Assembly: GCA_028865615.1 (NCBI GenBank)
Contig: JAGWJT010000001.1
Location: 1,601-65,600 of the forward strand
Length of the DNA stretch: 64,000 nucleotides
Reading direction: 5' to 3'
Source: Patescibacteria group bacterium
GTDB lineage: Bacteria > Patescibacteriota > Minisyncoccia > Phycocordibacterales > PALSA-1337
In this document: positions 1 through 64,000 of the stretch, piece after piece
Layout: every line of letters starts with the position of its first letter
How positions within the stretch are numbered: position 1 is the stretch's first letter
Made by a program: the position numbers and the translations under genes
The notes under the pieces: generated by a model
Told to the model about the DNA's origin: nothing
The model's database searches: none
The model's input: only the letters and a program-made list of their open reading frames with translations

Positions 1-54
1 AAAACCGCAGACCTTGTACGAGAGGTCTTTGTGCAATATCTTTTCTGGCACGGG

Positions 55-172
55 TATATTATAATACAATTAATGCGAATCCACGAATAAGCGCACGAAT
101 GCTACAAATGAAATCGCACATATTCGTAGATTCGTACTGTGTTCATTCGTAGCATTCGCATTATATTATATT
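55..172. promoter_or_regulatory. long imperfect nested palindrome upstream of murG (arms ~55-112 and ~125-172; words taatgcgaat/attcgcatta and cgaatgctaca/tgtagcattcg)
   Basis: Read directly: inverted copies of taatgcgaat (71-80) and attcgcatta (154-163), and cgaatgctaca (96-106) vs tgtagcattcg (148-158). A related half-element recurs at 10268-10320. Confidence 0.4.
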
Positions 173-173
173 C

Positions 174-1310
174 ATGAAAATACTTTTCACAGGTGGCGGT
201 ACGGGCGGGCATTTCTATCCTATAATAGCCGTGGCCGAAGCCATGCGCGACCAAGTCAAAGCCAGGAAGATACTGTCTCCTGACATGTATTTCATGGCAC
301 CATCCCCGTACAACGCCAGCCTGCTTTTCGACAACGAGATGACGTTCGTGCGCGTACCGGCCGGCAAGGTGCGCAGATACTTCTCATTCATGAACTTCAT
401 CGACCCTATAAAGACCATATATGGATGCTTGGTCGCCATCATGAAGATGTATTCGATCTACCCGGACGTCGTCTTCGCCAAAGGCGGATACACCAGCTTC
501 CCGGCCCTTATAGCGGCCAGAATATGGCGCATACCGGTCATCATCCACGAGTCGGACTCTCATCCTGGCAGAGTGAACGCCTGGGCAGGGAAGTTCGCCA
601 GGAAGATAGCTCTGTCATACCCGTCGGCGGCAAAATATTTCGGCCCGAAAGCCCAAAACAAGATCGCCTTTACCGGCAATCCTATACGCCCCGAGGTCAT
701 GGAACCGCTCACGAACGGCGCCCATGAGTTGCTCGGCCTCGAGCAGGAAACTCCGACCATACTCGTCTTGGGCGGATCGCAAGGAGCCGCCAAGATAAAT
801 GACGCCATCATCGAGGGACTGCCGGAGCTGCTCAATAGATACCAGATCATCCATCAGACCGGCAAAACCAACTTGGAAGAGATAAAACAGACATCGTCAG
901 TCATACTCAAAGACCATCCTTACGGCTACCGCTACCATCCTTTCGATTATCTGAACGTCCTGTCATTGCGCATGTCCGCCGGAGTAGCCGACATAGTGGT
1001 TTCCAGAGCCGGGTCGACCATATTTGAGATCGCGGCTTGGGGAGTGCCGTCGATCATCATCCCATTGCCCCAATCCATAAGCCATGACCAGACCGCCAAC
1101 GCCTTTGCCTATGCGGAAACCGGAGCGGCTTCCATAATAGAGGAGAACAACCTCCACGCCCATATACTCATAGAGGAGATCGATCGGATATACGGTTCTG
1201 CGGCCATAAAACAGGCCATGAAAGAGAAAGCCAAGGCTTTTGCCAGACTAGACGCCGCCTCCGAGATAGCTTCCGCCATACTGGATATGGCACTTGAACA
1301 TGAGAAGTGA
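174..1310 (+). CDS. murG: UDP-N-acetylglucosamine--N-acetylmuramyl-(pentapeptide) pyrophosphoryl-undecaprenol N-acetylglucosamine transferase MurG
   Basis: 378 aa; N-terminal GGGTGGH motif and overall glycosyltransferase family 28 pattern; ATG at 174, TGA stop at 1308-1310. Confidence 0.9.
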   Translation: MKILFTGGGTGGHFYPIIAVAEAMRDQVKARKILSPDMYFMAPSPYNASLLFDNEMTFVRVPAGKVRRYFSFMNFIDPIKTIYGCLVAIMKMYSIYPDVVFAKGGYTSFPALIAARIWRIPVIIHESDSHPGRVNAWAGKFARKIALSYPSAAKYFGPKAQNKIAFTGNPIRPEVMEPLTNGAHELLGLEQETPTILVLGGSQGAAKINDAIIEGLPELLNRYQIIHQTGKTNLEEIKQTSSVILKDHPYGYRYHPFDYLNVLSLRMSAGVADIVVSRAGSTIFEIAAWGVPSIIIPLPQSISHDQTANAFAYAETGAASIIEENNLHAHILIEEIDRIYGSAAIKQAMKEKAKAFARLDAASEIASAILDMALEHEK

Positions 1311-1377
1311 ATTCTGTTATAATTAACGTCTAAAATCGTCGTATTTATCAAGCGTAATCTTATCAACAAACAAACAC

Positions 1378-1884
1378 ATGCAACCAAACAACGGGATCAA
1401 GACTTGGCAGTGGGTCGTCACGGTCATAGTCATCATAGTGCTCATTATCATAGGCATCATGGTCTTCGGCAACAAGGGCGCTCAAGCTCCTACGGAAACC
1501 ACTTCGTCGACCGCTCAGAACACCGGCCAGACCGGTTCCAGCGTCAACAACATAGTCATGGCCGATCAGTATCCGGGCAACGTGGCCTATCTCTCTTCCG
1601 TACAATTGGCCAATCCGGGATGGGTAGTCATACAGAAGGACAACGGCGGCACTCCCGGCGCCATCATCGGAACCGCTTATGCCAATGCCGGCATCGGTCC
1701 GGTCAAAGTCACTCTGACAGAGCCCATGGTCGACGGCGGCACTTATTACGCTTCTCTCTACACCGCAACCAACTCTACGAGCTTCAACGCCAGCGTAGAG
1801 AAAGTCCTGACGGACCAGAATGGCAATCCGATCACTCACGTATTCAAGGCTTCCACTACTGCCAGTGTGAACTTGAAGGGTTAG
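1378..1884 (+). CDS. hypothetical membrane-anchored/secreted protein
   Basis: 168 aa; N-terminal hydrophobic helix (VVTVIVIIVLIIIGIMVF) then a Thr/Ser-rich region; followed by a strong hairpin terminator. Confidence 0.55.
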   Translation: MQPNNGIKTWQWVVTVIVIIVLIIIGIMVFGNKGAQAPTETTSSTAQNTGQTGSSVNNIVMADQYPGNVAYLSSVQLANPGWVVIQKDNGGTPGAIIGTAYANAGIGPVKVTLTEPMVDGGTYYASLYTATNSTSFNASVEKVLTDQNGNPITHVFKASTTASVNLKG

Positions 1885-2023
1885 TCATGGACAAGAAACT
1901 TGTCGGATAACCTTTCCGAGTGACTGCGCAACGTGATACATCGAACGCTAGATAACCACAAAAGCACTTTGCGCAGGAACGAGGGAAGGTTACCGCAAGT
2001 TTCTTGAATGAAGTAGCCATCAA

Positions 2024-2052
2024 AAGCCGGCCTGCAAAGGCCGGCTTTTCGT
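2024..2052 (+). terminator. rho-independent terminator (agccggcc-tgcaaa-ggccggct + T-run)
   Basis: Perfect 8-bp GC stem followed by TTTTCG, between the 1378..1884 gene and gltX. Confidence 0.6.
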
Positions 2053-2066
2053 AGTATAATCTGACA

Positions 2067-3422
2067 ATGCCAACAAATGTCGTCACACGTTTCGCCCCTT
2101 CGCCGACCGGTTATTTCCATGCGGGCTCATATAGGACGGCTCTGTTCTCTTGTATATACGCCCGCCAGAATGGGGGCAAATTCATATTGCGCATAGAAGA
2201 CACGGACAAGGAGCGCTCCAAGAAAGAATACGAGGATAACATCGTAGACAGCCTGCAATGGATAGGCCTCAAATACGATGAATTCTACAGACAATCCGAT
2301 AGGACGGAGCTGTACAGAGAAAGCATCAGGCGTCTCATGGATTCGGGCCATGCATACCTTTCCAAGGAGACACCGACGGATGCAGGAGATAGGCCTGCCG
2401 GCAGGCAAAACAGGGAAGAGGTCATCCGCTTCCGCAACCCGAACAAGAAAGTCGTATTCGACGACATGATCCGTGGCAGGATCGAATTCGACACTACGGA
2501 GCTCGGCGATTTCGTCATAGCCAAAAGCATGGACGAACCCGTGTTCCACCTCGTGGTCGTAGTGGACGACGCGGATATGGGGATAACCCACATCATCCGC
2601 GGCGAGGACCACATCTCGAATACGCCCCGTCAGATCCTTATATTCGAAGCTTTGGGCGTAATGCCGCCGAAATATGCCCATATACCGCTGTTGCTTTCCG
2701 GAGACCGTTCCAAGCTCTCCAAGAGGCATGGTGCGGTGCCTATAACCGAATACCGGAGCAGAGGCTATTTGCCGGAAGCGGTGGTCAATTATTTAGCCTT
2801 GCTCGGCTGGCACCCATCCGATGACAAGGAGATCATGTCTTTCGACGAGATAGTGGGAGCATTCAGTCTGGATCGTGTCCAGAAGTCCGGAGCTATATTC
2901 GACGAGGAGAAGCTCAAATGGTTCAACAAACAGTACTTGAACCGGATGTCAGACGAGCGCTTCACCGAGGCGGCTATGCCATTTGTGCCGGATTGGCTGA
3001 CTACCGGAAGCATGTTGTTCGCCCGTTTGAGTCCCATCATCAAGGAAAAGATAAGCTGCCTGTCGGATATCGCCGGCTTGTTCGCCGGCGGCGGCGAACT
3101 GGCCTTTGTGCACGCGATCGGCCCATACGATCCGTCGATGCTCCTATGGAAGAAAGAGCCCGACAGATCGGCTTCATTGAGACACCTAAATGCGGTCCGA
3201 GACCTGATATCGGGCCTATCCGAAGAAGGATTGACCGCCGACGGTTTGAAGTCCGCCATATGGCCTTATGCCGAAGCCAACGGCCGAGGCAACGTCCTCT
3301 GGCCATTGCGCGTAGCCTTGACCGGCCAAGAAAGATCGCCTGATCCGTTCGTGTGCGCATATATCATAGGCAAGGAAGAATCGCTCAAAAGGATCGATGA
3401 TGCGATCAGTGTATTGGGCTAG
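2067..3422 (+). CDS. gltX: glutamyl-tRNA synthetase
   Basis: 451 aa; class I aaRS with RFAPSPTGYFHAG (HIGH-type) near the N-terminus and KLSKR (KMSKS); GluRS-like throughout. Confidence 0.9.
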   Translation: MPTNVVTRFAPSPTGYFHAGSYRTALFSCIYARQNGGKFILRIEDTDKERSKKEYEDNIVDSLQWIGLKYDEFYRQSDRTELYRESIRRLMDSGHAYLSKETPTDAGDRPAGRQNREEVIRFRNPNKKVVFDDMIRGRIEFDTTELGDFVIAKSMDEPVFHLVVVVDDADMGITHIIRGEDHISNTPRQILIFEALGVMPPKYAHIPLLLSGDRSKLSKRHGAVPITEYRSRGYLPEAVVNYLALLGWHPSDDKEIMSFDEIVGAFSLDRVQKSGAIFDEEKLKWFNKQYLNRMSDERFTEAAMPFVPDWLTTGSMLFARLSPIIKEKISCLSDIAGLFAGGGELAFVHAIGPYDPSMLLWKKEPDRSASLRHLNAVRDLISGLSEEGLTADGLKSAIWPYAEANGRGNVLWPLRVALTGQERSPDPFVCAYIIGKEESLKRIDDAISVLG

Positions 3423-3425
3423 CGC

Positions 3426-3809
3426 TTGTGGATATGTCCACGGGAATTGTGTCGAGCTATAAGGTATAATTCATCTATGAAAATTTCGCGGCCGGCAGGG
3501 GAGAGGGGCCTGATAAAGATGATAGTCATCATCGTCGTTGCCCTGCTTGTGCTCAGCTATTTCGGCATCAACCTGCGCAACCTAGTCAGCTCTCCGACCA
3601 ACCAGGACAATGTGACCTATATCGCTTCTACAACCGTGAGCATCTGGGACAGCTATCTCAAGGTGCCGGCGGGCTTCGCCTGGGACATATTTGTGAACTA
3701 TATATGGGACCCGGCATTCCAAGGGCTTGTAGACCTGAAGAACGGCAGGCCCACGCCAAGCGTCTCCAGCTCTTCGCCGGCTTTGCCCACGCCTCCGGCA
3801 GTGCAGTAG
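3426..3809 (+). CDS. hypothetical small membrane protein (start uncertain; possible start at the MKISRPAG Met)
   Basis: Contains the TM segment MIVIIVVALLVLSYFG; no recognisable domain. Confidence 0.4.
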   Translation: MWICPRELCRAIRYNSSMKISRPAGERGLIKMIVIIVVALLVLSYFGINLRNLVSSPTNQDNVTYIASTTVSIWDSYLKVPAGFAWDIFVNYIWDPAFQGLVDLKNGRPTPSVSSSSPALPTPPAVQ

Positions 3810-4128
3810 CCCTCTTGGCAATCGCCACCCGATTTCTGTCCCAGCAGTACTGTAAACTGTAATGCGAATCAATCTAACTTGTGCCGCTCAATTTCGCACA
3901 AGTTTTGAATGATCGGCCTAAAAGCCTTGATATGCCTAGTATACACCATTTTCTTGTAGCGCAATATGTTCATACAATAAAAATGGGGATAACGATTTAT
4001 GCAATATATCGATTTGACTGTCCATAGCGGCATATGGTAGGGTGTGGGCCGCTAAATAGCGCGACTTTACGCTTGTGCGTAAGGTTCTTGAAAACTGAAA
4101 AAACAACAAAAACAGTATTGAAAGACCT

Positions 4129-6933
4129 ATGAAAAGTATATTCTCGAAACTCACGGGAGGGCTAGTGGCCCTCGTTATCGTTATAGCAGCTTGGTCAAGT
4201 TATGGCCAGACAGCGACAACGACAAAAACAACGACTCAACAAACGGCCAAGCAAGTCTTGGACGGCATCTACTACGATGCAGCACACAACGGCATTCCAT
4301 TGTCTATGTATCCTCCATCGTATCTGGATTACCTCAAATCGCTTGGGAATAGTCCTTATCCGCCACCGGCCAAAAACACAACGACTACCCAAAACGGCAG
4401 TCTCCAACCCCTCGGCAGTCCCTTAGGAGGTCAGCAGTCAGGGCCACCTATGTATCAGTTGATTGATATTGGGACATCACTTAGTAATCAGGGCTACATA
4501 AACAGTATCGCCTATGACATCAACAACGTTGGACAGGTCGTAGGAGATTCGTCTGAAAATTCTGGATATCCATCTTATGGAGCTTTCGTATACCAAAATG
4601 ATTCAGTGCAGATTCTGAATGATCTCGATGGCAATAGTGATGATGACAGTGTTTTTGGTATCAACGATAGCGGCCAAATTGTCGGAGATGCGATTGGCAC
4701 AGACAGGAAACAGCACGCGATCATATATTCAAACGGTCAGATGCAAGTCATAGATGACACCGAGTCCGGTATCGCCTATGGCAGTGCCACTGCGATAAAT
4801 AACAAAGGCAGGGTTGTCGGTAATCTCACCATGAGTGGGACATTCGAATCTCACATGTTTGTCTATGACAATGGTTCGATGCAGGATCTGGGAAACCTCG
4901 GTATGGTCGGTGTCTATGCCGACGATATCAACGATAATTCCATTATCGTCGGTTATGCCTCCGGTGATAACTATACATCGTATGCCTTCTCATACTCAGG
5001 CGGGGTAGTCAATGACATTAATACGTTGGGAGGTAGCTCCAGCTTCGCTCTGGGGATAAACAATAATAACCAGATAGTGGGCAGAGCGTATACATTAAAC
5101 GACATGGCGGTTCACGGTTTTGTTTATACAGACGGAAGCGTGCTTGACCTAGGAGATCCGATTGCAGATCCTGATTATAATGACTATAGCGAAGCATGGG
5201 GTATAAATGACAACGGTGATGTAGTTGGTTATGCCACGACAGATAAGGACGCCCACGACAATCACGCTTTCATCTATACGGGCGGGACTATGTATGATCT
5301 CAATAAGTTGATGCTGAACCCGGAATCCGGCTGGATGCTTGCACAGGCGAATGCGATTAACAATGCCGGGCAAATAGTAGGTTATGAGACAAATCCGCAG
5401 GGACAGTATCATGCATTCTTGTTGAACCCGTTGCCAGACGGATCAGCCACGGCATTGGAAACCGATCAGACAACCACTCCTTCATACGGCAACACGCCCG
5501 TGAAGAATCCTTCGGATAGCGGTCTCGTAGTCATCACTCACGGCTGGACGCATACGGAATCCCAGAGCATGCCGACTGATGTCCCGTGGGTAGACACCAT
5601 ATCAAACATGGTAGTCCAGCGACTGGTATCAGACGGAGTCTCCGGTTGGCAGGTGTTCGGATACAAGTGGCCGGCGGCTTCGTATACGGTTCTACCGGAT
5701 CAGTCCCTGAACAATGCAAAACAGCAAGGCGAGCTCCTTGGTTTGAGCATAGTGGCCGGTGGTTGGACGAAGGTTCACCTCATCGCCCACAGCGCCGGAG
5801 CGGGACTCATAGAGCGGTGCTCTGAAATCATCCGGCAATACGCACCGAATACCGTCATCCAGTGCACGTTCCTCGACCCATACATGGGTTCAGACGGCAG
5901 CGGCTATGCCACATACGGCCAAGCCGCCGATTGGTCTGACTGCTACTACAACAGGGATGCTGAAACCGGGAGCAAGACGGAAGGCTCTCTAGCAAACGCT
6001 TACAACGCCGACATCACACAGTTGGACGATCTGGACAGGGTCAGCGTCCACTACTATATCCCTGGCATCATAAATTCGTCATGCTACAAGACCGTAGCCA
6101 CCCACTTCTGGCCGGTGATGTTCTACTCGAACACCATAGCTGGGACGGTGACATCGGACTATCAAGCATTCGGATACACCTTGAGCCAGGAAGAGGGTAC
6201 GTTCAATAATGCCAAGACGACCTACCAGAAAGGCAACGATCCGGCCCAAGTATTGGGCACTCCAGATCCATCATGCAGCCAAAGCTTCATGTTCGCCGGT
6301 CTGGATACAGTGTCGGGCATCCAAAATCTGTTGCCGACGGTATACTACAGCACGACAGGGACTATCGATGCTTTGGGAAACTGGGCATACCAGTTGTTTG
6401 ATCCTCCGGGCGCTCCGGTATGGCTCGGCATAGTCGTGATACCCACGAACTCTGTGAATGTAGTGTCGTTCGATGCCAAATTCACCAGTGCTTCCGGTTC
6501 TCACGGTCTCTTGTCTGTCTATTGGGACACGGATGTCATCGGATTGGTAGACGAACCAGCTGTTGAGCCAGGAATAAACCATTACAGCATGGCTATCACG
6601 GCTGCTCCCTCGACGACCAGCCACGTCATCGGTTTCCATCTCGATCCGTTCACGAGCGCGCAATCCAGTATCATTGTGACCAATATCGCCTTGGAAGCCA
6701 ACGGAGTAACCCAGAAACCTGTCCTGTCCGTCACGACGAACACGCTCAACGGCTCTCTTGTCTATCAACTGACGGGACAGCCAGCAGAATACACCATACA
6801 GGCTTCGACCAACCTGGCTTCGACCGATTGGCAAAACATCGCTATAGCGTCCGCCACGAACGGAGTCGTGAACTTCGTTGACACAGGTTCGACGAATTGT
6901 CCGTTCCGTTTCTATCGGGCGGTGTCGCAATGA
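4129..6933 (+). CDS. large secreted protein: signal peptide, multiple HAF-family extracellular repeats (N-x-G-Q/D-V/I-VG), lipase-like alpha/beta-hydrolase domain (ITHGW oxyanion region, A-H-S-A-G nucleophile elbow), C-terminal beta-rich module
   Basis: 934 aa; N-terminal MKSIFSKLTGGLVALVIVIAAWSS; at least 8 repeats ending in VVG/IVG (INNVGQVVGDS, INDSGQIVGDA, INNKGRVVGNL, INDNGDVVGYA, INNAGQIVGYE); HLIAHSAGAGL matches the Bacillus-lipase-type AxSxG. Confidence 0.75.
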   Translation: MKSIFSKLTGGLVALVIVIAAWSSYGQTATTTKTTTQQTAKQVLDGIYYDAAHNGIPLSMYPPSYLDYLKSLGNSPYPPPAKNTTTTQNGSLQPLGSPLGGQQSGPPMYQLIDIGTSLSNQGYINSIAYDINNVGQVVGDSSENSGYPSYGAFVYQNDSVQILNDLDGNSDDDSVFGINDSGQIVGDAIGTDRKQHAIIYSNGQMQVIDDTESGIAYGSATAINNKGRVVGNLTMSGTFESHMFVYDNGSMQDLGNLGMVGVYADDINDNSIIVGYASGDNYTSYAFSYSGGVVNDINTLGGSSSFALGINNNNQIVGRAYTLNDMAVHGFVYTDGSVLDLGDPIADPDYNDYSEAWGINDNGDVVGYATTDKDAHDNHAFIYTGGTMYDLNKLMLNPESGWMLAQANAINNAGQIVGYETNPQGQYHAFLLNPLPDGSATALETDQTTTPSYGNTPVKNPSDSGLVVITHGWTHTESQSMPTDVPWVDTISNMVVQRLVSDGVSGWQVFGYKWPAASYTVLPDQSLNNAKQQGELLGLSIVAGGWTKVHLIAHSAGAGLIERCSEIIRQYAPNTVIQCTFLDPYMGSDGSGYATYGQAADWSDCYYNRDAETGSKTEGSLANAYNADITQLDDLDRVSVHYYIPGIINSSCYKTVATHFWPVMFYSNTIAGTVTSDYQAFGYTLSQEEGTFNNAKTTYQKGNDPAQVLGTPDPSCSQSFMFAGLDTVSGIQNLLPTVYYSTTGTIDALGNWAYQLFDPPGAPVWLGIVVIPTNSVNVVSFDAKFTSASGSHGLLSVYWDTDVIGLVDEPAVEPGINHYSMAITAAPSTTSHVIGFHLDPFTSAQSSIIVTNIALEANGVTQKPVLSVTTNTLNGSLVYQLTGQPAEYTIQASTNLASTDWQNIAIASATNGVVNFVDTGSTNCPFRFYRAVSQ

Positions 6934-6972
6934 CGACTGTTTAACGGCTCTTTGATATCACAAGCTTGCTCT

Positions 6973-7428
6973 CTAGGGCAAGCTCTTTTTGTCTGATCGT
7001 ATTACCAATCTTACGATTCGGATTATCCATCTTACGATCACAAATGCCATAAACACAATAAGACCTAGTGCCAATAAACCAGACAGAGTAGAGCCCACAC
7101 TATTACTGGAAAAACCAAAACCTAGACCGACCATTAGATCTACAATAAATAGATATAGTATACCTATTATCATTAACAGATTTCCTATCCAAAAGGATTC
7201 TTTCTTACGATCACTTATAAAAGCAGAAATAATCCCAATGACAATAAGTACTACTTTTATTGGTAATGAATACCCAGCTGATATATAAAACGGCAAGATC
7301 ACCGGGAATATCCAGTAGGAAAATATAATCATCAGAACATAAAAACACATAGCAATCAAAGCATACGGTTTTTTCATAGCATTTTTAAGGTTACAATCTA
7401 ATATCATTTGTATCTTCATATAACTCAC
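6973..7428 (-). CDS. hypothetical polytopic membrane protein
   Basis: 151 aa with ~4 predicted TM helices, in an AT-rich stretch (approx 6950-8700). Confidence 0.5.
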   Translation of the reverse strand: MSYMKIQMILDCNLKNAMKKPYALIAMCFYVLMIIFSYWIFPVILPFYISAGYSLPIKVVLIVIGIISAFISDRKKESFWIGNLLMIIGILYLFIVDLMVGLGFGFSSNSVGSTLSGLLALGLIVFMAFVIVRWIIRIVRLVIRSDKKSLP

Positions 7429-7584
7429 AGTGTTAAGTATACATTATTAACAGAATATTTCGTACAATACATGTGCATATCGTTGGTTCTTTGCAAGTTT
7501 ACACAGAGCCCATCGAAAGATGAGCTCTTTTTAATACCATTCTATGCAAATCCCAAATCATGCATTAATATCCAAAACGGGTAA

Positions 7585-7767
7585 CTACTCAATTTGCAAA
7601 AATATACCACATATAAGTAAGACAATGACTAATACCAGTAAAATGATTGTCGAGGAGAAGAACAATTCTGATATATGGACAATTGGCGAATTTATCGAAG
7701 TATAAGCAAACAAGATCGCAAGAAGATAGAAAACAGATGAAAATATGGTGTTCTTATATTTTTTCAT
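7585..7767 (-). CDS. small membrane peptide; truncated paralog of the N-terminus of the 7839..8507 protein
   Basis: 60 aa starting MKKYKNTIFSSVFYLLAILFAYTS, vs MKKYKRLLLSTILLILALSTAYF in the neighbour; the upstream DNA (catggtt(a/t)a-ttaa-taactaatacta) is also duplicated. Confidence 0.35.
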   Translation of the reverse strand: MKKYKNTIFSSVFYLLAILFAYTSINSPIVHISELFFSSTIILLVLVIVLLICGIFLQIE

Positions 7768-7838
7768 GGTTATTTATTAAGTAACTAATACTAATTCGAT
7801 CGATAATGGATATCTGTGTAAAGTTGTTATGAGCTTTT

Positions 7839-8507
7839 TTATATGAATTTAATAGTCTGGACAATTTGATCCATCTGGCTGACTATAGAGCGATCATAAT
7901 CTGATGCTGTAACATTATTCGATAGTTGATAATCAATTGTATATGCCATTCCATTATTTATTAGCCAGTTACTTACAGGAGTAAACCTTGACGTATCATT
8001 AAACCCGGAATGATCAGATGACGAAAGTACTGGCCTTAAGAAGGTGAAATTGAAGTATGGAGCATCTGAACCCTCCCCGTTGACCAACGGATTGATATCG
8101 CGCCATGCTTTATGATTATCAATGTTCAAGCTTACAACCACATAAGGGGATAGCCTGGTGTTTAAATCATATGTTTGCTGTCCCGCAGCAGCCCCGCAAT
8201 GCTGAAGACTACAGATCTGGACCGTTATGACATAACCATTCTTACTCAATACCAGATTGTTGACGTTAGTCGAAGTTAATTCTTTTATTGACCAACCGGC
8301 AGGGTATTTGAGACTTATACCATATTGACTGTCACTGAAAGTCTGCCAACCGGTAATATTGGATGCCTGTGTTGTGCTCGGTGTTGGGTTAGATGACACT
8401 CCTGTAGTCTGGTTATTAAATTTATTTAGAGTAAACAAGAAATACGCAGTGCTTAGCGCTAAAATAAGTAATATGGTTGACAACAAGAGACGCTTATATT
8501 TTTTCAT
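7839..8507 (-). CDS. hypothetical secreted protein (N-terminal signal-anchor)
   Basis: 222 aa; MKKYKRLLLSTILLILALSTAYF then a Thr/Ser-rich mature part; no recognisable domain. Confidence 0.55.
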   Translation of the reverse strand: MKKYKRLLLSTILLILALSTAYFLFTLNKFNNQTTGVSSNPTPSTTQASNITGWQTFSDSQYGISLKYPAGWSIKELTSTNVNNLVLSKNGYVITVQICSLQHCGAAAGQQTYDLNTRLSPYVVVSLNIDNHKAWRDINPLVNGEGSDAPYFNFTFLRPVLSSSDHSGFNDTSRFTPVSNWLINNGMAYTIDYQLSNNVTASDYDRSIVSQMDQIVQTIKFI

Positions 8508-8641
8508 GGTTTAATTAACTAATACTACGATGAATAGTGTAGCATCTGACTGGCAAGACAAAAAGAGATCCTCTCCTGGAGAATATTTGAATCGTAATCA
8601 ATGTATATTGTGCGACATTGCATATCAGGCATTTATTCTTG

Positions 8642-8664
8642 AATATATCTTACAAGATATATTG
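8642..8664. promoter_or_regulatory. perfect 10-bp inverted repeat AATATATCTT-aca-AAGATATATT upstream of the 7839..8507 gene (candidate operator)
   Basis: Read directly from the sequence; sits in the promoter region between 8507 and 8752. Confidence 0.3.
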
Positions 8665-8712
8665 GATTAAACAGACAGCACTTACCCTCTCCCCCGCCTC
8701 AGACACCAAAAG

Positions 8713-8747
8713 GCCGCCCTGAAAAATGGGCGGCCTTTTGTAATATG
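8713..8747. terminator. bidirectional intrinsic terminator (aaaaggccgccc-tgaaaaat-gggcggcctttt)
   Basis: GC-rich stem flanked by A-run and T-run, immediately after the stop of the 8752..9222 minus-strand gene. Confidence 0.6.
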
Positions 8748-8751
8748 ACTA

Positions 8752-9222
8752 TCACTTCCTTGCCAAGCTATCACCCGAAGACCAGCACTTTTCCGATGAA
8801 GACCAAGGATCGGTGCCATACTTCTGGTAGAGATACTTGCCGAAAGCCACGTTGCCCTGGAGCGTATACAGGTCGTCCCCGAGCCTCTTTGCCTCATCGG
8901 CATGATAATACTCGTTGATCTGCATAACTCCCACGTCCCCGTGATTGACCTTGCCCCTGACGACTGCACCGTCCTTGTCGAACTGACGGAAGGTCGACTC
9001 GCAGAAAGCTACGTCGATCAATATAGGCTCATCGGCATAAGCGCCGCGTACATAGGCTTCCACCTCGTTGGCGCTTTCGGTATCGCTCACAGCTTGGCCG
9101 GATGTCGTCGCCTGGCCGTTGTTTGTGGCCGGCGCGACGGCGTTCATGGCGGCGGCATTGGCTTGTCCCGCTCCGTAGAGCGAAGACAAGAGGAATACCG
9201 CGCCGGTAGCTGCTTCTATCAT
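8752..9222 (-). CDS. secreted lysozyme-like / lytic transglycosylase (SLT) domain protein
   Basis: 156 aa; signal peptide; CESTFRQ (catalytic Glu-Ser) and GDVGVMQIN match the SLT E-S ... G-L-M-Q motifs. Confidence 0.55.
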   Translation of the reverse strand: MIEAATGAVFLLSSLYGAGQANAAAMNAVAPATNNGQATTSGQAVSDTESANEVEAYVRGAYADEPILIDVAFCESTFRQFDKDGAVVRGKVNHGDVGVMQINEYYHADEAKRLGDDLYTLQGNVAFGKYLYQKYGTDPWSSSEKCWSSGDSLARK

Positions 9223-9547
9223 GTTTTTTGAAATAACGGATAAACTTCATTTCGACTTCGACTCGAATGTCGTATCCGCAAGCGGCCACGCATCCTCGTT
9301 CGTCGAAATAAAAAAACGACCGTGCAATCATGAGATTACCTGTCGCCTTTTGTAAAACAAGTATAGCAAATCTATGTTTATAAGTCAATACCCTTCATGG
9401 TATAAAATGGCTCAACAAGGCCATATTTTGTGCATAAAAAACCCTTATTTTGAGCCATTTTTGGGAGGTTGCACAAAAATACGCCTTATGTTAAGGTTAT
9501 TTGGCATTCGATTTTGCATTTTAATTTTTTAGTTTTAACCTAATCAC

Positions 9548-9820
9548 ATGGCCCATCGCAAAGCAGAAGGTTCGACAAAAAACGGCCGAGATTCCAATCC
9601 AAAATACCTGGGCGTGAAGATAAATCACGGTCAGAAGGTCATGATAGGCCAGATCATACTCCGCCAGCGCGGCACGGATACCATGCCGGGATCAAATGTC
9701 GGCATAGGCAAGGATCATACTATTTTCGCCCTGAAAGAAGGCACGGTCTCTTTTGGCACCAAGCGCAAGACAAGCTTCAACAACGATATCGTCAGGAAGA
9801 AGATCGTGAACGTCGTTTAG
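9548..9820 (+). CDS. rpmA: 50S ribosomal protein L27
   Basis: 90 aa; [24 protein letters not shown]...RQRGT...GKDHTIFAL is the classic L27 pattern. Confidence 0.9.
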
Positions 9821-10260
9821 GCGGCTTCTATGGCCAGCTTGAACTTGACGGTTTTGTCCCCCACGTTCACCTCTATCATATGTTCACCGGTCTCTTTGAT
9901 CGGATGATCTAGTTTGATTGCCGATGTCTCTATCTGTAGACGCGTCTGTTTCAATAATTCGGCGGCCAATTCTTCCTTGTGCAAGCCGGAAAATAGATGA
10001 CCTTTGTCGTTGGCTTTGGCGGACATAGTGATGGTTTTTCCTTGTAGCTCGTTCAGGCTTTTCAAAGCCAGGTCATCCTGGACTTTGCGCTCGGCCGCGG
10101 CCTTGGCTTTGGCGGCCTCGAGCTTTTTCAGGGCCTGCGGCGTAGCCGCTACGGCATCGCCGCGCGGGATGAGCAGATTCAGGGCATGACCGCTTGAGAC
10201 GTCCTTGACGTCGAACTTGCGTCCCAACTTCGCCATGTCTTTCAACAGTATGATTTTCAT
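9817..10260 (-). CDS. rplI: 50S ribosomal protein L9
   Basis: 147 aa; [34 protein letters not shown] matches the L9 N-domain. Confidence 0.9.
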
Positions 10261-10267
10261 GTTATTT

Positions 10268-10320
10268 GTATTATTCGTAGATTCGTATTGCCTCTATTTG
10301 TAGCATTCGCATCATATTCA
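10268..10320. repeat. second copy of the murG-upstream motif (attcgtagattcgta ... tgtagcattcgca)
   Basis: ~50-bp stretch sharing two blocks with 121-163 (attcgtagattcgta 15/15; tagcattcgca 11/11). Confidence 0.4.
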
Positions 10321-11526
10321 CTTCATCCCATCCAGCAACTGCACGGCCTTGTCCATCTGAGGGTCCTTGCCGGCCGTCTGATCAGCCGTGGTCATGGTGA
10401 CGGGATAATCCGGATCAAGGCCGTCGTGCTGGAGATTGTGGCCGTCCGGAGTGAGCCAGCGGGCTACGGTGACCTTGAGCGAGGTGTCGTCTGTGATGGG
10501 TACGAGTTCCTGGACCACGCCCTTGCCGAACGTCTTGTCGCCGACTAGCTTGGCCACGCCGTGCTCTTCCAGGGCTCCGGACAGGATCTCTGCGGCCGAG
10601 GCAGTGCCTCCGTTGACCAATATCACCATGTCCAGATTGTTATTGAATATGTCGTATCCCCTGCTGCGATATATCTGCGGCGAGCCATTCTTGCCGAAAT
10701 CCTCGGTAACTACCACCGAGCCGGCCGGCAAGAACCAGGAAGCCATGTCCACCGCCGCTTCCAGATAGCCTCCGGGGTTGCCGCGCAAGTCCAATACGAG
10801 CTTGTGATCGCCGGATTGGACGAATTGGCGCAAAGCGTTCCTAAAAAGGTCCGGGGACTGGGCCGTGAAGCTATATAGAGTGATGACAAATATGCCGCCG
10901 GGCTTGGATGATGTGTCTATGGTCGGTATGTTGATGATATCCCTCACGATGGTGCGGTCTACAGGCTTGGAAGCTCCCGGTTGCAGGAATGTGATCTTGA
11001 CCGGGGTGCCCTTTGGGCCTCGAATGAGCTGGACGGCTTCGTCTACGCTCATGTTCTCCGTAGAAGTGCCGTTTATGGACAATATGGCGTCGCCGGTCTT
11101 GACGCCGGCTCTGGCGGCCGGAGAGTCTTTGATGGGAGCGATGACGACCAGCTGATTGCTTTTGATGCCTATCTCCATGCCTACTCCCTCGAAATCGCCT
11201 TGGATGTCTTCCTCGAACATCTTTGACTGGGCCGGCGGGAAGAACACGGTATAAGGATCGTTGTAGGCGGAAGCAAGGCCTTCTATGGAACCCCATATCC
11301 TATCCTGGACGCTCGTGGAAGCCGCATCTACGTCCTTCTGGTCCAGAATATTCCAAGCTTTCCAGAAAGGAGAGAATTGGTCGGTCGATACGGCGGATGC
11401 ATCGGTCGGCTGTTGGCCGGACGGGCCGGAATGGATGCCGCCTGCATAGAAGCCGACGATGAAAGCTATGACTACGGCCGGCAAGCCGATGAGCAGGTAA
11501 ACTAGCTTTTTGTCCGAAGGATTCAT
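10318..11526 (-). CDS. ctpA: carboxyl-terminal processing protease (S41 peptidase with PDZ domain)
   Basis: 402 aa; PDZ region (GVKTGDAILSINGTST) and S41 catalytic region (GGTASAAEILSGALEEHG...KTFGKG); N-terminal TM. Confidence 0.85.
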   Translation of the reverse strand: MNPSDKKLVYLLIGLPAVVIAFIVGFYAGGIHSGPSGQQPTDASAVSTDQFSPFWKAWNILDQKDVDAASTSVQDRIWGSIEGLASAYNDPYTVFFPPAQSKMFEEDIQGDFEGVGMEIGIKSNQLVVIAPIKDSPAARAGVKTGDAILSINGTSTENMSVDEAVQLIRGPKGTPVKITFLQPGASKPVDRTIVRDIINIPTIDTSSKPGGIFVITLYSFTAQSPDLFRNALRQFVQSGDHKLVLDLRGNPGGYLEAAVDMASWFLPAGSVVVTEDFGKNGSPQIYRSRGYDIFNNNLDMVILVNGGTASAAEILSGALEEHGVAKLVGDKTFGKGVVQELVPITDDTSLKVTVARWLTPDGHNLQHDGLDPDYPVTMTTADQTAGKDPQMDKAVQLLDGMK

Positions 11527-11595
11527 GTTGTCGGGATATTATTGCATATTCCGCGGTAGTTTTCAAAAGCCACGCTTTGTCATATAATTGGCTGC

Positions 11596-12519
11596 ATGAT
11601 AACGACACGTTCGGCAAAGGGCATATCCTGGATAGATCTGGAATCTCCGGTTGACGAAGAGATTGCCGGCCTTGTGCAGAGATATGGCATACATCCCCTA
11701 GTCGGAGAGGAGCTCAAGAGCTCTGCATCATCCGCAAAAGCGGAGCTCTACAAAGATTATCTCCTGGTGGTGATGACTATGCCTGTGCGCACCAAGATCG
11801 ACGGCACTCACGCTATCGAAGACCGCGAGATAGACTTTGTCATCGGCAAAGACTTCCTGATCACGTCGCATTTTGAGACGATAGATACGTTGGACAACTT
11901 TGCCAAGATATTCGAGGCCAACGCCATTTTGGACAAAGAAGCCAAGTTCGACCATGCCGGACATTTGTTCTATTACATAGTCATGAAGCTTTACGGTGCC
12001 ATGGTCGACGATCTCGAGAATATTCGCGACGACCTGTCGGTGGCCGAGACCAGGATATTCCGCGGAGATGAGAGGCGCATGGTAGAAGTGCTGTCGAAGC
12101 TATCGCGAGAGCTCATAGACTTCAGGCAGACGGCCAGGGTGCACAAAGACATATGGTCGGACATGCTCGAAGCAGAAGACAAATACCTTTTTGGCTCCGA
12201 CTTCAAGCCATATGTCAAAGCCATAAGCGACGAATTCGAGCGCATACACGACATCATAGCCAATTGCCGGGAGCTCGTAGCCGACTTGCGCGAGACCAAC
12301 GACTCCCTGCTCAATACGCATCAGAACGACATCATCAGGACCTTGACCGTCATCAACTTCATATTCATCCCTGCCACTTTCATCGCCGCCCTGTTCACCA
12401 TCCCGGCGTCGTACGTGCCGCTCATAGGCAGCGACATCGGCTGGACCATCATCCTCGCCGGCATGGTAGCCATAACCATAGGCATATGGTGGCTCATCAA
12501 GCGCAAGAATTGGATATGA
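11596..12519 (+). CDS. CorA/ZntB-like divalent cation transporter (two C-terminal TM helices; canonical GMN motif not evident)
   Basis: 307 aa; cytoplasmic alpha/beta domain followed by 2 TM helices at the C-terminus ending in basic residues; stop overlaps the cysS start (ATGA). Confidence 0.55.
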   Translation: MITTRSAKGISWIDLESPVDEEIAGLVQRYGIHPLVGEELKSSASSAKAELYKDYLLVVMTMPVRTKIDGTHAIEDREIDFVIGKDFLITSHFETIDTLDNFAKIFEANAILDKEAKFDHAGHLFYYIVMKLYGAMVDDLENIRDDLSVAETRIFRGDERRMVEVLSKLSRELIDFRQTARVHKDIWSDMLEAEDKYLFGSDFKPYVKAISDEFERIHDIIANCRELVADLRETNDSLLNTHQNDIIRTLTVINFIFIPATFIAALFTIPASYVPLIGSDIGWTIILAGMVAITIGIWWLIKRKNWI

Positions 12520-13916
12520 AAGGCCATACGACCGAGATCAAGCTCTTCAATACCCTTTCCGGCAAGAAAGAGGCTTTCAAGCCGCTCAGAGCCGGCCATG
12601 TCGGCATGTACCACTGCGGCCCGACGGTGTATGATGATGCTCACATAGGCAATCTTCGATCATACGTATTTGCGGATATCTTGCGACGCACGTTTGAATA
12701 CAACGGCTATTCAATCGACCAGATAGTTAACATCACTGATGTCGGCCATCTAACGAGCGATGCAGACGAGGGAGAAGACAAAATGACGAAGGCCCTGAAA
12801 CGCCTTGGCAAGCCGCTGACTTTGGATGCCATGAGAGAAACGGCGTCCGTTTATGAAGATCATTTCAAAGAAGATCTTGTCCTATTGGATATAGAGACTC
12901 CGTCAGCATTCCCGAGAGCCAGTGACCATATCAAAGACGACATTGAGCTGATCCATACTCTTGAGAAAAACGGGTACGCTTACAAGATCTCCAGAGGAGT
13001 ATGCTTCGACACTTCAAAGTTCGGAACATATGGCAAGCTAGGTAATATAAAGCTTGATTCGTTGAAAGATGGCGCGCGCGTATCTACCGATCCGGAAAAG
13101 AGAAACCAAACAGACTTCTGGCTTTGGAAATTCGATGACAATCTCGGCTGGGACAGCCCTTGGGGTCGAGGATTTCCTGGCTGGCACATAGAATGTTCGG
13201 CTATGTCCCGCAAATATCTCGGCCAACCGTTTGATATACACACGGGGGGCATCGATCATATCCCGGTGCACCACAATAACGAGATTGCTCAATCTGAAGC
13301 AGCATACGGCGTTCCATTGGCAAGATACTGGATACACAACGCTTTCTTGACTATGAATCGGAGCAAGATGGCCAAATCTGCTGGCGGATTTGTAACACTC
13401 AAGACATTGGTGACCAATGATTTATCACCTTTGGCTTACCGTTATTGGTTGTTAACCGGCCATTACCGCTCGCCAATGGATTTCTCGTATGAGGCCATAA
13501 AAGCGGCCCAAAACGCTTATAAACGGCTACAGGAGGCTATGGCTGGATATCCGGAGGGCGGCAAGGTGGATGCCGGCTTTGTCGGTAGATTTAAAGCTTT
13601 GATAAATGACGACTTGGACACGCCCAAGGCATTGGCATTGGCCTGGGAGCTAATCAAAGATGCGGGGGTGGACGATGCGGACAAGCGAGCGACTTTGTTA
13701 GATTTCGATCGGGTATTTGGATTGAAGCTGGGCTCGCTTCCCTGCCCTACTGACGAAGTCATTCCGGACAACGTGCGCGCCCTAGCCGACGAACGCGAAC
13801 AGGCGCGCCAGGCCAAAGACTGGAAAAAAGCCGACAAGTTGCGCGGGGAGATTGAGAGGCTCGGATATGAATTGAGGGACGCAGCTGGTGGAGCGGCTAT
13901 AAAGAAGAAAGTTTAA
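12516..13916 (+). CDS. cysS: cysteinyl-tRNA synthetase
   Basis: Starts MKGHTTEIKLFNTLSGKKEAFKP; HIGN (HIGH) and KMAKS (KMSKS) motifs; the longer ORF from 12153 is an out-of-context N-terminal extension overlapping corA. Confidence 0.9.
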   Translation: MKGHTTEIKLFNTLSGKKEAFKPLRAGHVGMYHCGPTVYDDAHIGNLRSYVFADILRRTFEYNGYSIDQIVNITDVGHLTSDADEGEDKMTKALKRLGKPLTLDAMRETASVYEDHFKEDLVLLDIETPSAFPRASDHIKDDIELIHTLEKNGYAYKISRGVCFDTSKFGTYGKLGNIKLDSLKDGARVSTDPEKRNQTDFWLWKFDDNLGWDSPWGRGFPGWHIECSAMSRKYLGQPFDIHTGGIDHIPVHHNNEIAQSEAAYGVPLARYWIHNAFLTMNRSKMAKSAGGFVTLKTLVTNDLSPLAYRYWLLTGHYRSPMDFSYEAIKAAQNAYKRLQEAMAGYPEGGKVDAGFVGRFKALINDDLDTPKALALAWELIKDAGVDDADKRATLLDFDRVFGLKLGSLPCPTDEVIPDNVRALADEREQARQAKDWKKADKLRGEIERLGYELRDAAGGAAIKKKV

Positions 13917-13930
13917 GCTGGGTATGGCAT

Positions 13931-14051
13931 GACCCGCAGCGGCATCGGTTGAAGAACATTTCGCAGGAATTTTCCAGCAGGAAAATTCCGAGACATAGCG
14001 CGGCCCCTGCAGGGGCCGACGCGTGTTCTTCAACCGATGCCGCTGCGGGTC
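13931..14051. repeat. palindromic intergenic element, copy A (conserved core + locus-specific 13-bp perfect inverted outer arms gacccgcagcggc / gccgctgcgggtc)
   Basis: Core ttcgcaggaattttccagcaggaaaattccgagacatagcgcggcccctgcaggggccgacgcgtg flanked by catcggttgaagaaca / tgttcttcaaccgatg; between convergent cysS and the 14080..14340 gene. Confidence 0.7.
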
Positions 14052-14079
14052 ACTCAACGTGAACACCGATAAAACCCGC

Positions 14080-14340
14080 TCAATCTAGCATAGCGCTCTC
14101 CTTGAACCTGGCGAAGTCGCGGATCTCGCCTTTGACGTCGGACAATTCATCGGCGATATCCTGTCTGCTGGCCTCTATCTTGTCCTCGAGGTCGGCCAGC
14201 CTGCCGTATATGCGCGATTCCGCCGCGTCTATGCGCTCCTCGAGCCTTTCGAAAGACCGGCCTATGGACACGGCCACGTCGTCGCCGTTCTTGTATATGA
14301 CACGCTCTAATAATTCGATGTCTTTTTGTTCTAATGACAT
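14080..14340 (-). CDS. hypothetical small coiled-coil protein
   Basis: 86 aa, charged heptad-like sequence (LEERIDAAESRIYGRLADLEDKIEASRQDIADEL). Confidence 0.45.
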   Translation of the reverse strand: MSLEQKDIELLERVIYKNGDDVAVSIGRSFERLEERIDAAESRIYGRLADLEDKIEASRQDIADELSDVKGEIRDFARFKESAMLD

Positions 14341-14396
14341 ATTTTTTGGCGTTACCTAATAATAACGATACGATAGCAAGTGACCGATAAAATCCG

Positions 14397-14452
14397 ACTC
14401 AAAAAAGTCTCAAATCCAGATAAAAAAAGTCTCAAATCCAGATAAAATTTCT
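14397..14452. promoter_or_regulatory. A-rich tandem motif (aaaaagtctcaaatccagataaaa x2), copy 1 of 3
   Basis: Exact 25-bp tandem duplication in the divergent region between the 14080..14340 gene and dnaB; related copies at 18585-18640 and 25721-25760. Confidence 0.45.
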
Positions 14453-14461
14453 TTCCACAGC

Positions 14462-15919
14462 TTGTCCACCGAAAAAGCGCCTGACGCCTCTCTTGATTCA
14501 TGCCCGCCCGTGCTACAATATGGATACATGAGCCCTCTGTCGCCATACCTGAAGACCAAAGACTTGAAGATACCTCCCCAAAATATCGAGGCGGAAAAGG
14601 CTCTTTTGGGCTCGGTGATGATGCGCGGCGAAGCTATGCACGACATAGTAGATATCGTCGGAGAAAGGTCTTTCTATTCGAACCAGCACAAAGCCATCTG
14701 GCAGAGCCTCTTCGAGCTCCATTCAAAGAACGTGCCCATAGACCTGCTCTCGTTGTCGACCCGCCTCAAGGAAAAAGGCCGCCTAGAAGAAGTAGGTGGC
14801 ATGTCGTATCTTACCGAGCTCATCAATGCCGTACCGTCGTCGACCAACGCCTCTCACTATGCGGAGATAGTCGAGAAGAAGCATGTCATGCGAGAGCTTA
14901 TACGGGCATCGGAGACCATAGGCGATCTCGGATACGACGAGGAGGCGGACTTGCACGACATCCTAGAGAAGGCCGAAAAAGCCCTTTACGAGGTGACCAA
15001 CAAGTCCGGTTCGCACAAATTTGTCGCATTGAAGGACACCCTCGACGAGGCCTGGGAGCGCATAGACCATCTGCACAATACCAGGCATGAGCTCAGGGGC
15101 GTGCCTACGGGCTTCCAGGAGATAGACAACAAGCTGTCCGGATTCCAGAAGTCCGATCTGATCATCTTGGCAGCTCGGCCTTCGATGGGTAAGACTTCCC
15201 TAGCCCTCGACATAGCCCGCAAAGCCGCCGTCAATCACAAAGTGCCCGTGGCCATATTCTCGCTGGAAATGTCATCCCAACAGCTGGTAGACCGCATGCT
15301 TGCAGCCGAGTCGCAGGTGGACGCCTGGAAGCTGCGTACCGGCCACAATCTATCCGTAGAGCACGACTTCAAGGCCATAGGAGACGCCATAAGCAGGCTG
15401 TCGGAGGCTCCCATATACATCGACGACCAGCCCGGCAACCATATCCTCAAGATGCGCGCCGTGGCCCGGCGCCTCAAGAACGAGGGCAAACTCGGCCTCA
15501 TCGTCGTGGATTACCTCCAGCTCATGGTGCCGACCAATGCCGGCAGATACAACGACAATCTCGTCCAGCAAGTCACCGAGATATCCAGATCGCTCAAGAA
15601 CCTGGCCCGCGAGCTGGAAGTGCCCGTACTGGCCCTCTCCCAGCTGTCTCGCGCCGTGGAACAGCGTGGCGGCAAGCCCCGTCTGTCCGACCTTCGCGAT
15701 TCCGGATCCATAGAGCAAGACGCCGACGTGGTCATGTTCATCCATCGCGAAGCCGACCAGGACCAAGGCGGCAGGAAGGAGGAGGCTGAGATCATGATAG
15801 AGAAGCACCGCAACGGTCCGACCGGCTCGATCAAGCTGTACTTCGATTCCAAGAAGACCTCGTTCCTGTCCGTCGACAAAGCCGACTTCGGCGATTTCGA
15901 AAAAGCCGCGGCAAACTGA
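14462..15919 (+). CDS. dnaB: replicative DNA helicase DnaB
   Basis: 485 aa; N-terminal PPQNIEAEKALLGSVM, Walker A ARPSMGKT, RecA-like C-domain; start may be the downstream Met (MSPLSPY, ~14528). Confidence 0.9.
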   Translation: MSTEKAPDASLDSCPPVLQYGYMSPLSPYLKTKDLKIPPQNIEAEKALLGSVMMRGEAMHDIVDIVGERSFYSNQHKAIWQSLFELHSKNVPIDLLSLSTRLKEKGRLEEVGGMSYLTELINAVPSSTNASHYAEIVEKKHVMRELIRASETIGDLGYDEEADLHDILEKAEKALYEVTNKSGSHKFVALKDTLDEAWERIDHLHNTRHELRGVPTGFQEIDNKLSGFQKSDLIILAARPSMGKTSLALDIARKAAVNHKVPVAIFSLEMSSQQLVDRMLAAESQVDAWKLRTGHNLSVEHDFKAIGDAISRLSEAPIYIDDQPGNHILKMRAVARRLKNEGKLGLIVVDYLQLMVPTNAGRYNDNLVQQVTEISRSLKNLARELEVPVLALSQLSRAVEQRGGKPRLSDLRDSGSIEQDADVVMFIHREADQDQGGRKEEAEIMIEKHRNGPTGSIKLYFDSKKTSFLSVDKADFGDFEKAAAN

Positions 15920-15927
15920 TCACTAGT

Positions 15928-16584
15928 ATGGACAGCATGCGACGATTAGAAGAGATATTCGCTCATTTCCCCGGCATCGGGCCGCGGCAAGCAAAGCGCT
16001 TCGTCTATTATCTCCTGAATAGACCGTCCGCTTCCATAAAAGAATTCACAGACTTGATCCACGAAGTCAAAACCTCGACGGCCGAATGCAATCGATGCCA
16101 CCGATTCTTCATGAGTGGAAATAGAGAAGCGGCTGGCGGCGGCAGAAAAACGGTTGTATGTCCTACTTGCGCCGATACATCGCGCGACTCTTCCCTGCTC
16201 ATGGTCGTGGCACGCGATTCGGATTTCGAATCGATAGAGAGAAGCGGCGCCTACAAAGGCCTGTATTTCGTCCTTGGAGGCACAGTGCCAGTCTTGGACA
16301 AAGAGCCAGATAAACGCATACGGTTGAAAGGGCTGTTGGCCAGGCTTGCCCAAAAAGACTCCCCTATCAAAGAAGTGATCTTGTCTCTGAATACCACTCC
16401 TGACGGCGAGAATACCGCGGAAACAGTGAAGCATGCGCTGCTCGATGCATCCGGCGCCGATCCGCTCTCATCGACGGAAACAAACATCAAATTGACCGTC
16501 CTGGGCCGCGGCCTTTCCACCGGCGCCGAGCTAGAATACGTCGACGGCGAGACGATCAGGAATGCCCTGTTGAATAGGCACTAG
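15928..16584 (+). CDS. recR: recombination protein RecR
   Basis: 218 aa; HhH (FPGIGPRQAKRFVYYLL), C4 zinc finger (CNRCHRFF...CPTC), Toprim region. Confidence 0.9.
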   Translation: MDSMRRLEEIFAHFPGIGPRQAKRFVYYLLNRPSASIKEFTDLIHEVKTSTAECNRCHRFFMSGNREAAGGGRKTVVCPTCADTSRDSSLLMVVARDSDFESIERSGAYKGLYFVLGGTVPVLDKEPDKRIRLKGLLARLAQKDSPIKEVILSLNTTPDGENTAETVKHALLDASGADPLSSTETNIKLTVLGRGLSTGAELEYVDGETIRNALLNRH

Positions 16585-16706
16585 TAGGCATCGGGACATC
16601 GGTTGAAGAACATTTCGCAGGAATTTTCCAGCAGGAAAATTCCGAGATATAGCGCGGCCTCTGCAGAGGCCGACGCGTGTTCTGAGGCCGATGTCCCGAT
16701 GCCTAC
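16584..16706. repeat. palindromic intergenic element, copy B (outer arms gtaggcatcggga / tcccgatgcctac)
   Basis: Same conserved core; exactly fills the gap between the recR stop and the rplU stop (convergent). Confidence 0.7.
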
Positions 16707-17039
16707 TTATCCCAGGGAATCAATTTTGACCTTGAAGTAGTGCTGGCGATGGCCATTTCTGGTCCAGCCGGAACGGCTCTTCTGTTTGTATTTGACTACC
16801 AGGACCTTGGCGGATCGGCCGATCTTGGATATGGTGCCGGTCACTTTGGCTTTGGCTATGTAAGGGGTCCCTATAGTAGTATCTTTGCCGTTATCTACAA
16901 GCAAAATCTTGTCGAAGACGACTTGGTCGCCCTCTTTGTATTCTTTGCCTTTTTCAGCCAAAAGCTTCTCGATAGTGATGGTATCGCCCTTGGAAACGGT
17001 ATATTGCTTGCCTCCTGTGGCTATGACTGCAAATTCCAT
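16707..17039 (-). CDS. rplU: 50S ribosomal protein L21
   Basis: MEFAVIATGGKQYTVSKGDTI matches the L21 N-terminus; the longer ORF to 17078 is an upstream extension. Confidence 0.85.
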   Translation of the reverse strand: MEFAVIATGGKQYTVSKGDTITIEKLLAEKGKEYKEGDQVVFDKILLVDNGKDTTIGTPYIAKAKVTGTISKIGRSAKVLVVKYKQKSRSGWTRNGHRQHYFKVKIDSLG

Positions 17040-17093
17040 AGTGCGTCCCACTATACAGGAATGGGTCCAAAAACGCAACTTTTTGGGTTTTTG

Positions 17094-17217
17094 GGGACCG
17101 GCGCGGACATCGGTTGAAGAACATTTCGCAGGAATTTTCCAGCAGGAAAATTCCGAGACATAGCGCGGCCTCTGCAGAGGCCGACGCGTGTTCTGAGGCC
17201 GATGTCCGCGCCGGTCC
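17094..17217. repeat. palindromic intergenic element, copy C (outer arms ggaccggcgcgga / tccgcgccggtcc)
   Basis: Same conserved core; between the rmuC stop and the rplU start (same strand). Confidence 0.7.
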
Positions 17218-18275
17218 TATTCAGTGACTTCCGGTTTGTCCAGCAAAACCGGCTCCAGACCCGGAGTCTCGCCCGTTATGCGCAAGACGTCCTTGTCTAC
17301 CTTCTTGAATTCCTTGCTCGAATTGTTGTAGTGGTTGACTACGGTCGATAGCGACACGCCAAGCTTGGAATGGTAATCCTCGTATTTTTTCAGGTGGGTG
17401 CCCAGCTGACCGACATGCTTGACTATATCCTTGGCTGTTTCTTCGATCTGCATAGCCTTCAAACCCTGCAAAACGGTCTGCAGATAGGCCAAGAACGAGG
17501 TCGGCGACACTATGATGACCTTGTACTTGCTGGCGGCGCGCTGTATCAGATTGTCCGTCTCGTCGGCGGATGAACCGATCTTGTTCACGAGCAGATCATA
17601 ATAGATAGCCTCATGCGGTATGAACATGAAAGCGAAGTCCATGGTCTTCTCGTCGGGCCTGATATATTTGGCCGTTTCCTGGATGCGCAGCTTGAGATCG
17701 TTGACGAAAGCCTTCTCCAGACGTTCCTTGTCGGCCGGATTCTTCTCCTCGGCCATCTTGTTGTAGTTTTCCAACGAGAACTTCGAGTCGACGGGTATGA
17801 CCTTGTCTTTGACGAAAACGGCCGCATCCACTACTTCCCCATTCTTGAACGGATATTGCATCTGATATTGGCCGGGTGGCAAAACATTCTTGAGCAAGGT
17901 CTCCAGATAATATTCGCCGAGGATGCCGCGATGCTTGGGATTCTTGAGTATATCCTCGAGCTCGCGTAGCTGGTTCTGAACAGACAAACTCTGTTCGCCT
18001 ATCTTCTTGACCTGAGTGATCTCGCTGGTGATGTCCTTGATCAACCTCTGCGACTCGCCGAACTGGCGATGGAGAGCGTTGGACATCTCCTTTGTGTTCT
18101 CGCCCAACTTGCGGTCGACTGTGTCGGACAAGCGATTGACCTGATCCAGCAACAACTTCAAGCCCGAGGAATCGTCAGTCGGCTTTATCCCTCTCTTTCC
18201 GCGAGAAATGGCCGCTAGTTGGATGATAATAACGACTGCTACGAGAATTATAAGTAGTATGAGTAGGATTTCCAT
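17217..18275 (-). CDS. rmuC: DNA recombination protein RmuC
   Basis: 352 aa; N-terminal TM, long coiled coil, C-terminal RmuC nuclease-like region (FMFIPHEAIYYDLL...VIIVSPTSFLAYLQ). Confidence 0.8.
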   Translation of the reverse strand: MEILLILLIILVAVVIIIQLAAISRGKRGIKPTDDSSGLKLLLDQVNRLSDTVDRKLGENTKEMSNALHRQFGESQRLIKDITSEITQVKKIGEQSLSVQNQLRELEDILKNPKHRGILGEYYLETLLKNVLPPGQYQMQYPFKNGEVVDAAVFVKDKVIPVDSKFSLENYNKMAEEKNPADKERLEKAFVNDLKLRIQETAKYIRPDEKTMDFAFMFIPHEAIYYDLLVNKIGSSADETDNLIQRAASKYKVIIVSPTSFLAYLQTVLQGLKAMQIEETAKDIVKHVGQLGTHLKKYEDYHSKLGVSLSTVVNHYNNSSKEFKKVDKDVLRITGETPGLEPVLLDKPEVTE

Positions 18276-18277
18276 AT

Positions 18278-18577
18278 CTAATGCATGACTTTATCGACAG
18301 CGTTGTTTACAATATCAATGATAGAAGGAGCTATAGCTAATGTGAATTCTTCACGAAATACTCTTCGTGACTCTTCTGTGGCTATCTCTCTGGCTCTTTC
18401 GTCTGTAGAATAACCGGACATTAGCTCTTTCATTAATTTAAACTCATAACTCATTTTATCCCAAAGCAGGCCGTTATTTAGCTTGACGGCTTCGTTTATA
18501 GACGTATCTATGTATCTTTTATCGCTTATTGTAAGCATTGAAATGTATGCTAATCTTATAATGTCTGGAGTATACAC
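18278..18577 (-). CDS. hypothetical protein (AT-rich, no recognisable domain)
   Basis: 99 aa ORF in an AT-rich stretch directly downstream of rmuC. Confidence 0.4.
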   Translation of the reverse strand: MYTPDIIRLAYISMLTISDKRYIDTSINEAVKLNNGLLWDKMSYEFKLMKELMSGYSTDERAREIATEESRRVFREEFTLAIAPSIIDIVNNAVDKVMH

Positions 18578-18584
18578 ACAAGGT

Positions 18585-18640
18585 GTTCAAATCCGGCTCA
18601 AAAAAGTCTCAAATCCGAATCAAAAAAGAATCAAATTTTA
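18585..18640. promoter_or_regulatory. A-rich tandem motif copy 2 (gttcaaatccggctcaaaaaagtctcaaatccgaatcaaaaaagaatcaaat)
   Basis: Lies in the divergent region between the 18278..18577 gene start and the GatB/YqeY gene; a TATAAT box follows at 18652-18657. Confidence 0.45.
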
Positions 18641-18668
18641 ATAAAATCGCATTATAATCATACACGCC

Positions 18669-19142
18669 ATGACCCTACATCAGACGATTAAAGACCAAGT
18701 CAAAGACGCTCTGCGCGCAAAGGATACGATACGCCTGGACACATTGCGCGGCCTGAATGCCCTATTCCTGAACGATATCGTTATGGGCAAAGCCGAAGCC
18801 GACAAAGACGGCAACATAACCGACGACAAGGCTCTAGCCATCATCAAGCGTTCGGCCAAACAGCGCAAAGACTCTATCGAGCAGTTCGAAAAAGGCGGCA
18901 GGCAAGACTTGGCAGCCAAGGAGAAAGAGGAATTGGCCATCCTGGAATCATTCATGCCGGACATGATGAGCCGCGAGGAGATAGCTATCATAGCCAAAGC
19001 GCGCATAGAAGCCCTGAAGACGGGCGGCACTTTCGACCCGAAAGCGGGCGGCAAGATCACGGGTATGATCATGAAAGAATTGGCCGGCAAAGCCGACGGC
19101 GCAGATGTCAAAGCGGTGGTGGACGAGCTGTTGACAAAATAG
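18669..19142 (+). CDS. GatB/YqeY domain protein
   Basis: 157 aa; all-helical small protein whose pattern (TIKDQVKDALRAKD...RLDTLRGL...) matches the YqeY family. Confidence 0.75.
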   Translation: MTLHQTIKDQVKDALRAKDTIRLDTLRGLNALFLNDIVMGKAEADKDGNITDDKALAIIKRSAKQRKDSIEQFEKGGRQDLAAKEKEELAILESFMPDMMSREEIAIIAKARIEALKTGGTFDPKAGGKITGMIMKELAGKADGADVKAVVDELLTK

Positions 19143-19394
19143 CACTAGTGGTGCTATAATGACAGCCGAACTCAACGAAAGGTTCTTATGACATTACAGC
19201 GTGGATTGGAATTGCTTCGTGCTACTAGGGAAGCTATAACGCGCGGAGAAGATGTCAATGCGTTGATCCCAAAGATCATCCCGGAGACACGTTTCAAAGT
19301 TCCCATATCTGTTGAAGGTCTTGCGCCATCAACAAAAACTGAGAACGGGCGTGAGTCATCCCTCCAACTCAATATATCTTATATGACATATTGG

Positions 19395-20246
19395 TTATGA
19401 AGACGATAGGCCACAGATACCAAAGACTCGACCGGCGTTCCGGAGCAATGCCGCCTCGACGGTTTCGACCGGCAGCTTCTTTATCATTGCGATCTTCTCG
19501 ACCACGGCCGACACATATGACGGCTCGTTGCGCTCCCCGCGATGAGGAACGGGTGCAACGAACGGACAGTCCGTCTCGGCATGCATCATGTCTAGCGGTA
19601 CATATTCGACCAATTCGGCATACTGCTTGGCAAAAGTGATGACGCCAGTGAACGACAGAGTGAAGCCGATGTCCAAGAATCTGCGAGCCTGCTCTACCGT
19701 ACCTGCAAAGAAGTGGGCGTTGCCTTTGACCTCGGCGCGCGACTTCAGGATCTCAAGCGCGTCATCGTATGCCTCGCGGATGTGTAGCATGAGGGGCTTG
19801 TTGAACTCGTTGGCCAGATCTATCTGGGCTTCAAAAGCCGCCTTTTGCCTGGCTTTGGCGGCCGGTTCGGCATTTGACCTGTAGTAGTCCAGGCCGACCT
19901 CCCCTACTCCGACTACTTTGGGATGCTTGATGAGCTCGCGGTATCGGTCAGCGTCAAAATCTTCGCCGCGCGACGTGAATCCGGAGGCATTGGCATTACC
20001 ATTATCCCCCAATTCTTCATTATCATGGAATGAAGCGGATGTGTGGATGGGATGCAAACCTATTATGGCATACACCCCATCGTACTTTTCGGCTATGTCT
20101 ACAGCCTTCCTGGACATGTCATATTGCGTGCCTACGTTAATGAACGCAGTACCAGCGTCAAGTGCCCGCCTGGCCACCACGTCCCTATCCGCGTCAAAAG
20201 CGGTGAAGTTCAGGTGGGCATGAATGTCTATGCGCTTGATTGTCAT
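19395..20246 (-). CDS. tatD: TatD-family metal-dependent DNase/hydrolase (with an internal ~25 aa Asn/Gly-rich insertion)
   Basis: 283 aa; MTIKRIDIHAHLNF (HxH), GLHP, GEVGLDY and the C-terminal motifs of TatD. Confidence 0.85.
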   Translation of the reverse strand: MTIKRIDIHAHLNFTAFDADRDVVARRALDAGTAFINVGTQYDMSRKAVDIAEKYDGVYAIIGLHPIHTSASFHDNEELGDNGNANASGFTSRGEDFDADRYRELIKHPKVVGVGEVGLDYYRSNAEPAAKARQKAAFEAQIDLANEFNKPLMLHIREAYDDALEILKSRAEVKGNAHFFAGTVEQARRFLDIGFTLSFTGVITFAKQYAELVEYVPLDMMHAETDCPFVAPVPHRGERNEPSYVSAVVEKIAMIKKLPVETVEAALLRNAGRVFGICGLSSS

Positions 20247-20264
20247 GAATTGATTCTACCAGAA

Positions 20265-20389
20265 ATGCAGGAATCAGACACCGGTTGAAGAACATTTCGC
20301 AGGAATTTTCCAGCAGGAAAATTCCGAGACATAGCGCGGCCTCTGCAGAGACCGACGCGTGTTCTGAGGCCGATGTCTGATTCCTGCAT
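20265..20389. repeat. palindromic intergenic element, copy D (outer arms atgcaggaatcaga / tctgattcctgcat)
   Basis: Same conserved core; between the tatD start and the ABC transporter stop. Confidence 0.7.
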
Positions 20390-20392
20390 CAA

Positions 20393-22240
20393 TCACTGAT
20401 GCAAACCTATCTGCAACTCATACAATCGCCTGTACTCGCCGCCTTCGATCCTGAGCAGTTCTTCATGCTTGCCCCGCTCTATGATGTGGCCGTCCTTGAA
20501 AACCAGGATGAGATCGGCGCGGCGGACCGTAGAGAGCCTGTGGGCGATGATAAAAGTGGTCTTGCCCTGCATAAGCTCATTCAAGGAATCTGTGATGGTC
20601 TTCTCCGTAGAGGCGTCTAGGGCCGACGTGGGCTCGTCAAGGATGAGGATCACGGGATCACGGAGTATGGCTCTGGCGATAGACACACGCTGCTTTTGCC
20701 CCACGGACAATTTGATGCCGCGCTCGCCTACCATCTGCTTCCACTTGTCAGGAAACTTCTCTATGAAATTCAGGGCATCGGCTTTGCGCGCCGCTTCATG
20801 CACGGCCGCTTCGTCGGCCATAAAATTGCCGTACTTGACGTTCATCTCTATGGTGTCATTGAAAAGCACCACTTCCTGCGGCACCACGGCTATCCTGGAT
20901 CGCAGATCTATCAAGTCGACTTTGCGTATGTCATGGCCATCTATCTCTACTTTCCCTTTGTCGGCAAAATGGTAGCCGGATATGAGGTCGACGAGCGTTG
21001 ATTTGCCTACGCCGGACTCGCCTACCAGAGCCACTACGTCGCCCGGCCGCGCTTCAAAGGATATGCCTTCGAGAACAGGTTTGCTCCGCTGTCCCGACCG
21101 GCCGGCCGGTAGGCCGGGCGCGTCTTCATCGTATCTGAAATCCACCCCTTCGAACCTCACGCCTCCTTTTACGGCAAATCTCTCCGCCCCGGCCGGGTGG
21201 TACGCTTCCGGCGGCAACCGCAGCATCTTCTCTGTCTCGTCCAGATTGACTATGCCGTTCTGGATGGTCTGCCACTGCCTGGCTATGGTCACGAACGGCC
21301 CGAATATCATGGCGGCGTAGGCGTTGAAAGCTATGAGCTCGCCTATGGTCATATCGCCGGCATGGATGTACAACGCGGACAATATGAATATGAGGACTTG
21401 AGTGACCAAGATAGTCAGGCGCTGATACAGAGACAGATCGCCCCAGACCTGGGTCATGCGCATCCATAGGGGCAATGCCTTCTTGGAATTGGAATTCAAT
21501 TTGTTGCGCTCGTACTCCTCGGCCGTGGCCTGCTTGACTGCCAGAGCGTTGCCGACGACCTCGTAGTTGTCGCCCCAGACGGACTTGAAAAGGATGTCAT
21601 AGTATTCCTTCTGGTAGCCGGCCAGAGGTCCTATCTTTCTGACCAGGACAAAGACGTATATGAGCAGGCCGGCGATCAGTATGAGGGCCAGCAACGGCTT
21701 CATATAGAAAGCGATGCCGAAAGCGATGACTATAGACAGTATCTGTGGCGCCAAGTCTATGACGATGTTCCCTGCGATGGTCTCCAATGATCCCGCGGCG
21801 GTGTTGATCTTGCCGGCCACTTCGCCTATCTTGTTCTTCTTGTGGAATGACATGGGCAAGAGCAGCAGGAAGCCGAAGCCGTTGGCAAGATAATCCAGCC
21901 AAACGGTGTTGGAGAAGTACTGGCTCATGATGTTGATGCGCCAGTCCAAGAAGTAAGTGACGAGCTGTATGACGGTCCATAGGACAAGCACGGCGATGTA
22001 TAGAGCCACGGCATAGCCCATAAATGAGACCGTGGCGGGGCTGACCAGGGCGTCAAAGAATTTTCCGGCTATATACGGTATGGTGCCGTTGCCCAGGGCG
22101 GACAGTATGCCCATGACGGACAGGATGACAATCTGGCGCCTGTATCGGCCCATGTACGAGAAAAGGACCTTGGAACCCGTGACCAGGCCTTCCTTGGTGA
22201 TCTTGCTGTCTTTAGGCTTTTGCTCGTCTTCCGGTTGCAT
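20393..22240 (-). CDS. ABC transporter, fused permease/ATP-binding protein (MsbA/multidrug-exporter type)
   Basis: 615 aa; 6 TM N-terminal domain then NBD with Walker A GESGVGKST, signature LSVGQKQRVSIAR and Walker B ILILDEPTSALD. Confidence 0.85.
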   Translation of the reverse strand: MQPEDEQKPKDSKITKEGLVTGSKVLFSYMGRYRRQIVILSVMGILSALGNGTIPYIAGKFFDALVSPATVSFMGYAVALYIAVLVLWTVIQLVTYFLDWRINIMSQYFSNTVWLDYLANGFGFLLLLPMSFHKKNKIGEVAGKINTAAGSLETIAGNIVIDLAPQILSIVIAFGIAFYMKPLLALILIAGLLIYVFVLVRKIGPLAGYQKEYYDILFKSVWGDNYEVVGNALAVKQATAEEYERNKLNSNSKKALPLWMRMTQVWGDLSLYQRLTILVTQVLIFILSALYIHAGDMTIGELIAFNAYAAMIFGPFVTIARQWQTIQNGIVNLDETEKMLRLPPEAYHPAGAERFAVKGGVRFEGVDFRYDEDAPGLPAGRSGQRSKPVLEGISFEARPGDVVALVGESGVGKSTLVDLISGYHFADKGKVEIDGHDIRKVDLIDLRSRIAVVPQEVVLFNDTIEMNVKYGNFMADEAAVHEAARKADALNFIEKFPDKWKQMVGERGIKLSVGQKQRVSIARAILRDPVILILDEPTSALDASTEKTITDSLNELMQGKTTFIIAHRLSTVRRADLILVFKDGHIIERGKHEELLRIEGGEYRRLYELQIGLHQ

Positions 22241-22434
22241 GAATATTGAAAATCATTTTAGCACACATACCGCCAAGCTACTCTTTACAAACACGGTCAA
22301 TTATGGTACCATCTATATCAGATTGATGCTTGTTCGTTGACAAGCTTTGGAGGCCCCGCCTCCGTCGATCTCAACCAAAACCTGCCGATTTTGCTCCCAA
22401 CGGGAGCAACCATCGGCGCAAAAAGGATCAAGCG

Positions 22435-23526
22435 ATGAAAAATCGTATGTTCAGCCTGATCGTGGCTTTCGCGATCGTCCAAGAATCGTCTGTCATCGCC
22501 GCCCTCAAAGCGCCGATGACAGTCGCTCAAGAAGCGGCCATGTTGGCGGCCATCACGCCGACCAACGCCGCGGTAGCCGCTAAAATTGTAACCAAACATG
22601 GATTTACTTTGGCTTCTGCCTCGCTGGATACTACCGGCTCGTCTGGCCAACAAAGCCAGCCGCTAAGTATCATCCCCCCGTCGTCACTGCCGGACTCGTT
22701 GCCGATCGGAAATCTCGATAAGATGCTCGACTACATGGTGAGCAATGCCGCGTATCCTGATTTTAGGTTGAGCTTCTCCACAACTACAAATAGTTACCAA
22801 TACTATGAACGGACCTATGGCGGCGTCCTAAAATTCGACTCATACGCATCTTTCGAACAATGTATGATGACGAACTGTTGGTATGTATACACAAACTTCA
22901 TTGCTTCCAGAACAGATGTTACGTCACCTATCGGATTAACGGTGATCGTTAACTACGACCCGGTTATATTAAACAGTGGCTTAATAATATTAACCAATAA
23001 TGTCGGCTATGTCGGAAGCATTACTTCCAATAGTTTCCTCGGCATTACCAATGCGTTTAACCGGTTGCGTCCACCTGTTATAGTCAGCGGACTGTCTCAG
23101 TTCAAAGTAACGGTTGACGTCAATCCTCCGTATTCCTATACGTGGACGGCGTCCGGACAAAATTCACCGAAAGTCATCGGCGGATATCCGATAGAATGGA
23201 CGACAAATGGAGTGGTGATATTGAACCAATGGTATGGCATGGGTCAATACAGAGCACGGTTCACCATAACGGCCAACGGTCAGACCAGGACATATACCCA
23301 ATCAGGCTCTCCGTTGCAGGGCGCAGAGTTGTCCATGACGAGCCGTTCAAACCTCTTGGTATCAATGACAAGCGGTTCAGACACTTACATTGAAGCATCA
23401 ACCAATCTAACTGACTGGACTACCGTGACGAATTTCCCATGGCAGTTCACCGGCATGACGAATTGCACTTCCATAATCATTGATCCTGACCTGCCAGAAC
23501 AATTCTTCAGGGCCAGGTCGGAATAA
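22435..23526 (+). CDS. hypothetical secreted protein sharing a C-terminal ~60 aa module with the 4129..6933 protein
   Basis: Start chosen at the ATG at 22435 (MKNRMFSLIVAFAIV); C-terminus YIEASTNLTDWTTV...TNC...FFRARSE parallels YTIQASTNLASTDWQNIA...TNCPFRFYRAVSQ. Confidence 0.5.
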   Translation: MKNRMFSLIVAFAIVQESSVIAALKAPMTVAQEAAMLAAITPTNAAVAAKIVTKHGFTLASASLDTTGSSGQQSQPLSIIPPSSLPDSLPIGNLDKMLDYMVSNAAYPDFRLSFSTTTNSYQYYERTYGGVLKFDSYASFEQCMMTNCWYVYTNFIASRTDVTSPIGLTVIVNYDPVILNSGLIILTNNVGYVGSITSNSFLGITNAFNRLRPPVIVSGLSQFKVTVDVNPPYSYTWTASGQNSPKVIGGYPIEWTTNGVVILNQWYGMGQYRARFTITANGQTRTYTQSGSPLQGAELSMTSRSNLLVSMTSGSDTYIEASTNLTDWTTVTNFPWQFTGMTNCTSIIIDPDLPEQFFRARSE

Positions 23527-23576
23527 ACTCGGAACGAACAAAGTCCCCGGAGCTTAGAGCTGCCGGGGCATTTTTA

Positions 23577-24926
23577 TCACTTTTCTGATTCGGATGAGGA
23601 ATTCAGATTCAGGATAACCGGGTTACCATCATTGCTATACGTATCATTTCCACCACCTGGAACTCCGGTATACTGACAGTATATTGAGAATGTATAAGTG
23701 CCAGCTTTTGCTCCAGTTGTATCAAAAGGAGCAGAACCGCTGGGACCAGCACCCCATCCACTTGACCAACCAGAATTAGTCTGCGCATAACAGGTATAAT
23801 CACTCAAACCTGACAACGAGTTAGCCCACGCCAACTCGAATTTCTGACCAACAGACAAATTTAGAGATGTCCTTGTAGCGTTGCCGGGAACTCCTATGTT
23901 TAGTGATACTGGATAAGTATTGTTAACTTGTGTTCCGCTTACAATTACGGTGCCGCATTGGTTGGCGGTACTCCCCATGATATATTTGCCCGTCGAATCA
24001 TATACAGCGACTCCGGGCGAATACGAATTGTCGGTCTTGTTAGTATTTGATGGATAATTGAATGTATAATTCACCGTATTATCTCCTTGAGACAGAGCCG
24101 TGTATGAAGAATAATTACCCGTTCCATCCAAGAATCTATACTTATACCCCGATGAAGCAGGGACATTCGTCACCGTAGCAGTGACCTTGACTCCACCTCC
24201 ATTTGATGACAACGACAGAGGGCTAGCTGAACAAGAACTTATAGACACCGTGCTCCCGCAATTGCCGCCAGGACAGTTGTTGATGATTATGCCTTGGCCG
24301 TTGCTGCCTGGGATGTCGAACTGGAGCCAGCCGACGACAGGGCCGCCCCAGGCATAGCCGCTGAAAGCACCGGTTGAAGGATTCATGTAAACTCCGCCGC
24401 CCGGTGCCGACGAAGGACTCGGGCTGGGACTGGAGCTAGAGCTCGGACTGCCGGAAGAAGAAGGTGATGGGCTTGAGCTCGGACCGGAACTTGATTGGGT
24501 CGCTATGGAAGGGTGATTTGCTCCCGAAAGCTCTATCCATCCGTCCCAGCCGTCAGTGCGTCCTTTACCGGACAAAGCCATAGCCCAGCCGGTGACGGCA
24601 CCTGTAGACAAATTGACGCGAGGACCGCATATGCCGTTGGCGGGGACTACCGGACAACCGGCAACATCGCTATCATTGAAATAGATCCAACCTATATTTG
24701 AAGACCACAAGTATCCGGATATGACGCCGCTACTGTTCACGGTCAATGAATACGGCCCGCCGCCGCCCGCGCCGGATTGGGTGGAGCTGGCGCTGACCCA
24801 GCCTATGGTCGACGACCAGGCCCAGCCGCTAGATTGCCCGCCGGTGATCTGGGCGCTCACTCCTATGATGCCCACGGCCAGAACGGCCAGCGCTAATATG
24901 CTCAAGGTATAGATGTGTTTTTTCAT
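23577..24926 (-). CDS. secreted protein with a Ser/Pro-rich linker and repeated GW-containing beta-strand motifs
   Basis: 449 aa; signal peptide; SSSGPSSSPSPSSSGSPSSSSSPSPSPSS linker; repeats TIGWVSA, NIGWIYF, VTGWAMA, VVGWLQF. Confidence 0.6.
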   Translation of the reverse strand: MKKHIYTLSILALAVLAVGIIGVSAQITGGQSSGWAWSSTIGWVSASSTQSGAGGGGPYSLTVNSSGVISGYLWSSNIGWIYFNDSDVAGCPVVPANGICGPRVNLSTGAVTGWAMALSGKGRTDGWDGWIELSGANHPSIATQSSSGPSSSPSPSSSGSPSSSSSPSPSPSSAPGGGVYMNPSTGAFSGYAWGGPVVGWLQFDIPGSNGQGIIINNCPGGNCGSTVSISSCSASPLSLSSNGGGVKVTATVTNVPASSGYKYRFLDGTGNYSSYTALSQGDNTVNYTFNYPSNTNKTDNSYSPGVAVYDSTGKYIMGSTANQCGTVIVSGTQVNNTYPVSLNIGVPGNATRTSLNLSVGQKFELAWANSLSGLSDYTCYAQTNSGWSSGWGAGPSGSAPFDTTGAKAGTYTFSIYCQYTGVPGGGNDTYSNDGNPVILNLNSSSESEK

Positions 24927-24967
24927 GCCATAATTTTACCATTAATGCGCGGAACGCACTTGGTGAC

Positions 24968-24976
24968 TGTGGATAA
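24968..24976. promoter_or_regulatory. perfect DnaA-box 9-mer (TGTGGATAA = reverse complement of TTATCCACA)
   Basis: Exact match to the consensus; single copy, so probably a regulatory site or chance rather than an origin. Confidence 0.25.
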
Positions 24977-25154
24977 CGGCGTCTATCATCCGCGGACCGG
25001 CAATATGACAGTGAAAACCTAGCCTTTCCCGCGGCCGGCGAACTCAGCTTTGACTTTGATGGTTTTGGGGAACATCCATAGCAGATATGTCAGCACATTT
25101 CATCGGTTACGCCTCGCGGCTTCACACCGACACGTCCTGCCGAACCCCGCAAGA

Positions 25155-25182
25155 TTGACAAGCAGAGCCAAAAGCATATAAT
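25155..25182 (+). promoter_or_regulatory. near-consensus sigma70-type promoter TTGACA-N16-TATAAT
   Basis: ttgaca (25155-25160) and tataat (25177-25182) read directly from the sequence. Confidence 0.5.
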
Positions 25183-25188
25183 TGCCAG

Positions 25189-25345
25189 CAATTAGATCAT
25201 TTCCGATGTAGTAAACAGCCCCCAAGTCTACGGCCTTGATCAACCAGCGGTTGCAAAGGCGTTGAGGGGTACGGGGTCCCTCCGGAACAATCTTGCTCCG
25301 CAATGCGGAGATTCTGCAAAAAGCCTTTAAGAGAGGCTTTTTGTT
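25189..25345 (+). ncRNA. candidate small RNA (~155 nt) from a consensus promoter to an intrinsic terminator; no ORF
   Basis: The transcript would run from ~25189 to the terminator at 25317-25345; it contains the hairpin ctccgc-aat-gcggag; there is no downstream + strand gene. Confidence 0.35.
25317..25345. terminator. intrinsic terminator (aaagcct-ttaagag-aggcttt + TTGTTTTT)
   Basis: Stem-loop with T-run; can also serve the minus-strand ORF ending at 25327. Confidence 0.6.
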
Positions 25346-25686
25346 TTTCTGTTCATGACGCTCAGAAAATATGGCTGTTTATCTTTGATTTGTCCGATTA
25401 TCACGACCACTTTCTTATCACCTATCGTTTTTTCGACAGACCATTCTCTGTACGAACCAGAAAGACGACAACCTATAATAGACGTTTTATCTGTCAAAAT
25501 GCTGGGTACGTGGGGTATAAGGCGTAGTCTTCTCATAATATCTTCGGCTGTATGGCCTCCATTGAAGATATGATTCCAACCCCTATGATCAAATATCACA
25601 GGCTTGTCGTCCAATGCTGCGCAACAAATGTGGCCGAACGAAAAATAGATCTGCCGTATCTTTTTGGCGAATGCGTTGTCGAACAT
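25327..25686 (-). pseudogene. possible C-terminal fragment of a metallophosphoesterase (FGHICC ... GGHTAED); low-confidence ORF
   Basis: 119 aa; weak resemblance to the C-terminal GH-x-H region of calcineurin-like phosphoesterases; the N-terminal motifs are absent. Confidence 0.25.
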
Positions 25687-25720
25687 CCACCCACCGTATC
25701 ACAGCGGTGTTCAAGAAACG

Positions 25721-25760
25721 TTCAAAAAAGTCTCAAATCGGAATCAAAAAAGAATCAAAT
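25721..25760. promoter_or_regulatory. A-rich tandem motif copy 3 (ttcaaaaaagtctcaaatcggaatcaaaaaagaatcaaat)
   Basis: Near-identical to copy 2; lies 35-75 bp upstream of the 25327..25686 minus-strand ORF start. Confidence 0.45.
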
Positions 25761-26008
25761 CCGAGTGAAGAAAATGAACCCTAGGCAACAGGCTTGTTAT
25801 ATAAGCCGACCACGGCGTCATGGAAAGATAACGTGATCACATCCGGATCGGACTAGGCCGGCACCGATATGAGCTCGCCCATGTTGACCGGTGAACACGC
25901 CGAGCAGTCCGTATATGAAAGATATGACGTTTATCTCCGGCCTGTAGAAAAGATTGAAATACGCCCATGCCAATGGCCAAGTGACGGTTTGCGATATGCG
26001 TAGAGGAT

Positions 26009-28195
26009 TCATGTGATTATCGGCCAGCTCTCCACCATGAGCGGCTTCTTGCCTTTTCCGGCGGCCAGTGCCACCGGCATATCCGACCATATCTCTTCCG
26101 TTATGTAAGGCATGAATGGATGCAAGGCGCGGAGAAGCTTGTCCAAGGTCTCAACCAAGAGACGTTTGCGCGAAGCTATGCCTTCCGCAGATTCATTTTG
26201 AAAGACATGCTTGCTGTTTTCCAATATCTGATCGGCAAACTGATGCCAAGCGTACTGATACAGTTTCTCCGCAACAATGTAGAATTTATATTCGTCCATC
26301 TCTGCCGTAATCTCCTTAAACAGTTTATCTCTAACATCTATCAGAGCGACGTCGTTTGCGGAATATGAGACGCTCATATCAACATCATTTACATTCTCGA
26401 ATATGAACCTGGCTATGTTCCACAGCTTGTTGGCAAATTTTTTGTAGGCTGAGACCTTGCCTTCTGACAATGCCAGCGACGTACCGGGCGTATTGCCTAT
26501 GACCATTCCCATACGAAATGCGTCCGTTCCAAATTTGGCCGTCAGTGTCAACGGATCTATAACATTGCCTTTACTCTTGCTCATCTTTTGGCCTTTAGCA
26601 TCCAGAACCAGACCATGCAGATAGACAGTCTTGAAAGGCATCTTGCCAGTAACATACAATCCCAACATAATCATGCGCGATACCCAGAAAAATATTATTT
26701 CTCCTGCAGTCTCCATGACATCGGTAGGATAATATGTTTTAAAATCCTCACTTCCCGGAAATCCCAGAGAAGCGAAAGGCCACTGTGACGATGAGAACCA
26801 TGTATCGAACGTATCGTTATCTTTGATTAGATCTCCGCCACACTTTGCACACGTTCTTAACTTGTCATCGAGATCGACAAAACCTTCTCCGCATTTCTGA
26901 CATATCTTTGCCGGTATGGGTATGCCCCATACAATCTGCCTAGATATATTCCAGTCGATTATATTCTCAAGCCAATGGGTAGTTATCTTCTTGTAATGTT
27001 CAGGTATATACTCTATCTCCCCGGATTTGATCTTTTCCAAAGCTTTATCAGCCAACGGTTTCATATGGACAAACCATTGGCTCTTTATCTGCGGTTCTAT
27101 TATCGTGCCGCATTTGTAACATGTACGCACCACATGCTTATAATTCATATCTGTTTTTTCCACCAAACCTTTAGCTTTGAGTTTCTCTATGATGAGCGGT
27201 CTAGCTTTCTTGATATTCATTCCGACAAATTCTCCGGCTATCGGTAATAGCTTACCTCGCTCGTCTATTATCTGTTCCTTGTCCAGATGATGGCGCTCGG
27301 CTATTTCGAAATCCACCGGATCGTGCCAAGGCGTTATCGTCATGACGCCAGTACCAAATTCCATGTCTATCGCCTTATCCTTAATGATGGTAGCGGTTAT
27401 CGGACCGTTGATCCATTCCAGGCTTATCTTTTGGCCATCTTCGTACTCGGCATATCTCTTATCGTCTGGATGCATGACTACGTACTTGTCACCAAACTTA
27501 GTCTCTGGTCTGGATGTAGCTATAGTGAATGGGCCATATTTCAAATAATAGAATTCCTCCGTACGTTCTTCATCTTTTATTTCAAGGTCAGAGAAAGAGG
27601 TCTGATGCTTGGGACACCAAGATACGATGCGTTTGCCTCTATAGAGCAGACCGTCTTCAGACAATCTTTTGAATGTGTCATATACCGTTCTTACGATATC
27701 ATTGTCCAAAGTGAATTTTTCTCGAGACCAATCGCATGAAGCGCCGATCTTCTTGATCTGTTCCTTTATGTTCGCCGAATTAGTCAAAGTAAAATCAAGT
27801 ATTTCCTGATATAGCTTCTTTGGCTCTATCTCGAATCTAGTCCTTCCTTCTTTCTCAAGCTTTTTCTCATAAACTACTTGCGTCTCGAAACCGGCATGGT
27901 CTAGACCAGGTAACCACAAGGTACGATATCCTCGCATCCTTTTATAACGAGTCATTATGTCTTCAATGGTCATAACCAAGCCGTGACCGGCATGCAACGA
28001 CCCATTAGCATTAGTAGGCGGCATTATTATAGTAAAAGGTTTGGCCATATCGGTGACAAGGCCATCTTCCAAACATTTATCCGGGTTGAAATAACCGCTG
28101 TCCTGCCACAGCTTGTAAATGCGTCCCTCTACGGCCGCCGGGTCATATGGTTTCAAGAATTTGTCCGGAGCCTTGCTGGGCGGCTTTTCATTCAT
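26009..28195 (-). CDS. valS: valyl-tRNA synthetase (short form without the C-terminal coiled-coil)
   Basis: Class I aaRS with PPTNANGSLHAGH (HIGH) and KMSKSKGN; start assigned to MNEKPPSKAP (28195) to avoid overlap with the divergent tsaD. Confidence 0.9.
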   Translation of the reverse strand: MNEKPPSKAPDKFLKPYDPAAVEGRIYKLWQDSGYFNPDKCLEDGLVTDMAKPFTIIMPPTNANGSLHAGHGLVMTIEDIMTRYKRMRGYRTLWLPGLDHAGFETQVVYEKKLEKEGRTRFEIEPKKLYQEILDFTLTNSANIKEQIKKIGASCDWSREKFTLDNDIVRTVYDTFKRLSEDGLLYRGKRIVSWCPKHQTSFSDLEIKDEERTEEFYYLKYGPFTIATSRPETKFGDKYVVMHPDDKRYAEYEDGQKISLEWINGPITATIIKDKAIDMEFGTGVMTITPWHDPVDFEIAERHHLDKEQIIDERGKLLPIAGEFVGMNIKKARPLIIEKLKAKGLVEKTDMNYKHVVRTCYKCGTIIEPQIKSQWFVHMKPLADKALEKIKSGEIEYIPEHYKKITTHWLENIIDWNISRQIVWGIPIPAKICQKCGEGFVDLDDKLRTCAKCGGDLIKDNDTFDTWFSSSQWPFASLGFPGSEDFKTYYPTDVMETAGEIIFFWVSRMIMLGLYVTGKMPFKTVYLHGLVLDAKGQKMSKSKGNVIDPLTLTAKFGTDAFRMGMVIGNTPGTSLALSEGKVSAYKKFANKLWNIARFIFENVNDVDMSVSYSANDVALIDVRDKLFKEITAEMDEYKFYIVAEKLYQYAWHQFADQILENSKHVFQNESAEGIASRKRLLVETLDKLLRALHPFMPYITEEIWSDMPVALAAGKGKKPLMVESWPIIT

Positions 28196-28241
28196 GCCAG
28201 AAATACTAGCAAAAATCCCGCCAAAACGGTATCTTTGAGCC

Positions 28242-29786
28242 ATGAATATCCTGGGCATAGAGACATCGTGCGACGAGACGGCTTTGGCGCTCATCGAGAC
28301 GCGCAAGGACGGAAAATCGGGCATGGGGTTGCGCGTACTGGCTTCGCTGGTGCATTCGCAGGCGGAATTGCATAGCGCCTACGGCGGCGTCTACCCTACT
28401 CTGGCAAAGCGCGAGCATGGCAAAAATATAGTGCCGTTGCTTGGCAAGTTGTTGGAGGAACATGGGAACATTGTCCTGAAGAAACTTTCGGAGCCGTCGC
28501 GGGAGCCAAGTCCGCCTGGTACTGGCGACGGCGAGAACGTAACCCGTCCCGAGCCGGCCCATGTTCCGTGGCAGGCCGGCGAGGGACCGGGTGGTTCTGA
28601 AGGGCAATGTTCCCATGTTCCGACAACATTCAAGGATATCTTAGAGCGATTCAAGGACGAAATCGGTCCGCAAAATCCGGAACTGTTCGCATCGTTCTCG
28701 CACGCCGATTTCCTGCAAGGACCGGCACCGGCCATAGACGCCATAGCAGTGACGGAAGGTCCAGGCTTGGAACCGGCCTTGTGGGTCGGCATCAATTTTG
28801 CCAGGATGCTGGCGGCTTTGTGGCAAGTGCCGATCATCCCCGTCGATCACATGGAGGGACATATAGTCGGCTCGCTTCTGCCTTCGGACGCCGTAGCTCC
28901 GGCCGACGGCAACGGCGGTTGGCAGAGATTGCACGATGCGCCCATGCCGGCCATAGCTCTCCTCATAAGCGGCGGCCATACACAGTTGGTGAAAGTGTGC
29001 CGTCATGGGGCAGGCACAGCAGTCTCCTCACGTCCTGCGGAGCTCACTCGCGGAATCGCCGTCGCCTCGTCGCCTCTGCACCTTCGTGCAGAATTGGCTT
29101 CCTCGGCTCCTGGCGATTCTCGCTCGCTCGAGCAGGACCCTCGGACGTTCGGAAACTCTGTGCCTGCCCCATTTTCCTACACCATCCTCGGCGAGACCAA
29201 GGACGATGCCGTGGGAGAAGCTTTCGACAAGACCGCCAGACTTCTCGGCTTGCCGTATCCCGGCGGTCCTCACCTGTCGGAGCTAGCTCGCAAGGCTCGG
29301 GAAGAGAAGATTCCTGCACTAGTCAAACTGCCTAGACCGATGATCAACTCCGGCGATCTGGATCTTTCATTCTCCGGCTTGAAGACCGCGGTGCTCTACG
29401 TCGTGCGTGACGCCGACAAGAACCCTGACGGCTCACTGCCTGACGCGTTCAGGAAAAGCCTGGCCCAAGAATTCGAGACGGCCGTAGCCGACGTATTGGA
29501 CTTCAAATTGCGCGCGGCGATAGACAAGATCGGCGCCAAGTCCATCATATTGGGCGGCGGCGTATCGGCCAACTCTGTCCTGCGTGCCCGATTTGAGGCC
29601 GCCGCTGTAGAATACGGCATACCTGTATTCATGCCGTCAAGGCATATATCCGGAGACAATGCCCTCATGATAGCCGTGGCCGCGGCCATTCATGCCCATG
29701 AATATACCGGAACGCCCCCCACCGCAAGACGGTGGAGGGCGGACGGGACCAAGCGTCTAGGTGACGCTAGGGCTCATGATCAATGA
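28242..29786 (+). CDS. tsaD: tRNA N6-adenosine threonylcarbamoyltransferase TsaD (Kae1/YgjD family) carrying two large in-frame low-complexity insertions
   Basis: MNILGIETSCDET, PVDHMEGH, GGHTQL, GEAFDKTARLLGL and the C-terminal GGVSAN are all conserved; 514 aa vs ~340 typical; insertions at ~28480-28740 and 29005-29172. Confidence 0.85.
   Translation: MNILGIETSCDETALALIETRKDGKSGMGLRVLASLVHSQAELHSAYGGVYPTLAKREHGKNIVPLLGKLLEEHGNIVLKKLSEPSREPSPPGTGDGENVTRPEPAHVPWQAGEGPGGSEGQCSHVPTTFKDILERFKDEIGPQNPELFASFSHADFLQGPAPAIDAIAVTEGPGLEPALWVGINFARMLAALWQVPIIPVDHMEGHIVGSLLPSDAVAPADGNGGWQRLHDAPMPAIALLISGGHTQLVKVCRHGAGTAVSSRPAELTRGIAVASSPLHLRAELASSAPGDSRSLEQDPRTFGNSVPAPFSYTILGETKDDAVGEAFDKTARLLGLPYPGGPHLSELARKAREEKIPALVKLPRPMINSGDLDLSFSGLKTAVLYVVRDADKNPDGSLPDAFRKSLAQEFETAVADVLDFKLRAAIDKIGAKSIILGGGVSANSVLRARFEAAAVEYGIPVFMPSRHISGDNALMIAVAAAIHAHEYTGTPPTARRWRADGTKRLGDARAHDQ
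29005..29172. repeat. 168-bp in-frame insertion in tsaD bounded by 15-bp perfect inverted repeats (atggggcaggcacag / ctgtgcctgccccat); MITE-like
   Basis: Read directly; corresponds exactly to the 56 aa (CRHGAG...VPAP) absent from canonical TsaD between GGHTQL and the GEAFDK region. Confidence 0.5.
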
Positions 29787-30823
29787 TGGAACAAACCGAC
29801 TATGAAACTCCAGAAGCGTTGGATCAATGACCCAGCTTTTGCGACGGCTGCGGCCGCCACGTTCTGATTGTTGTCATTACCATTGGTTCCGACGGTAGGA
29901 CCTATCAGAGCGCTTGAAGTCGACAGGGCCGGGACATTCTGGCCGTTATTCACGCCGATAGCTCCGGTAGATGTACCGGCTGCCAAAGCGGCCTTATAAG
30001 CGTCGATGACGGAGAGCTCCTTGGCATCCAGAGTCAAAGGCTCGGCGCACGCGATCTCGTTGATCTTCTTGATCGTGGTTATATATGCTACGCCGGAAGC
30101 TTTCGTGGCGCCCCACGGGCCCATGATGTCAGAGAGATATTTCTTCTGGAAAGCCTCGACGGCCTGCTCGGTAGCCTGGTCGAATGTGCCGCTGACAGTC
30201 ACACTCAAGTGTTGGCTGTCCTTGAGGAAAGCCTGGAGCTTGGCGACTTGCGTCCTATCATTGGCCAGGCCCATCTTGAGCAATCCGACAGTGAGAAGCG
30301 GGCAGGAAGTGGTAGCGGTGGAAGTCGAGACATTGGTCGCCAGAGGTACGGCGCTGAAACCGCCGCCGATGTACGAGCCGCTGGAAGAAGTCGAACCCCC
30401 TCCGCCTCCGCCGGTAGGAGTCACCGGAGTGACGGGGGCCGGAGAAGAACCTCCGCTGCTGTTGCTACCCATTTGCGTCGGAACTCCGGTCGTGCCGCCG
30501 GCATTATTAGCGCCGCTCTGCGACGAAACACCGGATGTGCCGCTGAAATCATTGCTACCAGATTGTGTCGGCGTACCTGACGTTCCGCCTGAATTGTTAC
30601 TTGTGGAATCGGACGGGGTAACAGAAGTCGTATCGGCATTTGAGCCGCTGGAAACTGGCGTAGAAACCGAAGTATTGGAACCTGCGGTCGTAGGAACCGC
30701 CGCCGGAGCGCTTGAATTGTCGGTAACTGTCTGGGCCACGGCCGATGGGACAGATTCCGTAAAACTCACAAACCCTATTAATGCGAAAGCGACTATAGTC
30801 GCGTAAATTGTGTATTTTTTCAT
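29780..30823 (-). CDS. secreted Ser/Thr/Gly-rich protein with a putative peptidoglycan-binding (PG_binding_1-like) domain
   Basis: 347 aa; signal peptide; LKMGLANDRTQVAKLQAFLKD...VTVSGTFDQATEQAVEAFQKKYL resembles PG-binding helical repeats. Confidence 0.55.
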   Translation of the reverse strand: MKKYTIYATIVAFALIGFVSFTESVPSAVAQTVTDNSSAPAAVPTTAGSNTSVSTPVSSGSNADTTSVTPSDSTSNNSGGTSGTPTQSGSNDFSGTSGVSSQSGANNAGGTTGVPTQMGSNSSGGSSPAPVTPVTPTGGGGGGSTSSSGSYIGGGFSAVPLATNVSTSTATTSCPLLTVGLLKMGLANDRTQVAKLQAFLKDSQHLSVTVSGTFDQATEQAVEAFQKKYLSDIMGPWGATKASGVAYITTIKKINEIACAEPLTLDAKELSVIDAYKAALAAGTSTGAIGVNNGQNVPALSTSSALIGPTVGTNGNDNNQNVAAAAVAKAGSLIQRFWSFIVGLFHH

Positions 30824-30931
30824 AACGTTCTGACCCTATCATAAACGTATAATAATGTCAATACCTTTTAATAAAATCACCCCGCTCGCGAAAGCAGGGT
30901 GTTTTGATGCAGTCGGCGGCCGTTTGACCGC

Positions 30932-31948
30932 CTATTTTGTGCCGTTTGCCCCGACGGTTTGAGGCGGGACAACAACAGGTTCGGTCGAGTGGGCCACGTG
31001 AGTCATTGGCGTACTCGCCTCACTGGCCTTGTAGAAGGCGTATGGGTAAACCGGCGAGTCCTGGTAAACTCCCTCGTTCATGTTCGTGCCAATCCATGTC
31101 CACACAGGTTTGACCGTGAGATTGAGCGAGCGCTCAAGGTTGTAATACAAACCCAGGTGACGCTGCCCCTCGATGTTCACATTGGCAACGCTGCCGGCCA
31201 AGTCAACACTCGGCGGATCAACATAGACCACCGAACTCATCCGGTTAGTCATTCCGCCGTTCGGCATAATGATGGCAAAGAAGTTCGTCATCTCCATTAC
31301 ACCCTTGAAGTAATTCAAGTCGTTGGCCAGCGCCGACGAGTCAGTGCAATAGTAGCCGATGCGAATAATGCCAAATACCCGTGTGACCGGAGTGGTTATG
31401 GGTTCGCTGTTGTGATAATCCGCAATAAGCTTGCCCCCGCTCCAGACCTGACCGCGCAGCGTGGTGCCGAATGTCAACTGGCTGTTGTCAGCCGTATTCG
31501 TGGCAAGATTACCACCATAGCCAAGCGTATTGGCGTGATCGGTTGACCAACTGGCAAACCGGACAGAATTGACCTGGAACGGCGCCGAATCGCTGATGTC
31601 GAACGCCCAACCTATCTGGCTGCCGTTCTCACCGGCAAAAGTGCCCGTCGGATTGTTCGTGCCATCCCATGATGAGAACGTAGCTGGTCCGAAACAGATC
31701 TGGCACCCGCGCAGGACGTGAGGCGAATTCAAAGCGGCCGGGTTCGTGGCCACATCGGTGTTGATGAAGCCGACTGACCACCCCTTGTCCATGAATTCCA
31801 TGATGTTCTGCACAGCCACCGTGTAATTTGTGCTAATCTGTGCCGGCACGATGAAGAACTTGGTGCTAACCTGCGGTGCCGATTGAGCGACACTGTAGAT
31901 TGCCGAGATCATCATGACCATCATAGTAGTCAACTTGTGAATTTTCAT
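30932..31948 (-). CDS. hypothetical secreted protein
   Basis: 338 aa with N-terminal signal peptide; no recognisable domain. Confidence 0.55.
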   Translation of the reverse strand: MKIHKLTTMMVMMISAIYSVAQSAPQVSTKFFIVPAQISTNYTVAVQNIMEFMDKGWSVGFINTDVATNPAALNSPHVLRGCQICFGPATFSSWDGTNNPTGTFAGENGSQIGWAFDISDSAPFQVNSVRFASWSTDHANTLGYGGNLATNTADNSQLTFGTTLRGQVWSGGKLIADYHNSEPITTPVTRVFGIIRIGYYCTDSSALANDLNYFKGVMEMTNFFAIIMPNGGMTNRMSSVVYVDPPSVDLAGSVANVNIEGQRHLGLYYNLERSLNLTVKPVWTWIGTNMNEGVYQDSPVYPYAFYKASEASTPMTHVAHSTEPVVVPPQTVGANGTK

Positions 31949-32139
31949 TCTTTTTCTCCTCTCCTCGGATTTTCAATGTTCAGATAGGGTTGGCGCCAAA
32001 CAGTGGCGTCAAACTTGCCATTTTCCTTGGTTTTCCTTGGTTTCTACCCTCCTTTCCTTACATAGTCCGAGTTCTGTGTCCTTTCTAACAGAAAACTGCT
32101 ATTTAGTCAATACCCCCTAATCACTCCCGATTGCACACT

Positions 32140-32409
32140 CTAATTCCACCTCACCACCAGCTTGAGCACGGAAAAAGCGACCGTTATAACGGCAGTGATG
32201 ATGATCCCCGAAAAACCGACTACTCCCAATCCCCTGTCCATATCGAAAAGCGAATCATACAGGAAGCCGGCGGCTATCAATTCCGCGTAATAAGGGAACA
32301 TCCACAGGCACAGCAGGCCTAGCGGCACGAATACGAACCACCAGCCGAATATTATGGATACCGCCAGGACGATATCCAGTATGACACGGATAACCACGTC
32401 TTCTTTCAT
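32140..32409 (-). CDS. small 3-TM membrane protein; positional candidate for MreD
   Basis: 89 aa, hydrophobic; directly downstream of mreB-mreC on the same strand. Confidence 0.35.
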   Translation of the reverse strand: MKEDVVIRVILDIVLAVSIIFGWWFVFVPLGLLCLWMFPYYAELIAAGFLYDSLFDMDRGLGVVGFSGIIITAVITVAFSVLKLVVRWN

Positions 32410-32415
32410 GTTATT

Positions 32416-33231
32416 TTACGGCTTATTGATATCTTGTCCTATGCCAAGCAGGACCCATCGAATGTCATATATGTCGACCGGCGGAGCGAACACCACCGAG
32501 TCAAAAGGATCTGACGGGTCCGTATTCACTGATATTACAACACCAAATGCTTTGTCATGCAAGGTAGAATCGCTGACAATATCCCCGGGGGCTACGGTCG
32601 AATCATGTGGCACTTGGGCGGTATACTGACCCCCTCCTATGCCCTTGGCGGTCGCGGGGATGCCGCCGGGCCCTATAAGGACTTGATAGCTTTGTCCCGG
32701 CGACGACAGCAGGTCGACGAACGAACTCTCCCCGAACGACTCCGAGACTCGGCCTATGAGGATAGGACCCGGAGCATATACGGGAGTGCCGCTGGCCGCT
32801 CCTTCGTCCGTGCCTAGATCGACGATCAATCTGCCGGAACCGGCAAACGGCGGTCTGGCCAGAACGGCCGCCGCTTTGTACGCGCTTTTGGTGGTAGTGG
32901 CTCTGCCCAATAGAGCCAGGAGATCGGCATTCTGTTGTTCCAATATGGCCAGGCTCGAACTGGACGTCACGGTTTTCAAGCTTGCAATCTGCTGTTTCAG
33001 GTCTTCATTCTCCGCCAACAAGGCTTGCGGATCCTCTAGCGCGCCGTTCTCCAGAGCGAATCTCGTCCGCCAAAATGGGGCGGCCACGGATGAAGCAATA
33101 GATGGAAAAAGCCTTGGAATGCGCCATTCTATAGCGCCGGCCAACACGATGACGACCGCCAAAGCGACAGAGGCCAGCCTCTTTGCCCTGCTAGCTGGGG
33201 CATTATGACGACGAAGGTAGGTCATCTTCAC
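32416..33231 (-). CDS. mreC: rod shape-determining protein MreC
   Basis: 271 aa; N-terminal TM, coiled coil, beta-rich C-terminal domain (GDIVSDSTLHDKAFGVVISV) typical of MreC; follows mreB. Confidence 0.8.
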   Translation of the reverse strand: MKMTYLRRHNAPASRAKRLASVALAVVIVLAGAIEWRIPRLFPSIASSVAAPFWRTRFALENGALEDPQALLAENEDLKQQIASLKTVTSSSSLAILEQQNADLLALLGRATTTKSAYKAAAVLARPPFAGSGRLIVDLGTDEGAASGTPVYAPGPILIGRVSESFGESSFVDLLSSPGQSYQVLIGPGGIPATAKGIGGGQYTAQVPHDSTVAPGDIVSDSTLHDKAFGVVISVNTDPSDPFDSVVFAPPVDIYDIRWVLLGIGQDINKP

Positions 33232-34330
33232 TCTCTATGAGAACGGGCTTGAACCTATCTATGTCCTCGAGTATGACGCCCGCTCCCCTGGCGATAGCGG
33301 TCAAAGGATCATCCGCTATATATACGGGAAGCCTCAAGGTATCCGAGAGCAGGGCGTCCAGGCCTTTGATCAAAGCCCCTCCTCCGACCAGATAGGCGCC
33401 GCGCTTCATGACGTCGGACAATATCTCCGGCGGCGTCGTTTCCAGCACTTCTTTGGAAGCTTCGACCAGAGCTTCTATGGATTGGCTCATGGCTTCTCTG
33501 ATATCGCTATCGGTGATGACGACCTCGCGCGGCAGGCCGGTGATGAGATCTCGACCGCGTATGGTGGTTTCCATCGGCTCATCGGGTATGACGGATCCGA
33601 CGGCTATCTTGACCGCTTCGGCCGTAGTCTCGCCTATGAGTATCTTGAACTCGTTGCGTATATAGGAGATGATGTCGTTGTTCAGCTTGTCTCCGGCGAT
33701 CTTGAGATTCTTGGACCGCACTATGCCGCCGAGGGATATGACGGCTATATCGGTAGTGCCGCCGCCTATGTCTATGACCATGGACCCGACCGGATCATGC
33801 ACAGGAAGTCTGATGCCTATGGCACCGGCCATGGGTTGTTCTACTATATATACTTCGCGGGCGCCGGCATTCCTGGTGGCGTCTCGCACGGCTCTGACCT
33901 CTACGTTGGTGACACCGGAGGGCACACCGACCACTACGCGAGGGCCCAGGAAACGCTTCGGCAAGAATGCGGAAGCGCGGTTCATGAGGTATGAGAGCAT
34001 CTCTTCCGTCACCTCGAAATCTGATATTACGCCGTCCACCAGCGGCCTGACCGCCTTGATGTGAGCAGGCGTACGGCCGAGCATGTCTTTGGCCATGGCG
34101 CCGACCGCAACCACTTGGCCGGTCTTCTCGTTCACCGCTACAACTGACGGCTCGTTGACCACGATGCCCTTGCCGCGGACGTACACGAGAGTGTTGGCGG
34201 TGCCGAGGTCTATGCCGATGTCGTTGGACGCACCGGAGAACAATCTGTCCTTCCAGCCCTTGAAGCTGCTCCTGGCTCCGCTCAATCTGAAACTGTTCAT
34301 AACGCCGGATTTGCCGTTGTTTTTAGCCAT
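33203..34330 (-). CDS. mreB: rod shape-determining protein MreB (actin homologue)
   Basis: DIGIDLGTANTLVYVRGKGIVVNEPSVVAV, DIGGGTTDIAVISLGGIV and other actin/MreB motifs. Confidence 0.9.
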   Translation of the reverse strand: MAKNNGKSGVMNSFRLSGARSSFKGWKDRLFSGASNDIGIDLGTANTLVYVRGKGIVVNEPSVVAVNEKTGQVVAVGAMAKDMLGRTPAHIKAVRPLVDGVISDFEVTEEMLSYLMNRASAFLPKRFLGPRVVVGVPSGVTNVEVRAVRDATRNAGAREVYIVEQPMAGAIGIRLPVHDPVGSMVIDIGGGTTDIAVISLGGIVRSKNLKIAGDKLNNDIISYIRNEFKILIGETTAEAVKIAVGSVIPDEPMETTIRGRDLITGLPREVVITDSDIREAMSQSIEALVEASKEVLETTPPEILSDVMKRGAYLVGGGALIKGLDALLSDTLRLPVYIADDPLTAIARGAGVILEDIDRFKPVLIESEDDLPSSS

Positions 34331-34435
34331 GCCTGTACATTACCACAACGCAAGAATATGGGTAATTGACAAGTCTTGTAAAATTTTTCCCAATTAAGAT
34401 CCCGCAAGGCTGCCGCCGACTCTCCGGACCAATCC

Positions 34436-35692
34436 TTAAAAGGAACCAACGGGCACCATATCCACCTTCCCCGTTACGCGATCTTTGACTTCGACTGACC
34501 CGCCGCCGAGAGAACCGGCATCGCTCGACTTCAGAGTTTTCTCCGACACCACATAACGCTTTGGTATGCCTATAAGATCCGCATCGCCGAATTTTTCGCC
34601 GGCCGAACATTGACGGTCATCGTAGAGGACTTCGACGCCTTTGCTCGTCAGCTTCTCATATAGCTCATCGGCAACTTTCTTGACTTTGCCTTCTTCGTCG
34701 AACAGAGCTACTAGATGCACGGCAAAAGGCGCGACTGACTCCGGCCAGACGATGCCTTTGTCGTCAGCCGTGAGCTCCACTATAGTGCCCATGACTCGTC
34801 CCGGGCCGATGCCGTATGAGCCCATGAATACCGGCCTCGACTTTCCCGCTTCATCCTTGAAATTCAAACCCAGCGCCTCAGAAAACCTAGTACCGAGAGT
34901 GAAGATATTGCCGACTTCGGCGGCTTTAGCTTCTTTGAGATCTGTGCGCTTAAGCTTGAGATCTTCCAACACCTCATCATTTAAGACCTCTTTGTTTATG
35001 GCACGACCGTCCTCCGCTATATATATGACATCCTCGCCGGCATCGCAGACCGTCTGGAATTCATGCGAGAATTTGGAAAAAGAGCCGCCGGAGGCATTCG
35101 TCACATATGTCTGGTCTCCTATGCCGAGCCGGCCGAAGATCTTCACATATGCCTGCTTGGCCTTTTCGTAAAACTCCGCGTGGGCTTTCTCGTCCACGTT
35201 GAATGAGTACAGATCCTTCATCAAGAACTCTCTGGTGCGCATGATGCCGGACTTTGCTCGTGTCTCGTTGCGGAATTTCGTCTGGAATTGGTACACGGAA
35301 AGCGGCAGGTCGCGATAGGAGCTGATCTGCCCGCGCATAAGGTCTGTCAATGGCTCTTCGTGGGTAAAGCCGAGACCGAGCTCGTCGCCGCTTTTCATCT
35401 TGGTCTTGAACCATACGTCTACTTCTTTGTCTGACCAGCGCTTGGTTGCATCCCACTTGCTCTTGGACTGCAAAGCAGCCAGATGGACTTCCTGGCCGCC
35501 TATGGCGTCCATCTCCTCGCGGATGACGCCGACGATCTTGTTCAAAGTGCGCAAACCGAGCGGCAGATACGAGTACACGCCCGCCATCTCTTTGTGGATG
35601 TAACCGGCCCGGATGAGGAGCTGGGCATTCTTGGACACTTCGTCCTTGGGCGCCTCGCGGCGGGTCTTGGTGAACAGTTTGGACTGCTTCAT
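34436..35692 (-). CDS. proS: prolyl-tRNA synthetase (short class II form)
   Basis: 418 aa; class II motifs and ProRS-like N-terminus (MKQSKLFTKTRREAP...YSYLPLGLRTLNKI). Confidence 0.9.
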   Translation of the reverse strand: MKQSKLFTKTRREAPKDEVSKNAQLLIRAGYIHKEMAGVYSYLPLGLRTLNKIVGVIREEMDAIGGQEVHLAALQSKSKWDATKRWSDKEVDVWFKTKMKSGDELGLGFTHEEPLTDLMRGQISSYRDLPLSVYQFQTKFRNETRAKSGIMRTREFLMKDLYSFNVDEKAHAEFYEKAKQAYVKIFGRLGIGDQTYVTNASGGSFSKFSHEFQTVCDAGEDVIYIAEDGRAINKEVLNDEVLEDLKLKRTDLKEAKAAEVGNIFTLGTRFSEALGLNFKDEAGKSRPVFMGSYGIGPGRVMGTIVELTADDKGIVWPESVAPFAVHLVALFDEEGKVKKVADELYEKLTSKGVEVLYDDRQCSAGEKFGDADLIGIPKRYVVSEKTLKSSDAGSLGGGSVEVKDRVTGKVDMVPVGSF

Positions 35693-35887
35693 TGGTTTAT
35701 GTCATGAATCATAACCTGAAAGCCGATGTTTGTCAGTAGCCTTGTATTTGCAAAACATTAAAATCATGCATACAATATACAGCAATATGATCGAAATCTA
35801 TATCTTAAGTGCCTTGCTTCTTATCGGGTTCGTCCTTCTGGGCATCTGGATGAGCATAGAGATCAAGAATGGCAAGAATAAGTGATG

Positions 35888-37003
35888 TTAGTTGATCAGT
35901 TTCACTATATCCTTCCACGTCACCGCCACCATGAGGATCATCAGGAGGGCAAAACCGATCAAGTTGACTGCATTGGTGAAGCGGGGCGATATGCGCCTAC
36001 GGATGACGCCTTCTATGGCCACAAATAGGATGCGGCCACCGTCTAGAGCCGGAAACGGTATCAAGTTGACCACGCCGAGATTGATAGAAATGATGGCCAT
36101 GACCATGATGAGATATTTCATGCCCATATGAGCGGCGTTACCCACGATACCGGCTATGCCGACTGGCCCTGCTACTTGCGAAAAGTCGGGATGACCCACG
36201 AATATATTGGCAATGAATGTGTACAAGCCTACAACCGTCTCTTTTATAAGCACGCCGGTATATCGCAATCCTTCCCATACGGATGTGGTGAAAGGCAGAC
36301 GCATATCTACCACATTGTCCATGGATATGCCTATGGCGTATTTGCCATGGATGATGCTAGTGGTCGCTTCAACGGTTGCCGCAAAAGCATTCCCTTCGCG
36401 AGAATAACCGATAGTCACAGGCTTGCCTGCTGAGGCATTTATCTCGTCTTGTATGGAAGATACGGTGCTCCTAGACAAAAGAATGTCGCCTTCCTTGAGT
36501 CCGGCCTTTTCCGCCGGCGAACCAGGCTCCACATATGTGATCATTATCCGGGGATTGGAAAAGTGCGATGCGTACTGCTCGAAGCCGTCAGTCGAAGCCG
36601 TCACGCCGGCCGTAAATACTCCGACATACAGGAACCACGCGAATATGAAATTGAACAGCACCCCGGCGGCAAGGACGATGGCTTGTTTCCAGCGAGCCTT
36701 GAGGACGAAGCTGCGCGAGGCTTCCGGACCGGCCACATCGAGCGACTGCTCATCCGGATTCTCGCCGAAGATCTTGACATAACCGCCGAAAGGCAGCCAG
36801 TTGACGCCGTATTCCGTTTCACCGGCTTTCAACTCACCTGTAGCCGGATCTTTCTTCTTGGATCGCCATGCAAAAACCTTCGGTCCGAAGCCCAGCTTGA
36901 AAGCGTCCACCCTTATGCCGAACAGCTTGGCCGCCAGGAAATGCCCCAGCTCATGCACGAAGATGAGGACCGCGAGGACTATAATGAAGATGATAACCGT
37001 CAT
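35888..37003 (-). CDS. rseP: RIP metalloprotease RseP (site-2 protease) with PDZ domain
   Basis: 371 aa; HELGH zinc motif in TM1, PDZ region, C-terminal LDGG motif. Confidence 0.85.
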   Translation of the reverse strand: MTVIIFIIVLAVLIFVHELGHFLAAKLFGIRVDAFKLGFGPKVFAWRSKKKDPATGELKAGETEYGVNWLPFGGYVKIFGENPDEQSLDVAGPEASRSFVLKARWKQAIVLAAGVLFNFIFAWFLYVGVFTAGVTASTDGFEQYASHFSNPRIMITYVEPGSPAEKAGLKEGDILLSRSTVSSIQDEINASAGKPVTIGYSREGNAFAATVEATTSIIHGKYAIGISMDNVVDMRLPFTTSVWEGLRYTGVLIKETVVGLYTFIANIFVGHPDFSQVAGPVGIAGIVGNAAHMGMKYLIMVMAIISINLGVVNLIPFPALDGGRILFVAIEGVIRRRISPRFTNAVNLIGFALLMILMVAVTWKDIVKLIN

Positions 37004-37007
37004 GAAA

Positions 37008-37080
37008 ATTTCTAATTAACCTAATTGATCTAATTTCTAAACTTTAGGTTAATTAGATCAATTAGAAATTAGGTCAATTA
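37008..37080. repeat. dense array of TAATT-containing 9-bp units in both orientations (taattaacc, taattgatc, taatttc, taattgacc), forming a compound palindrome
   Basis: Read directly; occupies the whole rseP-promoter / frr-terminator intergenic gap. Confidence 0.4.
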
Positions 37081-37631
37081 CCCATAATTTCCTTTTCCTT
37101 TTTATCATAAAGCGCGTCAAGCTTCTTGTTGGCATCATCGACGATCTTCTGCATCTCGTTCTTCAATCGGAAAATATCATCCTTGCCGAAACCGCCGGAC
37201 TTCTCCTTGGCCTGAATATCCCTCATGACATCTTCTCTATGGCCGCGCACATGCTTCTTGGCATCCTCGAGCTTGTCTTTGGCGACCTTGGCGAAATCCT
37301 TGCGCTTGTCTGAAGTCAGTTCCGGGAAATTCACTCTCACACCATCGGAATCAGTCACCACGGACAGTCCAAGGTTCGATATGGTTATGGCTTTCTCTAT
37401 CTCCTTGACCTGAGCCTTGTCCCAAGGAGCGATGCGCAACGATCTGGCGCCTTCTATGACGATGCTGGCGACCTCTTTCAAGGCCATGGGCGCACCATAG
37501 ACATCTACTTTGACGCTATCCAGGACCGCCGGCGAAGCCATGCCCGTCCTTATGCCGGAGAGCTCTTTCCTGAGCCACTCTTCGGCCGCGGCCATGTTCT
37601 TCTTGAAATTATTGAAATCGTAGTTTGCCAT
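37074..37631 (-). CDS. frr: ribosome recycling factor
   Basis: 185 aa; typical Frr sequence (LDSVKVDVYGAPMALKEVASI...). Confidence 0.9.
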   Translation of the reverse strand: MANYDFNNFKKNMAAAEEWLRKELSGIRTGMASPAVLDSVKVDVYGAPMALKEVASIVIEGARSLRIAPWDKAQVKEIEKAITISNLGLSVVTDSDGVRVNFPELTSDKRKDFAKVAKDKLEDAKKHVRGHREDVMRDIQAKEKSGGFGKDDIFRLKNEMQKIVDDANKKLDALYDKKEKEIMGN

Positions 37632-37649
37632 TCGTCTACGCTCGGCGGT

Positions 37650-37745
37650 AATTTCATTTCACCTCAAATCCGAATGTCAGAGCGATTCGTACGGATGATT
37701 ACCGAACTTGTTCGGTTTGAGTTGAAATGAAATTACCGCTTCGCT
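37650..37745. promoter_or_regulatory. 23-bp inverted repeat (cggtaatttcatttcacctcaaa / tttgagttgaaatgaaattaccg) with a ~50-nt structured loop, upstream of frr
   Basis: One mismatch in 23; the loop contains the sub-hairpin ccgaac-ttgt-tcgg. Confidence 0.35.
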
Positions 37746-37762
37746 ATGGCAATGATAGCATA

Positions 37763-38518
37763 TCATACGGTCATTGCCACATATTCAAGCAACATCTTCA
37801 GAGACGGGGCGCGGTCGTTGGTGTATTTGCGCGCCAGTTCTATGGCTTCAAGGGCTTTGACGTTGCCTTTGACGCCTTTGGCATGAATGGCGGCTTCGAT
37901 GCTATCGAGAAGATCTATGGCGTCTTGTTTGGTCTTTTTCTCTTTTGATATGTCGTCCATGAGCGATTTGATCATGTCGAAACGCTTGGCCGGGGCGGCA
38001 CGTAGAAATCCTTCGACATCATATGCAGACTTGACCAGCTTGGTTGAACCGATCAGTCGAGCATTCTCCGCACCGGCACTTCTGTTTGAAGGCGCGGCAC
38101 CACTGTAAGATGAAGTGTCCATTAGCGATAGGCGCGATCTGACCGTTGGCAAAAGCAGGTGCGCCGATGGTAATATCAGGAAAAAGCGCGCATACTCCGG
38201 CGGCTCTTCCAGGAGCTTCAGGAGTGCATTCTGCGCCTCGACCGTGATTCCGTCCATCCTGAGCACGAATATCTTCTTGCCATCTCCGTCGTTTTTGCTG
38301 ACGTCGGTGACAGGTCTAGTACCCGAGAGCGCTTTCAGCTCCCTGGCGTCGTCTATGGTGAGCGTCTGATACTCCCTATCGAAGAAGTCCGGATTGCCAC
38401 GCGTCTTTATCTTCTGCTTCTTCTCAAGAATGGAAATTATCTCGGCATGAATAGATGCGCCGCCGATCAGCAGGTTGGCGTGATGGGACATGAGGCTAGA
38501 TTGTGATACCGGATTCAC
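37763..38518 (-). CDS. holB: DNA polymerase III delta-prime-like subunit (clamp-loader family, no P-loop)
   Basis: 251 aa; QNALLKLLEEPP and SRLSL (SRC-like) motifs; Walker A absent. Confidence 0.6.
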   Translation of the reverse strand: MNPVSQSSLMSHHANLLIGGASIHAEIISILEKKQKIKTRGNPDFFDREYQTLTIDDARELKALSGTRPVTDVSKNDGDGKKIFVLRMDGITVEAQNALLKLLEEPPEYARFFLILPSAHLLLPTVRSRLSLMDTSSYSGAAPSNRSAGAENARLIGSTKLVKSAYDVEGFLRAAPAKRFDMIKSLMDDISKEKKTKQDAIDLLDSIEAAIHAKGVKGNVKALEAIELARKYTNDRAPSLKMLLEYVAMTV

Positions 38519-38530
38519 AGACAGATTATA

Positions 38531-39544
38531 CTACCTCTTCGCCACTATCGCCTTCTTGTAGACATCAAGATGGTCGAGAGCTATTCCGGTCCCCTTGGCC
38601 ACGCAGAGCAGGGGTTCCTCCGCCAGCTGCGCCTTGACGCCTGTGCGGCGGAATACCAGCTCCGGCAAGTTGCGCAGGAGAGACGAGCCGCCGGTCATGG
38701 TGATGCCTTGATCGATGATATCGGCCGACAGCTCGGGTGGCGTATCCTGGAGCACGTCTTTGATGGCTTTGACCATGTCTCGAAGCGGTCCCGATATGGC
38801 CTTTACTATCTCATTGGTCTTGATCTCAGTAGAACGCGGCAAACCCGAAATGAAGTCGCGGCCCTTGACCGTCATGGAGAGCTCTTGATCCATGGGTATG
38901 GCCGAACCTATATCGATCTTGATGATCTCGGCCATGTGATCGCCTATGGCTAGATTGAAATTCTTCTTGATGTAGTCCGCGATGGCCGCATCCAGCTTGT
39001 TGCCCGCCACCTTGACCGATGTTGACGAAACGATGCCGCCCAGAGATATGACCGCCACGTCCGTGGTGCCTCCGCCTATGTCCACTACCATGTGGCCGCG
39101 AGCTTCCTGTATAGGTATGCCTGCGCCTATGGCCGCCAGTATCGGTTCCTTGACCACATAAGCATTCTTGGCGCCGGCGCGGATGGCGGCTTCGATGACG
39201 GCGCGCCGTTCCGTGGAAGTGACGCTGGCCGGGACGGATATCATCACCTCGGGTTTCCATACGGCAAAGCGGCCAAGGGCTTTGTCTATGAAGTACCGGA
39301 GCATCGCCTCGGTCACGCGGTAGTCCGCGATGACGCCGTCCTTCATGGGCCTGTAGGCGACTATAGTATCAGGCGTGCGACCGACCATCTCCTTGGCTTC
39401 GTTGCCTACGGCCAGGACCTTCTTGTCTACTTCGGAGACGGCCACCACCGATGGCTCATTGAGTATGATGCCTTTCTTCGGCACGAATACGAGAGTGTTG
39501 GCGGTACCGAGGTCTATGCCCAGTTTGGCAGAAAATAAAGCCAT
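38531..39544 (-). CDS. second MreB/Mbl-like actin homologue
   Basis: 337 aa; LGIDLGTANTLVFVPKKGIILNEPSVVAV, DIGGGTTDVAVISLGGIV. Confidence 0.85.
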   Translation of the reverse strand: MALFSAKLGIDLGTANTLVFVPKKGIILNEPSVVAVSEVDKKVLAVGNEAKEMVGRTPDTIVAYRPMKDGVIADYRVTEAMLRYFIDKALGRFAVWKPEVMISVPASVTSTERRAVIEAAIRAGAKNAYVVKEPILAAIGAGIPIQEARGHMVVDIGGGTTDVAVISLGGIVSSTSVKVAGNKLDAAIADYIKKNFNLAIGDHMAEIIKIDIGSAIPMDQELSMTVKGRDFISGLPRSTEIKTNEIVKAISGPLRDMVKAIKDVLQDTPPELSADIIDQGITMTGGSSLLRNLPELVFRRTGVKAQLAEEPLLCVAKGTGIALDHLDVYKKAIVAKR

Positions 39545-39567
39545 AATTGGGGACTATAGCATGAAGA

Positions 39568-39688
39568 GAAACTAGCGGACAAGGCCTGACTGACACTTCG
39601 CAGGCGATTCCTAGCAAGGAATCGCCGAGATGTAGCGCGGCCTCTGCAGAGGCCGACGCGTGTCAGGAAGGCCTTGTCCGCTAGTTTC
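39568..39688. repeat. palindromic intergenic element, copy E (diverged core; 20-bp perfect outer arms gaaactagcggacaaggcct / aggccttgtccgctagtttc), overlapping the murA stop
   Basis: Core ttcgcaggcgattcctagcaaggaatcgccgagatgtagcgcggcctctgcagaggccgacgcgtg; the right arm includes the murA TAG stop. Confidence 0.6.
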
Positions 39689-41015
39689 TAACTACATCGG
39701 CTCCTAAACTTTGTAATCTTTCCTCCAACCGTTCATAGCCGCGATCGATCAGTCCGATGTTCGTCACGGTCGTCTCTCCCTCGGCGCACAAAGCGGCCAG
39801 GACGACGGCGAAGCCTGCACGGATGTCGAGAGCTTTCATTTCCCTGCCCGCCGGCAAAGCTTTCAATCGCGAGGGCCCGCTTATAGTTATCTCTTGCGAA
39901 CTAACGGTATCTATATCCGCACCCAAAGACTTTAGGTCATCGACATATTTGAACCGCCCTTCGTATATAGTCTCCGTAAGCTTGCTCCTGCCGGAGACTT
40001 GGGTCATATACACCGCTATCATCGGCTGCAAATCGGTTGCGAATCCGGGATACTCCTTGGTCGTGACGTCAAAGGTCTTGAATGAGGAATCGGGCATTGT
40101 ATTGCCACTGACGACTATCGAAGAGTCTGTCGTCTTTATCGGCACACCCGATAACTTCAACAGATCGATGAGCGCACCTAGATGTTCCGGCCTGCAATCA
40201 TCGATCTTCAATTCATCGGCGCACAGTGCGCCTAGTACGAGATAACTGCCGGCCTCTATGCGGTCGGGGATGGCAACATACGGATTCTTAGCGGCCGACT
40301 CTGACGAAAGCAACCTGCCGCCTGTGCCTTCTATCTCAATAGTTGACGTGCCTACGCCTTTTATCTTCGCTCCGCATGCGTTCAGCCATTCGACTACATT
40401 GACTATCTCTGGTTCGCAAGCGCAATTCTCAAGCACAGTCTTGCCTTCCGCCAATACGGCGGCCATCATCAGCGTCTCTGTGGCGCCGACCGATACCTTC
40501 TTGAATATGATGTTTGCGCCCTTTAGGCTTTGGACTTTGGACTTTGGACTTACACTTATGTCATACACCCCATCTTCCTTGGTCATGGCACCCATGGCTT
40601 CGTAACCGCTAATAAATAAATCTATAGGCCTGGCCCCTATGACGCATCCACCCGGTGCCGGAAATGTAGCCTTGCCGAAACGGCCGAGAAGCGGGCCCGT
40701 CAGCACGACCGATGCGCGCATCTTCCCGGCCAGCTCGCCGTCTATATCGGTCGATCGCAAACCGCGGGTATCTATCTCCATTGCGTGGTCTATCTCGCCG
40801 CTATCCTTGGTCCAAGAGACGTCCGCGCCAAGCTTACGCAGTATCTCGGCTTGTATGTGGATATCCTCGGTATGAGGCATATTCTTGAGACGGACCGGCC
40901 CGTCAAATAGAACTGCGGCGGCCATAGCCTTCAAGGCGGCATTCTTGGCACCGTTCACCCGAACGGTTCCTTTGAGCGTCTTCTTGCCTCCAAGCCCTTG
41001 TATAACGAATTTTTC
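39681..41015 (-). CDS. murA: UDP-N-acetylglucosamine 1-carboxyvinyltransferase MurA
   Basis: Start assigned to MEKFVIQG (41015); EPSP-synthase fold motifs; the ORF extension to 41069 would overlap the upstream gene. Confidence 0.85.
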   Translation of the reverse strand, partial: EKFVIQGLGGKKTLKGTVRVNGAKNAALKAMAAAVLFDGPVRLKNMPHTEDIHIQAEILRKLGADVSWTKDSGEIDHAMEIDTRGLRSTDIDGELAGKMRASVVLTGPLLGRFGKATFPAPGGCVIGARPIDLFISGYEAMGAMTKEDGVYDISVSPKSKVQSLKGANIIFKKVSVGATETLMMAAVLAEGKTVLENCACEPEIVNVVEWLNACGAKIKGVGTSTIEIEGTGGRLLSSESAAKNPYVAIPDRIEAGSYLVLGALCADELKIDDCRPEHLGALIDLLKLSGVPIKTTDSSIVVSGNTMPDSSFKTFDVTTKEYPGFATDLQPMIAVYMTQVSGRSKLTETIYEGRFKYVDDLKSLGADIDTVSSQEITISGPSRLKALPAGREMKALDIRAGFAVVLAALCAEGETTVTNIGLIDRGYERLEERLQSLGADVVRN

Positions 41016-41035
41016 CATTGAATTCATCGATCGAT

Positions 41036-41614
41036 TCATGGCCTTGAAGCTATCATAAGCCTGTACCAATATCTATCGCCGAAGAAGCTTGACAACAGGC
41101 GCTGTTCTTCTATACTTCTAGTGTACGGAGACCGACAATCGATCTTCGTAAACACTCTGGCTTCGGCCTCGGGGACCCCTGATTCTGGGGTCCTTGTACT
41201 TTTTATGAGCATATCGATTATATTGGCAGTGAGCGTTGTATATTCAGTTATAGACAGTGTAGAGACCTTGTTTATGAGTCTCTTTGTATCGAATGTTCTG
41301 GCTTGCAATATCAACATGTCGTTAGTGATGTCGTTCAATGAAAATTTGATCCTATAATCGCCGGTCTTGATTTTTGTGGTCAAGGGCACTCCCCAGAAGA
41401 CCTTATCAGTGAACTTTTTCAATACGATAACGGGTCTGCCGAAATCATCCGCGTATGAATCTTGTTCTGAACCGATGTTTACGCCTACGGCGCACCACCA
41501 TATCTCGCGCTCATGAAAATTAACCGCCTGACTTTTGCCGTCAAGCGCTTTCTTGTAAGCGTTCCACCTGTCGAAATCCTTCGTCGCCACCGCGACATTG
41601 TAGCAGAAAATCAA
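41036..41614 (-). CDS. MazF/PemK-family (CcdB/MazF fold) endoribonuclease toxin-like protein with N- and C-terminal extensions; non-ATG start; no adjacent antitoxin evident
   Basis: HEREIWWCAVGVNIGSEQD...GRPVIVLKK, VFWGVPLTTKIK and LILQARTFDTKRLINKVSTLSITEY parallel the PemK blocks (GEIW..GHEQ..RPVLIV; PVTS; DQ.RTIDK.RL). No Met before residue ~100, so the start is TTG or GTG. Confidence 0.5.
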   Translation of the reverse strand: MIFCYNVAVATKDFDRWNAYKKALDGKSQAVNFHEREIWWCAVGVNIGSEQDSYADDFGRPVIVLKKFTDKVFWGVPLTTKIKTGDYRIKFSLNDITNDMLILQARTFDTKRLINKVSTLSITEYTTLTANIIDMLIKSTRTPESGVPEAEARVFTKIDCRSPYTRSIEEQRLLSSFFGDRYWYRLMIASRP

Positions 41615-41736
41615 TTTCGCAACAAAAAAATAGTTAGAAAAACAACGTCATTTTAACACCGTTGTCAATACTGCCACCTTTCCTCATTCAAGGTATATTC
41701 AAGGCACGGAATACACCAAGCCGATAAATAACAACT

Positions 41737-43659
41737 ATGAACCTCATCACTGTCATACCCATCACCCGCCAGAAAGTGGCACCGACGCTGGCATATTTCA
41801 CCGCTTCGGAAGTGCCCGTGGGGGCGGTGGTGTCGGTGCCTTTGCGGTCAAAGACGATACACGCCATAGTCACCGACACCAGACCGGTCGAAGACTTGAA
41901 AGCCGAGATACGTTCCGCCCCGTTCGAGATACGCAAGCTCGGCAAGGTAAAGGCCGACGCCTTTTTCCCTTCCTCATTCATGCAAGCGGCGGCGGAACTG
42001 GCCGAATATTACGCCACGGCCACTGGCAACATCATCCGCGCCATGGTATCGGAAGCCATACTCGACAGCGCCAACAAGATAGCTCCGCCCCTGCCGCTCC
42101 AAGCCAGCTTCATCACGGCCGCCACGCCGGCCCCGGACGAGACCTACGCCGTGCAAGGCGACGATGCGGACCGTTTGTCGGCATGGAGGAGCCTCATCCG
42201 CCAAGAATTTGCCCGCAAACGATCGGTGGCCATATACGCCCCTACGGCCGAAGACGTTAGGAGTATATATGAATCCCTGGAGAAAGGCATAGAGGGATAT
42301 ATATTCATGCTGCACGGCGGGTTGTCCAAGAAGAGGCTCATCGAGACTTGGGGATCGGCGGCTGATACCGACCACCCGGTGGTCATAGTGGCGGCCGGAA
42401 GCTTCCCTGTCCTGCCAAGGGCGGATATAGATACGATCGTCATCGAACGCGAGAACGGCCGCGGCTGGATATCGGAACGGATGCCGTATATAGACTTGAG
42501 ACACGCTCTTGAAACAGTACACCGCCGGGCCAAACGGACCGTCCATCTGGCTGATGCCCTGCTATCCATCCGATCGCTCCACCGCCTCGACGAGCACGAC
42601 ATCGCTGAAGGTTCGCCGTTCAAATGGCGCTCCATATCGCGGGCGGCCGATGCGCTCATAGACATGAAGCACGAACCCGTCAGGGGCGCGGCCCAACCGG
42701 AAAAAGCCGGCTTCCGCGTGCTTTCACCGGAGCTCGAAGGCTTGATAGCCCGCAATATCGAAGACAACGCCCATATGTTCATAATGGCCGTAAGGCGTGG
42801 TTTGGCTACGGCTACGGTCTGCGACGACTGCGACGCCGTGATCGTATGCAAGTCCTGCTCGGCGCCAGTAGTCCTCCACGCCTCGGCTAACGGCGCGAAC
42901 TTCTTCATGTGCCACAAATGCGGCGAGCGTATGGACGCCGATACGCAATGCGCCAATTGCGGAGGCTGGAGATTGAATCCGTTGGGCGTCGGGACCGATC
43001 GGGTGGCCCAGGCCGTCAAGGAAAGGTTCCCGAAAGCGGATATCATCCGCCTGGACGCCGATCTGGCCAAGACGGCCAAAGAGATGGCCGAGGCCATGAA
43101 GCGATTCATGGCAAAACCAGGTTCGATCCTCGTAGGCACGGAAGCGGCCTTGCTCCGCTTGCCTGAACCGGTGGAGCATGTGGCGGTCGCTTCGTTGGAT
43201 TCCCTGTTCGCTCTGCCCGACTACCGTATAACGGAAAAGATCATGTATGCCATAGTCCGCCTTCGCGCCGCTGCGGATAGGACCGTCCTCATACAGACCC
43301 GCCGTCCGGAAGAAGCCGTCTTCGGCTACGGCCTCAAAGGCAACCTGTCTGATTTCTACCGTTCGGTCCTGGCCGAACGCAAACAGTTCTCGTATCCGCC
43401 GTTCTCGACCCTCATCAAGATAACCCTCGAAGGCAAAAAAGCGGATATCGCCAAGAAGATGGGCGAGCTGCAGTCGGCCATGTCCCCTCGAGAGCTGGAA
43501 GTCTTCCCTGCTTTCACTTCCACGGTGCGTGGCGTTTCGGTCATCCACGGCCTGATCCGCTTGCCGGAACACGACTGGCCGGACGGCGAGCTGGTGCGCT
43601 TCCTGCGCTCTCTGCCGCCTGAAGTAATCATCAAAATAGACCCAGAGAGTTTGCTGTGA
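41737..43659 (+). CDS. priA: primosomal protein N' (PriA)-like with 3'BD and Cys-rich zinc-binding region; helicase Walker A not detectable
   Basis: 640 aa; N-terminal 3'-binding-domain pattern and CDDCDAVIVCKSC...CHKCG...CANCGG zinc finger; no GKT motif. Confidence 0.6.
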   Translation: MNLITVIPITRQKVAPTLAYFTASEVPVGAVVSVPLRSKTIHAIVTDTRPVEDLKAEIRSAPFEIRKLGKVKADAFFPSSFMQAAAELAEYYATATGNIIRAMVSEAILDSANKIAPPLPLQASFITAATPAPDETYAVQGDDADRLSAWRSLIRQEFARKRSVAIYAPTAEDVRSIYESLEKGIEGYIFMLHGGLSKKRLIETWGSAADTDHPVVIVAAGSFPVLPRADIDTIVIERENGRGWISERMPYIDLRHALETVHRRAKRTVHLADALLSIRSLHRLDEHDIAEGSPFKWRSISRAADALIDMKHEPVRGAAQPEKAGFRVLSPELEGLIARNIEDNAHMFIMAVRRGLATATVCDDCDAVIVCKSCSAPVVLHASANGANFFMCHKCGERMDADTQCANCGGWRLNPLGVGTDRVAQAVKERFPKADIIRLDADLAKTAKEMAEAMKRFMAKPGSILVGTEAALLRLPEPVEHVAVASLDSLFALPDYRITEKIMYAIVRLRAAADRTVLIQTRRPEEAVFGYGLKGNLSDFYRSVLAERKQFSYPPFSTLIKITLEGKKADIAKKMGELQSAMSPRELEVFPAFTSTVRGVSVIHGLIRLPEHDWPDGELVRFLRSLPPEVIIKIDPESLL

Positions 43660-43724
43660 TATAACAAATCCAATAAATTGTCAATATATTAAACCTTTCT
43701 GAAAAACGCTAGAATCGAAGCCAC

Positions 43725-44267
43725 ATGAAGGAGAAACGCGAAATAGTCCAACGAGACGCGGCTGTATTGCGAGAAAAGGCCAAGGCGGTGCCCGTGGAAG
43801 AGATAACTTCGCCGCGCATACGCAAAGTCATAGCCGACATGAAGGCCGCCATGCATGCCCAGAAGGATGGCATAGCCATAGCCGCGCCGCAGATAGGCGA
43901 ATCGCTACGCATATTCGTGGTAGCGGGAGACTTGCTGGAAAAGGCCGACCCATCCTACAAGGGCGGCCCCGAAGACCTAGTGTTCATCAACCCCGTCATA
44001 GAGAAGCTGTCGCGCGACAAGAAAGAGATGGAAGAGGGATGCCTATCCGTGCGCTGGCTGTACGGCAAAGTCAATCGTTCCACCCGCGCCTCCATAAAGG
44101 CCTATGACGAGAACGGCAAAAAGATATCGCGCGGCGCCTCAGGCCTCCTGGCTCAAATATTCCAGCACGAGACCGACCACCTCGAAGGCGTCATATTCAC
44201 CGATAAAGCCAGAGAGCTGTGGGAGATGTCGGCGGAGGAGATAGCGGAGTTGCAAAGGAAAGGGTAG
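43725..44267 (+). CDS. def: peptide deformylase
   Basis: 180 aa; GIAIAAPQIG, EGCLS and QHETDHLEG motifs. Confidence 0.9.
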   Translation: MKEKREIVQRDAAVLREKAKAVPVEEITSPRIRKVIADMKAAMHAQKDGIAIAAPQIGESLRIFVVAGDLLEKADPSYKGGPEDLVFINPVIEKLSRDKKEMEEGCLSVRWLYGKVNRSTRASIKAYDENGKKISRGASGLLAQIFQHETDHLEGVIFTDKARELWEMSAEEIAELQRKG

Positions 44268-44310
44268 ATTCAGGATGCAAGATTCAGGATTCAAGAGAAA
44301 AATTCTTGAA

Positions 44311-44334
44311 TCATGAATCATGAATCATGAATCA
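44311..44334 (+). repeat. tandem heptanucleotide repeat (tcatgaa x ~3.5) spanning the fmt start codon
   Basis: tcatgaatcatgaatcatgaatcaacg creates three ATGs in three frames; only the one at 44320 is productive. Direct repeats (attcaggat x2) and a small hairpin lie just upstream. Confidence 0.4.
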
Positions 44335-45207
44335 ACGATAAAGTTCGCTTTCTTCGGCAGTTCGCGATTTTCCGTATTTGTGCTGGACGAACTGGAGAAA
44401 GCCGGGTTGGCGCCGACCATGATAGTCACGACGCCGGACAAGCCCGCCGGCAGAAGATTGAAACTGACGCCGACGCCCGTCAAGGAGTGGGCGGCCGAGC
44501 GTGGCACAAAGACGTTCGCGCCGGCCAAGCTCGACGCCACTTTCGCCGGCGCCCTGAAAAATAACCCGTGCGACGTATTTGTGGTAGCTTCTTACGGGAA
44601 GATGATCCCCGGCTCCATCATCGATATACCGCCGAGGAAGACGCTCAACATCCACCCTTCCCTTTTGCCCAAATATCGCGGCGCCTCCCCGTTGCAATCG
44701 GCGATGTTAGACGACGAAAAGAATACGGGTATCACTATCATGCGCATCAACGAAAAGATGGATGAAGGACCTATAGTGGCGCAAAGGCTAGTTACTATAA
44801 GCCAATGGCCGATTTATGAAGAGTTCGAGGAGGCTATGGCCCGCGAAGGCGGCAGGCTATTGGCTGAGGTCTTGCCCGGATGGGTAAGCGGCCGGTTGGA
44901 AGAAAAGGAGCAGGATCATTCAAGCGCTACCTACACGAAGAAGATCGCCAAAGAAAACGGCTTCTTGGACCTTTCAGCCGACCCGTACCTCAATTTCCGC
45001 AAGATCCAGGCATACCATGAATGGCCCGCGGCATATTTCTTTGCTGTCAGGAAGAACCATGACGGCAGCGACCACGCGAGGATACGCGTCAAAGTGACGG
45101 CCGCCTCATTCAAGGACGGAAAACTGTCTATAGACAGAGTGGTACCGGAGGGCAGTCGGGAAATGCCGTTCGCTGATTTCAGCAAAGGTTACGGTCCGGT
45201 CAGGTGA
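44320..45207 (+). CDS. fmt: methionyl-tRNA formyltransferase
   Basis: 295 aa; formyltransferase N-domain (NIHPSLLPKYRGASP) and C-terminal domain; forms a def-fmt operon. Confidence 0.9.
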   Translation: MNHESTIKFAFFGSSRFSVFVLDELEKAGLAPTMIVTTPDKPAGRRLKLTPTPVKEWAAERGTKTFAPAKLDATFAGALKNNPCDVFVVASYGKMIPGSIIDIPPRKTLNIHPSLLPKYRGASPLQSAMLDDEKNTGITIMRINEKMDEGPIVAQRLVTISQWPIYEEFEEAMAREGGRLLAEVLPGWVSGRLEEKEQDHSSATYTKKIAKENGFLDLSADPYLNFRKIQAYHEWPAAYFFAVRKNHDGSDHARIRVKVTAASFKDGKLSIDRVVPEGSREMPFADFSKGYGPVR

Positions 45208-45401
45208 ACGAGCCGTCTCACAGCCTTCAAGTCTCAATAAGTCTGAGCTTCGGCAGTGACGCTTTCCGCGAATGCCTCCGTCTTGTGGACGAAATAATAT
45301 AGCACCACCCAGAAGCACATGACTCCGATCAGGGCGATGCCGAGCCACTGGTTGACGGGCTGACGTAGATCGAAACTGATGAATGACGCTTTGTTCATGC
45401 G

Positions 45402-45788
45402 TTATATTTTAACATCTTTCGATCCCCAAGGCCACAGGCCTTTGACCATGGCCTTGACCCTGGCGCCGCTACGGCGTACGAGAGACAGCCTCTTGCCTTT
45501 GCTGGCCCTGACTTCCCTGACTATCTCGTCTTTCATGGCGTCTATGGCGGCGTAGAGATCGGAATCTTCCTCGGCGGCATAGAGATCTTTGCCCTTGCCG
45601 ACTATATGTATCTCGGCTCTGAATATGTCGCCTTTCTGATGATGGCCGGATGTCTTGCCGAGCTCCAAGTCGATCATATAAGACGGGTCTCCGCCTAGGA
45701 GCTTCTCCAGCTTGGTCAGTCTCTTGTTGGCGTACTCTGTAATAGCGGGCGTCAGGGTGATACCGGAAGTTTTGATGTTTATATTCAT
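45402..45788 (-). CDS. hpf: ribosome hibernation promoting factor / RaiA family
   Basis: 128 aa; MNINIKTSGITLTPAITEYANKRLTKLEK matches the HPF/YfiA N-terminus. Confidence 0.85.
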   Translation of the reverse strand: MNINIKTSGITLTPAITEYANKRLTKLEKLLGGDPSYMIDLELGKTSGHHQKGDIFRAEIHIVGKGKDLYAAEEDSDLYAAIDAMKDEIVREVRASKGKRLSLVRRSGARVKAMVKGLWPWGSKDVKI

Positions 45789-46009
45789 TTGTGGATGAAT
45801 TATACCAATAAATGTGATACGAATCTACGAGTGACGTCGTTCTACGGATAATATTACGGCGCCGACTGCGACGATGGTGCATATGGCGGTTATCAACGGA
45901 TATCGGATCCCGGCGTTCGTTCCCGTGTTTTTGATTTTGGGCATATTATGTGATAGATTTCCCCATGTCAGGTCATTGAAAGACAATATTCCATTCAAGG
46001 AATAAATAT

Positions 46010-46081
46010 TCCGGAGTAGCTCAGCGGTAGAGCGGTCGCCTGTTAAGCGATTGGTCGCTGGTTCGAATCCAGCCTCCGGAG
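46010..46081 (+). tRNA. tRNA-Asn (anticodon GTT)
   Basis: Manual fold: acceptor tccggag/ctccgga, D-arm gctc-agcggta-gagc, anticodon arm gtcgc-ctGTTaa-gcgat, T-arm gctgg-ttcgaat-ccagc; T-run follows. Confidence 0.85.
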
Positions 46082-46105
46082 CAATTTTTTCAGCCATATT
46101 TTTCA

Positions 46106-46453
46106 ATGGTTAATTTTGATACCCAACCTGATCGTTCGAAAATCATAAACCGGAGCGAGCCACATGACATTGTAATGTGCTACAATTCACACATGAACAA
46201 GCGACCTTTATATATGCGCGTCATAATCGTCATCGTCTTGGTCATTGTGGCTGGATTCTCTATCCAGCAATTCTTCATGCTACGGAAAGCGCATAGCACG
46301 TTCGAAAATTATTACAATTTCAGAGGTTGCGTCCAATTGATCGCCACCACTACAGATTCCGGCACATGCAGGACATCTTCCGGTCAGACCATAAAGATTG
46401 TCGAGATCAACAACAAGTGGTACCTAGAGGGAGACGGTCCGGGGATTTGGTAG
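46106..46453 (+). CDS. hypothetical small membrane-anchored protein (probable start at the internal Met MNKRPLYMRVIIVIVLVIVAGF)
   Basis: One TM helix; no recognisable domain. Confidence 0.4.
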   Translation: MVNFDTQPDRSKIINRSEPHDIVMCYNSHMNKRPLYMRVIIVIVLVIVAGFSIQQFFMLRKAHSTFENYYNFRGCVQLIATTTDSGTCRTSSGQTIKIVEINNKWYLEGDGPGIW

Positions 46454-46488
46454 ATGGTCGCTTACTGTTCATCTGCTATAATCTATTC

Positions 46489-46794
46489 ATGCCAAAAAAG
46501 ATATCAGGCGGCGTCGTGCATGCACTTCCGGCGGATTTGCGGAAGGCCCTTATGGCTTCCCCGAAGGCGCTAGCGGCATGGGAAGACATAACGCCGTTGG
46601 CGCGCAACGAGTGGATATGTTGGACCATATCGGTCAAGCAGGCTGAGACGCGCGAAGAGCACGTGGAACGAGTGGTATCGGAGCTCATAGAAGGCATGCG
46701 CAGACCATGTTGCTGGCCCGGTTGCATGCATCGGACGGACAAGCCATTGAGCCGATCGCAGAGATTTGTGCTTCGCGCACGAGCTAAGAAGTAA
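46489..46794 (+). CDS. YdeI/OmpD-associated (bacteriocin-protection) family-like small protein
   Basis: 101 aa; LPADLRKALMASPKALAAWEDITPLARNEWICWTISVKQAETREEHVERVV resembles the YdeI-family core; a TATAAT box (46476-46481) lies 8 nt upstream of the ATG. Confidence 0.5.
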   Translation: MPKKISGGVVHALPADLRKALMASPKALAAWEDITPLARNEWICWTISVKQAETREEHVERVVSELIEGMRRPCCWPGCMHRTDKPLSRSQRFVLRARAKK

Positions 46795-46818
46795 TAGGCG
46801 AAATAAATAAACAGCTAT

Positions 46819-47667
46819 CTATTTATCGCTATTGGCGAGCAACAACGCGCCGATGAGGCCGGCTCTGTCGCCTAGTTCGGCTACTTTCAGCTTCGGTGCC
46901 GTCGGAAAAGATTTTTCGGTCATTGCCTTGAATTTGGGGCGCAATACTTCCACGAAATGTGGAGAATCTACTATGGCACCGCCGCCAATGACCAGCACAT
47001 CCGGCGACCAGGCTGTTACGACGTTAGAAAGACCGGCAGCCATCACATCCGCGATATGATTCAAATCACCGTTATCTGTGATCTCCGACAGTCTTTTTCC
47101 GTATTTTTTCATAATAGCTTTGCCCGACGCCAGATCCTCGAAAGTCGATCCGGTCTTTGCGTCCAATATGGCTTTGCCGGGCTCCGAACCATAATGTTCA
47201 GCGTCCAATTCGCCATTTACCACCCTAGCGCCGCCTATGCCTGTACCGACTGTTATATAGCCTACGATTTTATAGCCTACTCCCGCGCCCTTTACGGCTT
47301 CACCCACGCATGCGGCGGCGGCATCGTTGTTTAAAATCACTCCCGTCGAGGGAAGCGCATCGGCAAAAGCATTGCCTATATCCGCACCATCCCAGCCTTT
47401 CAGATTTTTTGAGCTTAGCACCTTGCCGTCTTCATGAGTGCCAGCCAATGCTACAGATATTAAATTCACTTCCCTACCAGCGGAAACTTCTTTCGCCATT
47501 CTGTCCAAGAGATCTCGTGCCGCCCCAAAATCCTGCGGCGTATTTTCGACAGTTACAGGTCCTATAGTCTCCCCGTCCGCCGAATAAGCCGCCCGCATAT
47601 GCGTACCGCCGATATCAAAAACGACTGTTCCCCTATTCTTGCCGGTATTTTCCACGCCGTCATTCAT
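46819..47667 (-). CDS. ROK/BadF-type sugar kinase (glucokinase-like)
   Basis: Start at MNDGVENTGKNRGTVVFDIGGTHMR; DIGGT and the NDAAAACVGE...TVGTGIGG motifs of ROK/ASKHA kinases. Confidence 0.65.
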   Translation of the reverse strand: MNDGVENTGKNRGTVVFDIGGTHMRAAYSADGETIGPVTVENTPQDFGAARDLLDRMAKEVSAGREVNLISVALAGTHEDGKVLSSKNLKGWDGADIGNAFADALPSTGVILNNDAAAACVGEAVKGAGVGYKIVGYITVGTGIGGARVVNGELDAEHYGSEPGKAILDAKTGSTFEDLASGKAIMKKYGKRLSEITDNGDLNHIADVMAAGLSNVVTAWSPDVLVIGGGAIVDSPHFVEVLRPKFKAMTEKSFPTAPKLKVAELGDRAGLIGALLLANSDK

Positions 47668-48629
47668 GGGACTATGAGCTTCTTGAATTCCTCCACCAGG
47701 GCGGTCGAGGCCGGATCCTGGCCGGAAGCCTTGGCCGTGAAGTATGCAGTCCAATGAGATAGATATATAGAGTTAGCAAGCTTTTCGTAGTGGGATTTGC
47801 CATCAAGCGCTACTCCCATAACTTCACCTCCCCTGTCTTTGACCAGTCTCTGCATAACTTCCATGCGTTTTTTTATTTGCGGGCCATCTTCTTCGTCGGT
47901 CATATACATGATTCTAAATCTGTCAGCCCCGCCGGTGAACGACATCATCTCGTTGTGGTTGAGCTCGGAGAAAACGTTCCAGAAGGCCGCCGTCTTGCCT
48001 GTCTCATTCATGGCTATCTTCATGAATTTGGCCGCGAAAGTATTCCTCGATGAGGCATATATGAGCGGTATACTGCCCTTGAAGAAATCAGCCGCTTCCC
48101 TGCCTATCTTTTCCGCTAGTGTCATATCCGCCGATTTGGCTATGTTTTCAAATACTTGCGACTTCTCATGGTCGCCAAAGAAAACAAGCAACGCCATAGC
48201 CATCAAACCCGTGGCCATCCTCGGCTCAATGCCCCAATCGGGCAATACAATGTGCGGCAGGCCATTATCTTTGGCAAAGGTCTCGAGCTTGCCGCCTTTT
48301 GATATGACAGCCAGGGACAAGCCATTCTCCAATGTTGATCTGGCGAAATCTAGCGTCTCCACTGTGTTGCCGGAATAGGAAACAGCTATGTATAACCGCT
48401 CCGAGTCGCCATCTGGCAATATCGGCAAGCCATAATCTTCGTGTATTTTCAGATCTAGCGCGGGATACGCAGACTTCAGGAAATCGGCCGCCAGATGGGA
48501 GCCTCCCATGCCGCCGACCACAAATCGGCTGAATCTAGCGCCTGCGGCAAGCTCTCCGGCATTCTCGACGGTCGGCCGCCAAGCAAACTGGCCGGGCATC
48601 TTCTTTATGTCTTCTGCATATTTGTCCAT
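47664..48629 (-). CDS. bifunctional phosphoglucose/phosphomannose isomerase (SIS domain)
   Basis: 321 aa; GGMGGSHLAADF and SYSGNTVET SIS motifs. Confidence 0.65.
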   Translation of the reverse strand: MDKYAEDIKKMPGQFAWRPTVENAGELAAGARFSRFVVGGMGGSHLAADFLKSAYPALDLKIHEDYGLPILPDGDSERLYIAVSYSGNTVETLDFARSTLENGLSLAVISKGGKLETFAKDNGLPHIVLPDWGIEPRMATGLMAMALLVFFGDHEKSQVFENIAKSADMTLAEKIGREAADFFKGSIPLIYASSRNTFAAKFMKIAMNETGKTAAFWNVFSELNHNEMMSFTGGADRFRIMYMTDEEDGPQIKKRMEVMQRLVKDRGGEVMGVALDGKSHYEKLANSIYLSHWTAYFTAKASGQDPASTALVEEFKKLIVP

Positions 48630-48703
48630 AGATGTATGCCTCTCATTATAGACGATTTACTGGCGCCGCTCCAGGTGGTAGAGTGATTGCGCAGACAAGC
48701 AAG

Positions 48704-48793
48704 CGCCCGGGTGGCGAAATTGGTTATACGCGCAAGACTTAAAATCTTGTTTCCGTTCATTCGGAAGTGCGAGTTCGACTCTCGCCCCGGGCA
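48704..48793 (+). tRNA. tRNA-Leu (anticodon TAA), long variable arm
   Basis: Acceptor gcccggg/cccgggc, anticodon arm caaga-ctTAAaa-tcttg, ~19-nt variable arm, T-arm gcgag-ttcgact-ctcgc. Confidence 0.85.
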
Positions 48794-48816
48794 CAAATCA
48801 GCTCAAACGGCAAAAC

Positions 48817-49428
48817 TCAAAATGCAAAACTTTTGAGGAAGCTGCGGCGATGCATCTCGCTTGGACCAAGCTTCTTGATAGCTCCGTAGTGAGCCTTCGT
48901 ACCATACCCCTTATGCACCTCAAAACCATAGCCCGGAAACCGGCGCGACAGCCGCTTCATCTTGCGGTCGCGCAGGACTTTGGCGCATATGGAGGCCAGA
49001 GCGATGATGGCGTGCTTGGCATCGCCGTCTATGATAGTCCGCTGGTTGACATACCTCGACGGCGCATATAGCGAACCGTCGAGCATGACTTTGCAAGAAT
49101 AGCCGGGCGCGGCAAAACCTTTGGCCTCAAGCTTTTTCAAGCACCTATTGAGAGCCGTCCGTGTGGCACGAGTTATACCATGCGCATCGATAATTGCGGC
49201 ACTAGAGAATGACACCGCGTAATACACTTTGCCATTTGCCTTTTGAGTTTTGATTTTTCCAAACCATTCCTCGCGTTGAGCTTCAGACAGTTGTTTCGAA
49301 TCCTTGACGCCGCGAAACTCATTCAAGGCCTTTTCCGACTTCACGGCAAAAGCGCCCACCGCTATCGGCCCCGCCAACGGCCCCCGACCCGCTTCGTCGA
49401 TGCCTATGAAGAACCCGGTTTTTTGCAT
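48817..49428 (-). CDS. rnhB: ribonuclease HII
   Basis: 203 aa; GIDEAGRGPLAGP catalytic motif. Confidence 0.9.
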   Translation of the reverse strand: MQKTGFFIGIDEAGRGPLAGPIAVGAFAVKSEKALNEFRGVKDSKQLSEAQREEWFGKIKTQKANGKVYYAVSFSSAAIIDAHGITRATRTALNRCLKKLEAKGFAAPGYSCKVMLDGSLYAPSRYVNQRTIIDGDAKHAIIALASICAKVLRDRKMKRLSRRFPGYGFEVHKGYGTKAHYGAIKKLGPSEMHRRSFLKSFAF

Positions 49429-49478
49429 GCGTCAATTATACGCCGAACTGTCCGCTTTGCTATACTGGCACCATCGCC

Positions 49479-52400
49479 ATGGCTTCCCTATTTACCCATC
49501 TCCATACCCACTCCCACTACTCCCTGCTCAATGCCCTGCCCAGGATAGACGAGCTGGTGACAGAGGCCAAGAAGCTCGGCATGGATGCGCTGGCCTTGAC
49601 CGACAACGGCAATATGTACGGCACCATAGAGTTCTACAAGGCCTGCAAGAAAGCCGGCATCAAGCCCATCGTAGGCGTCGATTTCTATGTGGCCGCCAGG
49701 TCACGCAAGGACATGCAAGCAGGCATAGACAATCGCCGGTCACGCTTGGTATTGCTGGCCATGAATGAAACCGGTTACAGAAATCTCATACAACTCGTCA
49801 CCATATCGCACCTGGAAGGTTTCTATTACAAGCCGCGCATAGACCGAGAGCTCATCGAAAAATACAATGAGGGCCTCGTCTGCATCATGCCTTCGTTCAG
49901 CGGCGAGATCGCCCAGTCGCTCAAAGGCAGGAATCAGGACAAGGCAAAGGAAGTCGCCAATTTTTATAAAAGAGTGTTTCAGAAGGAGCTTCCGAACCTT
50001 CCGACTAGGCTCTTCATAGAAATAACCCGCCATCCCGAGATAGACGGGCACGAGCAGAACATGAAAACACTGGCCGACTTTGCTCGGGCGCAGGATATTC
50101 CTGTCATGGCCGCCCATGATGTCTACTACCTACACCCGGATGACCGCCAAGCCCGCGAGACTCTCGTGAGGGTCAATTCGCATATGGACGCATCCGACCG
50201 CATATCAGACGGCGACGAAGACGATTTCTCCTTCATATCGGGTGAGCGAGCCGAAGAACTATTCAGGGACATGCCCGAGGCGCTCGACAATACCGCCGCC
50301 ATAGCCGGAGCTTGCAACCTGGACCTCAAGCTAGGTACTTGGTTCTTCCCCGACTTCAAGGTGAAGAGCGGCCTATCAGCCGACGATGAACTTCACAGGC
50401 TGGTATTCGAAGGATTCGACAAACGCGGCGTAGAAAAAACCTCGGAGGCTGTATCGCGCGCCGAATACGAGCTCAAAGTCATACGCGACAAAGGCTACGC
50501 TCCGTACTTCCTCGTAGTGGCAGACCTGCTCCGATACGCCAAAGAGAACGGCATACTTTCCAACATCAGGGGTTCCGTGTCCGGTTCCATAGTGACTTAC
50601 TTGTCCGGCATCACTCAGATCAACCCGCTCACATATGAGATACCCTTCGAGCGCTTCCTGAACCCGGACCGCCCCTCGGCGCCGGATATAGACATGGACT
50701 ATGCCGACGATCGCAGAGACGAGATCATAGATTATGTCCGCCGAAAATATGGCCAGGACAAAGTGGCCCAGATAGGCACATTTGGCACCATGATGGCTCG
50801 TGGCTCCGTCCGTGATGTCACCCGCGCACTTGGCTTCGCCGTGGAGACGGGAGACCGCATAGCCAAGATGATACCAATGGGCTCGCAAGGCTTCCCCATG
50901 ACCATAGATAGGGCTCTGGCCGAGACGCCGGAACTCAAGCAGGCATACGATTCCGAGCCTGACACAAAGCGCATCATAGACATGGCCAAGAAGATAGAGG
51001 GCTGCGCCCGCCACATAGGCGTCCATGCCGCCGGCGTAGTCATAGCCCCGACCAAGCTCACCGACTATACCCCGCTTCAATATGATCCAAAAGGCGAAGG
51101 AAAAATCATTACTCAATACGATATGTATTCCATAGACGAGAATGGCGCTGGTCTTTTGAAATTCGACTTCCTGGGCCTGAAGAACCTGACCATCATAGCC
51201 GATGCTGTCAGCCGCATAGCAAAGATAGACGGTGTCTCGATAGACCTGGACAAATTGCCCATAGACGATAGAGAGACTTTTGAGATGCTGGCCAGAGGCG
51301 AGACGGCCGATTTGTTCCAACTGAACGGCGACGGCATGACCAGATTCTTGAAAGACCTGAAACCGTCATCGATACACGATATCAACGCCATGGTGGCCCT
51401 ATACCGCCCAGGTCCTATGCAATTCATCCCTGACTATATAGCCCGTAAGCACGACCATTCGCTCATCAAATATCTCGACCCCGCCATGGAAAAGATACTT
51501 GCCAAGACTTATGGCATCCTGGTCTATCAGGACGACTTGCTCATCATGGCGCACGACTTGGCCGGCTATTCATGGATAGAAGTGGACAAATTCCGCAAAG
51601 CCGTAGGCAAGAAGATACCCGCGGAGATGGCGGAGCAGAAAGAGAAATTCATCAAAGGCTGCATGAAGCACAGCAAATGGTCGGAGAAAAAAGCCAAGGA
51701 AGTTTGGAAGTGGATAGAGCCTTTCGCGGCATACGGCTTCAACAAGGCCCACTCCGTGTCGTACGGCCGCGTGGCCTACATAACCGCATACCTGAAAGCT
51801 CATTTTCCGGAAATATATCTGTCGGCGGTGCTGACTTCGGAACAAGGCGAAACGGACAAAGTGGCGGAGACCATAGCTGAATGCAAACGTATGGATATAC
51901 CCGTCCTGCCGCCGGACGTGAACGAGTCGTTCAGCAAATTCACGGTGGTCAAAAATCAATCGGGGTCGGAGACTCATGCTCCGCAGAACCAGGTGTCTCC
52001 TCGCCCGTCATCCAACCGAACAGAGACGGGCTCGGAGCACCCTACGTTCTCGCCGCCGCCAGTGGTCCAGACAACTCGTTCCTCCGCAGCGGCTCCGAAA
52101 GTTTCTGCTGAACATGAGTCTCCGACCCCTCCTTCCGCTCCGACCTATTCCGCTCCGGCTCATTCAAGCACATATCACACCATTCGCTTTGGGCTGGTCA
52201 CCATCAAGAATTTCGGCCAAGGCATATCGACGGCCATCATAGACGAGCGCAAGAAAGGCGGCCGATTCAAGTCCTTGGCCGACTTCCTGGAGCGCGTCCA
52301 TGACCGCAACCTCAACAAAAAATCCCTAGAGTCGCTCATCAAGGCCGGGGCCATGGACTGCTTCGGCCACGACCGCGGCGTCATGCTGGCCAATATCGAT

Positions 52401-52901
52401 CGATTGCTGGAATACAACAAAGAGAGTTCTTCGCGGCATGCCGACCAGGATTCCCTGTTCGGAGGCATGGCTGATCATTCATCGGTACCTTCCCTGCGCC
52501 TGGAAGAGACCGCCCCAGCCGAGATGCGCGACAAGCTCAATTGGGAAAAGGAGCTTTTGGGCCTATACATATCCGGTCACCCGCTCGACCGGTATCGCGA
52601 TATCATCCGGAAGAAAGACATAGACATCAAGAAGGCTCTGGAGACGATCAAGGAGGGCGGCTCGGCGGTCATCGCCGCCATCATAAGCGAAGTGCGCACA
52701 GTCCAGACCAAGAACAACGAGACTATGGCGTTCTTGTCTATCGCCGATTTCTCCGGCTCCGCCGACGCCGTAGTCTTCCCGCGCACTTATCGCGAGTACC
52801 GCGAGATCATAGTGCCGGACGCCTGCCTGGCCTTCAAAGCCATCGTCAACGAGCGCAACGGCGAAAAAGGGTTTGTTATAGAGAGGATGAAGAAACTATA
52901 A
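49479..52901 (+). CDS. dnaE: DNA polymerase III alpha subunit DnaE (PHP + polymerase core), with a ~54 aa low-complexity in-frame insertion
   Basis: 1140 aa; the PHP motif HLHTHSHYSLL and polymerase core are conserved; the insertion lies between FSKFTVVKNQ and IRFGLVTIKNFGQG. Confidence 0.9.
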   Translation: MASLFTHLHTHSHYSLLNALPRIDELVTEAKKLGMDALALTDNGNMYGTIEFYKACKKAGIKPIVGVDFYVAARSRKDMQAGIDNRRSRLVLLAMNETGYRNLIQLVTISHLEGFYYKPRIDRELIEKYNEGLVCIMPSFSGEIAQSLKGRNQDKAKEVANFYKRVFQKELPNLPTRLFIEITRHPEIDGHEQNMKTLADFARAQDIPVMAAHDVYYLHPDDRQARETLVRVNSHMDASDRISDGDEDDFSFISGERAEELFRDMPEALDNTAAIAGACNLDLKLGTWFFPDFKVKSGLSADDELHRLVFEGFDKRGVEKTSEAVSRAEYELKVIRDKGYAPYFLVVADLLRYAKENGILSNIRGSVSGSIVTYLSGITQINPLTYEIPFERFLNPDRPSAPDIDMDYADDRRDEIIDYVRRKYGQDKVAQIGTFGTMMARGSVRDVTRALGFAVETGDRIAKMIPMGSQGFPMTIDRALAETPELKQAYDSEPDTKRIIDMAKKIEGCARHIGVHAAGVVIAPTKLTDYTPLQYDPKGEGKIITQYDMYSIDENGAGLLKFDFLGLKNLTIIADAVSRIAKIDGVSIDLDKLPIDDRETFEMLARGETADLFQLNGDGMTRFLKDLKPSSIHDINAMVALYRPGPMQFIPDYIARKHDHSLIKYLDPAMEKILAKTYGILVYQDDLLIMAHDLAGYSWIEVDKFRKAVGKKIPAEMAEQKEKFIKGCMKHSKWSEKKAKEVWKWIEPFAAYGFNKAHSVSYGRVAYITAYLKAHFPEIYLSAVLTSEQGETDKVAETIAECKRMDIPVLPPDVNESFSKFTVVKNQSGSETHAPQNQVSPRPSSNRTETGSEHPTFSPPPVVQTTRSSAAAPKVSAEHESPTPPSAPTYSAPAHSSTYHTIRFGLVTIKNFGQGISTAIIDERKKGGRFKSLADFLERVHDRNLNKKSLESLIKAGAMDCFGHDRGVMLANIDRLLEYNKESSSRHADQDSLFGGMADHSSVPSLRLEETAPAEMRDKLNWEKELLGLYISGHPLDRYRDIIRKKDIDIKKALETIKEGGSAVIAAIISEVRTVQTKNNETMAFLSIADFSGSADAVVFPRTYREYREIIVPDACLAFKAIVNERNGEKGFVIERMKKL
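51965..52126. repeat. 162-bp in-frame insertion in dnaE bounded by ~17-bp inverted repeats (gtcggagactcatgctc / gaacatgagtctccgac); MITE-like
   Basis: 15/17 complementary; the length is a multiple of 3; translated as SGSETHAPQNQ...AEHESPTP (Pro/Ser-rich). Confidence 0.5.
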
Positions 52902-52903
52902 AT

Positions 52904-53284
52904 TCAAAGTGGTGTTTTATCCGTCCTATAATATTCTCTGAGTGAACTGAATTTATCGTCACGGACACCGAAAATTGCCACCTCATGCATGTCTATGCGC
53001 AAGTTACGGACTGTATCTGTGAAAATAGCATTCCATTCCGCGATGACAGTTTGGCCGTCTTCATCTAACCACAAATTCAACAGCTTGAATGATATGTCTT
53101 TCTGGGCACCGACAATTTTGCTTTGCCAATAAGCTTTTATGCCCTCATGATCCTTCTGTTCCCCTTCGCACGGATCGAAATAAGTGGCATCCGGTGTGAA
53201 TATAGTCAATATGAGATCTGCGTCTCGGTTGATCCAAGCTCTGCCATATGTGTCTATGAGAGCAACTGCTTCTTGTCTCGTCAT
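52904..53284 (-). CDS. SnoaL-like / NTF2-like domain protein
   Basis: 126 aa; pattern (AVALIDTYGRAWINRDADLILTIFTPDATYFDP) typical of the SnoaL_2/DUF4440-type fold. Confidence 0.45.
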   Translation of the reverse strand: MTRQEAVALIDTYGRAWINRDADLILTIFTPDATYFDPCEGEQKDHEGIKAYWQSKIVGAQKDISFKLLNLWLDEDGQTVIAEWNAIFTDTVRNLRIDMHEVAIFGVRDDKFSSLREYYRTDKTPL

Positions 53285-53295
53285 ACCAGATAATC

Positions 53296-54069
53296 CTACA
53301 TCTTCTCAGCCTCGATTGCCATGAACATCGGTATCTCTTTGCGGGCTTTGTCTTCGGCCTCCGACCGCGGACCTTTCTGACTCTTCCTGTGAGATATCCA
53401 CTCCTCCAGCCTCGTCACGGCAAAACCGGCTTTGGCAAGAGCCTTGAAATAGCCCTGCAAGGGCCTATGAAATGAGACTGTCATCTCCTTCGACTTCGCC
53501 GACTTGGCGCCTGGATTCATGTCTATCTCCGATCTGGAATCAGACATGTAGCCATCTATCCTTCTGTACTGAACCTTTCCCTCTTCATCCCAGCCCCACT
53601 CCGACTCCTTCGGTATGCGAAACGCGGGATGGTTAAGCACAAAGACGAATGAGCCGCCCGGCCTCAAGACGCGGGCGCATTCGGTCGCGACACCGGCGAT
53701 GTTCTCTATATTCTGCAATGCCAAGACGATGACAGCCGTATCGACGGATCCGTCAGGTATTGATGAAAGGCCGTCAGCCGGAGCAACACGATAATCTATA
53801 CCCGCCGACGGTTTGCTCTTTGCGGCTTCTATGAGGCTCTTTGATATATCGCATGAGACGACTCGCGCTCCGGCGGCCGCAAAGGTGCGCGAAAAATATC
53901 CCTGTCCGCAAGCGATATCCGCCACTGTCATGCCCGGCTTCGGCCCGACGATACGCATCAGATTCGGCAATATGACCTTAGCCTGGAATGAATCCTCCGA
54001 CCCTTCCAGGAGATCATCATACCATTCCGCCACATTTTCCCATGAAGTCTTGTCCGGCTTTTTATTCAT
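53296..54069 (-). CDS. class I SAM-dependent methyltransferase
   Basis: Start at MNKKPDK; motif I VADIACGQGYFS and post-I acidic residue (VVSCD). Confidence 0.75.
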   Translation of the reverse strand: MNKKPDKTSWENVAEWYDDLLEGSEDSFQAKVILPNLMRIVGPKPGMTVADIACGQGYFSRTFAAAGARVVSCDISKSLIEAAKSKPSAGIDYRVAPADGLSSIPDGSVDTAVIVLALQNIENIAGVATECARVLRPGGSFVFVLNHPAFRIPKESEWGWDEEGKVQYRRIDGYMSDSRSEIDMNPGAKSAKSKEMTVSFHRPLQGYFKALAKAGFAVTRLEEWISHRKSQKGPRSEAEDKARKEIPMFMAIEAEKM

Positions 54070-54111
54070 GGTCGTATTGTACAGGAAATATCTGATCCGC
54101 CACAATATCGC

Positions 54112-54621
54112 TCATTTGCGCGGATCAAAATCCTCCGTGAGCTTGATGGTCACCTTGCCCCTAAATTTGCCGCCTGGTCCCTTGGAATCAATACGCGCCA
54201 TGGCGTTATAAAGGTCGAATAATGCACTCGGCGACTTCTCCAGCTTGTACCGATTGAGCGAGTAGCCGCTGATGATATATTGCCTTAGCACGCCTGTAGC
54301 CCATATGCGGAATTGGGTGGCTTTCTTGGAGTTAACGCGATATCCCACTGCAATTATCACATCGAGGTTGTAGCAATTTACCTCCCTTTTTACCTTGCGG
54401 ACACCTTCGTTTTGAACTATCCGGAATTTCCGGATAGTTGATGCTTCATTCAATTCCTTGCTCTGAAAGATGTTCTGGACGTGCTCATTTACTGTACGCA
54501 CATCAACATCGAATAATTCGGCTATCTGCGCTTGCGTAGCCCAGATCGTATCCTTTTTTGTATCGGCCCTGAGCTCGATCTCTCCGCTTTCTCCTTGATA
54601 GATCACAATATTGTCTTTCAT
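54112..54621 (-). CDS. RhuM-family (virulence-protein RhuM) DNA-binding protein
   Basis: Starts MKDNIVIYQGESGEIELR; IWATQAQIAELFDVDVRTVNEHVQNIF and NLDVIIAVGYRVNSKKATQFRIWATGVLRQYIISGY match the RhuM family, which is usually found in mobile or integrated elements. Confidence 0.7.
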   Translation of the reverse strand: MKDNIVIYQGESGEIELRADTKKDTIWATQAQIAELFDVDVRTVNEHVQNIFQSKELNEASTIRKFRIVQNEGVRKVKREVNCYNLDVIIAVGYRVNSKKATQFRIWATGVLRQYIISGYSLNRYKLEKSPSALFDLYNAMARIDSKGPGGKFRGKVTIKLTEDFDPRK

Positions 54622-54840
54622 AATATTAAAATCGATTATGTTAATAATGAGCAAAAATGAACAAACACGTAACACGCGACGGCTATATGCGCCGCCAAAT
54701 TATTCAGTTGTAGTTCGTTTGTCTTGAATACCGAGAATCAGCTCACGTTCTGATGCAGATAATTGTATCAAAAATCTTCCGCCGCACAACTATTCATGCA
54801 AGAATTTTTGTGTCGTAAAAATAAACAATCTAGTAATCAT

Positions 54841-55509
54841 CTACTTCGCCTCGCCCGGCGCGTGCTCGGGGATGACGGGGCCGGGGGTTATGGTGCGCGG
54901 CAGGACCAGATGCGGCGCGGAGAAGAGCAGGACGGCGCTAACCAGCGAAGCTATGCCGGTCAAGATGAAGACGGCGTCGAAGCCCCAAAGGTTTGCGATC
55001 GCCCCGCCCACGAACGCGGCGATCCCGGACGCCACTCCTATGGTCGTAGAATCCAGCGACCAATCGAAAGCATAATGATCCTTGTCCAAATGTCGCGAGA
55101 ATATGGCCGACCAAGACGGCGTGTAGAGGCCATAAGCCAATGCCTGCAAGACGACCACCACGAACAGCCAGAACATGTTGTTCACCAATGGGAAGACTAG
55201 AGCCGTGAATCCGGCGGCGGTCAGACCGAGTATCAGGGCATTGAAATCGTCGCGCTCCCCCTCGTGTTTGTCCAGGAATATTGCCACGGGTATCTGCCAG
55301 ACGGCTTTGACCAGCCAGTACACGGCAAAGGCCGCGCCTACGGTGAAAGCGGTGGCTTCCGGCACTTTGGCTACTATGAAAAGGGCGAATATCGGGTTGA
55401 TGAGACCCCACCCGCCCCAGAAGAACAGGTCGGCCAATATCAGATACTTGACTATCCGGCCAACCCTGGCCTGCCTGAAGTCTAGCGGTATGTCTACTTT
55501 GAAGCGCAT
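54841..55509 (-). pseudogene. C-terminal half (6 TM) of an MFS-type transporter; N-terminal half missing
   Basis: 222 aa beginning in the central cytoplasmic loop; only ~30 nt separate it from the next upstream feature. Confidence 0.4.
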
Positions 55510-55542
55510 GGTGGATACATTCTATATCGGATCGACGCTTTA

Positions 55543-55878
55543 TCAAAACCGCATATCGTACCAATCCAGTCCGTATATTTCCTGGATCAGGATGCGTTCG
55601 CCCTTAGCCCAGGTACGATGGCCATTTAGACCCAAGAGAGCGATCGCGTCATTCACGCTCTTCTCGCTGGTACCCTCTATTTCCATGAATGCGGGCATTC
55701 CCGGATATTGGTCTATGTCGAAAGTCCAATCTCTGAACGCGAACGATGTCCTTATCTTTTCCTGATGCGCATATCTCTCCAATCCTATCTCCTCGAATAA
55801 GTCGGTCAGCTTATCCGACTCCGCTATATTGAAATTTATCTCTTTATGCTTCCTGGCCGTGCCTATGATGTCATGAAT
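55543..55878 (-). pseudogene. CYTH-domain (CyaB/ThTPase-like) C-terminal fragment lacking its N-terminal EXEXK half
   Basis: RTSFAFRDWTFDIDQYPGMPAFMEIEGTSEKSVNDAIALLGL matches the CYTH C-terminal blocks; an in-frame stop lies ~32 codons upstream of the TTG start; different frame from the adjacent NUDIX gene. Confidence 0.4.
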
Positions 55879-55889
55879 TTACGATCTAT

Positions 55890-56345
55890 TCAATGCGACT
55901 TCTTAACAAACTCATCTATTAATGGTAACTGGTATCCTACGATCTTGGATCTCGCTTCTTCGACGGAAAAGAATCCGGCGCGATCGACTTCGGGTATGTC
56001 TATTTTCTTTCCGGACTTTGGCGGCCATTCTATGGTTATCATGTTGCTGATTATCTTCGTCGGGTCGCAATCTCCCTCGAACATCCATGCGTGGACAGTC
56101 TTACCGGGTCTATCCGCAGATCCGATAGATACGAAATCCCCTTCGGCCGTCACGCCGGTTTCTTCCTTGAATTCCCTCTTCGCCACTTCCAACATCTCTT
56201 CACCTTCTTCCGTCTCGCCTTTTGGTATGCTCCATACCCCAATATCTTTATTTTTCCAAAAAGGACCTCCCGGATGCACCAACAAGATCTCTGGTTCACC
56301 ATTGACCATCCTATACATCAATAATCCCGCGCTTATCTTAGGCAT
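55890..56345 (-). CDS. NUDIX hydrolase
   Basis: 151 aa; Nudix box GETEEGEEMLEVAKREFKEETG. Confidence 0.8.
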   Translation of the reverse strand: MPKISAGLLMYRMVNGEPEILLVHPGGPFWKNKDIGVWSIPKGETEEGEEMLEVAKREFKEETGVTAEGDFVSIGSADRPGKTVHAWMFEGDCDPTKIISNMITIEWPPKSGKKIDIPEVDRAGFFSVEEARSKIVGYQLPLIDEFVKKSH

Positions 56346-56527
56346 GAAGAGAGTATATCATGCACACTTTAATCTACATAAAACAAGGAGAGTTTGGACT
56401 TCGCTTACATTAGCCAGACATCAATATAATTTTGTGTCAACTTGCAAAATCACCACAGCTTGATATCATTCACGCACAACTAGGACCCCGCGACAAATCC
56501 GCCGTATGGGGAAAGATCAGAAATGAT

Positions 56528-57106
56528 CTAACGGGCATCCTGACCATCCGCCGCAAGGCGGATGGTTGCTTTGCAACGACCAGAAATATGTCGATAGAGT
56601 TCACTCGCGGTTCCTGTTGATTTGTTGTGATAGGATCTGACCAACCAAGCCAATGCATCAGCAAGCCTGATCATTGGACAAGATCTGTCGTCAACGGTCT
56701 TTATAGATTTTACCGACAACCCTCTGCACCGCAAAGATCGCTTTATCTGGCTTTCATACCATTTAGGTTTTTTACCATCGATATATACTTTCTCTACATC
56801 AATCTCCGTTATAAGTGTGGCCATAGAATCATACAGCTCCTTTACCGGATCTATGGGATTATCAACTATCCTGTATTTGAACGAGAATTTCAGTTTAGAG
56901 ACCTTGATGATAAATTGTCTGCGAATAGACCAACCTCTGCGCGATCCGAAATCTGCCCAATGAAAATCGCTAATACCGAGACGTCTTTCAATGTCTTGAA
57001 TGCCGCGACTAACTGCCGTCTCATCTCTAACTCCTACATAGACCGCCACAAAACTCGATCTATCAGATCTTTTGTGTATACCTGATTCATCAATGAATAT
57101 ATGCAT
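56528..57106 (-). CDS. DUF3800-family protein
   Basis: 192 aa; N-terminal MHIFIDESG is characteristic of DUF3800. Confidence 0.55.
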   Translation of the reverse strand: MHIFIDESGIHKRSDRSSFVAVYVGVRDETAVSRGIQDIERRLGISDFHWADFGSRRGWSIRRQFIIKVSKLKFSFKYRIVDNPIDPVKELYDSMATLITEIDVEKVYIDGKKPKWYESQIKRSLRCRGLSVKSIKTVDDRSCPMIRLADALAWLVRSYHNKSTGTASELYRHISGRCKATIRLAADGQDAR

Positions 57107-57222
57107 GCAAAAAAGACTACCGGTGAACGATTAGAAACAGCCCTTTCGAGAAGCTGTGCAACGGATCGACATTGTACCATAGACCACTCCCAAATATGCA
57201 ATCAAAGTGTTATAGTACCGCT

Positions 57223-58995
57223 ATGAATCAACCAAATTCACTCGAACACAAACGCCACACCCTCGCCCATTTGCTCGCGGCGGCAGTGCTAGAAATCCAT
57301 CCCGACGCCAAACCGACCATAGGACCGGCCATAGACAACGGCTTCTATTATGACTTCGATTTCGGCGCCGAGAAATTGACGGACAAAGACTTGAAAGATC
57401 TGGAGAAGAGGATGCGTAAGCTGCTTCCCTCTTGGAAAGAGATGACTGGAAAAGAAGTTTCGAAAGATGATGCTATTCTACAATTCTCTACACCTAACGG
57501 AACTAACGAGTATAAAGCCGAGCTTATAAACGAAATCGTGACTAAAGGTGAAAAGATTACGCTTTACACATCCGGTAAATTCACCGATCTGTGTAGAGGT
57601 GGGCACTCCGAGAATCCTGCCAAGGATATAGCTCCCGATTCATTCAAGCTTTCACGGCTAGCGGGAGCGTATTGGCGCGGCGATGAGAAAAACAAGCAGC
57701 TCACCCGCATATACGGCCTGGCTTTTGATACAAAGAAGGAGCTCGATGAATACGAAACCATGATGAAGGAAGCCGAGAAGCGCGACCACAGGAAGCTCGG
57801 CAAGGAGATGGACATATTCGAATTCGACGACGATGTCGGCCCCGGCCTGCCTCTGTGGCTCCCGAACGGCGCTATCATAGCCGATGAGCTCGAAAAGCTG
57901 GCCAAGGAAACCGAATTCATAAGCGGTTACGACCGCGTCCGCACTCCGCATATAGCAAAGGACTCTATGTACTTGAAAAGCGGCCACCTGCCATACTACG
58001 AAGACTCGATGTTCCCTCCCATGGAATATGAAGGCGGCAAATACTACTTGAAGGCCATGAATTGCCCGCACCATCACAAAATATTCTCCGCCAGACCAAA
58101 GAGCTACCGCGACTTGCCGTTGCGCCTAGCCGAATATGGCACTTGCTATAGGCACGAGAAGTCCGGCGAGCTATTCGGTCTGATGCGCGTACGCATGCTC
58201 GAGATGAACGACGCCCATATATACTGCACGGAGGAGCAATTTGCCGATGAATTCAGGGCCGTGAACGACATGTATCTCAAATATTTCAAGATATTCGGCA
58301 TAGACAAGTACGTCATGCGCTTCTCTACACATGACCCCAAGAAGCTCGGCCAGAAGTATGTCGATGAGCCAGAGCTATGGAAGAAGACGGAGGACATGGT
58401 ACGCAAAGTTCTGGTCGATTCAAAAATCCCCTTCGTCGAGGTGCCGAACGAAGCGGCATTCTACGGCCCAAAGATAGACGTACAGGTATGGTCAGCCATA
58501 GGCCGTGAATTCACTCTGGCCACCAACCAAGTTGACTTCGCCGTACCCAAGAGGTTCAACCTCGTATACGCCGATAAAGACGGCAAGGAAAAGACTCCGC
58601 TTTGCATTCATCGCGCACCGCTAGGGACGCATGAGCGCTTCATAGGATTCTTGATCGAACACTATGGCGGCAACTTCCCCCTGTGGTTGGCGCCTATCCA
58701 GGTCAAAGTCATACCTGTCACGGACGCAGAGGCGCACGTGCGCAAGGCGCAAGAGACACACAAATCCCTGCGCGCCAAAATGATCCGTTCCGAGCTGGCC
58801 GACCCCTCTACCGGTTTCGGCAAGAATATCCGCGCCGCCAAGACCGCCCGCATCCCCTACTTCATCGTCATCGGCGACAAAGACATGGCCGCCGGCAAAG
58901 TCACACTAGAGAGCAGAGACAATGGGCAGGTGGGGCAAATGACGACGGACGAGGTGACGGCAAAATTACTCGGAGAGATGAGCGCCCGGATCTAG
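57223..58995 (+). CDS. thrS: threonyl-tRNA synthetase (lacks the N-terminal TGS domain)
   Basis: Start at MNQPNSLEHKRHTLAHLLAAAV; class II catalytic core and C-terminal anticodon-binding domain. Confidence 0.9.
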   Translation: MNQPNSLEHKRHTLAHLLAAAVLEIHPDAKPTIGPAIDNGFYYDFDFGAEKLTDKDLKDLEKRMRKLLPSWKEMTGKEVSKDDAILQFSTPNGTNEYKAELINEIVTKGEKITLYTSGKFTDLCRGGHSENPAKDIAPDSFKLSRLAGAYWRGDEKNKQLTRIYGLAFDTKKELDEYETMMKEAEKRDHRKLGKEMDIFEFDDDVGPGLPLWLPNGAIIADELEKLAKETEFISGYDRVRTPHIAKDSMYLKSGHLPYYEDSMFPPMEYEGGKYYLKAMNCPHHHKIFSARPKSYRDLPLRLAEYGTCYRHEKSGELFGLMRVRMLEMNDAHIYCTEEQFADEFRAVNDMYLKYFKIFGIDKYVMRFSTHDPKKLGQKYVDEPELWKKTEDMVRKVLVDSKIPFVEVPNEAAFYGPKIDVQVWSAIGREFTLATNQVDFAVPKRFNLVYADKDGKEKTPLCIHRAPLGTHERFIGFLIEHYGGNFPLWLAPIQVKVIPVTDAEAHVRKAQETHKSLRAKMIRSELADPSTGFGKNIRAAKTARIPYFIVIGDKDMAAGKVTLESRDNGQVGQMTTDEVTAKLLGEMSARI

Positions 58996-59048
58996 GTATA
59001 TTCTACTTTTCATTTCACTTCCACGTACAGGAGTAAATATACAGTGGA

Positions 59049-59498
59049 TCACACAACTCCTGTCCACCCCAAATCCTTCGCTCTCTTAAATTCCGCAGCA
59101 ATTATTCTGGCTGATTCTTTGAAACCGTTGCCTGCATCCTCTTCGGTCACAATAACTCTGGCTTTGTATGAATCCTTATGCTCGTTCGCGGTCACATCTA
59201 CAGTTATAACAATACCGTTGAATTCAAAGAAGCCGTCCACTCCATGGAATCGATCAAGGGCGCTACCTACAGCCGTATACATTTCTAATTGATCGGGTTC
59301 GATGCCCATAGCTTCGGCAACTGCATCGTGGAATGAGCCCGCTTCTCCAGTTGGATGATGCGGATCATAAGGCTGATTTTCCTTGACTTCTTCTATAGAC
59401 TGATTGAACTTCAAATATCCACGGGCTTTGATCCTGCATTCGCCCAATACTTCAGTCTCCAATATCTTCCCAGTGTATCCTGACGGTGCTTCGTACAT
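59049..59498 (-). CDS. unknown-family protein, paralog B (shares ~50% identity with 59808..60368)
   Basis: Shared blocks EVLGECRI(K/R)ARGY, GEAG(S/H)FH, YTA(V/I)GSALDRFHG(V/I)DGFF, VTVD.T.N.HKD, ARVIVT(E/A)EDA. Confidence 0.6.
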   Translation of the reverse strand: MYEAPSGYTGKILETEVLGECRIKARGYLKFNQSIEEVKENQPYDPHHPTGEAGSFHDAVAEAMGIEPDQLEMYTAVGSALDRFHGVDGFFEFNGIVITVDVTANEHKDSYKARVIVTEEDAGNGFKESARIIAAEFKRAKDLGWTGVV

Positions 59499-59573
59499 AT
59501 CACAAGTATATCATTACCGACACATATCAGACAAAAGTTAAGGCGCCGGGGACAAAATCCCTGGCGCCTTGTT

Positions 59574-59807
59574 TCAATCATCTTCCGACAAACTTTCGAT
59601 CTCAAGCGATACGTCGCCGTCAAATTCAAGCCCCGGCTTGCATAGCAAGCAAAAGTCGCTCTTGAACTTGACGACAGCATTCACCACTAAACCATTTTGG
59701 ATCCGCTCTTCGAGCTTTCTCTTCAGATCCGGCGTGATTACAGCATAGAATGTCGCTTCGTTGACCGGATGCCTGCCACATCTACTGCATTGGAACAGGA
59801 AGTTCAA
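59574..59807 (-). CDS. small zinc-ribbon protein (CxxC ... CxxC)
   Basis: 77 aa; CSRCG near the N-terminus and CLLCKPG downstream; sits between the two paralogs, abutting the paralog A stop. Confidence 0.45.
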   Translation of the reverse strand: MNFLFQCSRCGRHPVNEATFYAVITPDLKRKLEERIQNGLVVNAVVKFKSDFCLLCKPGLEFDGDVSLEIESLSEDD

Positions 59808-60368
59808 TCAGATCACCCCTTTCCAACCGTGGATGCGCGCATGATCGAACCAGCCGGCGATCTCGTGGGCCGCTTGCCCATACTCGCCAAATTGGCTGAA
59901 TGCGTCTTCGGCAGTCACGATCACTCGCGCCCGAGAAACGTCCTTGTGCGGATTCATTGTGGCGTCAACCGTCACAATAGCCCCTTCGAAATAGAAGAAG
60001 CCGTCAATGCCGTGGAAGCGGTCCAGAGCGCTACCGATCGCGGTGTAGAGTTTGAGGCGCGAGGAGTTGAATCCTCGCACTTTCATACTGTCAGCCACCA
60101 CGCCGTGAAAATGCCCTGCTTCGCCCATCGGCTCATACGGACTACCTGGCTGATTGCGGAAGACCGCGCCCAAGGCTGAGCGGAATGATACGTAGCCCCG
60201 AGCGCGGATCCGGCATTCGCCAAGCACTTCGCGTTCGAAGATACGGCCAGTATAGCCGCGCAGTTCCGGATTACGATCACCGCGCCACATTGCGACGATA
60301 TCAAATGCATTCATATTTTTCATAACTGTATTTCCTCCGTAGTTGTAGTTGTTGATGTTTGCCGTCAA
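59808..60368 (-). CDS. unknown-family protein, paralog A (with a ~35 aa N-terminal extension)
   Basis: 186 aa; same conserved blocks as paralog B. Confidence 0.6.
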   Translation of the reverse strand: MTANINNYNYGGNTVMKNMNAFDIVAMWRGDRNPELRGYTGRIFEREVLGECRIRARGYVSFRSALGAVFRNQPGSPYEPMGEAGHFHGVVADSMKVRGFNSSRLKLYTAIGSALDRFHGIDGFFYFEGAIVTVDATMNPHKDVSRARVIVTAEDAFSQFGEYGQAAHEIAGWFDHARIHGWKGVI

Positions 60369-60509
60369 TTATTCCATTGGAAAGAACGCACTCGCGAACT
60401 CTCTAATGTCAATTATACATGAATAATCATACGTTTGTCAAGCCCACACAAAAAGCCCTGCATTTCAGAGCTTTTTGGTTATTATATTTGGAGCGCACCC
60501 GCGAAACTG

Positions 60510-61820
60510 TTATATCTTCGGCCTGTTGAACAATAGATAGACTACCGTGCTGAACAGGATGATGATAACCAGGACCGCTATCCAACCCCAAGGCACGCCT
60601 TCGAGGGAGAAGAAGGCCGCGCCGGTCTGGCTGGTATTCTGGGCGGCCGGCTGGGTAGGCTGAGTCGTGACCCTGACCGGAGCAGCCGTGGTCCTGCCGG
60701 ACGATACCGTCAAGCTGTTGGAACAAGCCTGAGTGCCGGATAGGCCGTCGGCCGAGGTGACCGTGACGATGGCGCTCTTGTTGCCAGAGGTAGAATAGTA
60801 CTTGATGGCTGACTTGTTCGTGCCGGTCAAACCGTCGGTGCCGGTCCATGAATACTTGTACGGAGCCTGGCCGCCGGTGACCTCGACATTCCAGGTGACA
60901 GGCTGATTGACGGTCGAGTTGGAAGGATCAGAGTAACAACCGATCTGCAAGCCGGAATTGTTATTGTTCGAACCGGAAGAGACGACATATGAACCGCCGA
61001 CGTTGACCGTGTTGGAACAGCTCTGGGTAACTGTCTGGCCGTTCGAGTAGATCGTTACGGAAGCTATCTTGGAACCTGGCGTGGTATAAGTGTAGGATAC
61101 GCTCTGGCTATTGCTGTTGCCGTAAGCGCCCAAACCGTCCGAACCTGACCAGCTATAGGTGTAGTAGCCGCTGCCGCCGGTAACATTGGCACTCCATGTG
61201 ACCGTAGTGCCTACAGGGGAAGATGCGGTATTGGGCGCGCAAGACACGGACAAAGCGGGACTGTAGTTGTAATACGTCGGATAATTGTAATAGTACTGCT
61301 GGGCATAAACGTTGACGCCGCTGTTGCAGGAAACATTTGTGGTCTGACTACCGGAAGTGATCATGACTGAGGCGGTCTTGTAACCGGCATTGTAATAAGT
61401 CATATAAGCCGAAGAACCGTAGCCATACAGACCGTCCGTGCCTGACCAAGCATAGGAATATGAACCTGACCCGCCGGAGACGTTGACGACCCACTGGACG
61501 GAAGATCCCGTCTGGACAGAAGAACTGGTCGGATAACAGGAAGCCGTAAGTGCCGGGTAGTTGTATACCGGATAATTGTAGACGATAGGCTGTGTGTAAA
61601 CAGGCTGATAGACAGGCTGATTGACCACTATGGGCTGAGGATTGTATGTCGTCGGAGAATAGTAGTATCCGTGAGTCGGGACATAGCTATGATCATAATC
61701 ATAGCTGCCGTAATAACCGGCATGTGCATAGGCCGGAAATGCTCCCGCCGCCACAGCCATAACCATCACCATGAAGGCGACGCCGAGAAACACGTTGACT
61801 TTGCCGTTGATATTTTTCAT
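60510..61820 (-). CDS. cell-surface protein: signal peptide, Tyr/Gly-rich region, 3 tandem ~95 aa Ig-like/PKD-like repeats, C-terminal TM anchor
   Basis: 436 aa; repeat consensus SC.P...S...G..V.W..NV.GGSG.Y.Y.WSG.DGL; C-terminal GVPWGWIAVLVIIILFSTVVYLLFNRPKI. Confidence 0.7.
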   Translation of the reverse strand: MKNINGKVNVFLGVAFMVMVMAVAAGAFPAYAHAGYYGSYDYDHSYVPTHGYYYSPTTYNPQPIVVNQPVYQPVYTQPIVYNYPVYNYPALTASCYPTSSSVQTGSSVQWVVNVSGGSGSYSYAWSGTDGLYGYGSSAYMTYYNAGYKTASVMITSGSQTTNVSCNSGVNVYAQQYYYNYPTYYNYSPALSVSCAPNTASSPVGTTVTWSANVTGGSGYYTYSWSGSDGLGAYGNSNSQSVSYTYTTPGSKIASVTIYSNGQTVTQSCSNTVNVGGSYVVSSGSNNNNSGLQIGCYSDPSNSTVNQPVTWNVEVTGGQAPYKYSWTGTDGLTGTNKSAIKYYSTSGNKSAIVTVTSADGLSGTQACSNSLTVSSGRTTAAPVRVTTQPTQPAAQNTSQTGAAFFSLEGVPWGWIAVLVIIILFSTVVYLLFNRPKI

Positions 61821-61972
61821 GTTGGTGGCAATCCCGATCTATCGATGCTTTTGCCATATAAATGGCTCAACATAGCGATATTACGGAATCATTGCCGATT
61901 AAAATTCTAACAACTAGTATTGTATCGCAAAACGATACAAAAGTCAAGGGGCTGAACTCTATACTTTGGCTG

Positions 61973-62045
61973 TGCCGAGGACCAGGATCGAACTGGTGAC
62001 CCTTCCCTCTTCAGGGGAATGCTCTACCAACTGAGCTACCTCGGC
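61973..62045 (-). tRNA. tRNA-Phe (anticodon GAA)
   Basis: Reverse complement folds as gccgagg-ta-gctc-agttggta-gagc-a-ttccc-ctGAAga-gggaa-gggtc-accag-ttcgatc-ctggt-cctcggc-a. Confidence 0.85.
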
Positions 62046-62068
62046 GAGAGGATTTTAAAGTATCGGCT

Positions 62069-62368
62069 CTATTGCTGCTGTAAAAGCTGCTTCAGAGACT
62101 GGGCGGCGTTCTGGACTTGCTGCATGTCCGGCAAGGAACCGTTCTGTGACTGACTGCTTCCACCGCCGCTTCCCAAGCTCGTCAGGAAGTCGAAATACGG
62201 CTGGATCAGATAATAGGCGCCGAACGACAGTACGATGATGACGATCCAATATACGACACGCATGATGATGGCCGTTCTGTTCGAGCGTCGCAGGCCTCGG
62301 AGGATCTTGTTGTTCTCCTCTACGCTGGCCGCGGTGCGTTCCAACAGGGCTCTTTCTTCTGGGGTCAT
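62069..62368 (-). CDS. hypothetical single-TM membrane protein (start assigned to MTPEERALLERT)
   Basis: TM segment IIMRVVYWIVIIVLSFGAYYLI; Gln-rich C-terminus. Confidence 0.4.
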   Translation of the reverse strand: MTPEERALLERTAASVEENNKILRGLRRSNRTAIIMRVVYWIVIIVLSFGAYYLIQPYFDFLTSLGSGGGSSQSQNGSLPDMQQVQNAAQSLKQLLQQQ

Positions 62369-62774
62369 CGCCTGAATCCTAGCAGAAAACCCGAAATGCC
62401 GCAAAGGCACTTGCGGCATGTTAAAATAGATCATATGCACGGTATACCGCTCACAAAACAGGAGATTTTGGCTATAACTAGTCTGAGAAAGACCGGACAC
62501 AGCTTGCCAGAGATCATGAAGATTACAAAAAGAGGTAGTTCAGAGGTTGCGTGTCGGGATAAGGATACATGACGATATAGATAAGGACGATGCCATGGCG
62601 TTCTGGTCGTCATTGCTGGACATGGACCGTTCTCGTATAAAGAGCGTGGAGATCATCCACGGCAATAAGACCGGCAAGCTGCGATACGGCATGTGCCGCC
62701 TGCGAGTTGCAAAAAGCGCCAAGTGCTTTAAACTGCTCATGAGCCTCATAGAAGAGGTCAAGAGACGTTTCGAC

Positions 62775-62846
62775 GCTGCCGTAGTTCAACGGATAGAACG
62801 AGGGACTCCTAAGCCCTAGATGGAGGTTCAATTCCTCCCGGTGGCA
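62775..62846 (+). tRNA. tRNA-Arg (anticodon CCT), CCA encoded
   Basis: Manual fold: acceptor gctgccg/cggtggc (two G-U pairs), D-arm gttc-aacggata-gaac, anticodon loop ctCCTaa, T-arm ggagg-ttcaatt-cctcc, then acca. Confidence 0.7.
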
Positions 62847-62865
62847 CCATAAAATCAAGTTGTAG

Positions 62866-63315
62866 TTATTTCAAAAGATAATCTACAACAGCATCACAAT
62901 ATCCACCGAAGTTGTCTTTGTCTGGCACGAAAAAGCCATATCCGTATTCTTTCGAAAGCTTCTCGATTTCTCCGTTCCTAACAATCGCGTTATTGAACCA
63001 TTGCCTTACAGAAGAGTCGTCTCCTCTTTCTTCTTCCATAATTTTTTTATATACCCAATCACCGTTTTCTTTCGAATGCTTGAGTATGTCATCCAGGTAG
63101 GATTGGTCCTTAAAACCGACAAAGGCAGCCCTTATCTCCAAGGTATTAAGAGTTAACTCTTTGACTCTCTCTGGCGTAACAGTCATGCCTTCATCAGTTC
63201 CTTGAAGATAGTGGTTTTGCCAGAACGGGGCGATCCACCTATAAAATATATCTTCTCCATACGGGTTATTATACATCATCGCCACTACCACCATTCCCTG
63301 TCCTTTGGAACTCAT
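62866..63315 (-). CDS. hypothetical protein
   Basis: 149 aa; no recognisable domain; AT-rich. Confidence 0.45.
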
Positions 63316-64000
63316 GGAGAGCGTCGATGATCGGCGCTATCTTCCCCGCCATGATGGCCGGTAGGTTGTGCCAGGACTCCTTGATGCGGTGGTCTGTGAC
63401 GCGGTCTTGAGGGAAATTGTATGTACGGATCTTCTCGGAGCGGTCGCCGGTGCCTATCTGGCCCTTGCGCTCGGCGGCGAACTTCTTCATGTCCTCTTCG
63501 GCTTTGATGACCTCGAGCTTGGCTTGGAGGATGACCATGGCCCGCTCCTTGTTCGCATTCTGGCTGCGCTCGGCGGTAGAACGGATCATGATGCCGGAAG
63601 GCTTGTGGAACAGGCGTACAGCCGTCTCTACTTTGTTGACGTTCTGGCCGCCTTTGCCGCCGGAACGGGAGAATTCTATCTCTATGTCGGCTGGATTGAT
63701 GACTATCTTGGACTTCTTGCGGATGGGCATGATAGCGACCGACGCTGTAGAAGTGTGAATGCGCCCAGATTTTTCAGTCTCCGGCACTCTCTGGACACGA
63801 TGCACTCCGGTCTCCCAGCGCAGATCATCATAAGCCCCCTTTCCCTTCACTTCCATAGACGCTTCCTTGTAACCGCCGAGGTCGTTCTTGGATTCGTCGA
63901 CTATCTTGGTGGACCAGCCTTTTGAAGCGGCATAGGCTCTGTACATGCCTAGAAGCTCGGCCGCGAACAGAGCCGCCTCGTCGCCTCCGGCGCCGGCACG
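63269..64000 (-). CDS. prfA: peptide chain release factor 1 (partial; N-terminus beyond the window end)
   Basis: GGQ motif ([17 protein letters not shown]); RVPETE tripeptide region is the RF1-type PxT; the in-frame upstream [20 protein letters not shown] matches the RF1 core, so the gene continues past 64000. Confidence 0.85.

Follow-up and report, generated by a model that had tools for sequence, protein, structure and literature searches.

Proteins of CPR/Patescibacteria are noted for unexplained insertions, and two essential genes of a Patescibacteria group bacterium, dnaE and tsaD, raise the question of how such insertions arise and how they are tolerated. Both genes are located in the window, i.e., the 64,000-nt stretch of DNA that was analysed here, and both encode products that are longer than in relatives: TsaD has 514 aa as compared to ~390-440 aa in Parcubacteria orthologues, and DnaE has 1140 aa as compared to a base length of ~1060 aa among relatives. 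A sequence-only reading of the window had proposed that the additional segments are miniature inverted-repeat elements, which are tolerated as surface linkers when they keep the reading frame. The two genes, their three inserts, and an adjoining tail are the following:

28242..29786, + strand: tsaD, encoding the N6-threonylcarbamoyl-adenosine transferase subunit (514 aa), assigned by translation, homologues, Pfam PF00814, and alignment
28450..28628, - strand (reverse complement relative to the dnaE copy): tsaD insert 1, putative coding palindrome of family A/B
29005..29172, + strand: tsaD insert 2, putative coding palindrome of family C, 168 bp, 56 codons
49479..52901, + strand: dnaE, encoding DNA polymerase III alpha (1140 aa)
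51962..52129, + strand: dnaE insert, putative coding palindrome of family A/B, 168 bp, 56 codons
52130..52181, + strand: unstructured Pro/Ser/Ala-rich tail PSAPTYSAPAHSSTYHT between the dnaE element and IRFGL, outside the hairpin

Inverted repeats, folding, and reading frame of the inserts

The dnaE insert occupies the tip of a hairpin turn (FTVVK / IRFGL) and is bounded by arms of 27 nt (51962-51988 / 52103-52129) with 93% complementarity. The 17-nt repeats that had been described for this site (51965-51981 / 52110-52126) exist, but they contain one mismatch and are the core of this longer repeat. For tsaD insert 2, the claimed length of 168 bp and the perfect 15-nt outer arms (29005-29019 / 29158-29172) were found as described; this insert lies between two beta strands, and most orthologues are without it. 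The other tsaD segment had been given as 28480-28740 with weaker terminal symmetry. In fact, tsaD insert 1 has the longest inverted repeat of the three (28450-28483 / 28595-28628, 34 nt, 85%), and its core folds into two inner hairpins. There is overlap between its left arm and the codons of LLEEHGNIV, with which a predicted native helix ends; its right arm is an inverted copy of the left arm and disordered.

The in-gene inverted repeats of the three inserts have stem scores of 15, 19, and 21 versus a maximum of 13-14 in codon shuffles. With 150 codon shuffles per gene as null model, the best ungapped stem scored 19 in tsaD and 21 in dnaE, the shuffle maxima being 14 and 13, respectively. Stems scoring at least 12 numbered 19 in the whole window versus 0-2 per shuffled window. 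At -90 to -115 kcal/mol, the structures predicted for the inserts are highly stable. Their RNA folding z-scores lie between -7.9 and -9.4 (dnaE insert, -9.35; tsaD insert 2, -7.91; tsaD insert 1, -8.90); of 200 shuffles, not one matched the folding of the respective insert. Stems exceed all codon shuffles, and a chance origin of the in-gene inverted repeats, named in the sequence-only reading as an outcome speaking against mobile elements, is excluded. When folding is scanned in 160-nt sliding windows and scored against GC content, hairpins of at least 170 nt are under-detected. In the small inserts of tatD and the ABC transporter, which had been regarded as insertions of the same kind, stem and folding scans found no inverted repeat or hairpin, and this assignment is not upheld. 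Searches against Rfam at the gathering threshold matched only tRNAs and the DUF3800-II RNA, and E-value scans of the inserts gave only sub-threshold matches to generic hairpin models.

Translation of dnaE and tsaD revealed that both genes are open across the inserts without stop codons, which agrees with the earlier description of hairpin-forming, in-frame insertions. One open frame across the DnaE site was also present in 77 of 80 metagenomic loci that had been collected regardless of ORF integrity; the remaining three are cut by contig ends. The conserved frame points to translation of the inserts, almost certainly in the form of floppy loops at the protein surface. An AlphaFold2 model of TsaD gives a pLDDT of ~90 for the host fold. 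Residues 81-127 and 257-307, corresponding to the inserts, remain below 50, have no secondary structure, and lie between confident secondary-structure elements. The TsaD inserts are predicted by this model to sit in disordered surface loops. At the insert point of DnaE, the Pol III alpha of Thermus (Taq; 2HPI) has a 2-residue turn; together with the TsaD model, this alignment is consistent with the surface-loop placement suggested before. The insert peptides are presumably without function, and the tail at 52130..52181 is possibly a decayed older insert.

Turnover at the DnaE site and new hairpins from native codons

The segment between FTV and IRFGL varies from 25 to 112 aa among 120 DnaE orthologues. 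In DnaE relatives that are 2-10% apart in protein, with relatedness taken from a neighbour-joining tree of the flanking protein, the site is either empty or occupied by an element of type A, its flipped form B, C, or D (see below for these families); P0234 and P0240 are a pair with an empty and an occupied site. The presence/absence polymorphism among orthologues that was expected for element insertions does, accordingly, occur at this site. In two species pairs, the element was found inverted in place. Between loci L164 and L165, 111 nt are inverted with 91% identity and the flanks align directly, and between L166 and L167, 95 nt are inverted with 85% identity. Compensating blocks distinguish the arms of L164 from those of L165: one block is TTGAA/TTCAA vs TCTGG/CCAGA, the other ATG/CAT vs AAAG/CTTT. 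Those of L166 and L167 are ~54% alike, with each pair being perfectly or nearly perfectly complementary. In vertically related copies, conservation amounts to 85-91% for the cores versus ~54% for the arms, which could alternatively be due to elements being re-inserted repeatedly or to a nucleic-acid function at the level of the host.

Many inserts at the DnaE site have decayed to unstructured sequence, and 18 of 41 distinct inserts fold at z <= -4.5. Inserts without any hairpin are found at the same sites in L003, L018, L087, and L106, so that a hairpin origin is not demonstrable for every insert. Ancient lineage-specific loops with chance inverted repeats would be compatible with the loop variability that all Parcubacteria orthologues show at both sites. 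However, the inverted repeats are far above shuffles, and presence/absence as well as family replacement is seen among close relatives. Misassembly, against which the earlier reading had asked for a check, is contradicted by the recurrence of the phenomenon in many independent NCBI, JGI, and ENA assemblies. Ancient loops or assembly artefacts can be practically dismissed as an explanation, and the sequence comparisons support the view that the inserts in dnaE and tsaD are insertions of dispersed repeat elements.

Hairpins that include native codons were found in both genes. In DnaE of L136 and L151, the hairpin TTCACTGTTGT-GAAA-ACAACAGTGAA codes for FTVVK and the adjoining TTVN. In tsaD of L011, L012, L022, and L038, one arm is located in alignment columns that are 91-100% occupied, and the other arm is located in insert columns. 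Perfect stems of at least 12 bp with a short loop, counted by stem scans (alignment-occupancy boundaries cut off arms in partly occupied columns), occur in 8 of 42 tsaD genes from Patescibacteria, as compared to 0 of 41 from other bacteria and 1 of 830 codon shuffles.

Element families and their possible origin

When tsaD insert 1 is reverse-complemented, its core aligns with that of the dnaE insert at 72% over 117 nt (z 22), and both inserts have derived expansions in common which are missing in copies from other species. This family, A/B, has copies in dnaE and tsaD. Family C is present in TsaD and DnaE of other Parcubacteria as well; it connects tsaD insert 2 with inserts at tsaD site 1 in L001 and L002 and with a DnaE insert in L106. 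Other copies, whose absence would have spoken against the sequence-only reading, exist for both families. Every A/B and C copy has its own paired outer arms around a conserved core; the outermost repeats differ from copy to copy, while the inner stems are conserved. The stems covary, and the loop TGCT/AGCA, which also occurs in an intergenic three-way-junction family, is conserved. Because the codon phase of the core differs between copies, conservation is at the nucleotide and not at the peptide level. Family D, which is REP-like and was found in other species, has conserved inverted arms (GTCATTCCCGCGAAGGCGGGAATCC) with a small GC hairpin in each, and it has additional copies between genes and at a second site within DnaE.

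Searches with nhmmer and single seeds retrieved close copies only. Peptide HMMs for A, B, and C detected solely the known DnaE and TsaD copies among 5880 ORFs from the window and the fetched loci. A peptide profile of family C yielded nothing at E <= 0.01 among 5.8 billion proteins because the profile is too short. The core pattern of family A/B had no match in viral contigs, and that of the intergenic family had none in one-genome-per-species contigs. A link between tsaD insert 2 and the intergenic family had been suggested from shared short words; pairwise alignment against shuffles was not significant (z < 3), and the link was not retained.

We regard it as likely that the three segments are selfish hairpin-forming "coding palindromes" from at least two families (A/B and C), with arms that template switching maintains or lengthens. 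Such an element would consist of a nucleotide-conserved core of small hairpins, a long closing stem, and an outer 12-30 bp that are copy-specific. In an existing palindrome, intra-strand template switching in replication could keep both arms identical, extend the arms into the host flanks, and flip the core in place; it could also make new hairpins out of native codons. Homogenisation of inverted-repeat arms and inversion of spacers by template switching have been described (PMC8604942), as have the creation and maintenance of hairpins by this process (PMC8794818). In essential genes, copies would survive only if they add 3n nucleotides, leave the frame free of stops, and lie at a tolerant surface turn, and a surviving insert would be translated as a disordered linker. 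We infer both the template-switch mechanism and the route by which cores reach new loci. The orientation-independent conserved cores and the TGCT/AGCA loops may hint at an undescribed structure-specific enzyme or host function that acts on single-stranded hairpins. A tentative, rather doubtful extension is that Patescibacteria have lineage-wide palindromic modules which are born from native codons, spread, flip, are re-templated, and constitute the main source of low-complexity insertions in CPR.

A purely local origin, in which each hairpin arises in situ from neighbouring sequence that template switching duplicates in inverted form, and no element moves between loci, would agree with the copy-specific outer arms, the existence of de novo inverted copies of native codons, and the enrichment of short perfect hairpins in Patescibacteria coding sequence. 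Local duplication is, however, unable to yield common cores at unrelated loci. It is contradicted for the cores by the presence of A/B in both dnaE and tsaD, of C in DnaE and in TsaD sites 1 and 2, and by the copies of family D outside the first DnaE site, so that this origin is quite improbable. Movement of the elements as classical MITEs, meaning non-autonomous IS derivatives with conserved termini and target-site duplications that depend on a transposase in trans, appears unlikely as well. The families are small, palindromic, and dispersed, the arms of family D are conserved, and the real termini of A/B and C could be their conserved inner stems. On the other hand, the outermost repeats of A/B and C copies differ, and direct sequence reading revealed no target-site duplications or other flanking direct repeats beside the three window copies or five intergenic copies. 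Moreover, a Pfam scan found no transposase, including Y1/RAYT, among 30 window proteins. The classification as MITEs with terminal inverted repeats in the sequence-only reading is, for these reasons, not borne out.

A hairpin that benefits the host at the RNA or DNA level, for example by controlling replication, by acting in mRNA processing, or by making translation pause between domains, with the peptide as a by-product, would explain the great stability of the structures, the covariation of the stems with a conserved loop, and the stronger conservation of cores than of arms whatever the orientation or codon phase. We hold this to be improbable to a similar degree as a local origin: close relatives lack the element or have unrelated families at the same site, many inserts have decayed, no Rfam family matched, and templated correction of the arms explains the covariation equally well. 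The long stem joining the insert ends resembles excised rRNA intervening sequences, and introns are frequent in Patescibacteria (PMC13011429), both of which count for intervening sequences that are missing from the protein, be it as a hairpin-bounded intron, by RNase III excision and religation, or by ribosomal bypass. An excised segment would need no open frame, though, whereas the frame is kept without stops in 77 of 77 testable loci and in the three window inserts; neither an intron nor a ribozyme family matched, and this explanation is very improbable. Inteins have splicing blocks, a size of at least ~130 aa, and C/S/T at the junctions; the inserts are low-complexity segments of ~56 aa without intein motifs, are disordered in the model, and were rejected as inteins. 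Intron, CRISPR, and retron-like readings were ruled out by size, motifs, and the lack of model matches.

Comparison with known systems

The closest functional class for the putative coding palindromes is that of the Rickettsia palindromic elements (RPEs), reportedly described by Ogata et al. in Science in 2000 and in Genome Res in 2002. In-frame RPEs have been reviewed (PMC10969869). Similar to RPEs, the elements form hairpin repeat families of ~100-170 bp in reduced-genome hosts. Their insertions in unrelated housekeeping genes keep the frame, intergenic copies exist besides, the host protein fold is predicted to accommodate them, and no transposase is known. A multi-locus family, a stable hairpin, a frame without stops, and a site that is predicted to be fold-tolerant were all found here. 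The likeness is one of functional class and probably not of sequence; homology to RPE-1 to RPE-10 is unlikely because phylum and base composition differ. Unlike RPEs, the elements of Patescibacteria have copy-specific, perfectly paired outer arms, occur in both orientations at one site with inversion in place, and recur at one protein turn, which is a hot spot in many species and at which several families turn over.

Family D, which occupies the same DnaE site, resembles a REP doublet by its conserved inverted arms, each with a small GC hairpin, and REP/REPIN elements mobilised by RAYT are likewise short, abundant, and act as single-stranded hairpins. In contrast, REPs are extragenic by definition, whereas the elements described here are located inside coding sequences and are apparently translated; A/B and C are conserved internally rather than at the arms, and no RAYT gene was seen in the window. 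MITEs such as Correia, ERIC, and Nezha share the small, non-coding size, the palindromic structure, and the dispersal, and some MITEs make in-frame fusions (PMC10969869), but the window copies have neither conserved terminal inverted repeats nor target-site duplications. Long near-perfect inverted repeats in functional, translated genes are also known as coding palindromes from mitochondria of Nematomorpha (PMC6649704). There, both arms code for conserved protein regions, while the present elements form non-conserved disordered loops and dispersed families. Template-switch (quasipalindrome) mutagenesis (PMC8604942, PMC8794818, PMC7202029) is characterised by arm homogenisation, arm extension, and spacer inversion, and the same differences are seen in L164/L165, L166/L167, and the de novo hairpins. 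It is, however, a mutational process and not an element and leaves identical cores in different genes unexplained.

According to the coding-palindrome explanation, some insertions in two essential genes would go back to hairpin elements, for which tolerant turns are places of entry, inversion, growth, and decay. If general, this would show concretely how mutation can supply very small genomes with new protein linkers and would add, after Rickettsia, a second independent case of selfish DNA inside housekeeping genes of reduced genomes. The perfectly co-varying arms and inverting cores would then also be natural material for studying template switching. The inserts disrupt alignments and homology-based annotation, an example being the TsaD of this genome, which is deposited under the name "hypothetical protein".

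Hairpin-forming inserts in tsaD and dnaE

The window derives from a Patescibacteria metagenome-assembled genome. The genes neighbouring tsaD and dnaE are all ordinary housekeeping genes, comprising murG, gltX, cysS, dnaB, recR, rmuC, tatD and an ABC transporter, and further an IleRS-like synthetase, mreBC, murA, priA, def, fmt and thrS. A Pfam scan of 30 window proteins detected no transposase. All three inverted repeats that a sequence-only reading had placed inside tsaD and dnaE are present.

Genes and inverted repeats of the three inserts
28242-29786, + strand: tsaD, 514 aa (NCBI protein KGI49_00140, from a 67.6-kb contig)
28450-28483 / 28595-28628: tsaD insert 1, 34 nt, 85% complementary
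29005-29019 / 29158-29172: tsaD insert 2, 15 nt, perfect, 168 bp overall
49479-52901, + strand: dnaE, 1140 aa
51962-51988 / 52103-52129: dnaE insert, 27 nt, 93% complementary, 168 bp overall

The first tsaD insert exists as claimed, but its symmetry had been called weaker and its repeat is stronger than was judged. RNA folding closes each insert by a long stem around inner hairpins. For the dnaE insert, tsaD insert 2 and tsaD insert 1, in this order, the minimum free energies are -90.6, -95.0 and -115.3 kcal/mol and the z-scores -9.35, -7.91 and -8.90. The observed stem scores are 15 and 19 in tsaD and 21 in dnaE, and a score of 15 was never attained by codon-shuffled genes; across the window 19 stems score at least 12, versus 0-2 in shuffles. 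The small additional inserts proposed in tatD (19395-20246; 'DNEELGDNGNANASGFTSRGEDFD') and in the ABC transporter (20393-22240; 'DEDAPGLPAGRSGQRSKP') show neither an inverted repeat nor unusual folding, and these two examinations yielded no evidence placing the segments in the element families.

Eighty metagenomic DnaE loci were collected by tblastn regardless of ORF calls. In 77 of them a single open frame crosses the DnaE site, the turn between FTV and IRFGL, and the remaining three run off the contig edge; from these sequences, we infer that the inserts are translated. The codon phase of the core, i.e. the inner hairpins, varies from copy to copy, and because it is read in differing phases the conserved item is not the peptide. 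In the AlphaFold2 model of TsaD the host fold is confident, and pLDDT falls below 50 in the inserts (residues 81-127 and 257-307), of which one is flanked by two helices and the other by two strands. Both are predicted as low-confidence loops, in line with the suggested placement in surface loops.

Repeat families and their distribution among relatives

The dnaE insert aligns with the reverse complement of tsaD insert 1 over the cores (alignment z = 22), with common blocks including TACGTTCTCGCCGYCGCCAGT and CGGCTCCGAAAGTTTCT; the outer arms of the two are unrelated. One and the same DNA stretch encodes 'AAPKVS' in dnaE; in tsaD it encodes 'KKLSEP'. This family, designated A/B after its opposite orientations, is found in both orientations at the DnaE site of other Parcubacteria, encoding peptide type A ('...SGSAEPAP.S.SPSL.PKV...') or type B ('...RLSEGAKATENEVP.QQ.RTPF...'). 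The two window copies are each other's closest relatives, since they share expansions that are missing from the copies of other species, which points to a spread of A/B within this genome.

Insert 2 of tsaD is a member of family C, whose conserved core is CAGCAG...CTCTG; its relatives include the inserts at tsaD site 1 in two further species (L001, L002) and one DnaE insert (L106). Other species carry a fourth, REP-like family, D (GTCATTCCCGCGAAGGCGGGAATCC plus its inverse), at the DnaE site; further D copies lie between genes and at a second position in DnaE. One DnaE gene (L104) carries two D copies, at 150-292 in the PHP-domain region and at 2326-2469 in the FTV/IRFGL turn; therefore, this hot spot is not the sole tolerated site.

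The expected presence/absence polymorphism among orthologues was seen in both proteins. Insert 2 is missing from most TsaD orthologues, and the linker at site 1 measures 0-50 aa. The FTV-IRFGL gap measures 2 residues in Thermus Pol III alpha, about 5-10 aa when empty and up to about 90 aa elsewhere. In a tree from flanking protein sequence, the state of this site varies among DnaE relatives just 2-10% apart.

Differing site states among DnaE relatives
Empty versus B: P0234, P0233, P0216 versus P0240; P0226, P0229 versus P0202
A versus B: P0166 versus P0174; P0142 versus P0160
C versus A: P0127 versus P0131

These differences between close relatives rule out ancient lineage-specific loops.

Element class and origin of the hairpins

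In every A/B and C copy the outer arms are copy-specific and perfectly paired around a conserved core, and copy-specific paired arms also occur in every copy of an intergenic family. Flanking direct repeats are absent from the A/B and C window copies and from the intergenic copies. Of the miniature inverted-repeat elements proposed earlier, the dispersed in-frame hairpins stand, but assignment to the MITE class fails on two defining features, as the termini are copy-specific rather than conserved and target-site duplications are lacking. The inserts match no Rfam family. Among known systems the Rickettsia palindromic element (PMC10969869) comes closest; by functional definition it is likewise a palindromic repeat family lying in frame on the protein surface; phylum and sequences differ, and the class match is functional only. 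Copy-specific arms, in-place inversion and a hot spot common across species go beyond that element.

In-place inversion was read from the DNA of two of the DnaE pairs with differing states, L164/L165 (111 nt, 91% identity) and L166/L167 (95 nt, 85% identity), with directly aligning flanks in both. In the first pair the arms are distinguished by blocks of compensating changes and by an indel that is likewise compensated, beside a 30-nt indel. In the second pair the arms are only about 54% alike, compared with the 85% identical core, and each arm pair is fully or almost fully complementary within its copy. Because these arm and spacer changes match published signatures of replication template switching, namely arm homogenisation, arm extension and spacer inversion (PMC8604942, PMC8794818), we infer this mechanism. 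Template switching would maintain and extend the arms and flip the cores, which may reach new loci by insertion into pre-existing hairpin loops, by ectopic template switching or by some enzyme.

Native codons also give rise to hairpins. The dnaE genes of L136 and L151 carry the conserved FTVVK codons and, after them, an inverted copy of these codons. Several tsaD genes have one arm in alignment columns that are filled in 91-100% of sequences and its partner in insert columns. Perfect short-loop stems of at least 12 bp occur in tsaD of 8/42 Patescibacteria versus 0/41 other bacteria (Fisher p = 0.005) and in one of 830 codon shuffles. The eight genes are those of L011, L012, L017, L020, L022, L023, L024 and L038; their perfect stems measure 12-15 bp, enclose loops of 3-4 nt within the coding sequence and often have one arm on conserved residues.

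At the DnaE hot spot, three hairpins have no recognisable family core: L123 and L108 form a simple perfect stem of 17-18 bp, and in L092 a stem of about 30 bp encloses inner hairpins (fold z -11.5). These may be unoccupied or newly made. Several inserts at the DnaE and TsaD sites form no hairpin and may be decayed elements or of other origin.

Intergenic family and other repeats of the window

Intergenic repeat family, five copies of 123-125 nt
13930-14052
16583-16707
17095-17217
20265-20389
39567-39689

The copies fold into a three-way junction of a long stem and two hairpins of 10 bp, whose loops are AGCA and UGCA, and have no Rfam match. Identity among four of the cores is 96-99%, and the fifth core (39567-39689) is divergent. 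In the arms, the outer 10-12 bp are copy-specific yet complementary, with compensatory changes in 23 of 50 pairs. The copies lie 0-14 nt from the stop codons of cysS, recR, rmuC, the ABC transporter and murA, and an arm of the diverged copy takes in the last two codons and the stop codon of murA. One copy directly adjoins rmuC (17217-18275); in E. coli, the RmuC family is reported to limit inversions at short inverted repeats.

The listed cysS ORF begins 121 codons upstream of its likely start (MKGHTTEIK...). This stretch (12153-12515) is His/Arg-rich and of low complexity, the Pfam domain starts only at residue 142, and the ORF is probably over-extended. A DUF3800-II RNA (Rfam RF02961; 54.4 bits, gathering score 43.2) at 56476-56545 on the + strand overlaps the 3' end of the minus-strand ORF 56528-57106 by 18 nt. 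A long hairpin between holB and its upstream gene (37645-37739; 24-nt arms, 96% complementary, 47-nt loop, fold z = -7.0) and a nearby AT-rich cluster of nested palindromes (37007-37080) are unrelated to the other families. Between def and fmt, an inverted repeat (44264-44336) has 33-nt arms of GATTCAGGAT-like units.

Follow-up and report, generated by a model that had tools for sequence, protein, structure and literature searches.

The MazF-like gene analysed in this study lies in a 64,000-nucleotide stretch of DNA from a Patescibacteria group bacterium (contig JAGWJT010000001.1; hereafter the window, with positions counted from its first letter). The locus probably represents a two-part toxin-antitoxin (TA)-like module made of a MazF-family toxin and an RNA antitoxin, where we infer both the antitoxin role of the RNA and its mechanism. 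The first part would be a MazF/PemK-fold endoribonuclease from a subfamily that carries a "KDFDxWNxxKK" N-terminal helix and has no MazE-type partner, and the second a small RNA (sRNA) gene that converges on the 3' end of the toxin gene and has a near-consensus sigma-70 promoter. The toxin gene is flanked by murA and priA, where an earlier note made from the sequence of this DNA had placed it, and its features and those of its neighbours are as follows.

39681–41039, minus strand: murA, downstream co-directional neighbour, outside the module
41036–41039, minus strand: ATGA overlap, in the sequence, of the toxin TGA and the candidate murA ATG (41039–41037)
41036–41590, minus strand: MazF/PemK-like coding sequence (CDS), 184 aa, GTG start at 41590–41588, TGA stop at 41038–41036
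41036–41200, minus strand: C-terminal extension, residues 131–184, dual-coding, overlapping the promoter and body of the antisense sRNA gene
41201–41509, minus strand: MazF fold proper, residues 28–130 (Pfam, homolog alignment, Foldseek, PDB match)
41537–41581, minus strand: subfamily-specific N-terminal helix, residues 4–18, KDFDRWNAYKKALDG, which canonical MazF does not have
41597–41602, minus strand: toxin −10 box TACAAT, 6 nt upstream of the GTG start
41620–41625, minus strand: weak toxin −35 sequence TTGTTG
41737–43659, plus strand: priA, divergent upstream neighbour, outside the module

The protein belongs to the MazF/PemK family, as the earlier note had claimed. A profile search gave a significant match to Pfam PF02452 (PemK_toxin) at 31.7 bits, above the gathering cut-off of 23.1 (E = 1.8e-7), spanning ORF residues 36–135 and profile positions 3–108 of 109 (106/109 covered). 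The AF2 model had a mean pLDDT of 84.6, with residues 1–130 mostly above 90, and Foldseek placed it with S. aureus MazF, MazF-mt1 and B. subtilis MazF (probability 1.00, target-normalised TM ~0.7), all of the top 50 matches being MazF/PemK/MoxT/EndoA structures. A profile of the family matched MazF among the PDB sequences at E = 4e-8; an NCBIfam search and a single-sequence PDB search with the toxin protein gave no match. Among 120 homologs, R52-P53 was invariant and T71 nearly so, and these residues align with "RPVVII" and with the Thr of "AAIT" in S. aureus MazF, respectively. The catalytic Arg and Thr of MazF are reportedly R25 (B. subtilis and S. aureus MazF) and T48 (Simanshu et al. 2013). 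The protein is therefore predicted to be a catalytically competent endoribonuclease, and it would be toxic. In the same 120 homologs K4, W9 and K13 of the N-terminal helix were nearly invariant, and AF2 predicted this helix at residues 6–18 with pLDDT above 88. The subfamily comprises at least 806 clusters at 50% identity (E ≤ 1e-30), with soluble MazF-fold toxins of 127–184 aa.

The maximal ORF in the ORF listing (41036–41614, minus strand) has 192 aa when read from TTG, and a non-ATG start is needed because its first internal Met is residue 100, which bears out what had been claimed. The homolog alignment (M-x-KDFDxWN) and the near-identical NCBI protein P0001 (184 aa, named "type II toxin-antitoxin system PemK/MazF family toxin") both set the start at the GTG at 41590, and translation is unlikely to begin at the TTG at 41614. 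The extensions of ~25 aa and ~50 aa that had been described at the N- and C-terminus are real and conserved, measuring ~27 aa and ~54 aa, respectively. The −10 box lies only 6 nt before the GTG, implying that the toxin mRNA is leaderless. Among 78 family loci a TAnnnT sequence was present 4–10 nt before the toxin start in 40 (13% in the control), and an SD-like motif in only six.

No protein partner accompanies this toxin. An antitoxin-sized ORF was not found in the 146-bp gap upstream of the toxin gene, nor was any small upstream ORF conserved among the 78 family loci, which rules out a MazE-like peptide encoded upstream and agrees with what the earlier note had observed for the window. Likewise, no protein-antitoxin neighbour was seen in the short-form loci (defined below), the murA-linked homolog loci or the plasmid loci that were inspected, and the PADLOC scan matched no known defence system. 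Of the options that the note had offered, an orphan with a very small antitoxin comes closest, but the candidate is an RNA encoded antisense to the toxin gene's 3' end and not a peptide of the upstream gap. The predicted parts of this RNA gene are listed below.

41089–41116, plus strand: sRNA promoter, TTGACA (41089–94), 16-nt spacer, TATACT (41111–16), 11/12 consensus matches
41121–41205, plus strand: predicted ~83-nt antisense sRNA (covariance model match, fold energy, covariation)
41121–41155, plus strand: P0, confined to the long-form clade
41159–41168, plus strand: P1, mini-hairpin, GGCUUCGGCC
41170–41196, plus strand: P2, GC-rich terminator hairpin, followed by a U-run
41200–41204, plus strand: U-run, on the antisense side only

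The element within the 3' end of the toxin gene is thus predicted to be a small RNA gene, its promoter and terminator being assigned by consensus and conservation. In the window the covariance model matched 41151–41204 (31.7 bits, E = 2.4e-7), and the predicted fold of the sRNA had −36.3 kcal/mol (z = −4.5). The parts shared by the element are a short single-stranded 5' "ACA(C/A)AU" leader, a GGC-UUCG-GCC mini-hairpin (P1), P2 and the U-run. In the window the sRNA is perfectly complementary, over ~83 nt, to toxin codons ~129–157. The element does not belong to a known RNA family: the window copy was unmatched in Rfam at the gathering threshold, five loci were unmatched at E ≤ 10, and the Rfam pemK motif was likewise unmatched.

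The element is tightly linked to this toxin subfamily, and hundreds of bacteria carry such a pair. A regular expression found a convergent promoter-hairpin-terminator module antisense at the toxin 3' end in 60 of 88 loci and the covariance model (R1) in 59 of 84; combined, both searches showed that at least 72 of 84 related MazF-like genes have it at their 3' end. The extra paralogs detected by tblastn (L018, four; L024, three; L082, two) each had their own covariance model match at the 3' end. Conversely, when metagenomes were scanned for the RNA motif as a DNA pattern, 120 matches were obtained, 82 of which had an intact convergent MazF-like ORF within 150 nt; the remainder included at least five with gene remnants, ~8 due to chance and nine cut by contig ends. 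Decayed toxin genes with the sRNA retained thus occur. In most relatives, which we call short forms, the sRNA ends exactly at the toxin stop codon. As to structure, 97.6% of the cells were paired and 11 of 12 pairs changed on both sides (0/500 shuffles reached the same), counted on a model-fitted alignment; since P2 is a terminator, covariation there would be expected of any such hairpin.

It must be considered whether the element instead acts in cis, within the toxin transcript or as DNA, for instance as a 3'-UTR hairpin for stabilisation or processing, as a terminator working in both directions or as a site bound by a protein, in which case the promoter hexamers would be incidental. P2 directly follows the stop codon, as expected of a 3'-end hairpin, the G-U versus A-C asymmetry of the long-form P0 is ambiguous between strands, and the evidence for the sRNA in the candidate phyla radiation (CPR) consists of consensus and conservation only. 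However, 48 of 54 unique elements have a TTGnnn-16..18-TAnnnT promoter, in TTGACA/TTGACT forms, and the distance from the −10 box to P1 is 12–13 nt in 35 of these 48. In addition, only the antisense side carries a U-run, the hexamers do not vary even at synonymous sites, and the homologous position on a Campylobacter jejuni plasmid, described next, is that plasmid's strongest primary transcription start site (TSS) and yields a Northern-verified 77-nt RNA. A cis element is, in our opinion, very unlikely.

Plasmid pVir of C. jejuni 81-176 carries a member of the subfamily, pVir0047 (30634–31038), with 34% identity and an FDEWN..KK helix. The convergent RNA CJpv3 (minus strand, 31119 to 31043, 77 nt) was detected there by Northern blot, and its start is the strongest primary TSS of the plasmid, with a step height of 16164 versus 28 for the toxin TSS (PMC3656092). 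Its promoter is the one that we predicted from the sequence, with a strong TGnTATAAT, and the RNA ends 5 nt after the pVir0047 stop codon, at the predicted place. The pVir pair therefore resembles that of the window in toxin subfamily and in having a convergent sRNA at the toxin 3' end, but differs in that the toxin mRNA has a 26-nt leader, whereas those of the subfamily are often leaderless, and in that the covariance model gave no match at the pVir locus, the sequence of CJpv3 not being recognisably homologous to the CPR-type motif. Shen et al. in 2016 reportedly described CjpT/CjrA, a type I system of C. jejuni pVir, whose CjpT we take to be "Cjp47". CjpT/CjrA is possibly pVir0047/CJpv3; the alternative would be a pairing of CJpv2 with the 41-aa gene pVir0034. 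Two articles report that pVir carries a type I system in which CjrA is the antisense RNA antitoxin (PMC10470494, PMC7826846).

In the window, protein tail, antisense promoter and sRNA share the same 165 bp, which makes this copy a clean example of dual coding. In its clade the short-form stop codon was lost, so that the ORF now continues across the whole sRNA gene, promoter included, as far as the start of murA; this read-through is the "50-aa C-terminal extension". The codon alignment of six long-form loci, whose proteins are ~55% identical, had no synonymous change in GAG GCC GAA GCC (P1), AGT ATA (−10) and TTG TCA (−35), and the residues at which the extension is best conserved (S159-I160, L166-S167, E-A-E-A and K..TP..G) coincide with the antisense −10, −35, P1 and terminator. 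In the same alignment the tail FFGDRY shows synonymous changes, and the last 16 codons of the ORF are, as judged from this pattern, under amino-acid-level selection. We also weighed whether the extension could be a fused, cis-acting antitoxin, with an acidic "SEAEA" and a helix that would enter the RNA-binding groove like the C-terminus of MazE, giving a single-chain autoinhibited toxin. Its conservation across 13 clusters, the amino-acid-level selection on the tail FFGDRY...RL and a helix predicted by AF2 at residues 160–181 would fit such a protein part or a new domain, but the top-conserved residues are frozen at the nucleotide level where they coincide with the antisense signals, most family members have either no extension or the RNA-dictated part only, AF2 confidence over the extension is low (47–72), and Pfam left it unmatched. 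A fused antitoxin is thus most improbable, and it is kept as a minor rival to the dual-coding explanation.

The toxin gene heads a murA-mreB-holB gene row. Alternative murA starts exist in the window at 41027 and 41018, and in homologs murA begins 10–27 nt past the toxin stop. The earlier note had suggested a domesticated RNase in a core operon region. Under such an explanation a solitary MazF-type RNase would have a housekeeping or regulatory function in the murA-mreB-holB operon, its neutraliser, if any, would be unlinked, and the sRNA would only fine-tune the toxin gene or the murA operon. In line with this, seven relatives also have the gene upstream of murA, and in them the identity of the MazF-like protein (46–58%) is similar to those of MurA (54–59%) and PriA (42–59%), the toxin stop overlaps the murA ATG, and the tail is under amino-acid selection. 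Additionally, the −35 sequence in the window is palindromic (TTGACAA/TTGTCAA) and could also serve a murA promoter, and there are precedents for an unlinked neutraliser and for a tuning antisense RNA in MazF-mx/MrpC and aMEF, discussed below. Against it, the four closest relatives by MurA identity (62–73%) keep fmt-def-priA and murA-mreB-holB, and no toxin gene, remnant or RNA element was found in them; in the marker-gene tree the module-less genomes are scattered among module-bearing ones, which implies at least three losses. The module is therefore a dispensable TA-like element, and an essential domesticated core gene is rejected. The note had regarded absence of the gene from close relatives with conserved flanks as evidence against its reading; such absence tells against a core gene and leaves the toxin in place. 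Moreover, most family members are found in unrelated neighbourhoods, on plasmids or as tandem paralogs, and the sRNA is linked to the toxin gene and not to murA. Overall, we consider domestication unlikely. The varied contexts, the tandem paralogs, the plasmids, the clean loss in the closest relatives and the decayed toxins with the sRNA kept suggest that the module behaves in populations as TA systems do.

With respect to known systems, the protein has the same fold and the same catalytic Arg/Thr positions as the toxins of type II MazEF/PemIK. It differs in that no adjacent, co-transcribed gene for a labile protein antitoxin is present, the subfamily having no MazE/PemI-type antitoxin, an extra N-terminal helix, an often leaderless mRNA and, as its conserved partner, a convergent sRNA gene. 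MazF-mx of Myxococcus xanthus is similarly a MazF homolog without adjacent mazE, and its neutraliser is reportedly the transcription factor MrpC, acting in trans, while the conserved partner here is a linked RNA gene. An antisense RNA at a mazF locus is also known, namely aMEF of E. coli mazEF, which stimulates expression; however, its promoter is poorly conserved and its locus also encodes MazE, whereas there is no MazE here and the sRNA promoter is among the most conserved features.

As in type I systems, the window is predicted to have an antisense or convergent sRNA that overlaps or abuts the toxin gene; the same prediction holds for at least 72 of 84 loci, and for the pVir homolog such an sRNA has been seen experimentally. 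Type I systems with 3'-overlapping antisense RNAs include TxpA/RatA and BsrG/SR4 of B. subtilis, and type I systems with enzyme toxins include SymE/SymR and RalR/RalA. The module resembles these systems in that a strong promoter of its own drives a convergent or antisense sRNA at the toxin 3' end, and the window sRNA can pair over its whole length with the toxin CDS. It differs from them in its toxin, a MazF-fold RNase instead of the small hydrophobic membrane peptide that is usual, though not universal, in type I systems. As an antitoxin, the sRNA could act in a type I-like manner by forming a duplex with the toxin mRNA, leading to RNase III cleavage or to a translation block, and such action could apply in the window because of the perfect complementarity to the toxin codons. 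The short-form sRNA, by contrast with type I antisense RNAs, does not overlap the CDS; since it stops at the toxin stop codon, antisense action in the short forms and on pVir would need read-through of the toxin mRNA. A classical 3'-overlap architecture with a defined sense terminator is not supported, as a sense-strand terminator beyond the sRNA gene was not enriched (17/135 versus a 13% background). Pairing with the toxin mRNA start region is not supported either, the duplex energies of the sRNA with toxin mRNA 5' ends being no different for cognate (−10.8), non-cognate (−10.5) and shuffled (−11.2 kcal/mol) pairs. An anti-SD role of the sRNA linker CCUCC was also discarded, the toxin mRNAs being mostly without SD and apparently leaderless.

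A further difference from type I systems is that the primary sequence of the sRNA is conserved across phyla, its 5' ACA-P1 motif being kept from Patescibacteria to Alphaproteobacteria, and cis-antisense action alone does not need such conservation. This suggests that direct binding to the RNase, as a type III-like pseudo-substrate, may be an additional or alternative mode of action of the sRNA. The toxin of ToxIN, ToxN, has a Kid/MazF-like fold, and in AbiF/RCd22 an endoribonuclease toxin is neutralised by direct RNA binding. The likeness to type III (ToxIN, CptIN, TenpIN) and to AbiF/RCd22 lies in the endoribonuclease toxin and in the conserved single-stranded ACA leader and hairpin, which would suit a pseudo-substrate. 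The difference from type III is that the RNA element is single-copy for each toxin gene and lies downstream, at the 3' end, on the opposite strand, with no array of tandem repeats upstream.

The same conservation of the 5' ACA-P1 motif could be expected if the protein were an inactive or non-toxic MazF-fold RNA-binding protein with the sRNA as its ligand or cargo, that is, a small RNP with a function other than TA, and the element is also found without the toxin gene. Yet there is no variation, or almost none, at the catalytic Arg and Thr positions, and plasmids, paralog arrays, patchy loss and decayed copies with the RNA retained are typical of TA modules, so that we regard such an RNP as highly improbable. 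Returning to the toxin with an RNA antitoxin, a broader form of it is conceivable, although we consider it rather unlikely: a large unrecognised TA class in which a single ~50-nt convergent sRNA would bind a MazF-fold RNase directly and neutralise it, with the 5' ACA leader and UUCG mini-hairpin as pseudo-substrate, which would bridge type II MazEF and type III ToxIN and would couple toxin release to replication through a DnaA box. In this class the clade of the window would be one in which the toxin ORF has come to cover all of the antitoxin gene, together with the promoter of that gene.

The conserved partner of one MazF subfamily of at least 806 clusters (50% identity) is thus a small, unannotated RNA gene at the 3' end, which is easily missed. 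If this RNA is the antitoxin, the "type II ... toxin" annotation is wrong for the whole subfamily, and pipelines that find TA systems by protein pairs only miss such modules. To our knowledge, little is known of sRNAs in the candidate phyla radiation, and this would be the first RNA-controlled TA family described for it. The module is widespread in Patescibacteria and also occurs in Alphaproteobacteria, Bdellovibrionales and plasmids of Campylobacterota. The RNA motif was absent from IMG/VR contigs, which speaks against a phage origin. The cultured carriers of the subfamily, namely C. jejuni pVir, Helicobacter suis plasmids and Methylocystis suflitae, make the idea of an RNA antitoxin directly testable; in M. 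suflitae NLS-7 (locus L079) the predicted sRNA occupies 5385–5441 of the locus, minus strand. Finally, a DnaA box (TTATCCACA) adjoins the sRNA promoter in about a quarter of cases. The RNA element is not confined to this toxin, which counts against our reading: it also converges on rpoC and on the hicA gene of a complete hicB-hicA pair, and it occurs by itself.

The ORF at 41036..41614 of the minus strand (192 aa counted from TTG) was described in the earlier note as a PemK/MazF-type gene with a non-ATG start, and every point of that description was borne out. Its product is a member of PF02452, matching the Pfam PemK_toxin profile with 31.7 bits (curated cut-off 23.1) over nearly its full length. 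Searches of NCBIfam with the window protein and of PDB with its single sequence gave no match; a profile of 120 homologs matched solved MazF sequences in PDB with E = 4e-8. The AF2 model (pLDDT 84.6, >90 over residues 1-130) superposes on MazF of S. aureus, M. tuberculosis and B. subtilis. Among the 120 homologs R52-P53 is invariant and T71 nearly so, and R52 and T71 align with the catalytic Arg and Thr of the B. subtilis and S. aureus enzymes. Profile and model together show a MazF-fold protein with intact catalytic positions. Since homologs open with M-x-KDFDxWN and a 99% identical NCBI protein, named 'type II toxin-antitoxin system PemK/MazF family toxin [Patescibacteria group bacterium]', has 184 aa, translation is assigned to the GTG at 41590. 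The 3' end of a TACAAT box lies 6 nt before this GTG. Many mRNAs of the family look leaderless, because TAnnnT stands 4-10 nt 5' of the start in 40 of 78 loci (13% in control windows) and an SD-like motif is present in just six.

The absence of an antitoxin-sized ORF upstream extends to the family, no conserved small ORF being found upstream of the MazF-like gene in 78 loci. No protein partner was found in the gene calls around plasmid copies and short forms (ORFs stopping at the end of the small RNA gene described below), and PADLOC gave no match. A consensus scan for promoters and terminators in the C-terminal extension, together with folding, indicated instead the following features.

41089-41116 (+): antisense promoter TTGACA-16-TATACT, 11/12 consensus matches
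41170-41204 (+): terminator-like hairpin with T-run
about 41121-41205 (+): predicted small RNA (sRNA) with an extra 5' hairpin, fold -36.3 kcal/mol, z = -4.5

Relatives of the gene are encoded by 304 of 332 candidate stretches from GTDB species genomes, mostly of Patescibacteria but also of some Alphaproteobacteria, Bdellovibrionales and Trueperaceae. Across the loci examined, the antisense strand at or after the gene 3' end carries TTGACA/T, a 17-nt spacer and a TAnnnT -10 box (commonest TATACT, TACTAT, TATCAT and TATAAT, often preceded by TG). At 12-13 nt past the -10 follows (U)ACA(C/A)AU-GGCUUCGGCC-UC(CGAG), which contains the P1 mini-hairpin, and then a variable GC-rich hairpin and a U-run; in a variant the P1 stem is swapped (UGCC-AUUC-GGCA). 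A covariance model (CM) of eight sequences, searched against both strands of 757 kb, located it on the antisense strand at the gene 3' end in 59/84 loci, and CM and regex together in at least 72/84; the window match is 41151-41204 (31.7 bits, E = 2.4e-7). Extra paralogs detected by tblastn all have their own 3'-end CM match (four in L018, three in L024 and two in L082, such handles denoting loci compared with the window). Pairing was found in 97.6% of cells and 11/12 pairs vary on both sides, which was reached by 0/500 shuffles; a caveat is that the alignment had been fitted to the model. The promoter is present in 48/54 unique elements, at a fixed distance from P1. Three position classes were distinguished: (i) short ORFs stopping at the sRNA U-run; (ii) ORFs of ~148 aa that cross the sRNA and stop at a TAA complementary to its 5' 'UUACA'; and (iii) the window's clade, where the ORF continues through the promoter (long form). 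No Rfam family matched the element in the window or in five loci searched. By sequence comparison, a small RNA gene with a strong promoter is shown to converge on the MazF-like genes and to be tightly linked to them.

Some loci show further particularities. In the Kaiserbacteria contig L018 (28-3867) four MazF-like paralogs stand in tandem, with an antisense element at each 3' end. In L025 (3640-5781) the MazF-like ORF stays open for 709 codons, continuing into a large repeat-rich protein and crossing two element copies (CM matches 4047-4100 and 4150-4214); the fusion may be genuine, or else an artefact of assembly or frame. The DnaA-box consensus TTATCCACA (<=1 mismatch) occurs <=40 nt upstream of the sRNA -35 in 35/144 unique elements (L018, L022, L025, L031, L041, L094, L106, L138, L148, L151, L161, L191 and others), 20 of the 35 being perfect, against a background of 1.2% in the same loci. 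The boxes lie mostly 5-9 or 16 nt from the -35 and are absent in the window copy. This suggests that the sRNA is under DnaA-dependent control in a subset.

The linkage was also tested in reverse, by scanning metagenome contigs with the RNA motif alone. Among 120 matches, 82 had an intact convergent MazF-like ORF <=150 nt away, about 8 were chance matches within GC-rich genes, 9 were truncated where the contig stops, at least 5 were intact sRNAs beside toxin-gene remnants alone, 3 were convergent to hicA of a hicB-hicA pair, 3 were convergent to rpoC, and about 10 had no recognisable partner. The linkage of motif and MazF is strong, not absolute. No motif was found in viral contigs. In L095, L123, L142, L146 and L177 the MazF-like genes are fragmented or internally deleted and the adjoining elements intact; that is, the toxin decayed and the RNA was kept. 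In L101 an element with promoter and terminator (4042-4100, +) converges on the 3' end of hicA (4093-4335, -), which hicB (4328-4633, -) completes as a pair; L186 and L205 are arranged alike. The element is thus not confined to MazF-like genes. L097, L135 and L185 are identical in sequence and have an element convergent to the rpoC 3' end, its promoter good and its U-run missing; in L097 a MazF-like gene is found 4.4 kb away from it.

The C-terminal extension of ~50 aa that had been noted is present and translated; beyond that, its invariant residues coincide exactly with antisense promoter and hairpin features.

S159-I160: AGTATA, the antisense -10
L166-S167: TTGTCA, the antisense -35
E-A-E-A: GAG GCC GAA GCC, the hairpin GGCUUCGGCC
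'K..TP..GV': U-run and hairpin arms

In six long-form loci with proteins ~55% identical, the codons over the -10, the -35, P1 and the U-run and arms do not vary synonymously at all. Synonymous variation is seen in the final 16 codons (FFGDRY...; e.g., GGC GAT AGA / GGT GAC CGC / GGC GAC CGT). The extension is thus translated, with selection on the protein sequence of its tail. The middle of the extension is dictated by the overlapping RNA gene and the promoter of that gene. At 41068-41095 the sRNA -35 lies within a 7-nt palindrome (TTGACAA/TTGTCAA), and minus-strand TTGTCA-16-GATATT forms a weak promoter-like site pointing at murA, its -10 overlapped by the conserved GDRY codons (GAT AGA TAT); the toxin tail may harbour a separate promoter for murA. 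The toxin stop TGA overlaps an in-frame murA ATG (ATGA, 41036-41039), instead of the 10-27 nt gap seen in homologs.

With regard to synteny, the order priA <-> mazF-like -> murA -> mreB -> holB is common to seven relatives. Four genomes, whose MurA proteins are the most similar of all (62-73% identity), retain the same flanks and have no MazF-like gene, remnant or sRNA at the priA-murA site, contrary to the domesticated RNase that had been offered as one option. In a quick NJ tree (MurA+MreB+PriA) they are interspersed among carriers, which implies that the module was ancestrally present here and was cleanly lost at least three times. Along with copies on plasmids, in paralog arrays and in a decayed state, these losses amount to population behaviour of the toxin-antitoxin type, which would not be that of an essential domesticated enzyme. 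In L217, the closest relative (MurA 73% identical), priA and murA are separated by a gene-free gap of 452 bp (3049-3500) without similarity to the module.

By tblastn, subfamily members were also found on pVir of C. jejuni 81-176 and on Helicobacter and Nitratiruptor plasmids, every copy faced by a convergent promoter of the TGnTATAAT type, with hairpins that end at the stop codon. Their RNA sequences are unlike the element of Patescibacteria (CPR motif). The convergent sRNAs of L214, L215 and L212 (Helicobacter and Campylobacter plasmids) share a distinct motif of their own, with two hairpins with U-rich loops and then 'GUUGCCC(C/U)G' opening the terminal hairpin. The pVir member, CJJ81176_pVir0047, is a 405-nt MazF-like gene (30634-31038). 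Convergent to it, dRNA-seq of C. jejuni 81-176 mapped the 77-nt sRNA CJpv3 (minus strand, 31119 to 31043), also detected by Northern blot (PMC3656092, Tables S5 and S12). The CJpv3 TSS has the plasmid's highest step height, 16164, and the toxin TSS at 30608 has 28 (PMC3656092). Its published upstream sequence is the promoter that we had already predicted from sequence. In one cultured carrier the equivalent RNA is thereby shown to be highly expressed. Two further papers report a type I system on pVir with antisense RNA antitoxin CjrA, whose toxin is CjpT (PMC10470494, PMC7826846); pVir0047/CJpv3 is possibly CjpT/CjrA.

In attention to the above, we consider it moderately probable that the RNA is the antitoxin of the MazF-family toxin. 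It may act by antisense pairing with the toxin mRNA (type I-like), which is possible in the window since about 83 nt of the toxin coding sequence can pair with the RNA. In short forms and on pVir the stop codon marks where the RNA ends, and neither a sense-strand terminator beyond the sRNA gene nor pairing of the sRNA with the toxin mRNA 5' end was found. Alternatively, the RNase may recognise the ACA-P1 of the sRNA (type III-like). The 5' ACA-P1 motif is conserved across phyla, which is unneeded for cis-antisense action and is compatible with recognition by the RNase itself; classical MazF recognition sites are ACA and UACAU. The module has neither the protein antitoxin that defines type II nor the upstream repeat array that defines type III; it has the architecture of type I, although its enzyme toxin is atypical for that type. 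The nearest precedents are pVir0047/CJpv3, AbiF/RCd22, aMEF, solitary MazF-mx, SymE/SymR, RalR/RalA and the type I systems of B. subtilis with 3' overlap. In the literature, covered incompletely, no description of the sRNA motif, its MazF-subfamily association or its spread in Patescibacteria was found.

Elsewhere in the window, the Rfam DUF3800-II RNA motif was found at 56476-56545 (+) with 54.4 bits (gathering score 43.2), and tRNAs at 46010, 48705, 61973 and 62775.

Follow-up and report, generated by a model that had tools for sequence, protein, structure and literature searches.

The slot between dnaE and thrS

We analysed a cluster of genes in a 64,000-nucleotide stretch of contig JAGWJT010000001.1 from a Patescibacteria group bacterium (the whole stretch is called the window below). 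The cluster occupies a slot of 4.27 kb, with dnaE (DNA polymerase III alpha; 49479..52901, + strand) as its left anchor and thrS (threonyl-tRNA synthetase; 57172..58995, + strand) as its right anchor; ThrRS is 73–81% identical to its counterparts in Patescibacteria metagenome-assembled genomes. As the first-pass annotation had it, five ORFs lie here on the − strand, coding for RhuM-like, MFS-type, CYTH, NUDIX and DUF3800 proteins, and Pfam and NCBIfam back these family names. The same strand carries further cargo: on the dnaE side a small SnoaL-like protein (52904..53284; Pfam SnoaL_2, E 7.9e-14), which was found in the dnaE–thrS gap of none of the relatives examined, and a class I SAM-dependent methyltransferase of the UbiE/Methyltransf_11 type (53296..54069; Pfam Methyltransf_11, E 2.9e-19), whose homologues in L020 and L045 (61–65% identity) sit at a different locus, with a 12-TM MFS gene on one side and enolase on the other.

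The order dnaE–thrS–orf436 is conserved in relatives, and the stretch between dnaE and thrS is hypervariable. The two genes are either adjacent or parted by unrelated cargo, with a gap ranging from 27 bp to 6.1 kb. This cargo includes IS110 transposases (in L002, L048 and L138), three SocA_Panacea antitoxins, a zeta toxin, a PIN protein and a type ISP restriction-modification enzyme. Comparison by blastn with L081, L078 and L076 detected DNA homology only in thrS, the MFS gene (55511–54844) and dnaE, where it stops at 52892–52900; for L081, the homologous stretch at the MFS gene is exactly 55511–54844. The DNA flanking this gene on both sides is specific to the window, and the GC content shifts sharply at both of its borders. 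GC is 0.40–0.47 in the accessory block versus 0.50–0.58 in the flanks. The spacer from the MFS stop to the RhuM start (54622..54840), noted earlier as AT-rich at 54620–54860, is so in relative terms (GC 0.43–0.47), and homology with relatives does not extend past the MFS gene.

The region had been taken for accessory DNA, possibly the remnant of an integrated element. The first part of this reading holds, as the DNA is strain-specific and of lower GC. The second found no counterpart in the window: neither the ORF list nor Pfam revealed an integrase or transposase gene within 52902–57171, and no integrase was found in the whole window; the only repeats at the block borders were 14–17-nt matches at chance level, with no flanking direct repeats; and the nearest tRNAs, at 48705 and 61973, do not abut the block. 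The slot resembles genomic- and defence-island hotspots in its conserved core flanks, in the variable content of relatives, rich in toxin–antitoxin, restriction-modification and IS genes, in cargo of lower GC than the flanks and in gene fragments at junctions. It differs from them in being tiny (4.3 kb), in lacking an integrase, tRNA or att site, and in its largely metabolic or house-cleaning cargo (NUDIX, SAM methyltransferase, SnoaL, transporter) rather than defence genes.

Half-size MFS, RhuM-like and NUDIX genes

MFS transporters have 12 TM helices, organized as two six-helix bundles. The MFS-type membrane protein encoded here (54841..55509, − strand) is intact and half that size, with six helices in 222 aa. 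What it shares with MFS transporters is an MFS_1 match well above the Pfam threshold (76.7 bits versus a gathering score of 33.4, residues 25–199), a motif-A-like LDKHEGERDD loop after the second helix, and its predicted fold. The AF2 model (pLDDT 86.6) has six TM helices and in Foldseek superposes on a single bundle of VMAT, AmpG, PepT, YajR and NorA, with about half of each target covered (TMt about 0.27–0.44). In contrast to the twelve helices on one chain of those transporters, a single bundle of about 222 aa is conserved here across more than 250 homologues. Indeed, among the 120 listed of the 258 homologues found, nearly all are 217–230 aa long (range 199–258), with query coverage of 89–100% and identity down to 49%. 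Their source-named lineages are all Patescibacteria, save one listed record labelled Chloroflexi. An exact-protein look-up of the sequence returned no record, and no second MFS copy was found in the window.

The MFS gene is, thus, an intact member of a conserved six-helix family and not a truncated pseudogene. Of the earlier description as the C-terminal six helices of a transporter, the six helices stand; the protein is not a fragment, given the length of its homologues, and Pfam places it on the N-terminal half of MFS_1 (positions 3–175 of 347), with NCBIfam matches split between both halves. Since the MFS gene is not a fragment, only one gene of the supposed pair of adjacent deletion scars, CYTH, is truncated. 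A literature search found nothing specific on half-size MFS_1 proteins and no description of this particular family; TCDB holds other 6-TMS families of the superfamily, 9.B.111 and 9.B.143 (PMC8154325). By analogy with semiSWEETs and SWEETs, the half-size protein would have to dimerise, its working form pairing two six-helix bundles.

At least four other lineages carry the MFS gene in this dnaE–thrS slot. It is there in L075–83, lies beside dnaE in L138, and is missing from the gap in about 30 further relatives. It may be taken for an ancestral resident of the slot; it could instead have been acquired repeatedly. The 177-aa gene upstream of MFS in L078 was considered as a CYTH candidate and rejected, as its product is a winged-helix protein whose N-terminus is disordered.

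The RhuM-like protein (54112..54621, − strand; 169 aa from the probable ATG at 54621 of an ORF spanning 54112–54675) scores above the threshold of Pfam Virulence_RhuM (PF13310; 92.4 bits versus 33.7), but with coverage limited to profile positions 1–72 of 252. This coverage raised the possibility of a 3′ truncation, which we rejected: P0365 (171 aa) and P0372 (177 aa) align with the protein end to end, and its C-terminal tail is common to both of them and to the N-terminally incomplete P0366 (142 aa). Short forms with the same tail occur in three other 50%-identity clusters. Judged by these alignments, the gene appears to be intact and to belong to a conserved short form of about 170 aa. What it shares with the RhuM family and with PADLOC PDC-S05 is a DNA-binding-like N-terminal region and positions 1–72 of the RhuM domain, which match strongly; unlike them, the short form lacks the remaining roughly 180 Pfam positions and has a conserved tail of its own. 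A search of all the cargo proteins against PADLOC, which the first-pass annotation had proposed as a check for defence genes, gave matches for RhuM alone (candidate-defence models PDC-S05/S23, E down to 1e-57), apart from a 16.8-bit match for NUDIX; DUF3800, CYTH and MFS gave none.

The NUDIX hydrolase (55890..56345, − strand) is an intact, stand-alone protein (Pfam NUDIX, PF00293; 45.8 bits versus 21.1, E 7.8e-12) whose translation contains the Nudix box GETEEGEEMLEVAKREFKEETGV (consensus used: GX5EX7REUXEEXGU). Its homologues are 150–160 aa long, at most 66% identical, taxonomically mixed and set among differing neighbours.

DUF3800 and its convergent small RNA

The gene next to thrS encodes an intact DUF3800 protein of 192 aa (56528..57106, − strand; PF12686, 40.9 bits versus a gathering score of 21). 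The conserved motifs IFIDESG, FHWA, IDGKKPKWY and RLAD are all kept, and D6 and E7 of IFIDESG are invariant in 29 homologues. RLAD stands in the place of the C-terminal QxxD motif. Of 12 sequences shown aligned, most have R instead of Q, as here, while A and D are invariant among homologues; the Q is also lost in retron-linked DUF3800 proteins (Mestre et al.). We found 49 metagenome homologues (35–61% identity), no match in phage and plasmid collections and no significant match in a profile search of the PDB. The single-sequence AF2 model (pLDDT 35.9) was unusable for the fold. Published work predicts an RNase H fold for DUF3800 and describes it as an effector of type VII retrons and as an accessory protein of Cas12a2 (PMC10910872, PMC7736814, PMC12669027); it has also been tied to non-coding RNAs, with function unknown (PMC5737381).

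Such an RNA, absent from the first-pass annotation, lies at 56476..56545 on the + strand. It matches the covariance model of the DUF3800-II RNA (Rfam RF02961) over its full length (positions 1–69 of 69; 54.4 bits versus a gathering score of 43.2, E 2.4e-9). The RNA runs towards the DUF3800 ORF, in convergent orientation, and reaches 18 nt into its 3′ end. The same convergent arrangement was seen in 44 of the 44 homologue loci with downstream sequence, the distance from the stop codon ranging from −18 to +85 nt; an overlap such as the one here marks a subclass, to which 7 of 42 other loci belong. The motif covaries: 95.6% of cells are paired, versus 27–57% in slid controls, and 11 of its 14 pairs changed on both sides. 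Upstream, we read from the sequence a promoter-like site (56442..56469, + strand; TTGCAA, 16 nt, TG-TATCAT), and a TTGACA/TATAAT-type site was seen by eye at the equivalent position in most of 42 homologous loci. Downstream, a terminator-like hairpin with a 10-bp stem, a GCAA loop and a weak U tract (56543..56574, + strand) runs antisense to the 3′ end of the DUF3800 ORF. Most of the homologous loci show a hairpin followed by a U run at the corresponding place. The fold of 56476–56580 (−41.7 kcal/mol, z −4.26) indicates that the copy in the window adopts the shape of the motif.

The window copy resembles the described motif (RF02961; Weinberg et al. 2017, PMC5737381) in its full-length match beside a PF12686 gene, in its covarying three-stem structure and in the hairpin and U-rich tail that follow it, as reported for several DUF3800 motifs. 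Nothing essential differs, the particulars here being the 18-nt ORF overlap and the weak terminator U tract. The module has no recurrent partner: 80 flanking proteins fell into 97 Pfam families. We found nothing specific in the literature on the function of DUF3800 RNAs. DUF3800, as a predicted RNase H-fold nuclease, would form a self-contained ribonucleoprotein module with the small RNA, which would restrain or direct the nuclease as in toxin–antitoxin or abortive-infection modules; this proposal is modelled by analogy on the DUF3800 effectors of type VII retrons.

The CYTH remnant and the origin of the cluster

The EXEXK residues of the CYTH family bind metal and triphosphate. The CYTH sequence of the cluster (55543..55878, − strand) lacks them, and is a pseudogene remnant covering residues 72–180 of a 180-aa protein. 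As noted earlier, the annotated ORF (55543–55782) starts with TTG, its frame is open for 32 codons upstream, to a TAA at 55879–55881, and this frame differs from that of NUDIX. The match to TIGR00318 is partial (positions 74–138 of 174, E 1.3e-6) and, at 28.4 bits, below the cutoff of 57.95; the ORF has no Pfam match. In Paceibacteria, intact CYTH is a highly conserved protein of 180 aa that occurs in housekeeping-type contexts. Among the 120 listed of the 504 homologues found, by far the most are 180 aa long (68–80% identity), and 114 fall within 175–186 aa. The few shorter ones listed are mostly on contigs of 1–3 kb, and none is a 79-aa form except this genome's own (P0219). The remnant resembles the CYTH/CyaB-like triphosphate tunnel enzymes (PF01928, TIGR00318) in its C-terminal 109 residues, 70–80% identical to Paceibacteria CYTH, and differs in having lost 71 residues at the N-terminus, the EXEXK motif among them. 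The loss of this catalytic part suggests a non-functional remnant rather than an enzyme.

By tblastn, the window covers only residues 72–180 of the homologues; the 71 N-terminal codons, including the FEIETK region of P0124, have no counterpart in any frame, and no second CYTH copy was found in the window. The earlier suggestion that a single frameshift could once have fused or coupled NUDIX and CYTH therefore fails, as no such change could restore or fuse the gene, and no relative or homologue locus gave evidence of a NUDIX–CYTH fusion. Comparison with relatives, also proposed earlier, did reveal intact counterparts at orthologous loci, an outcome that the first-pass annotation had named as counting against its reading: the 222-aa form that is 'full-length' for MFS, and an intact CYTH. 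The closest intact CYTH (80% identity) occupies the dnaE–thrS slot of a relative, the slot holding an intact copy in L135–137. The 157-aa gene upstream of CYTH in L135 was considered as a NUDIX gene and rejected for lack of similarity. From these sequence comparisons, CYTH appears to be the only truly broken gene of the five.

Could the 79-aa ORF nevertheless be a selected small protein, for instance a regulatory or dominant-negative subunit? It counts as a gene in the NCBI annotation, GAGGAG precedes its TTG, and it has no disabling mutations, keeping all 50 of the family-conserved positions. Conservation, however, continues for 30 codons ahead of the TTG, where the sequence is untranslated, which a recent truncation fits better, and a half barrel without the EXEXK residues, in a form not seen elsewhere among the listed homologues, makes a functional product very improbable. 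The same lack of decay (50 of 50 conserved positions, no stops) would also be expected of an assembly artefact, a chimeric join of co-existing strains with different slot cargo, the real CYTH being intact or absent. The contig comes from a metagenome-assembled genome, the slot varies between close strains, and GC changes abruptly at the MFS borders. We consider such a join unlikely, as the junction falls within about 17 nt after the intact NUDIX stop codon, we saw no repeat by which an assembler could be misled, and partly deleted genes also occur in the variable regions of relatives (in L126 a DUF3800 gene with an internal deletion, in the gap of L025 a NUDIX fragment of 97 aa).

The first-pass annotation had likened NUDIX, CYTH, DUF3800 and RhuM to a defence-island gene set, which would make the cluster the decayed remains of such an island or of an integrated element, its genes once cooperating and MFS and CYTH truncated by deletions. 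The PADLOC matches of RhuM, the toxin–antitoxin and restriction-modification genes in the slot of relatives, the links of DUF3800 to retrons and CRISPR, the truncation of CYTH and the low GC of the DUF3800, NUDIX and RhuM stretches are all in keeping with this. However, MFS is intact and RhuM a conserved short form, PADLOC matched neither DUF3800, CYTH nor MFS, and intact CYTH keeps housekeeping-type company. Moreover, the five genes co-occur in none of the 71 thrS loci, the 49 DUF3800 loci or the CYTH, MFS and NUDIX loci, and are not even neighbours in the DUF3800, CYTH or NUDIX sets. The supposed gene set thus has no parallel in these loci, and a common defensive origin seems quite unlikely.

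As the five genes are found together nowhere else in the loci compared, they point to a patchwork and not to one system. The region is probably an assemblage of independent single-gene modules that accumulated in the recombination-prone dnaE–thrS slot of a Paceibacteria-type (Patescibacteria) genome, rather than the wreck of one system. The block of DUF3800, small RNA and NUDIX abuts codon 72 of CYTH; by insertion or illegitimate recombination, the low-GC DUF3800/NUDIX block would have deleted the 5′ part of CYTH, and the lack of any further decay in the remnant leads us to infer a recent event. The order of events may have been either an insertion into CYTH or the import of a CYTH′–MFS–RhuM patch. 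As a whole, the cluster reflects ordinary genome plasticity: a small variable slot with essential genes on either side and unrelated passengers within.

Two of the passengers are of wider interest. We tentatively propose that the widespread stand-alone six-helix MFS family forms working homodimeric transporters and that, separately, DUF3800 and the DUF3800-II RNA make up a minimal protein–RNA toxin–antitoxin or defence module. The RNA and the protein are a strictly conserved two-part unit (promoter-like site, structured RNA, terminator and convergent gene), and its fixed geometry here offers a clean construct for work on the function of the unit, a question that dates from 2017. Abundant in Patescibacteria, the half-size MFS family is routinely annotated just as 'MFS transporter' and easily mistaken for a fragment, as it was here; the case shows that 'truncated' calls in the candidate phyla radiation (Patescibacteria) need a check of homologue lengths before being read as decay. 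If the proposal is true, the family would be to MFS transporters what semiSWEETs are to SWEETs, and would serve as a living model of the half-transporter stage that has been proposed in their evolution; its dimer would provide a simple symmetric system for the rocker-switch mechanism of MFS transporters and its evolution.

Variable gene content between dnaE and thrS

Five genes lie head to tail on the minus strand between dnaE (49479-52901, plus strand) and thrS (57172-58995, plus strand), with the coordinates and families given by the first-pass annotation, as ORF prediction, Pfam and NCBIfam confirm. These are a DUF3800 gene (56528-57106), a NUDIX gene (55890-56345), a CYTH-like ORF (55543-55782, TTG start), a 222-aa MFS ORF (54841-55509) and a RhuM-like ORF (54112-54675, probable ATG at 54621). 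All match Pfam above threshold (MFS_1 and RhuM for the last two), apart from the CYTH-like ORF, which is recognized by the NCBIfam cyaB match of its extended frame. Genes for a SAM methyltransferase and a SnoaL-like protein, also on the minus strand, fill the rest of the interval. The GC content is 0.40-0.47 for DUF3800/NUDIX/CYTH and RhuM, 0.55-0.57 for the MFS gene and 0.50-0.58 for the flanks.

The window's ThrRS is 73-81% identical to those of many Patescibacteria (Paceibacteria/'Taylorbacteria'-type) MAGs. In tblastn comparisons of the window's proteins with 71 thrS loci, the gene order dnaE, thrS, orf436 (a conserved gene beyond thrS) is conserved, and the window's cargo is absent from the dnaE-thrS gaps of these loci, which range from 27 bp (L033) to 6.1 kb (L048). 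The larger gaps carry IS110-family transposases (L002, L048), SocA/Panacea antitoxins (L002, L021, L059), a zeta toxin (L056), a PIN protein (L050) or a type ISP restriction-modification enzyme (L059). Since both gap size and cargo vary among relatives, the interval is a hypervariable slot between two essential genes. A 108-aa Cas1 fragment (L078, 5536-5862) and the IS110-family transposases (L002, 1390-2877; L048, 6456-7757; L138, 3609-4520) found in the same slot of relatives are candidate agents of its turnover. Three relatives (L002, 4373-4855; L078, 7451-7984; L135, 2758-3264) share in this slot a protein that has no Pfam match and is absent from the window; its N-terminus is disordered and rich in Pro and Ser, and its C-terminal part is a winged-helix domain.

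We also noted a second variable spot between thrS and orf436, where the window has minus-strand tandem paralogues of 149 and 186 aa (59049-59498 and 59808-60368; 55% identical) with no match in Pfam, NCBIfam or PADLOC; their homologues occur at this spot only in L009, L012 and L046. Window DnaE carries a low-complexity Ser/Pro/Thr-rich insert of ~75 residues (51950-52180, residues ~827-900) that is missing in many relatives, where tblastn matches split into residues 18-826 and 901-1140. In L030, dnaE is broken at residue 757 by ~1.3 kb (2302-3578), possibly an intein or other mobile insertion.

CYTH, MFS, RhuM-like and NUDIX genes

The first-pass annotation described the CYTH ORF and the MFS ORF as two adjacent truncated genes. 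Extended 32 codons upstream to an in-frame TAA, the CYTH frame matches positions 74-138 of 174 of cyaB (E = 1.3e-6). We found 504 homologues; 114 of the 120 listed are 175-186 aa long, and those listed are 68-80% identical and aligned to 97-100% of the extended 111-codon frame. Full-length homologues P0124, P0121 and P0129 matched the window by tblastn only at residues 72-180, and no frame of the 64-kb window encodes their first 71 residues, in which the EXEXK motif lies (FEIETK in P0124). The CYTH gene thus appears to be really truncated, with the missing EXEXK region, the TTG start and the in-frame stop all as first described. A single frameshift, proposed at the same time, cannot account for the loss, because the missing residues are in no frame of the window.

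CYTH homology begins no more than ~17 nt from the NUDIX stop codon. Among the homologues listed, the intact one closest to the window's CYTH is P0122 (180 aa, 80% identity). It comes from the dnaE-thrS slot of L135-137, where thrS is followed by a Panacea antitoxin pair, a 157-aa protein, CYTH, a CBU_0592-like 85-aa protein, a winged-helix protein and then dnaE; this is the intact arrangement that the first-pass annotation proposed to look for in relatives. Other intact copies have unrelated contexts (L072-74, L084). The one in L084 (3572-12331) is part of an extended array, all on one strand, of small hydrolase or 'house-cleaning' genes (NUDIX, His_Phos_1, metallo-beta-lactamase, HD_3/YfbR-like, AAA_33, DUF1428, DUF1801, DUF1653) adjoining an MmeI-type restriction enzyme, and a similar array surrounds a NUDIX homologue in L140.

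Of the 50 positions with at least 95% conservation among the 114 full-length homologues, the remnant has lost none. This result suggests either that the truncation is recent or that the join is an assembly artefact. It is also conceivable that the 79-aa ORF has been kept by selection; this is the least likely explanation, because the conservation runs on upstream of its start codon.

The MFS ORF, in contrast to CYTH, is intact. Its database search returned 258 homologues; of the 120 listed, almost all measure 217-230 aa, with 89-100% query coverage and 49-100% identity; the lineages named among them are all Patescibacteria (Wolfe-, Jorgensen- and Paceibacteria), except for P0113, labelled Chloroflexi. 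L075-77 (73% identity), L078-80 (79%) and L081-83 (86%) have the MFS gene in the identical place, flanked by thrS and dnaE and on the other strand from them; in L138 it adjoins dnaE, and an IS110 transposase and a PD-(D/E)XK protein precede it. In blastn of L081 against the window, thrS aligns, then exactly the MFS gene (55511-54844), then dnaE from 52900, leaving 52902-54843 and 55512-57171 as window-specific blocks.

AlphaFold2, run with 58 homologues, predicts six transmembrane helices with confidence (pLDDT 86.6, pTM 0.80). By Foldseek the model superposes on one six-helix bundle of VMAT1/2, AmpG, PepT, YajR and NorA, with TM-scores of ~0.7 for the query and 0.27-0.44 for the targets. The earlier assignment to the C-terminal half of a transporter is unsupported, because the Pfam alignment covers positions 3-175 of 347 in MFS_1, its N-terminal half, and NCBIfam matches are spread over the two halves. 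Charged residues D27, D80, H140, D142 and D153 are invariant in the family, which also has a motif-A-like LDKHEGERDD loop. A transporter of a single six-helix bundle would have to oligomerise, and the MFS protein may dimerise. Other 6-TMS families exist within the MFS superfamily in TCDB, according to a review (PMC8154325); no description of this half-size family was found in the literature.

The RhuM-like protein is covered by Pfam only over positions 1-72 of the 252-position domain, and PADLOC models (312-346 aa) match it only over their first 134-147 residues, as if the gene were 3'-truncated. This is ruled out by an exhaustive representative search, in which P0365 (171 aa) and P0372 (177 aa) align with it end to end and share its C-terminal tail, G-K-[FIL]-[RK]-G-K-x-T-...-T-x-x-[LF]-x-P; the tail is also present in P0366 (142 aa, N-terminally incomplete). 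Full-length RhuM forms (L034, P0368, P0392) diverge after ~residue 140. The window's gene thus belongs to a short form that is conserved elsewhere and has not been scarred locally. The NUDIX gene encodes a full protein in which the Nudix box is intact; its best non-self matches (60-66% identical, 138-244 aa, most ~150-165) come from mixed phyla, and the homologues' neighbours differ, from small NTP-house-cleaning gene arrays in L140 to a YafQ toxin in L142.

The DUF3800 gene and its structured RNA

The sole Rfam match in 52500-59500, an element that the first-pass annotation does not list, is a full-length DUF3800-II RNA (RF02961; 56476-56545, plus strand; E = 2.4e-9, 54.4 bits with the gathering threshold at 43.2). 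It is antisense to, and convergent with, the DUF3800 gene and covers the last 18 nt of the ORF. Homologues of the protein, which retains the invariant motifs IFIDESG, FHW, IDGKKPKWY and (R)LAD, were found in 49 metagenomic loci (35-61% identity). Rfam detected the RNA in 20 of 20 homologous loci tested, and a model built from these matches detected it in 44 of the 49; the other five all end at a contig edge just past the DUF3800 gene. In every case the RNA runs opposite to the gene, and the distance from its 3' end to the stop codon is -18 to +85 nt; 7 loci have precisely the window's 18-nt overlap. A TTGACA/TATAAT-type promoter precedes the RNA in most loci, stopping ~6-9 nt short of its 5' end, and the 44 testable loci have a hairpin and U run immediately after its 3' end. 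In the window the corresponding plus-strand elements are a promoter-like site (TTGCAA, 16 nt, TG-TATCAT; 56442-56469) and a 10-bp hairpin with a weak U tract (56543-56566). The structure is supported by covariation: 95.6% of cells are paired, compared with 27-57% when partners are slid, and 11 of 14 pairs have double changes.

Among the 80 proteins flanking 21 of these modules, 97 Pfam families are represented and no partner recurs. The DUF3800-RNA pair is thus a unit that stands on its own, and the genes around it vary and are mostly of housekeeping type. We found no relatives of DUF3800 in phage or plasmid collections. In L091 (an 8.5-kb contig; 748-970 and 3178-3246), two DUF3800-II RNAs and a DUF3800-V RNA lie within 2.5 kb, so modules of different RNA types can cluster. 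In the closest homologue (L126, 6734-7170), an internal deletion has removed residues ~75-141; the parts on either side are 61% (residues 1-74) and 46% (142-191) identical, and the RNA is kept (49.7 bits). It is a decaying module copy at a different locus of the 305-kb contig that also carries relative L045.

Eleven unrelated RNA motifs accompany DUF3800 genes, without a functional hypothesis (Weinberg et al., PMC5737381). DUF3800 has a predicted RNase H fold and has been tied to type VII retrons and Cas12a2/type VI-F loci (PMC7736814, PMC10910872, PMC12669027); a profile search of the PDB with DUF3800 gave no significant match. By comparison with retron effector complexes, we favour the possibility that DUF3800 is a nuclease which its RNA holds or directs.

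Origin of the block

The block had been read as a decayed accessory cluster resembling a defence island. The truncated CYTH gene fits this reading; the intact MFS gene and the conserved short RhuM form do not, and no pair of the five genes occurs together elsewhere among the loci compared. Of the five genes, CYTH alone is decayed; the first-pass description is confirmed in part, and its interpretation is supported in part. No integrase, att-like repeats or adjacent tRNA were found at the block in the window, and methyltransferase homologues sit elsewhere in relatives. The best reading is that the block is a mosaic. The half-size MFS gene would be a long-standing resident of the slot. On its thrS side, low-GC DNA with the DUF3800/small-RNA pair and NUDIX would have been joined to the middle of a CYTH gene, and on its dnaE side would lie the short RhuM-like gene, the methyltransferase and the SnoaL-like gene. 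The cluster as such is ordinary; within it, the MFS ORF is apparently a member of an undescribed half-size MFS family, and the DUF3800-RNA pair is a new example of a known, unexplained protein-RNA pair.
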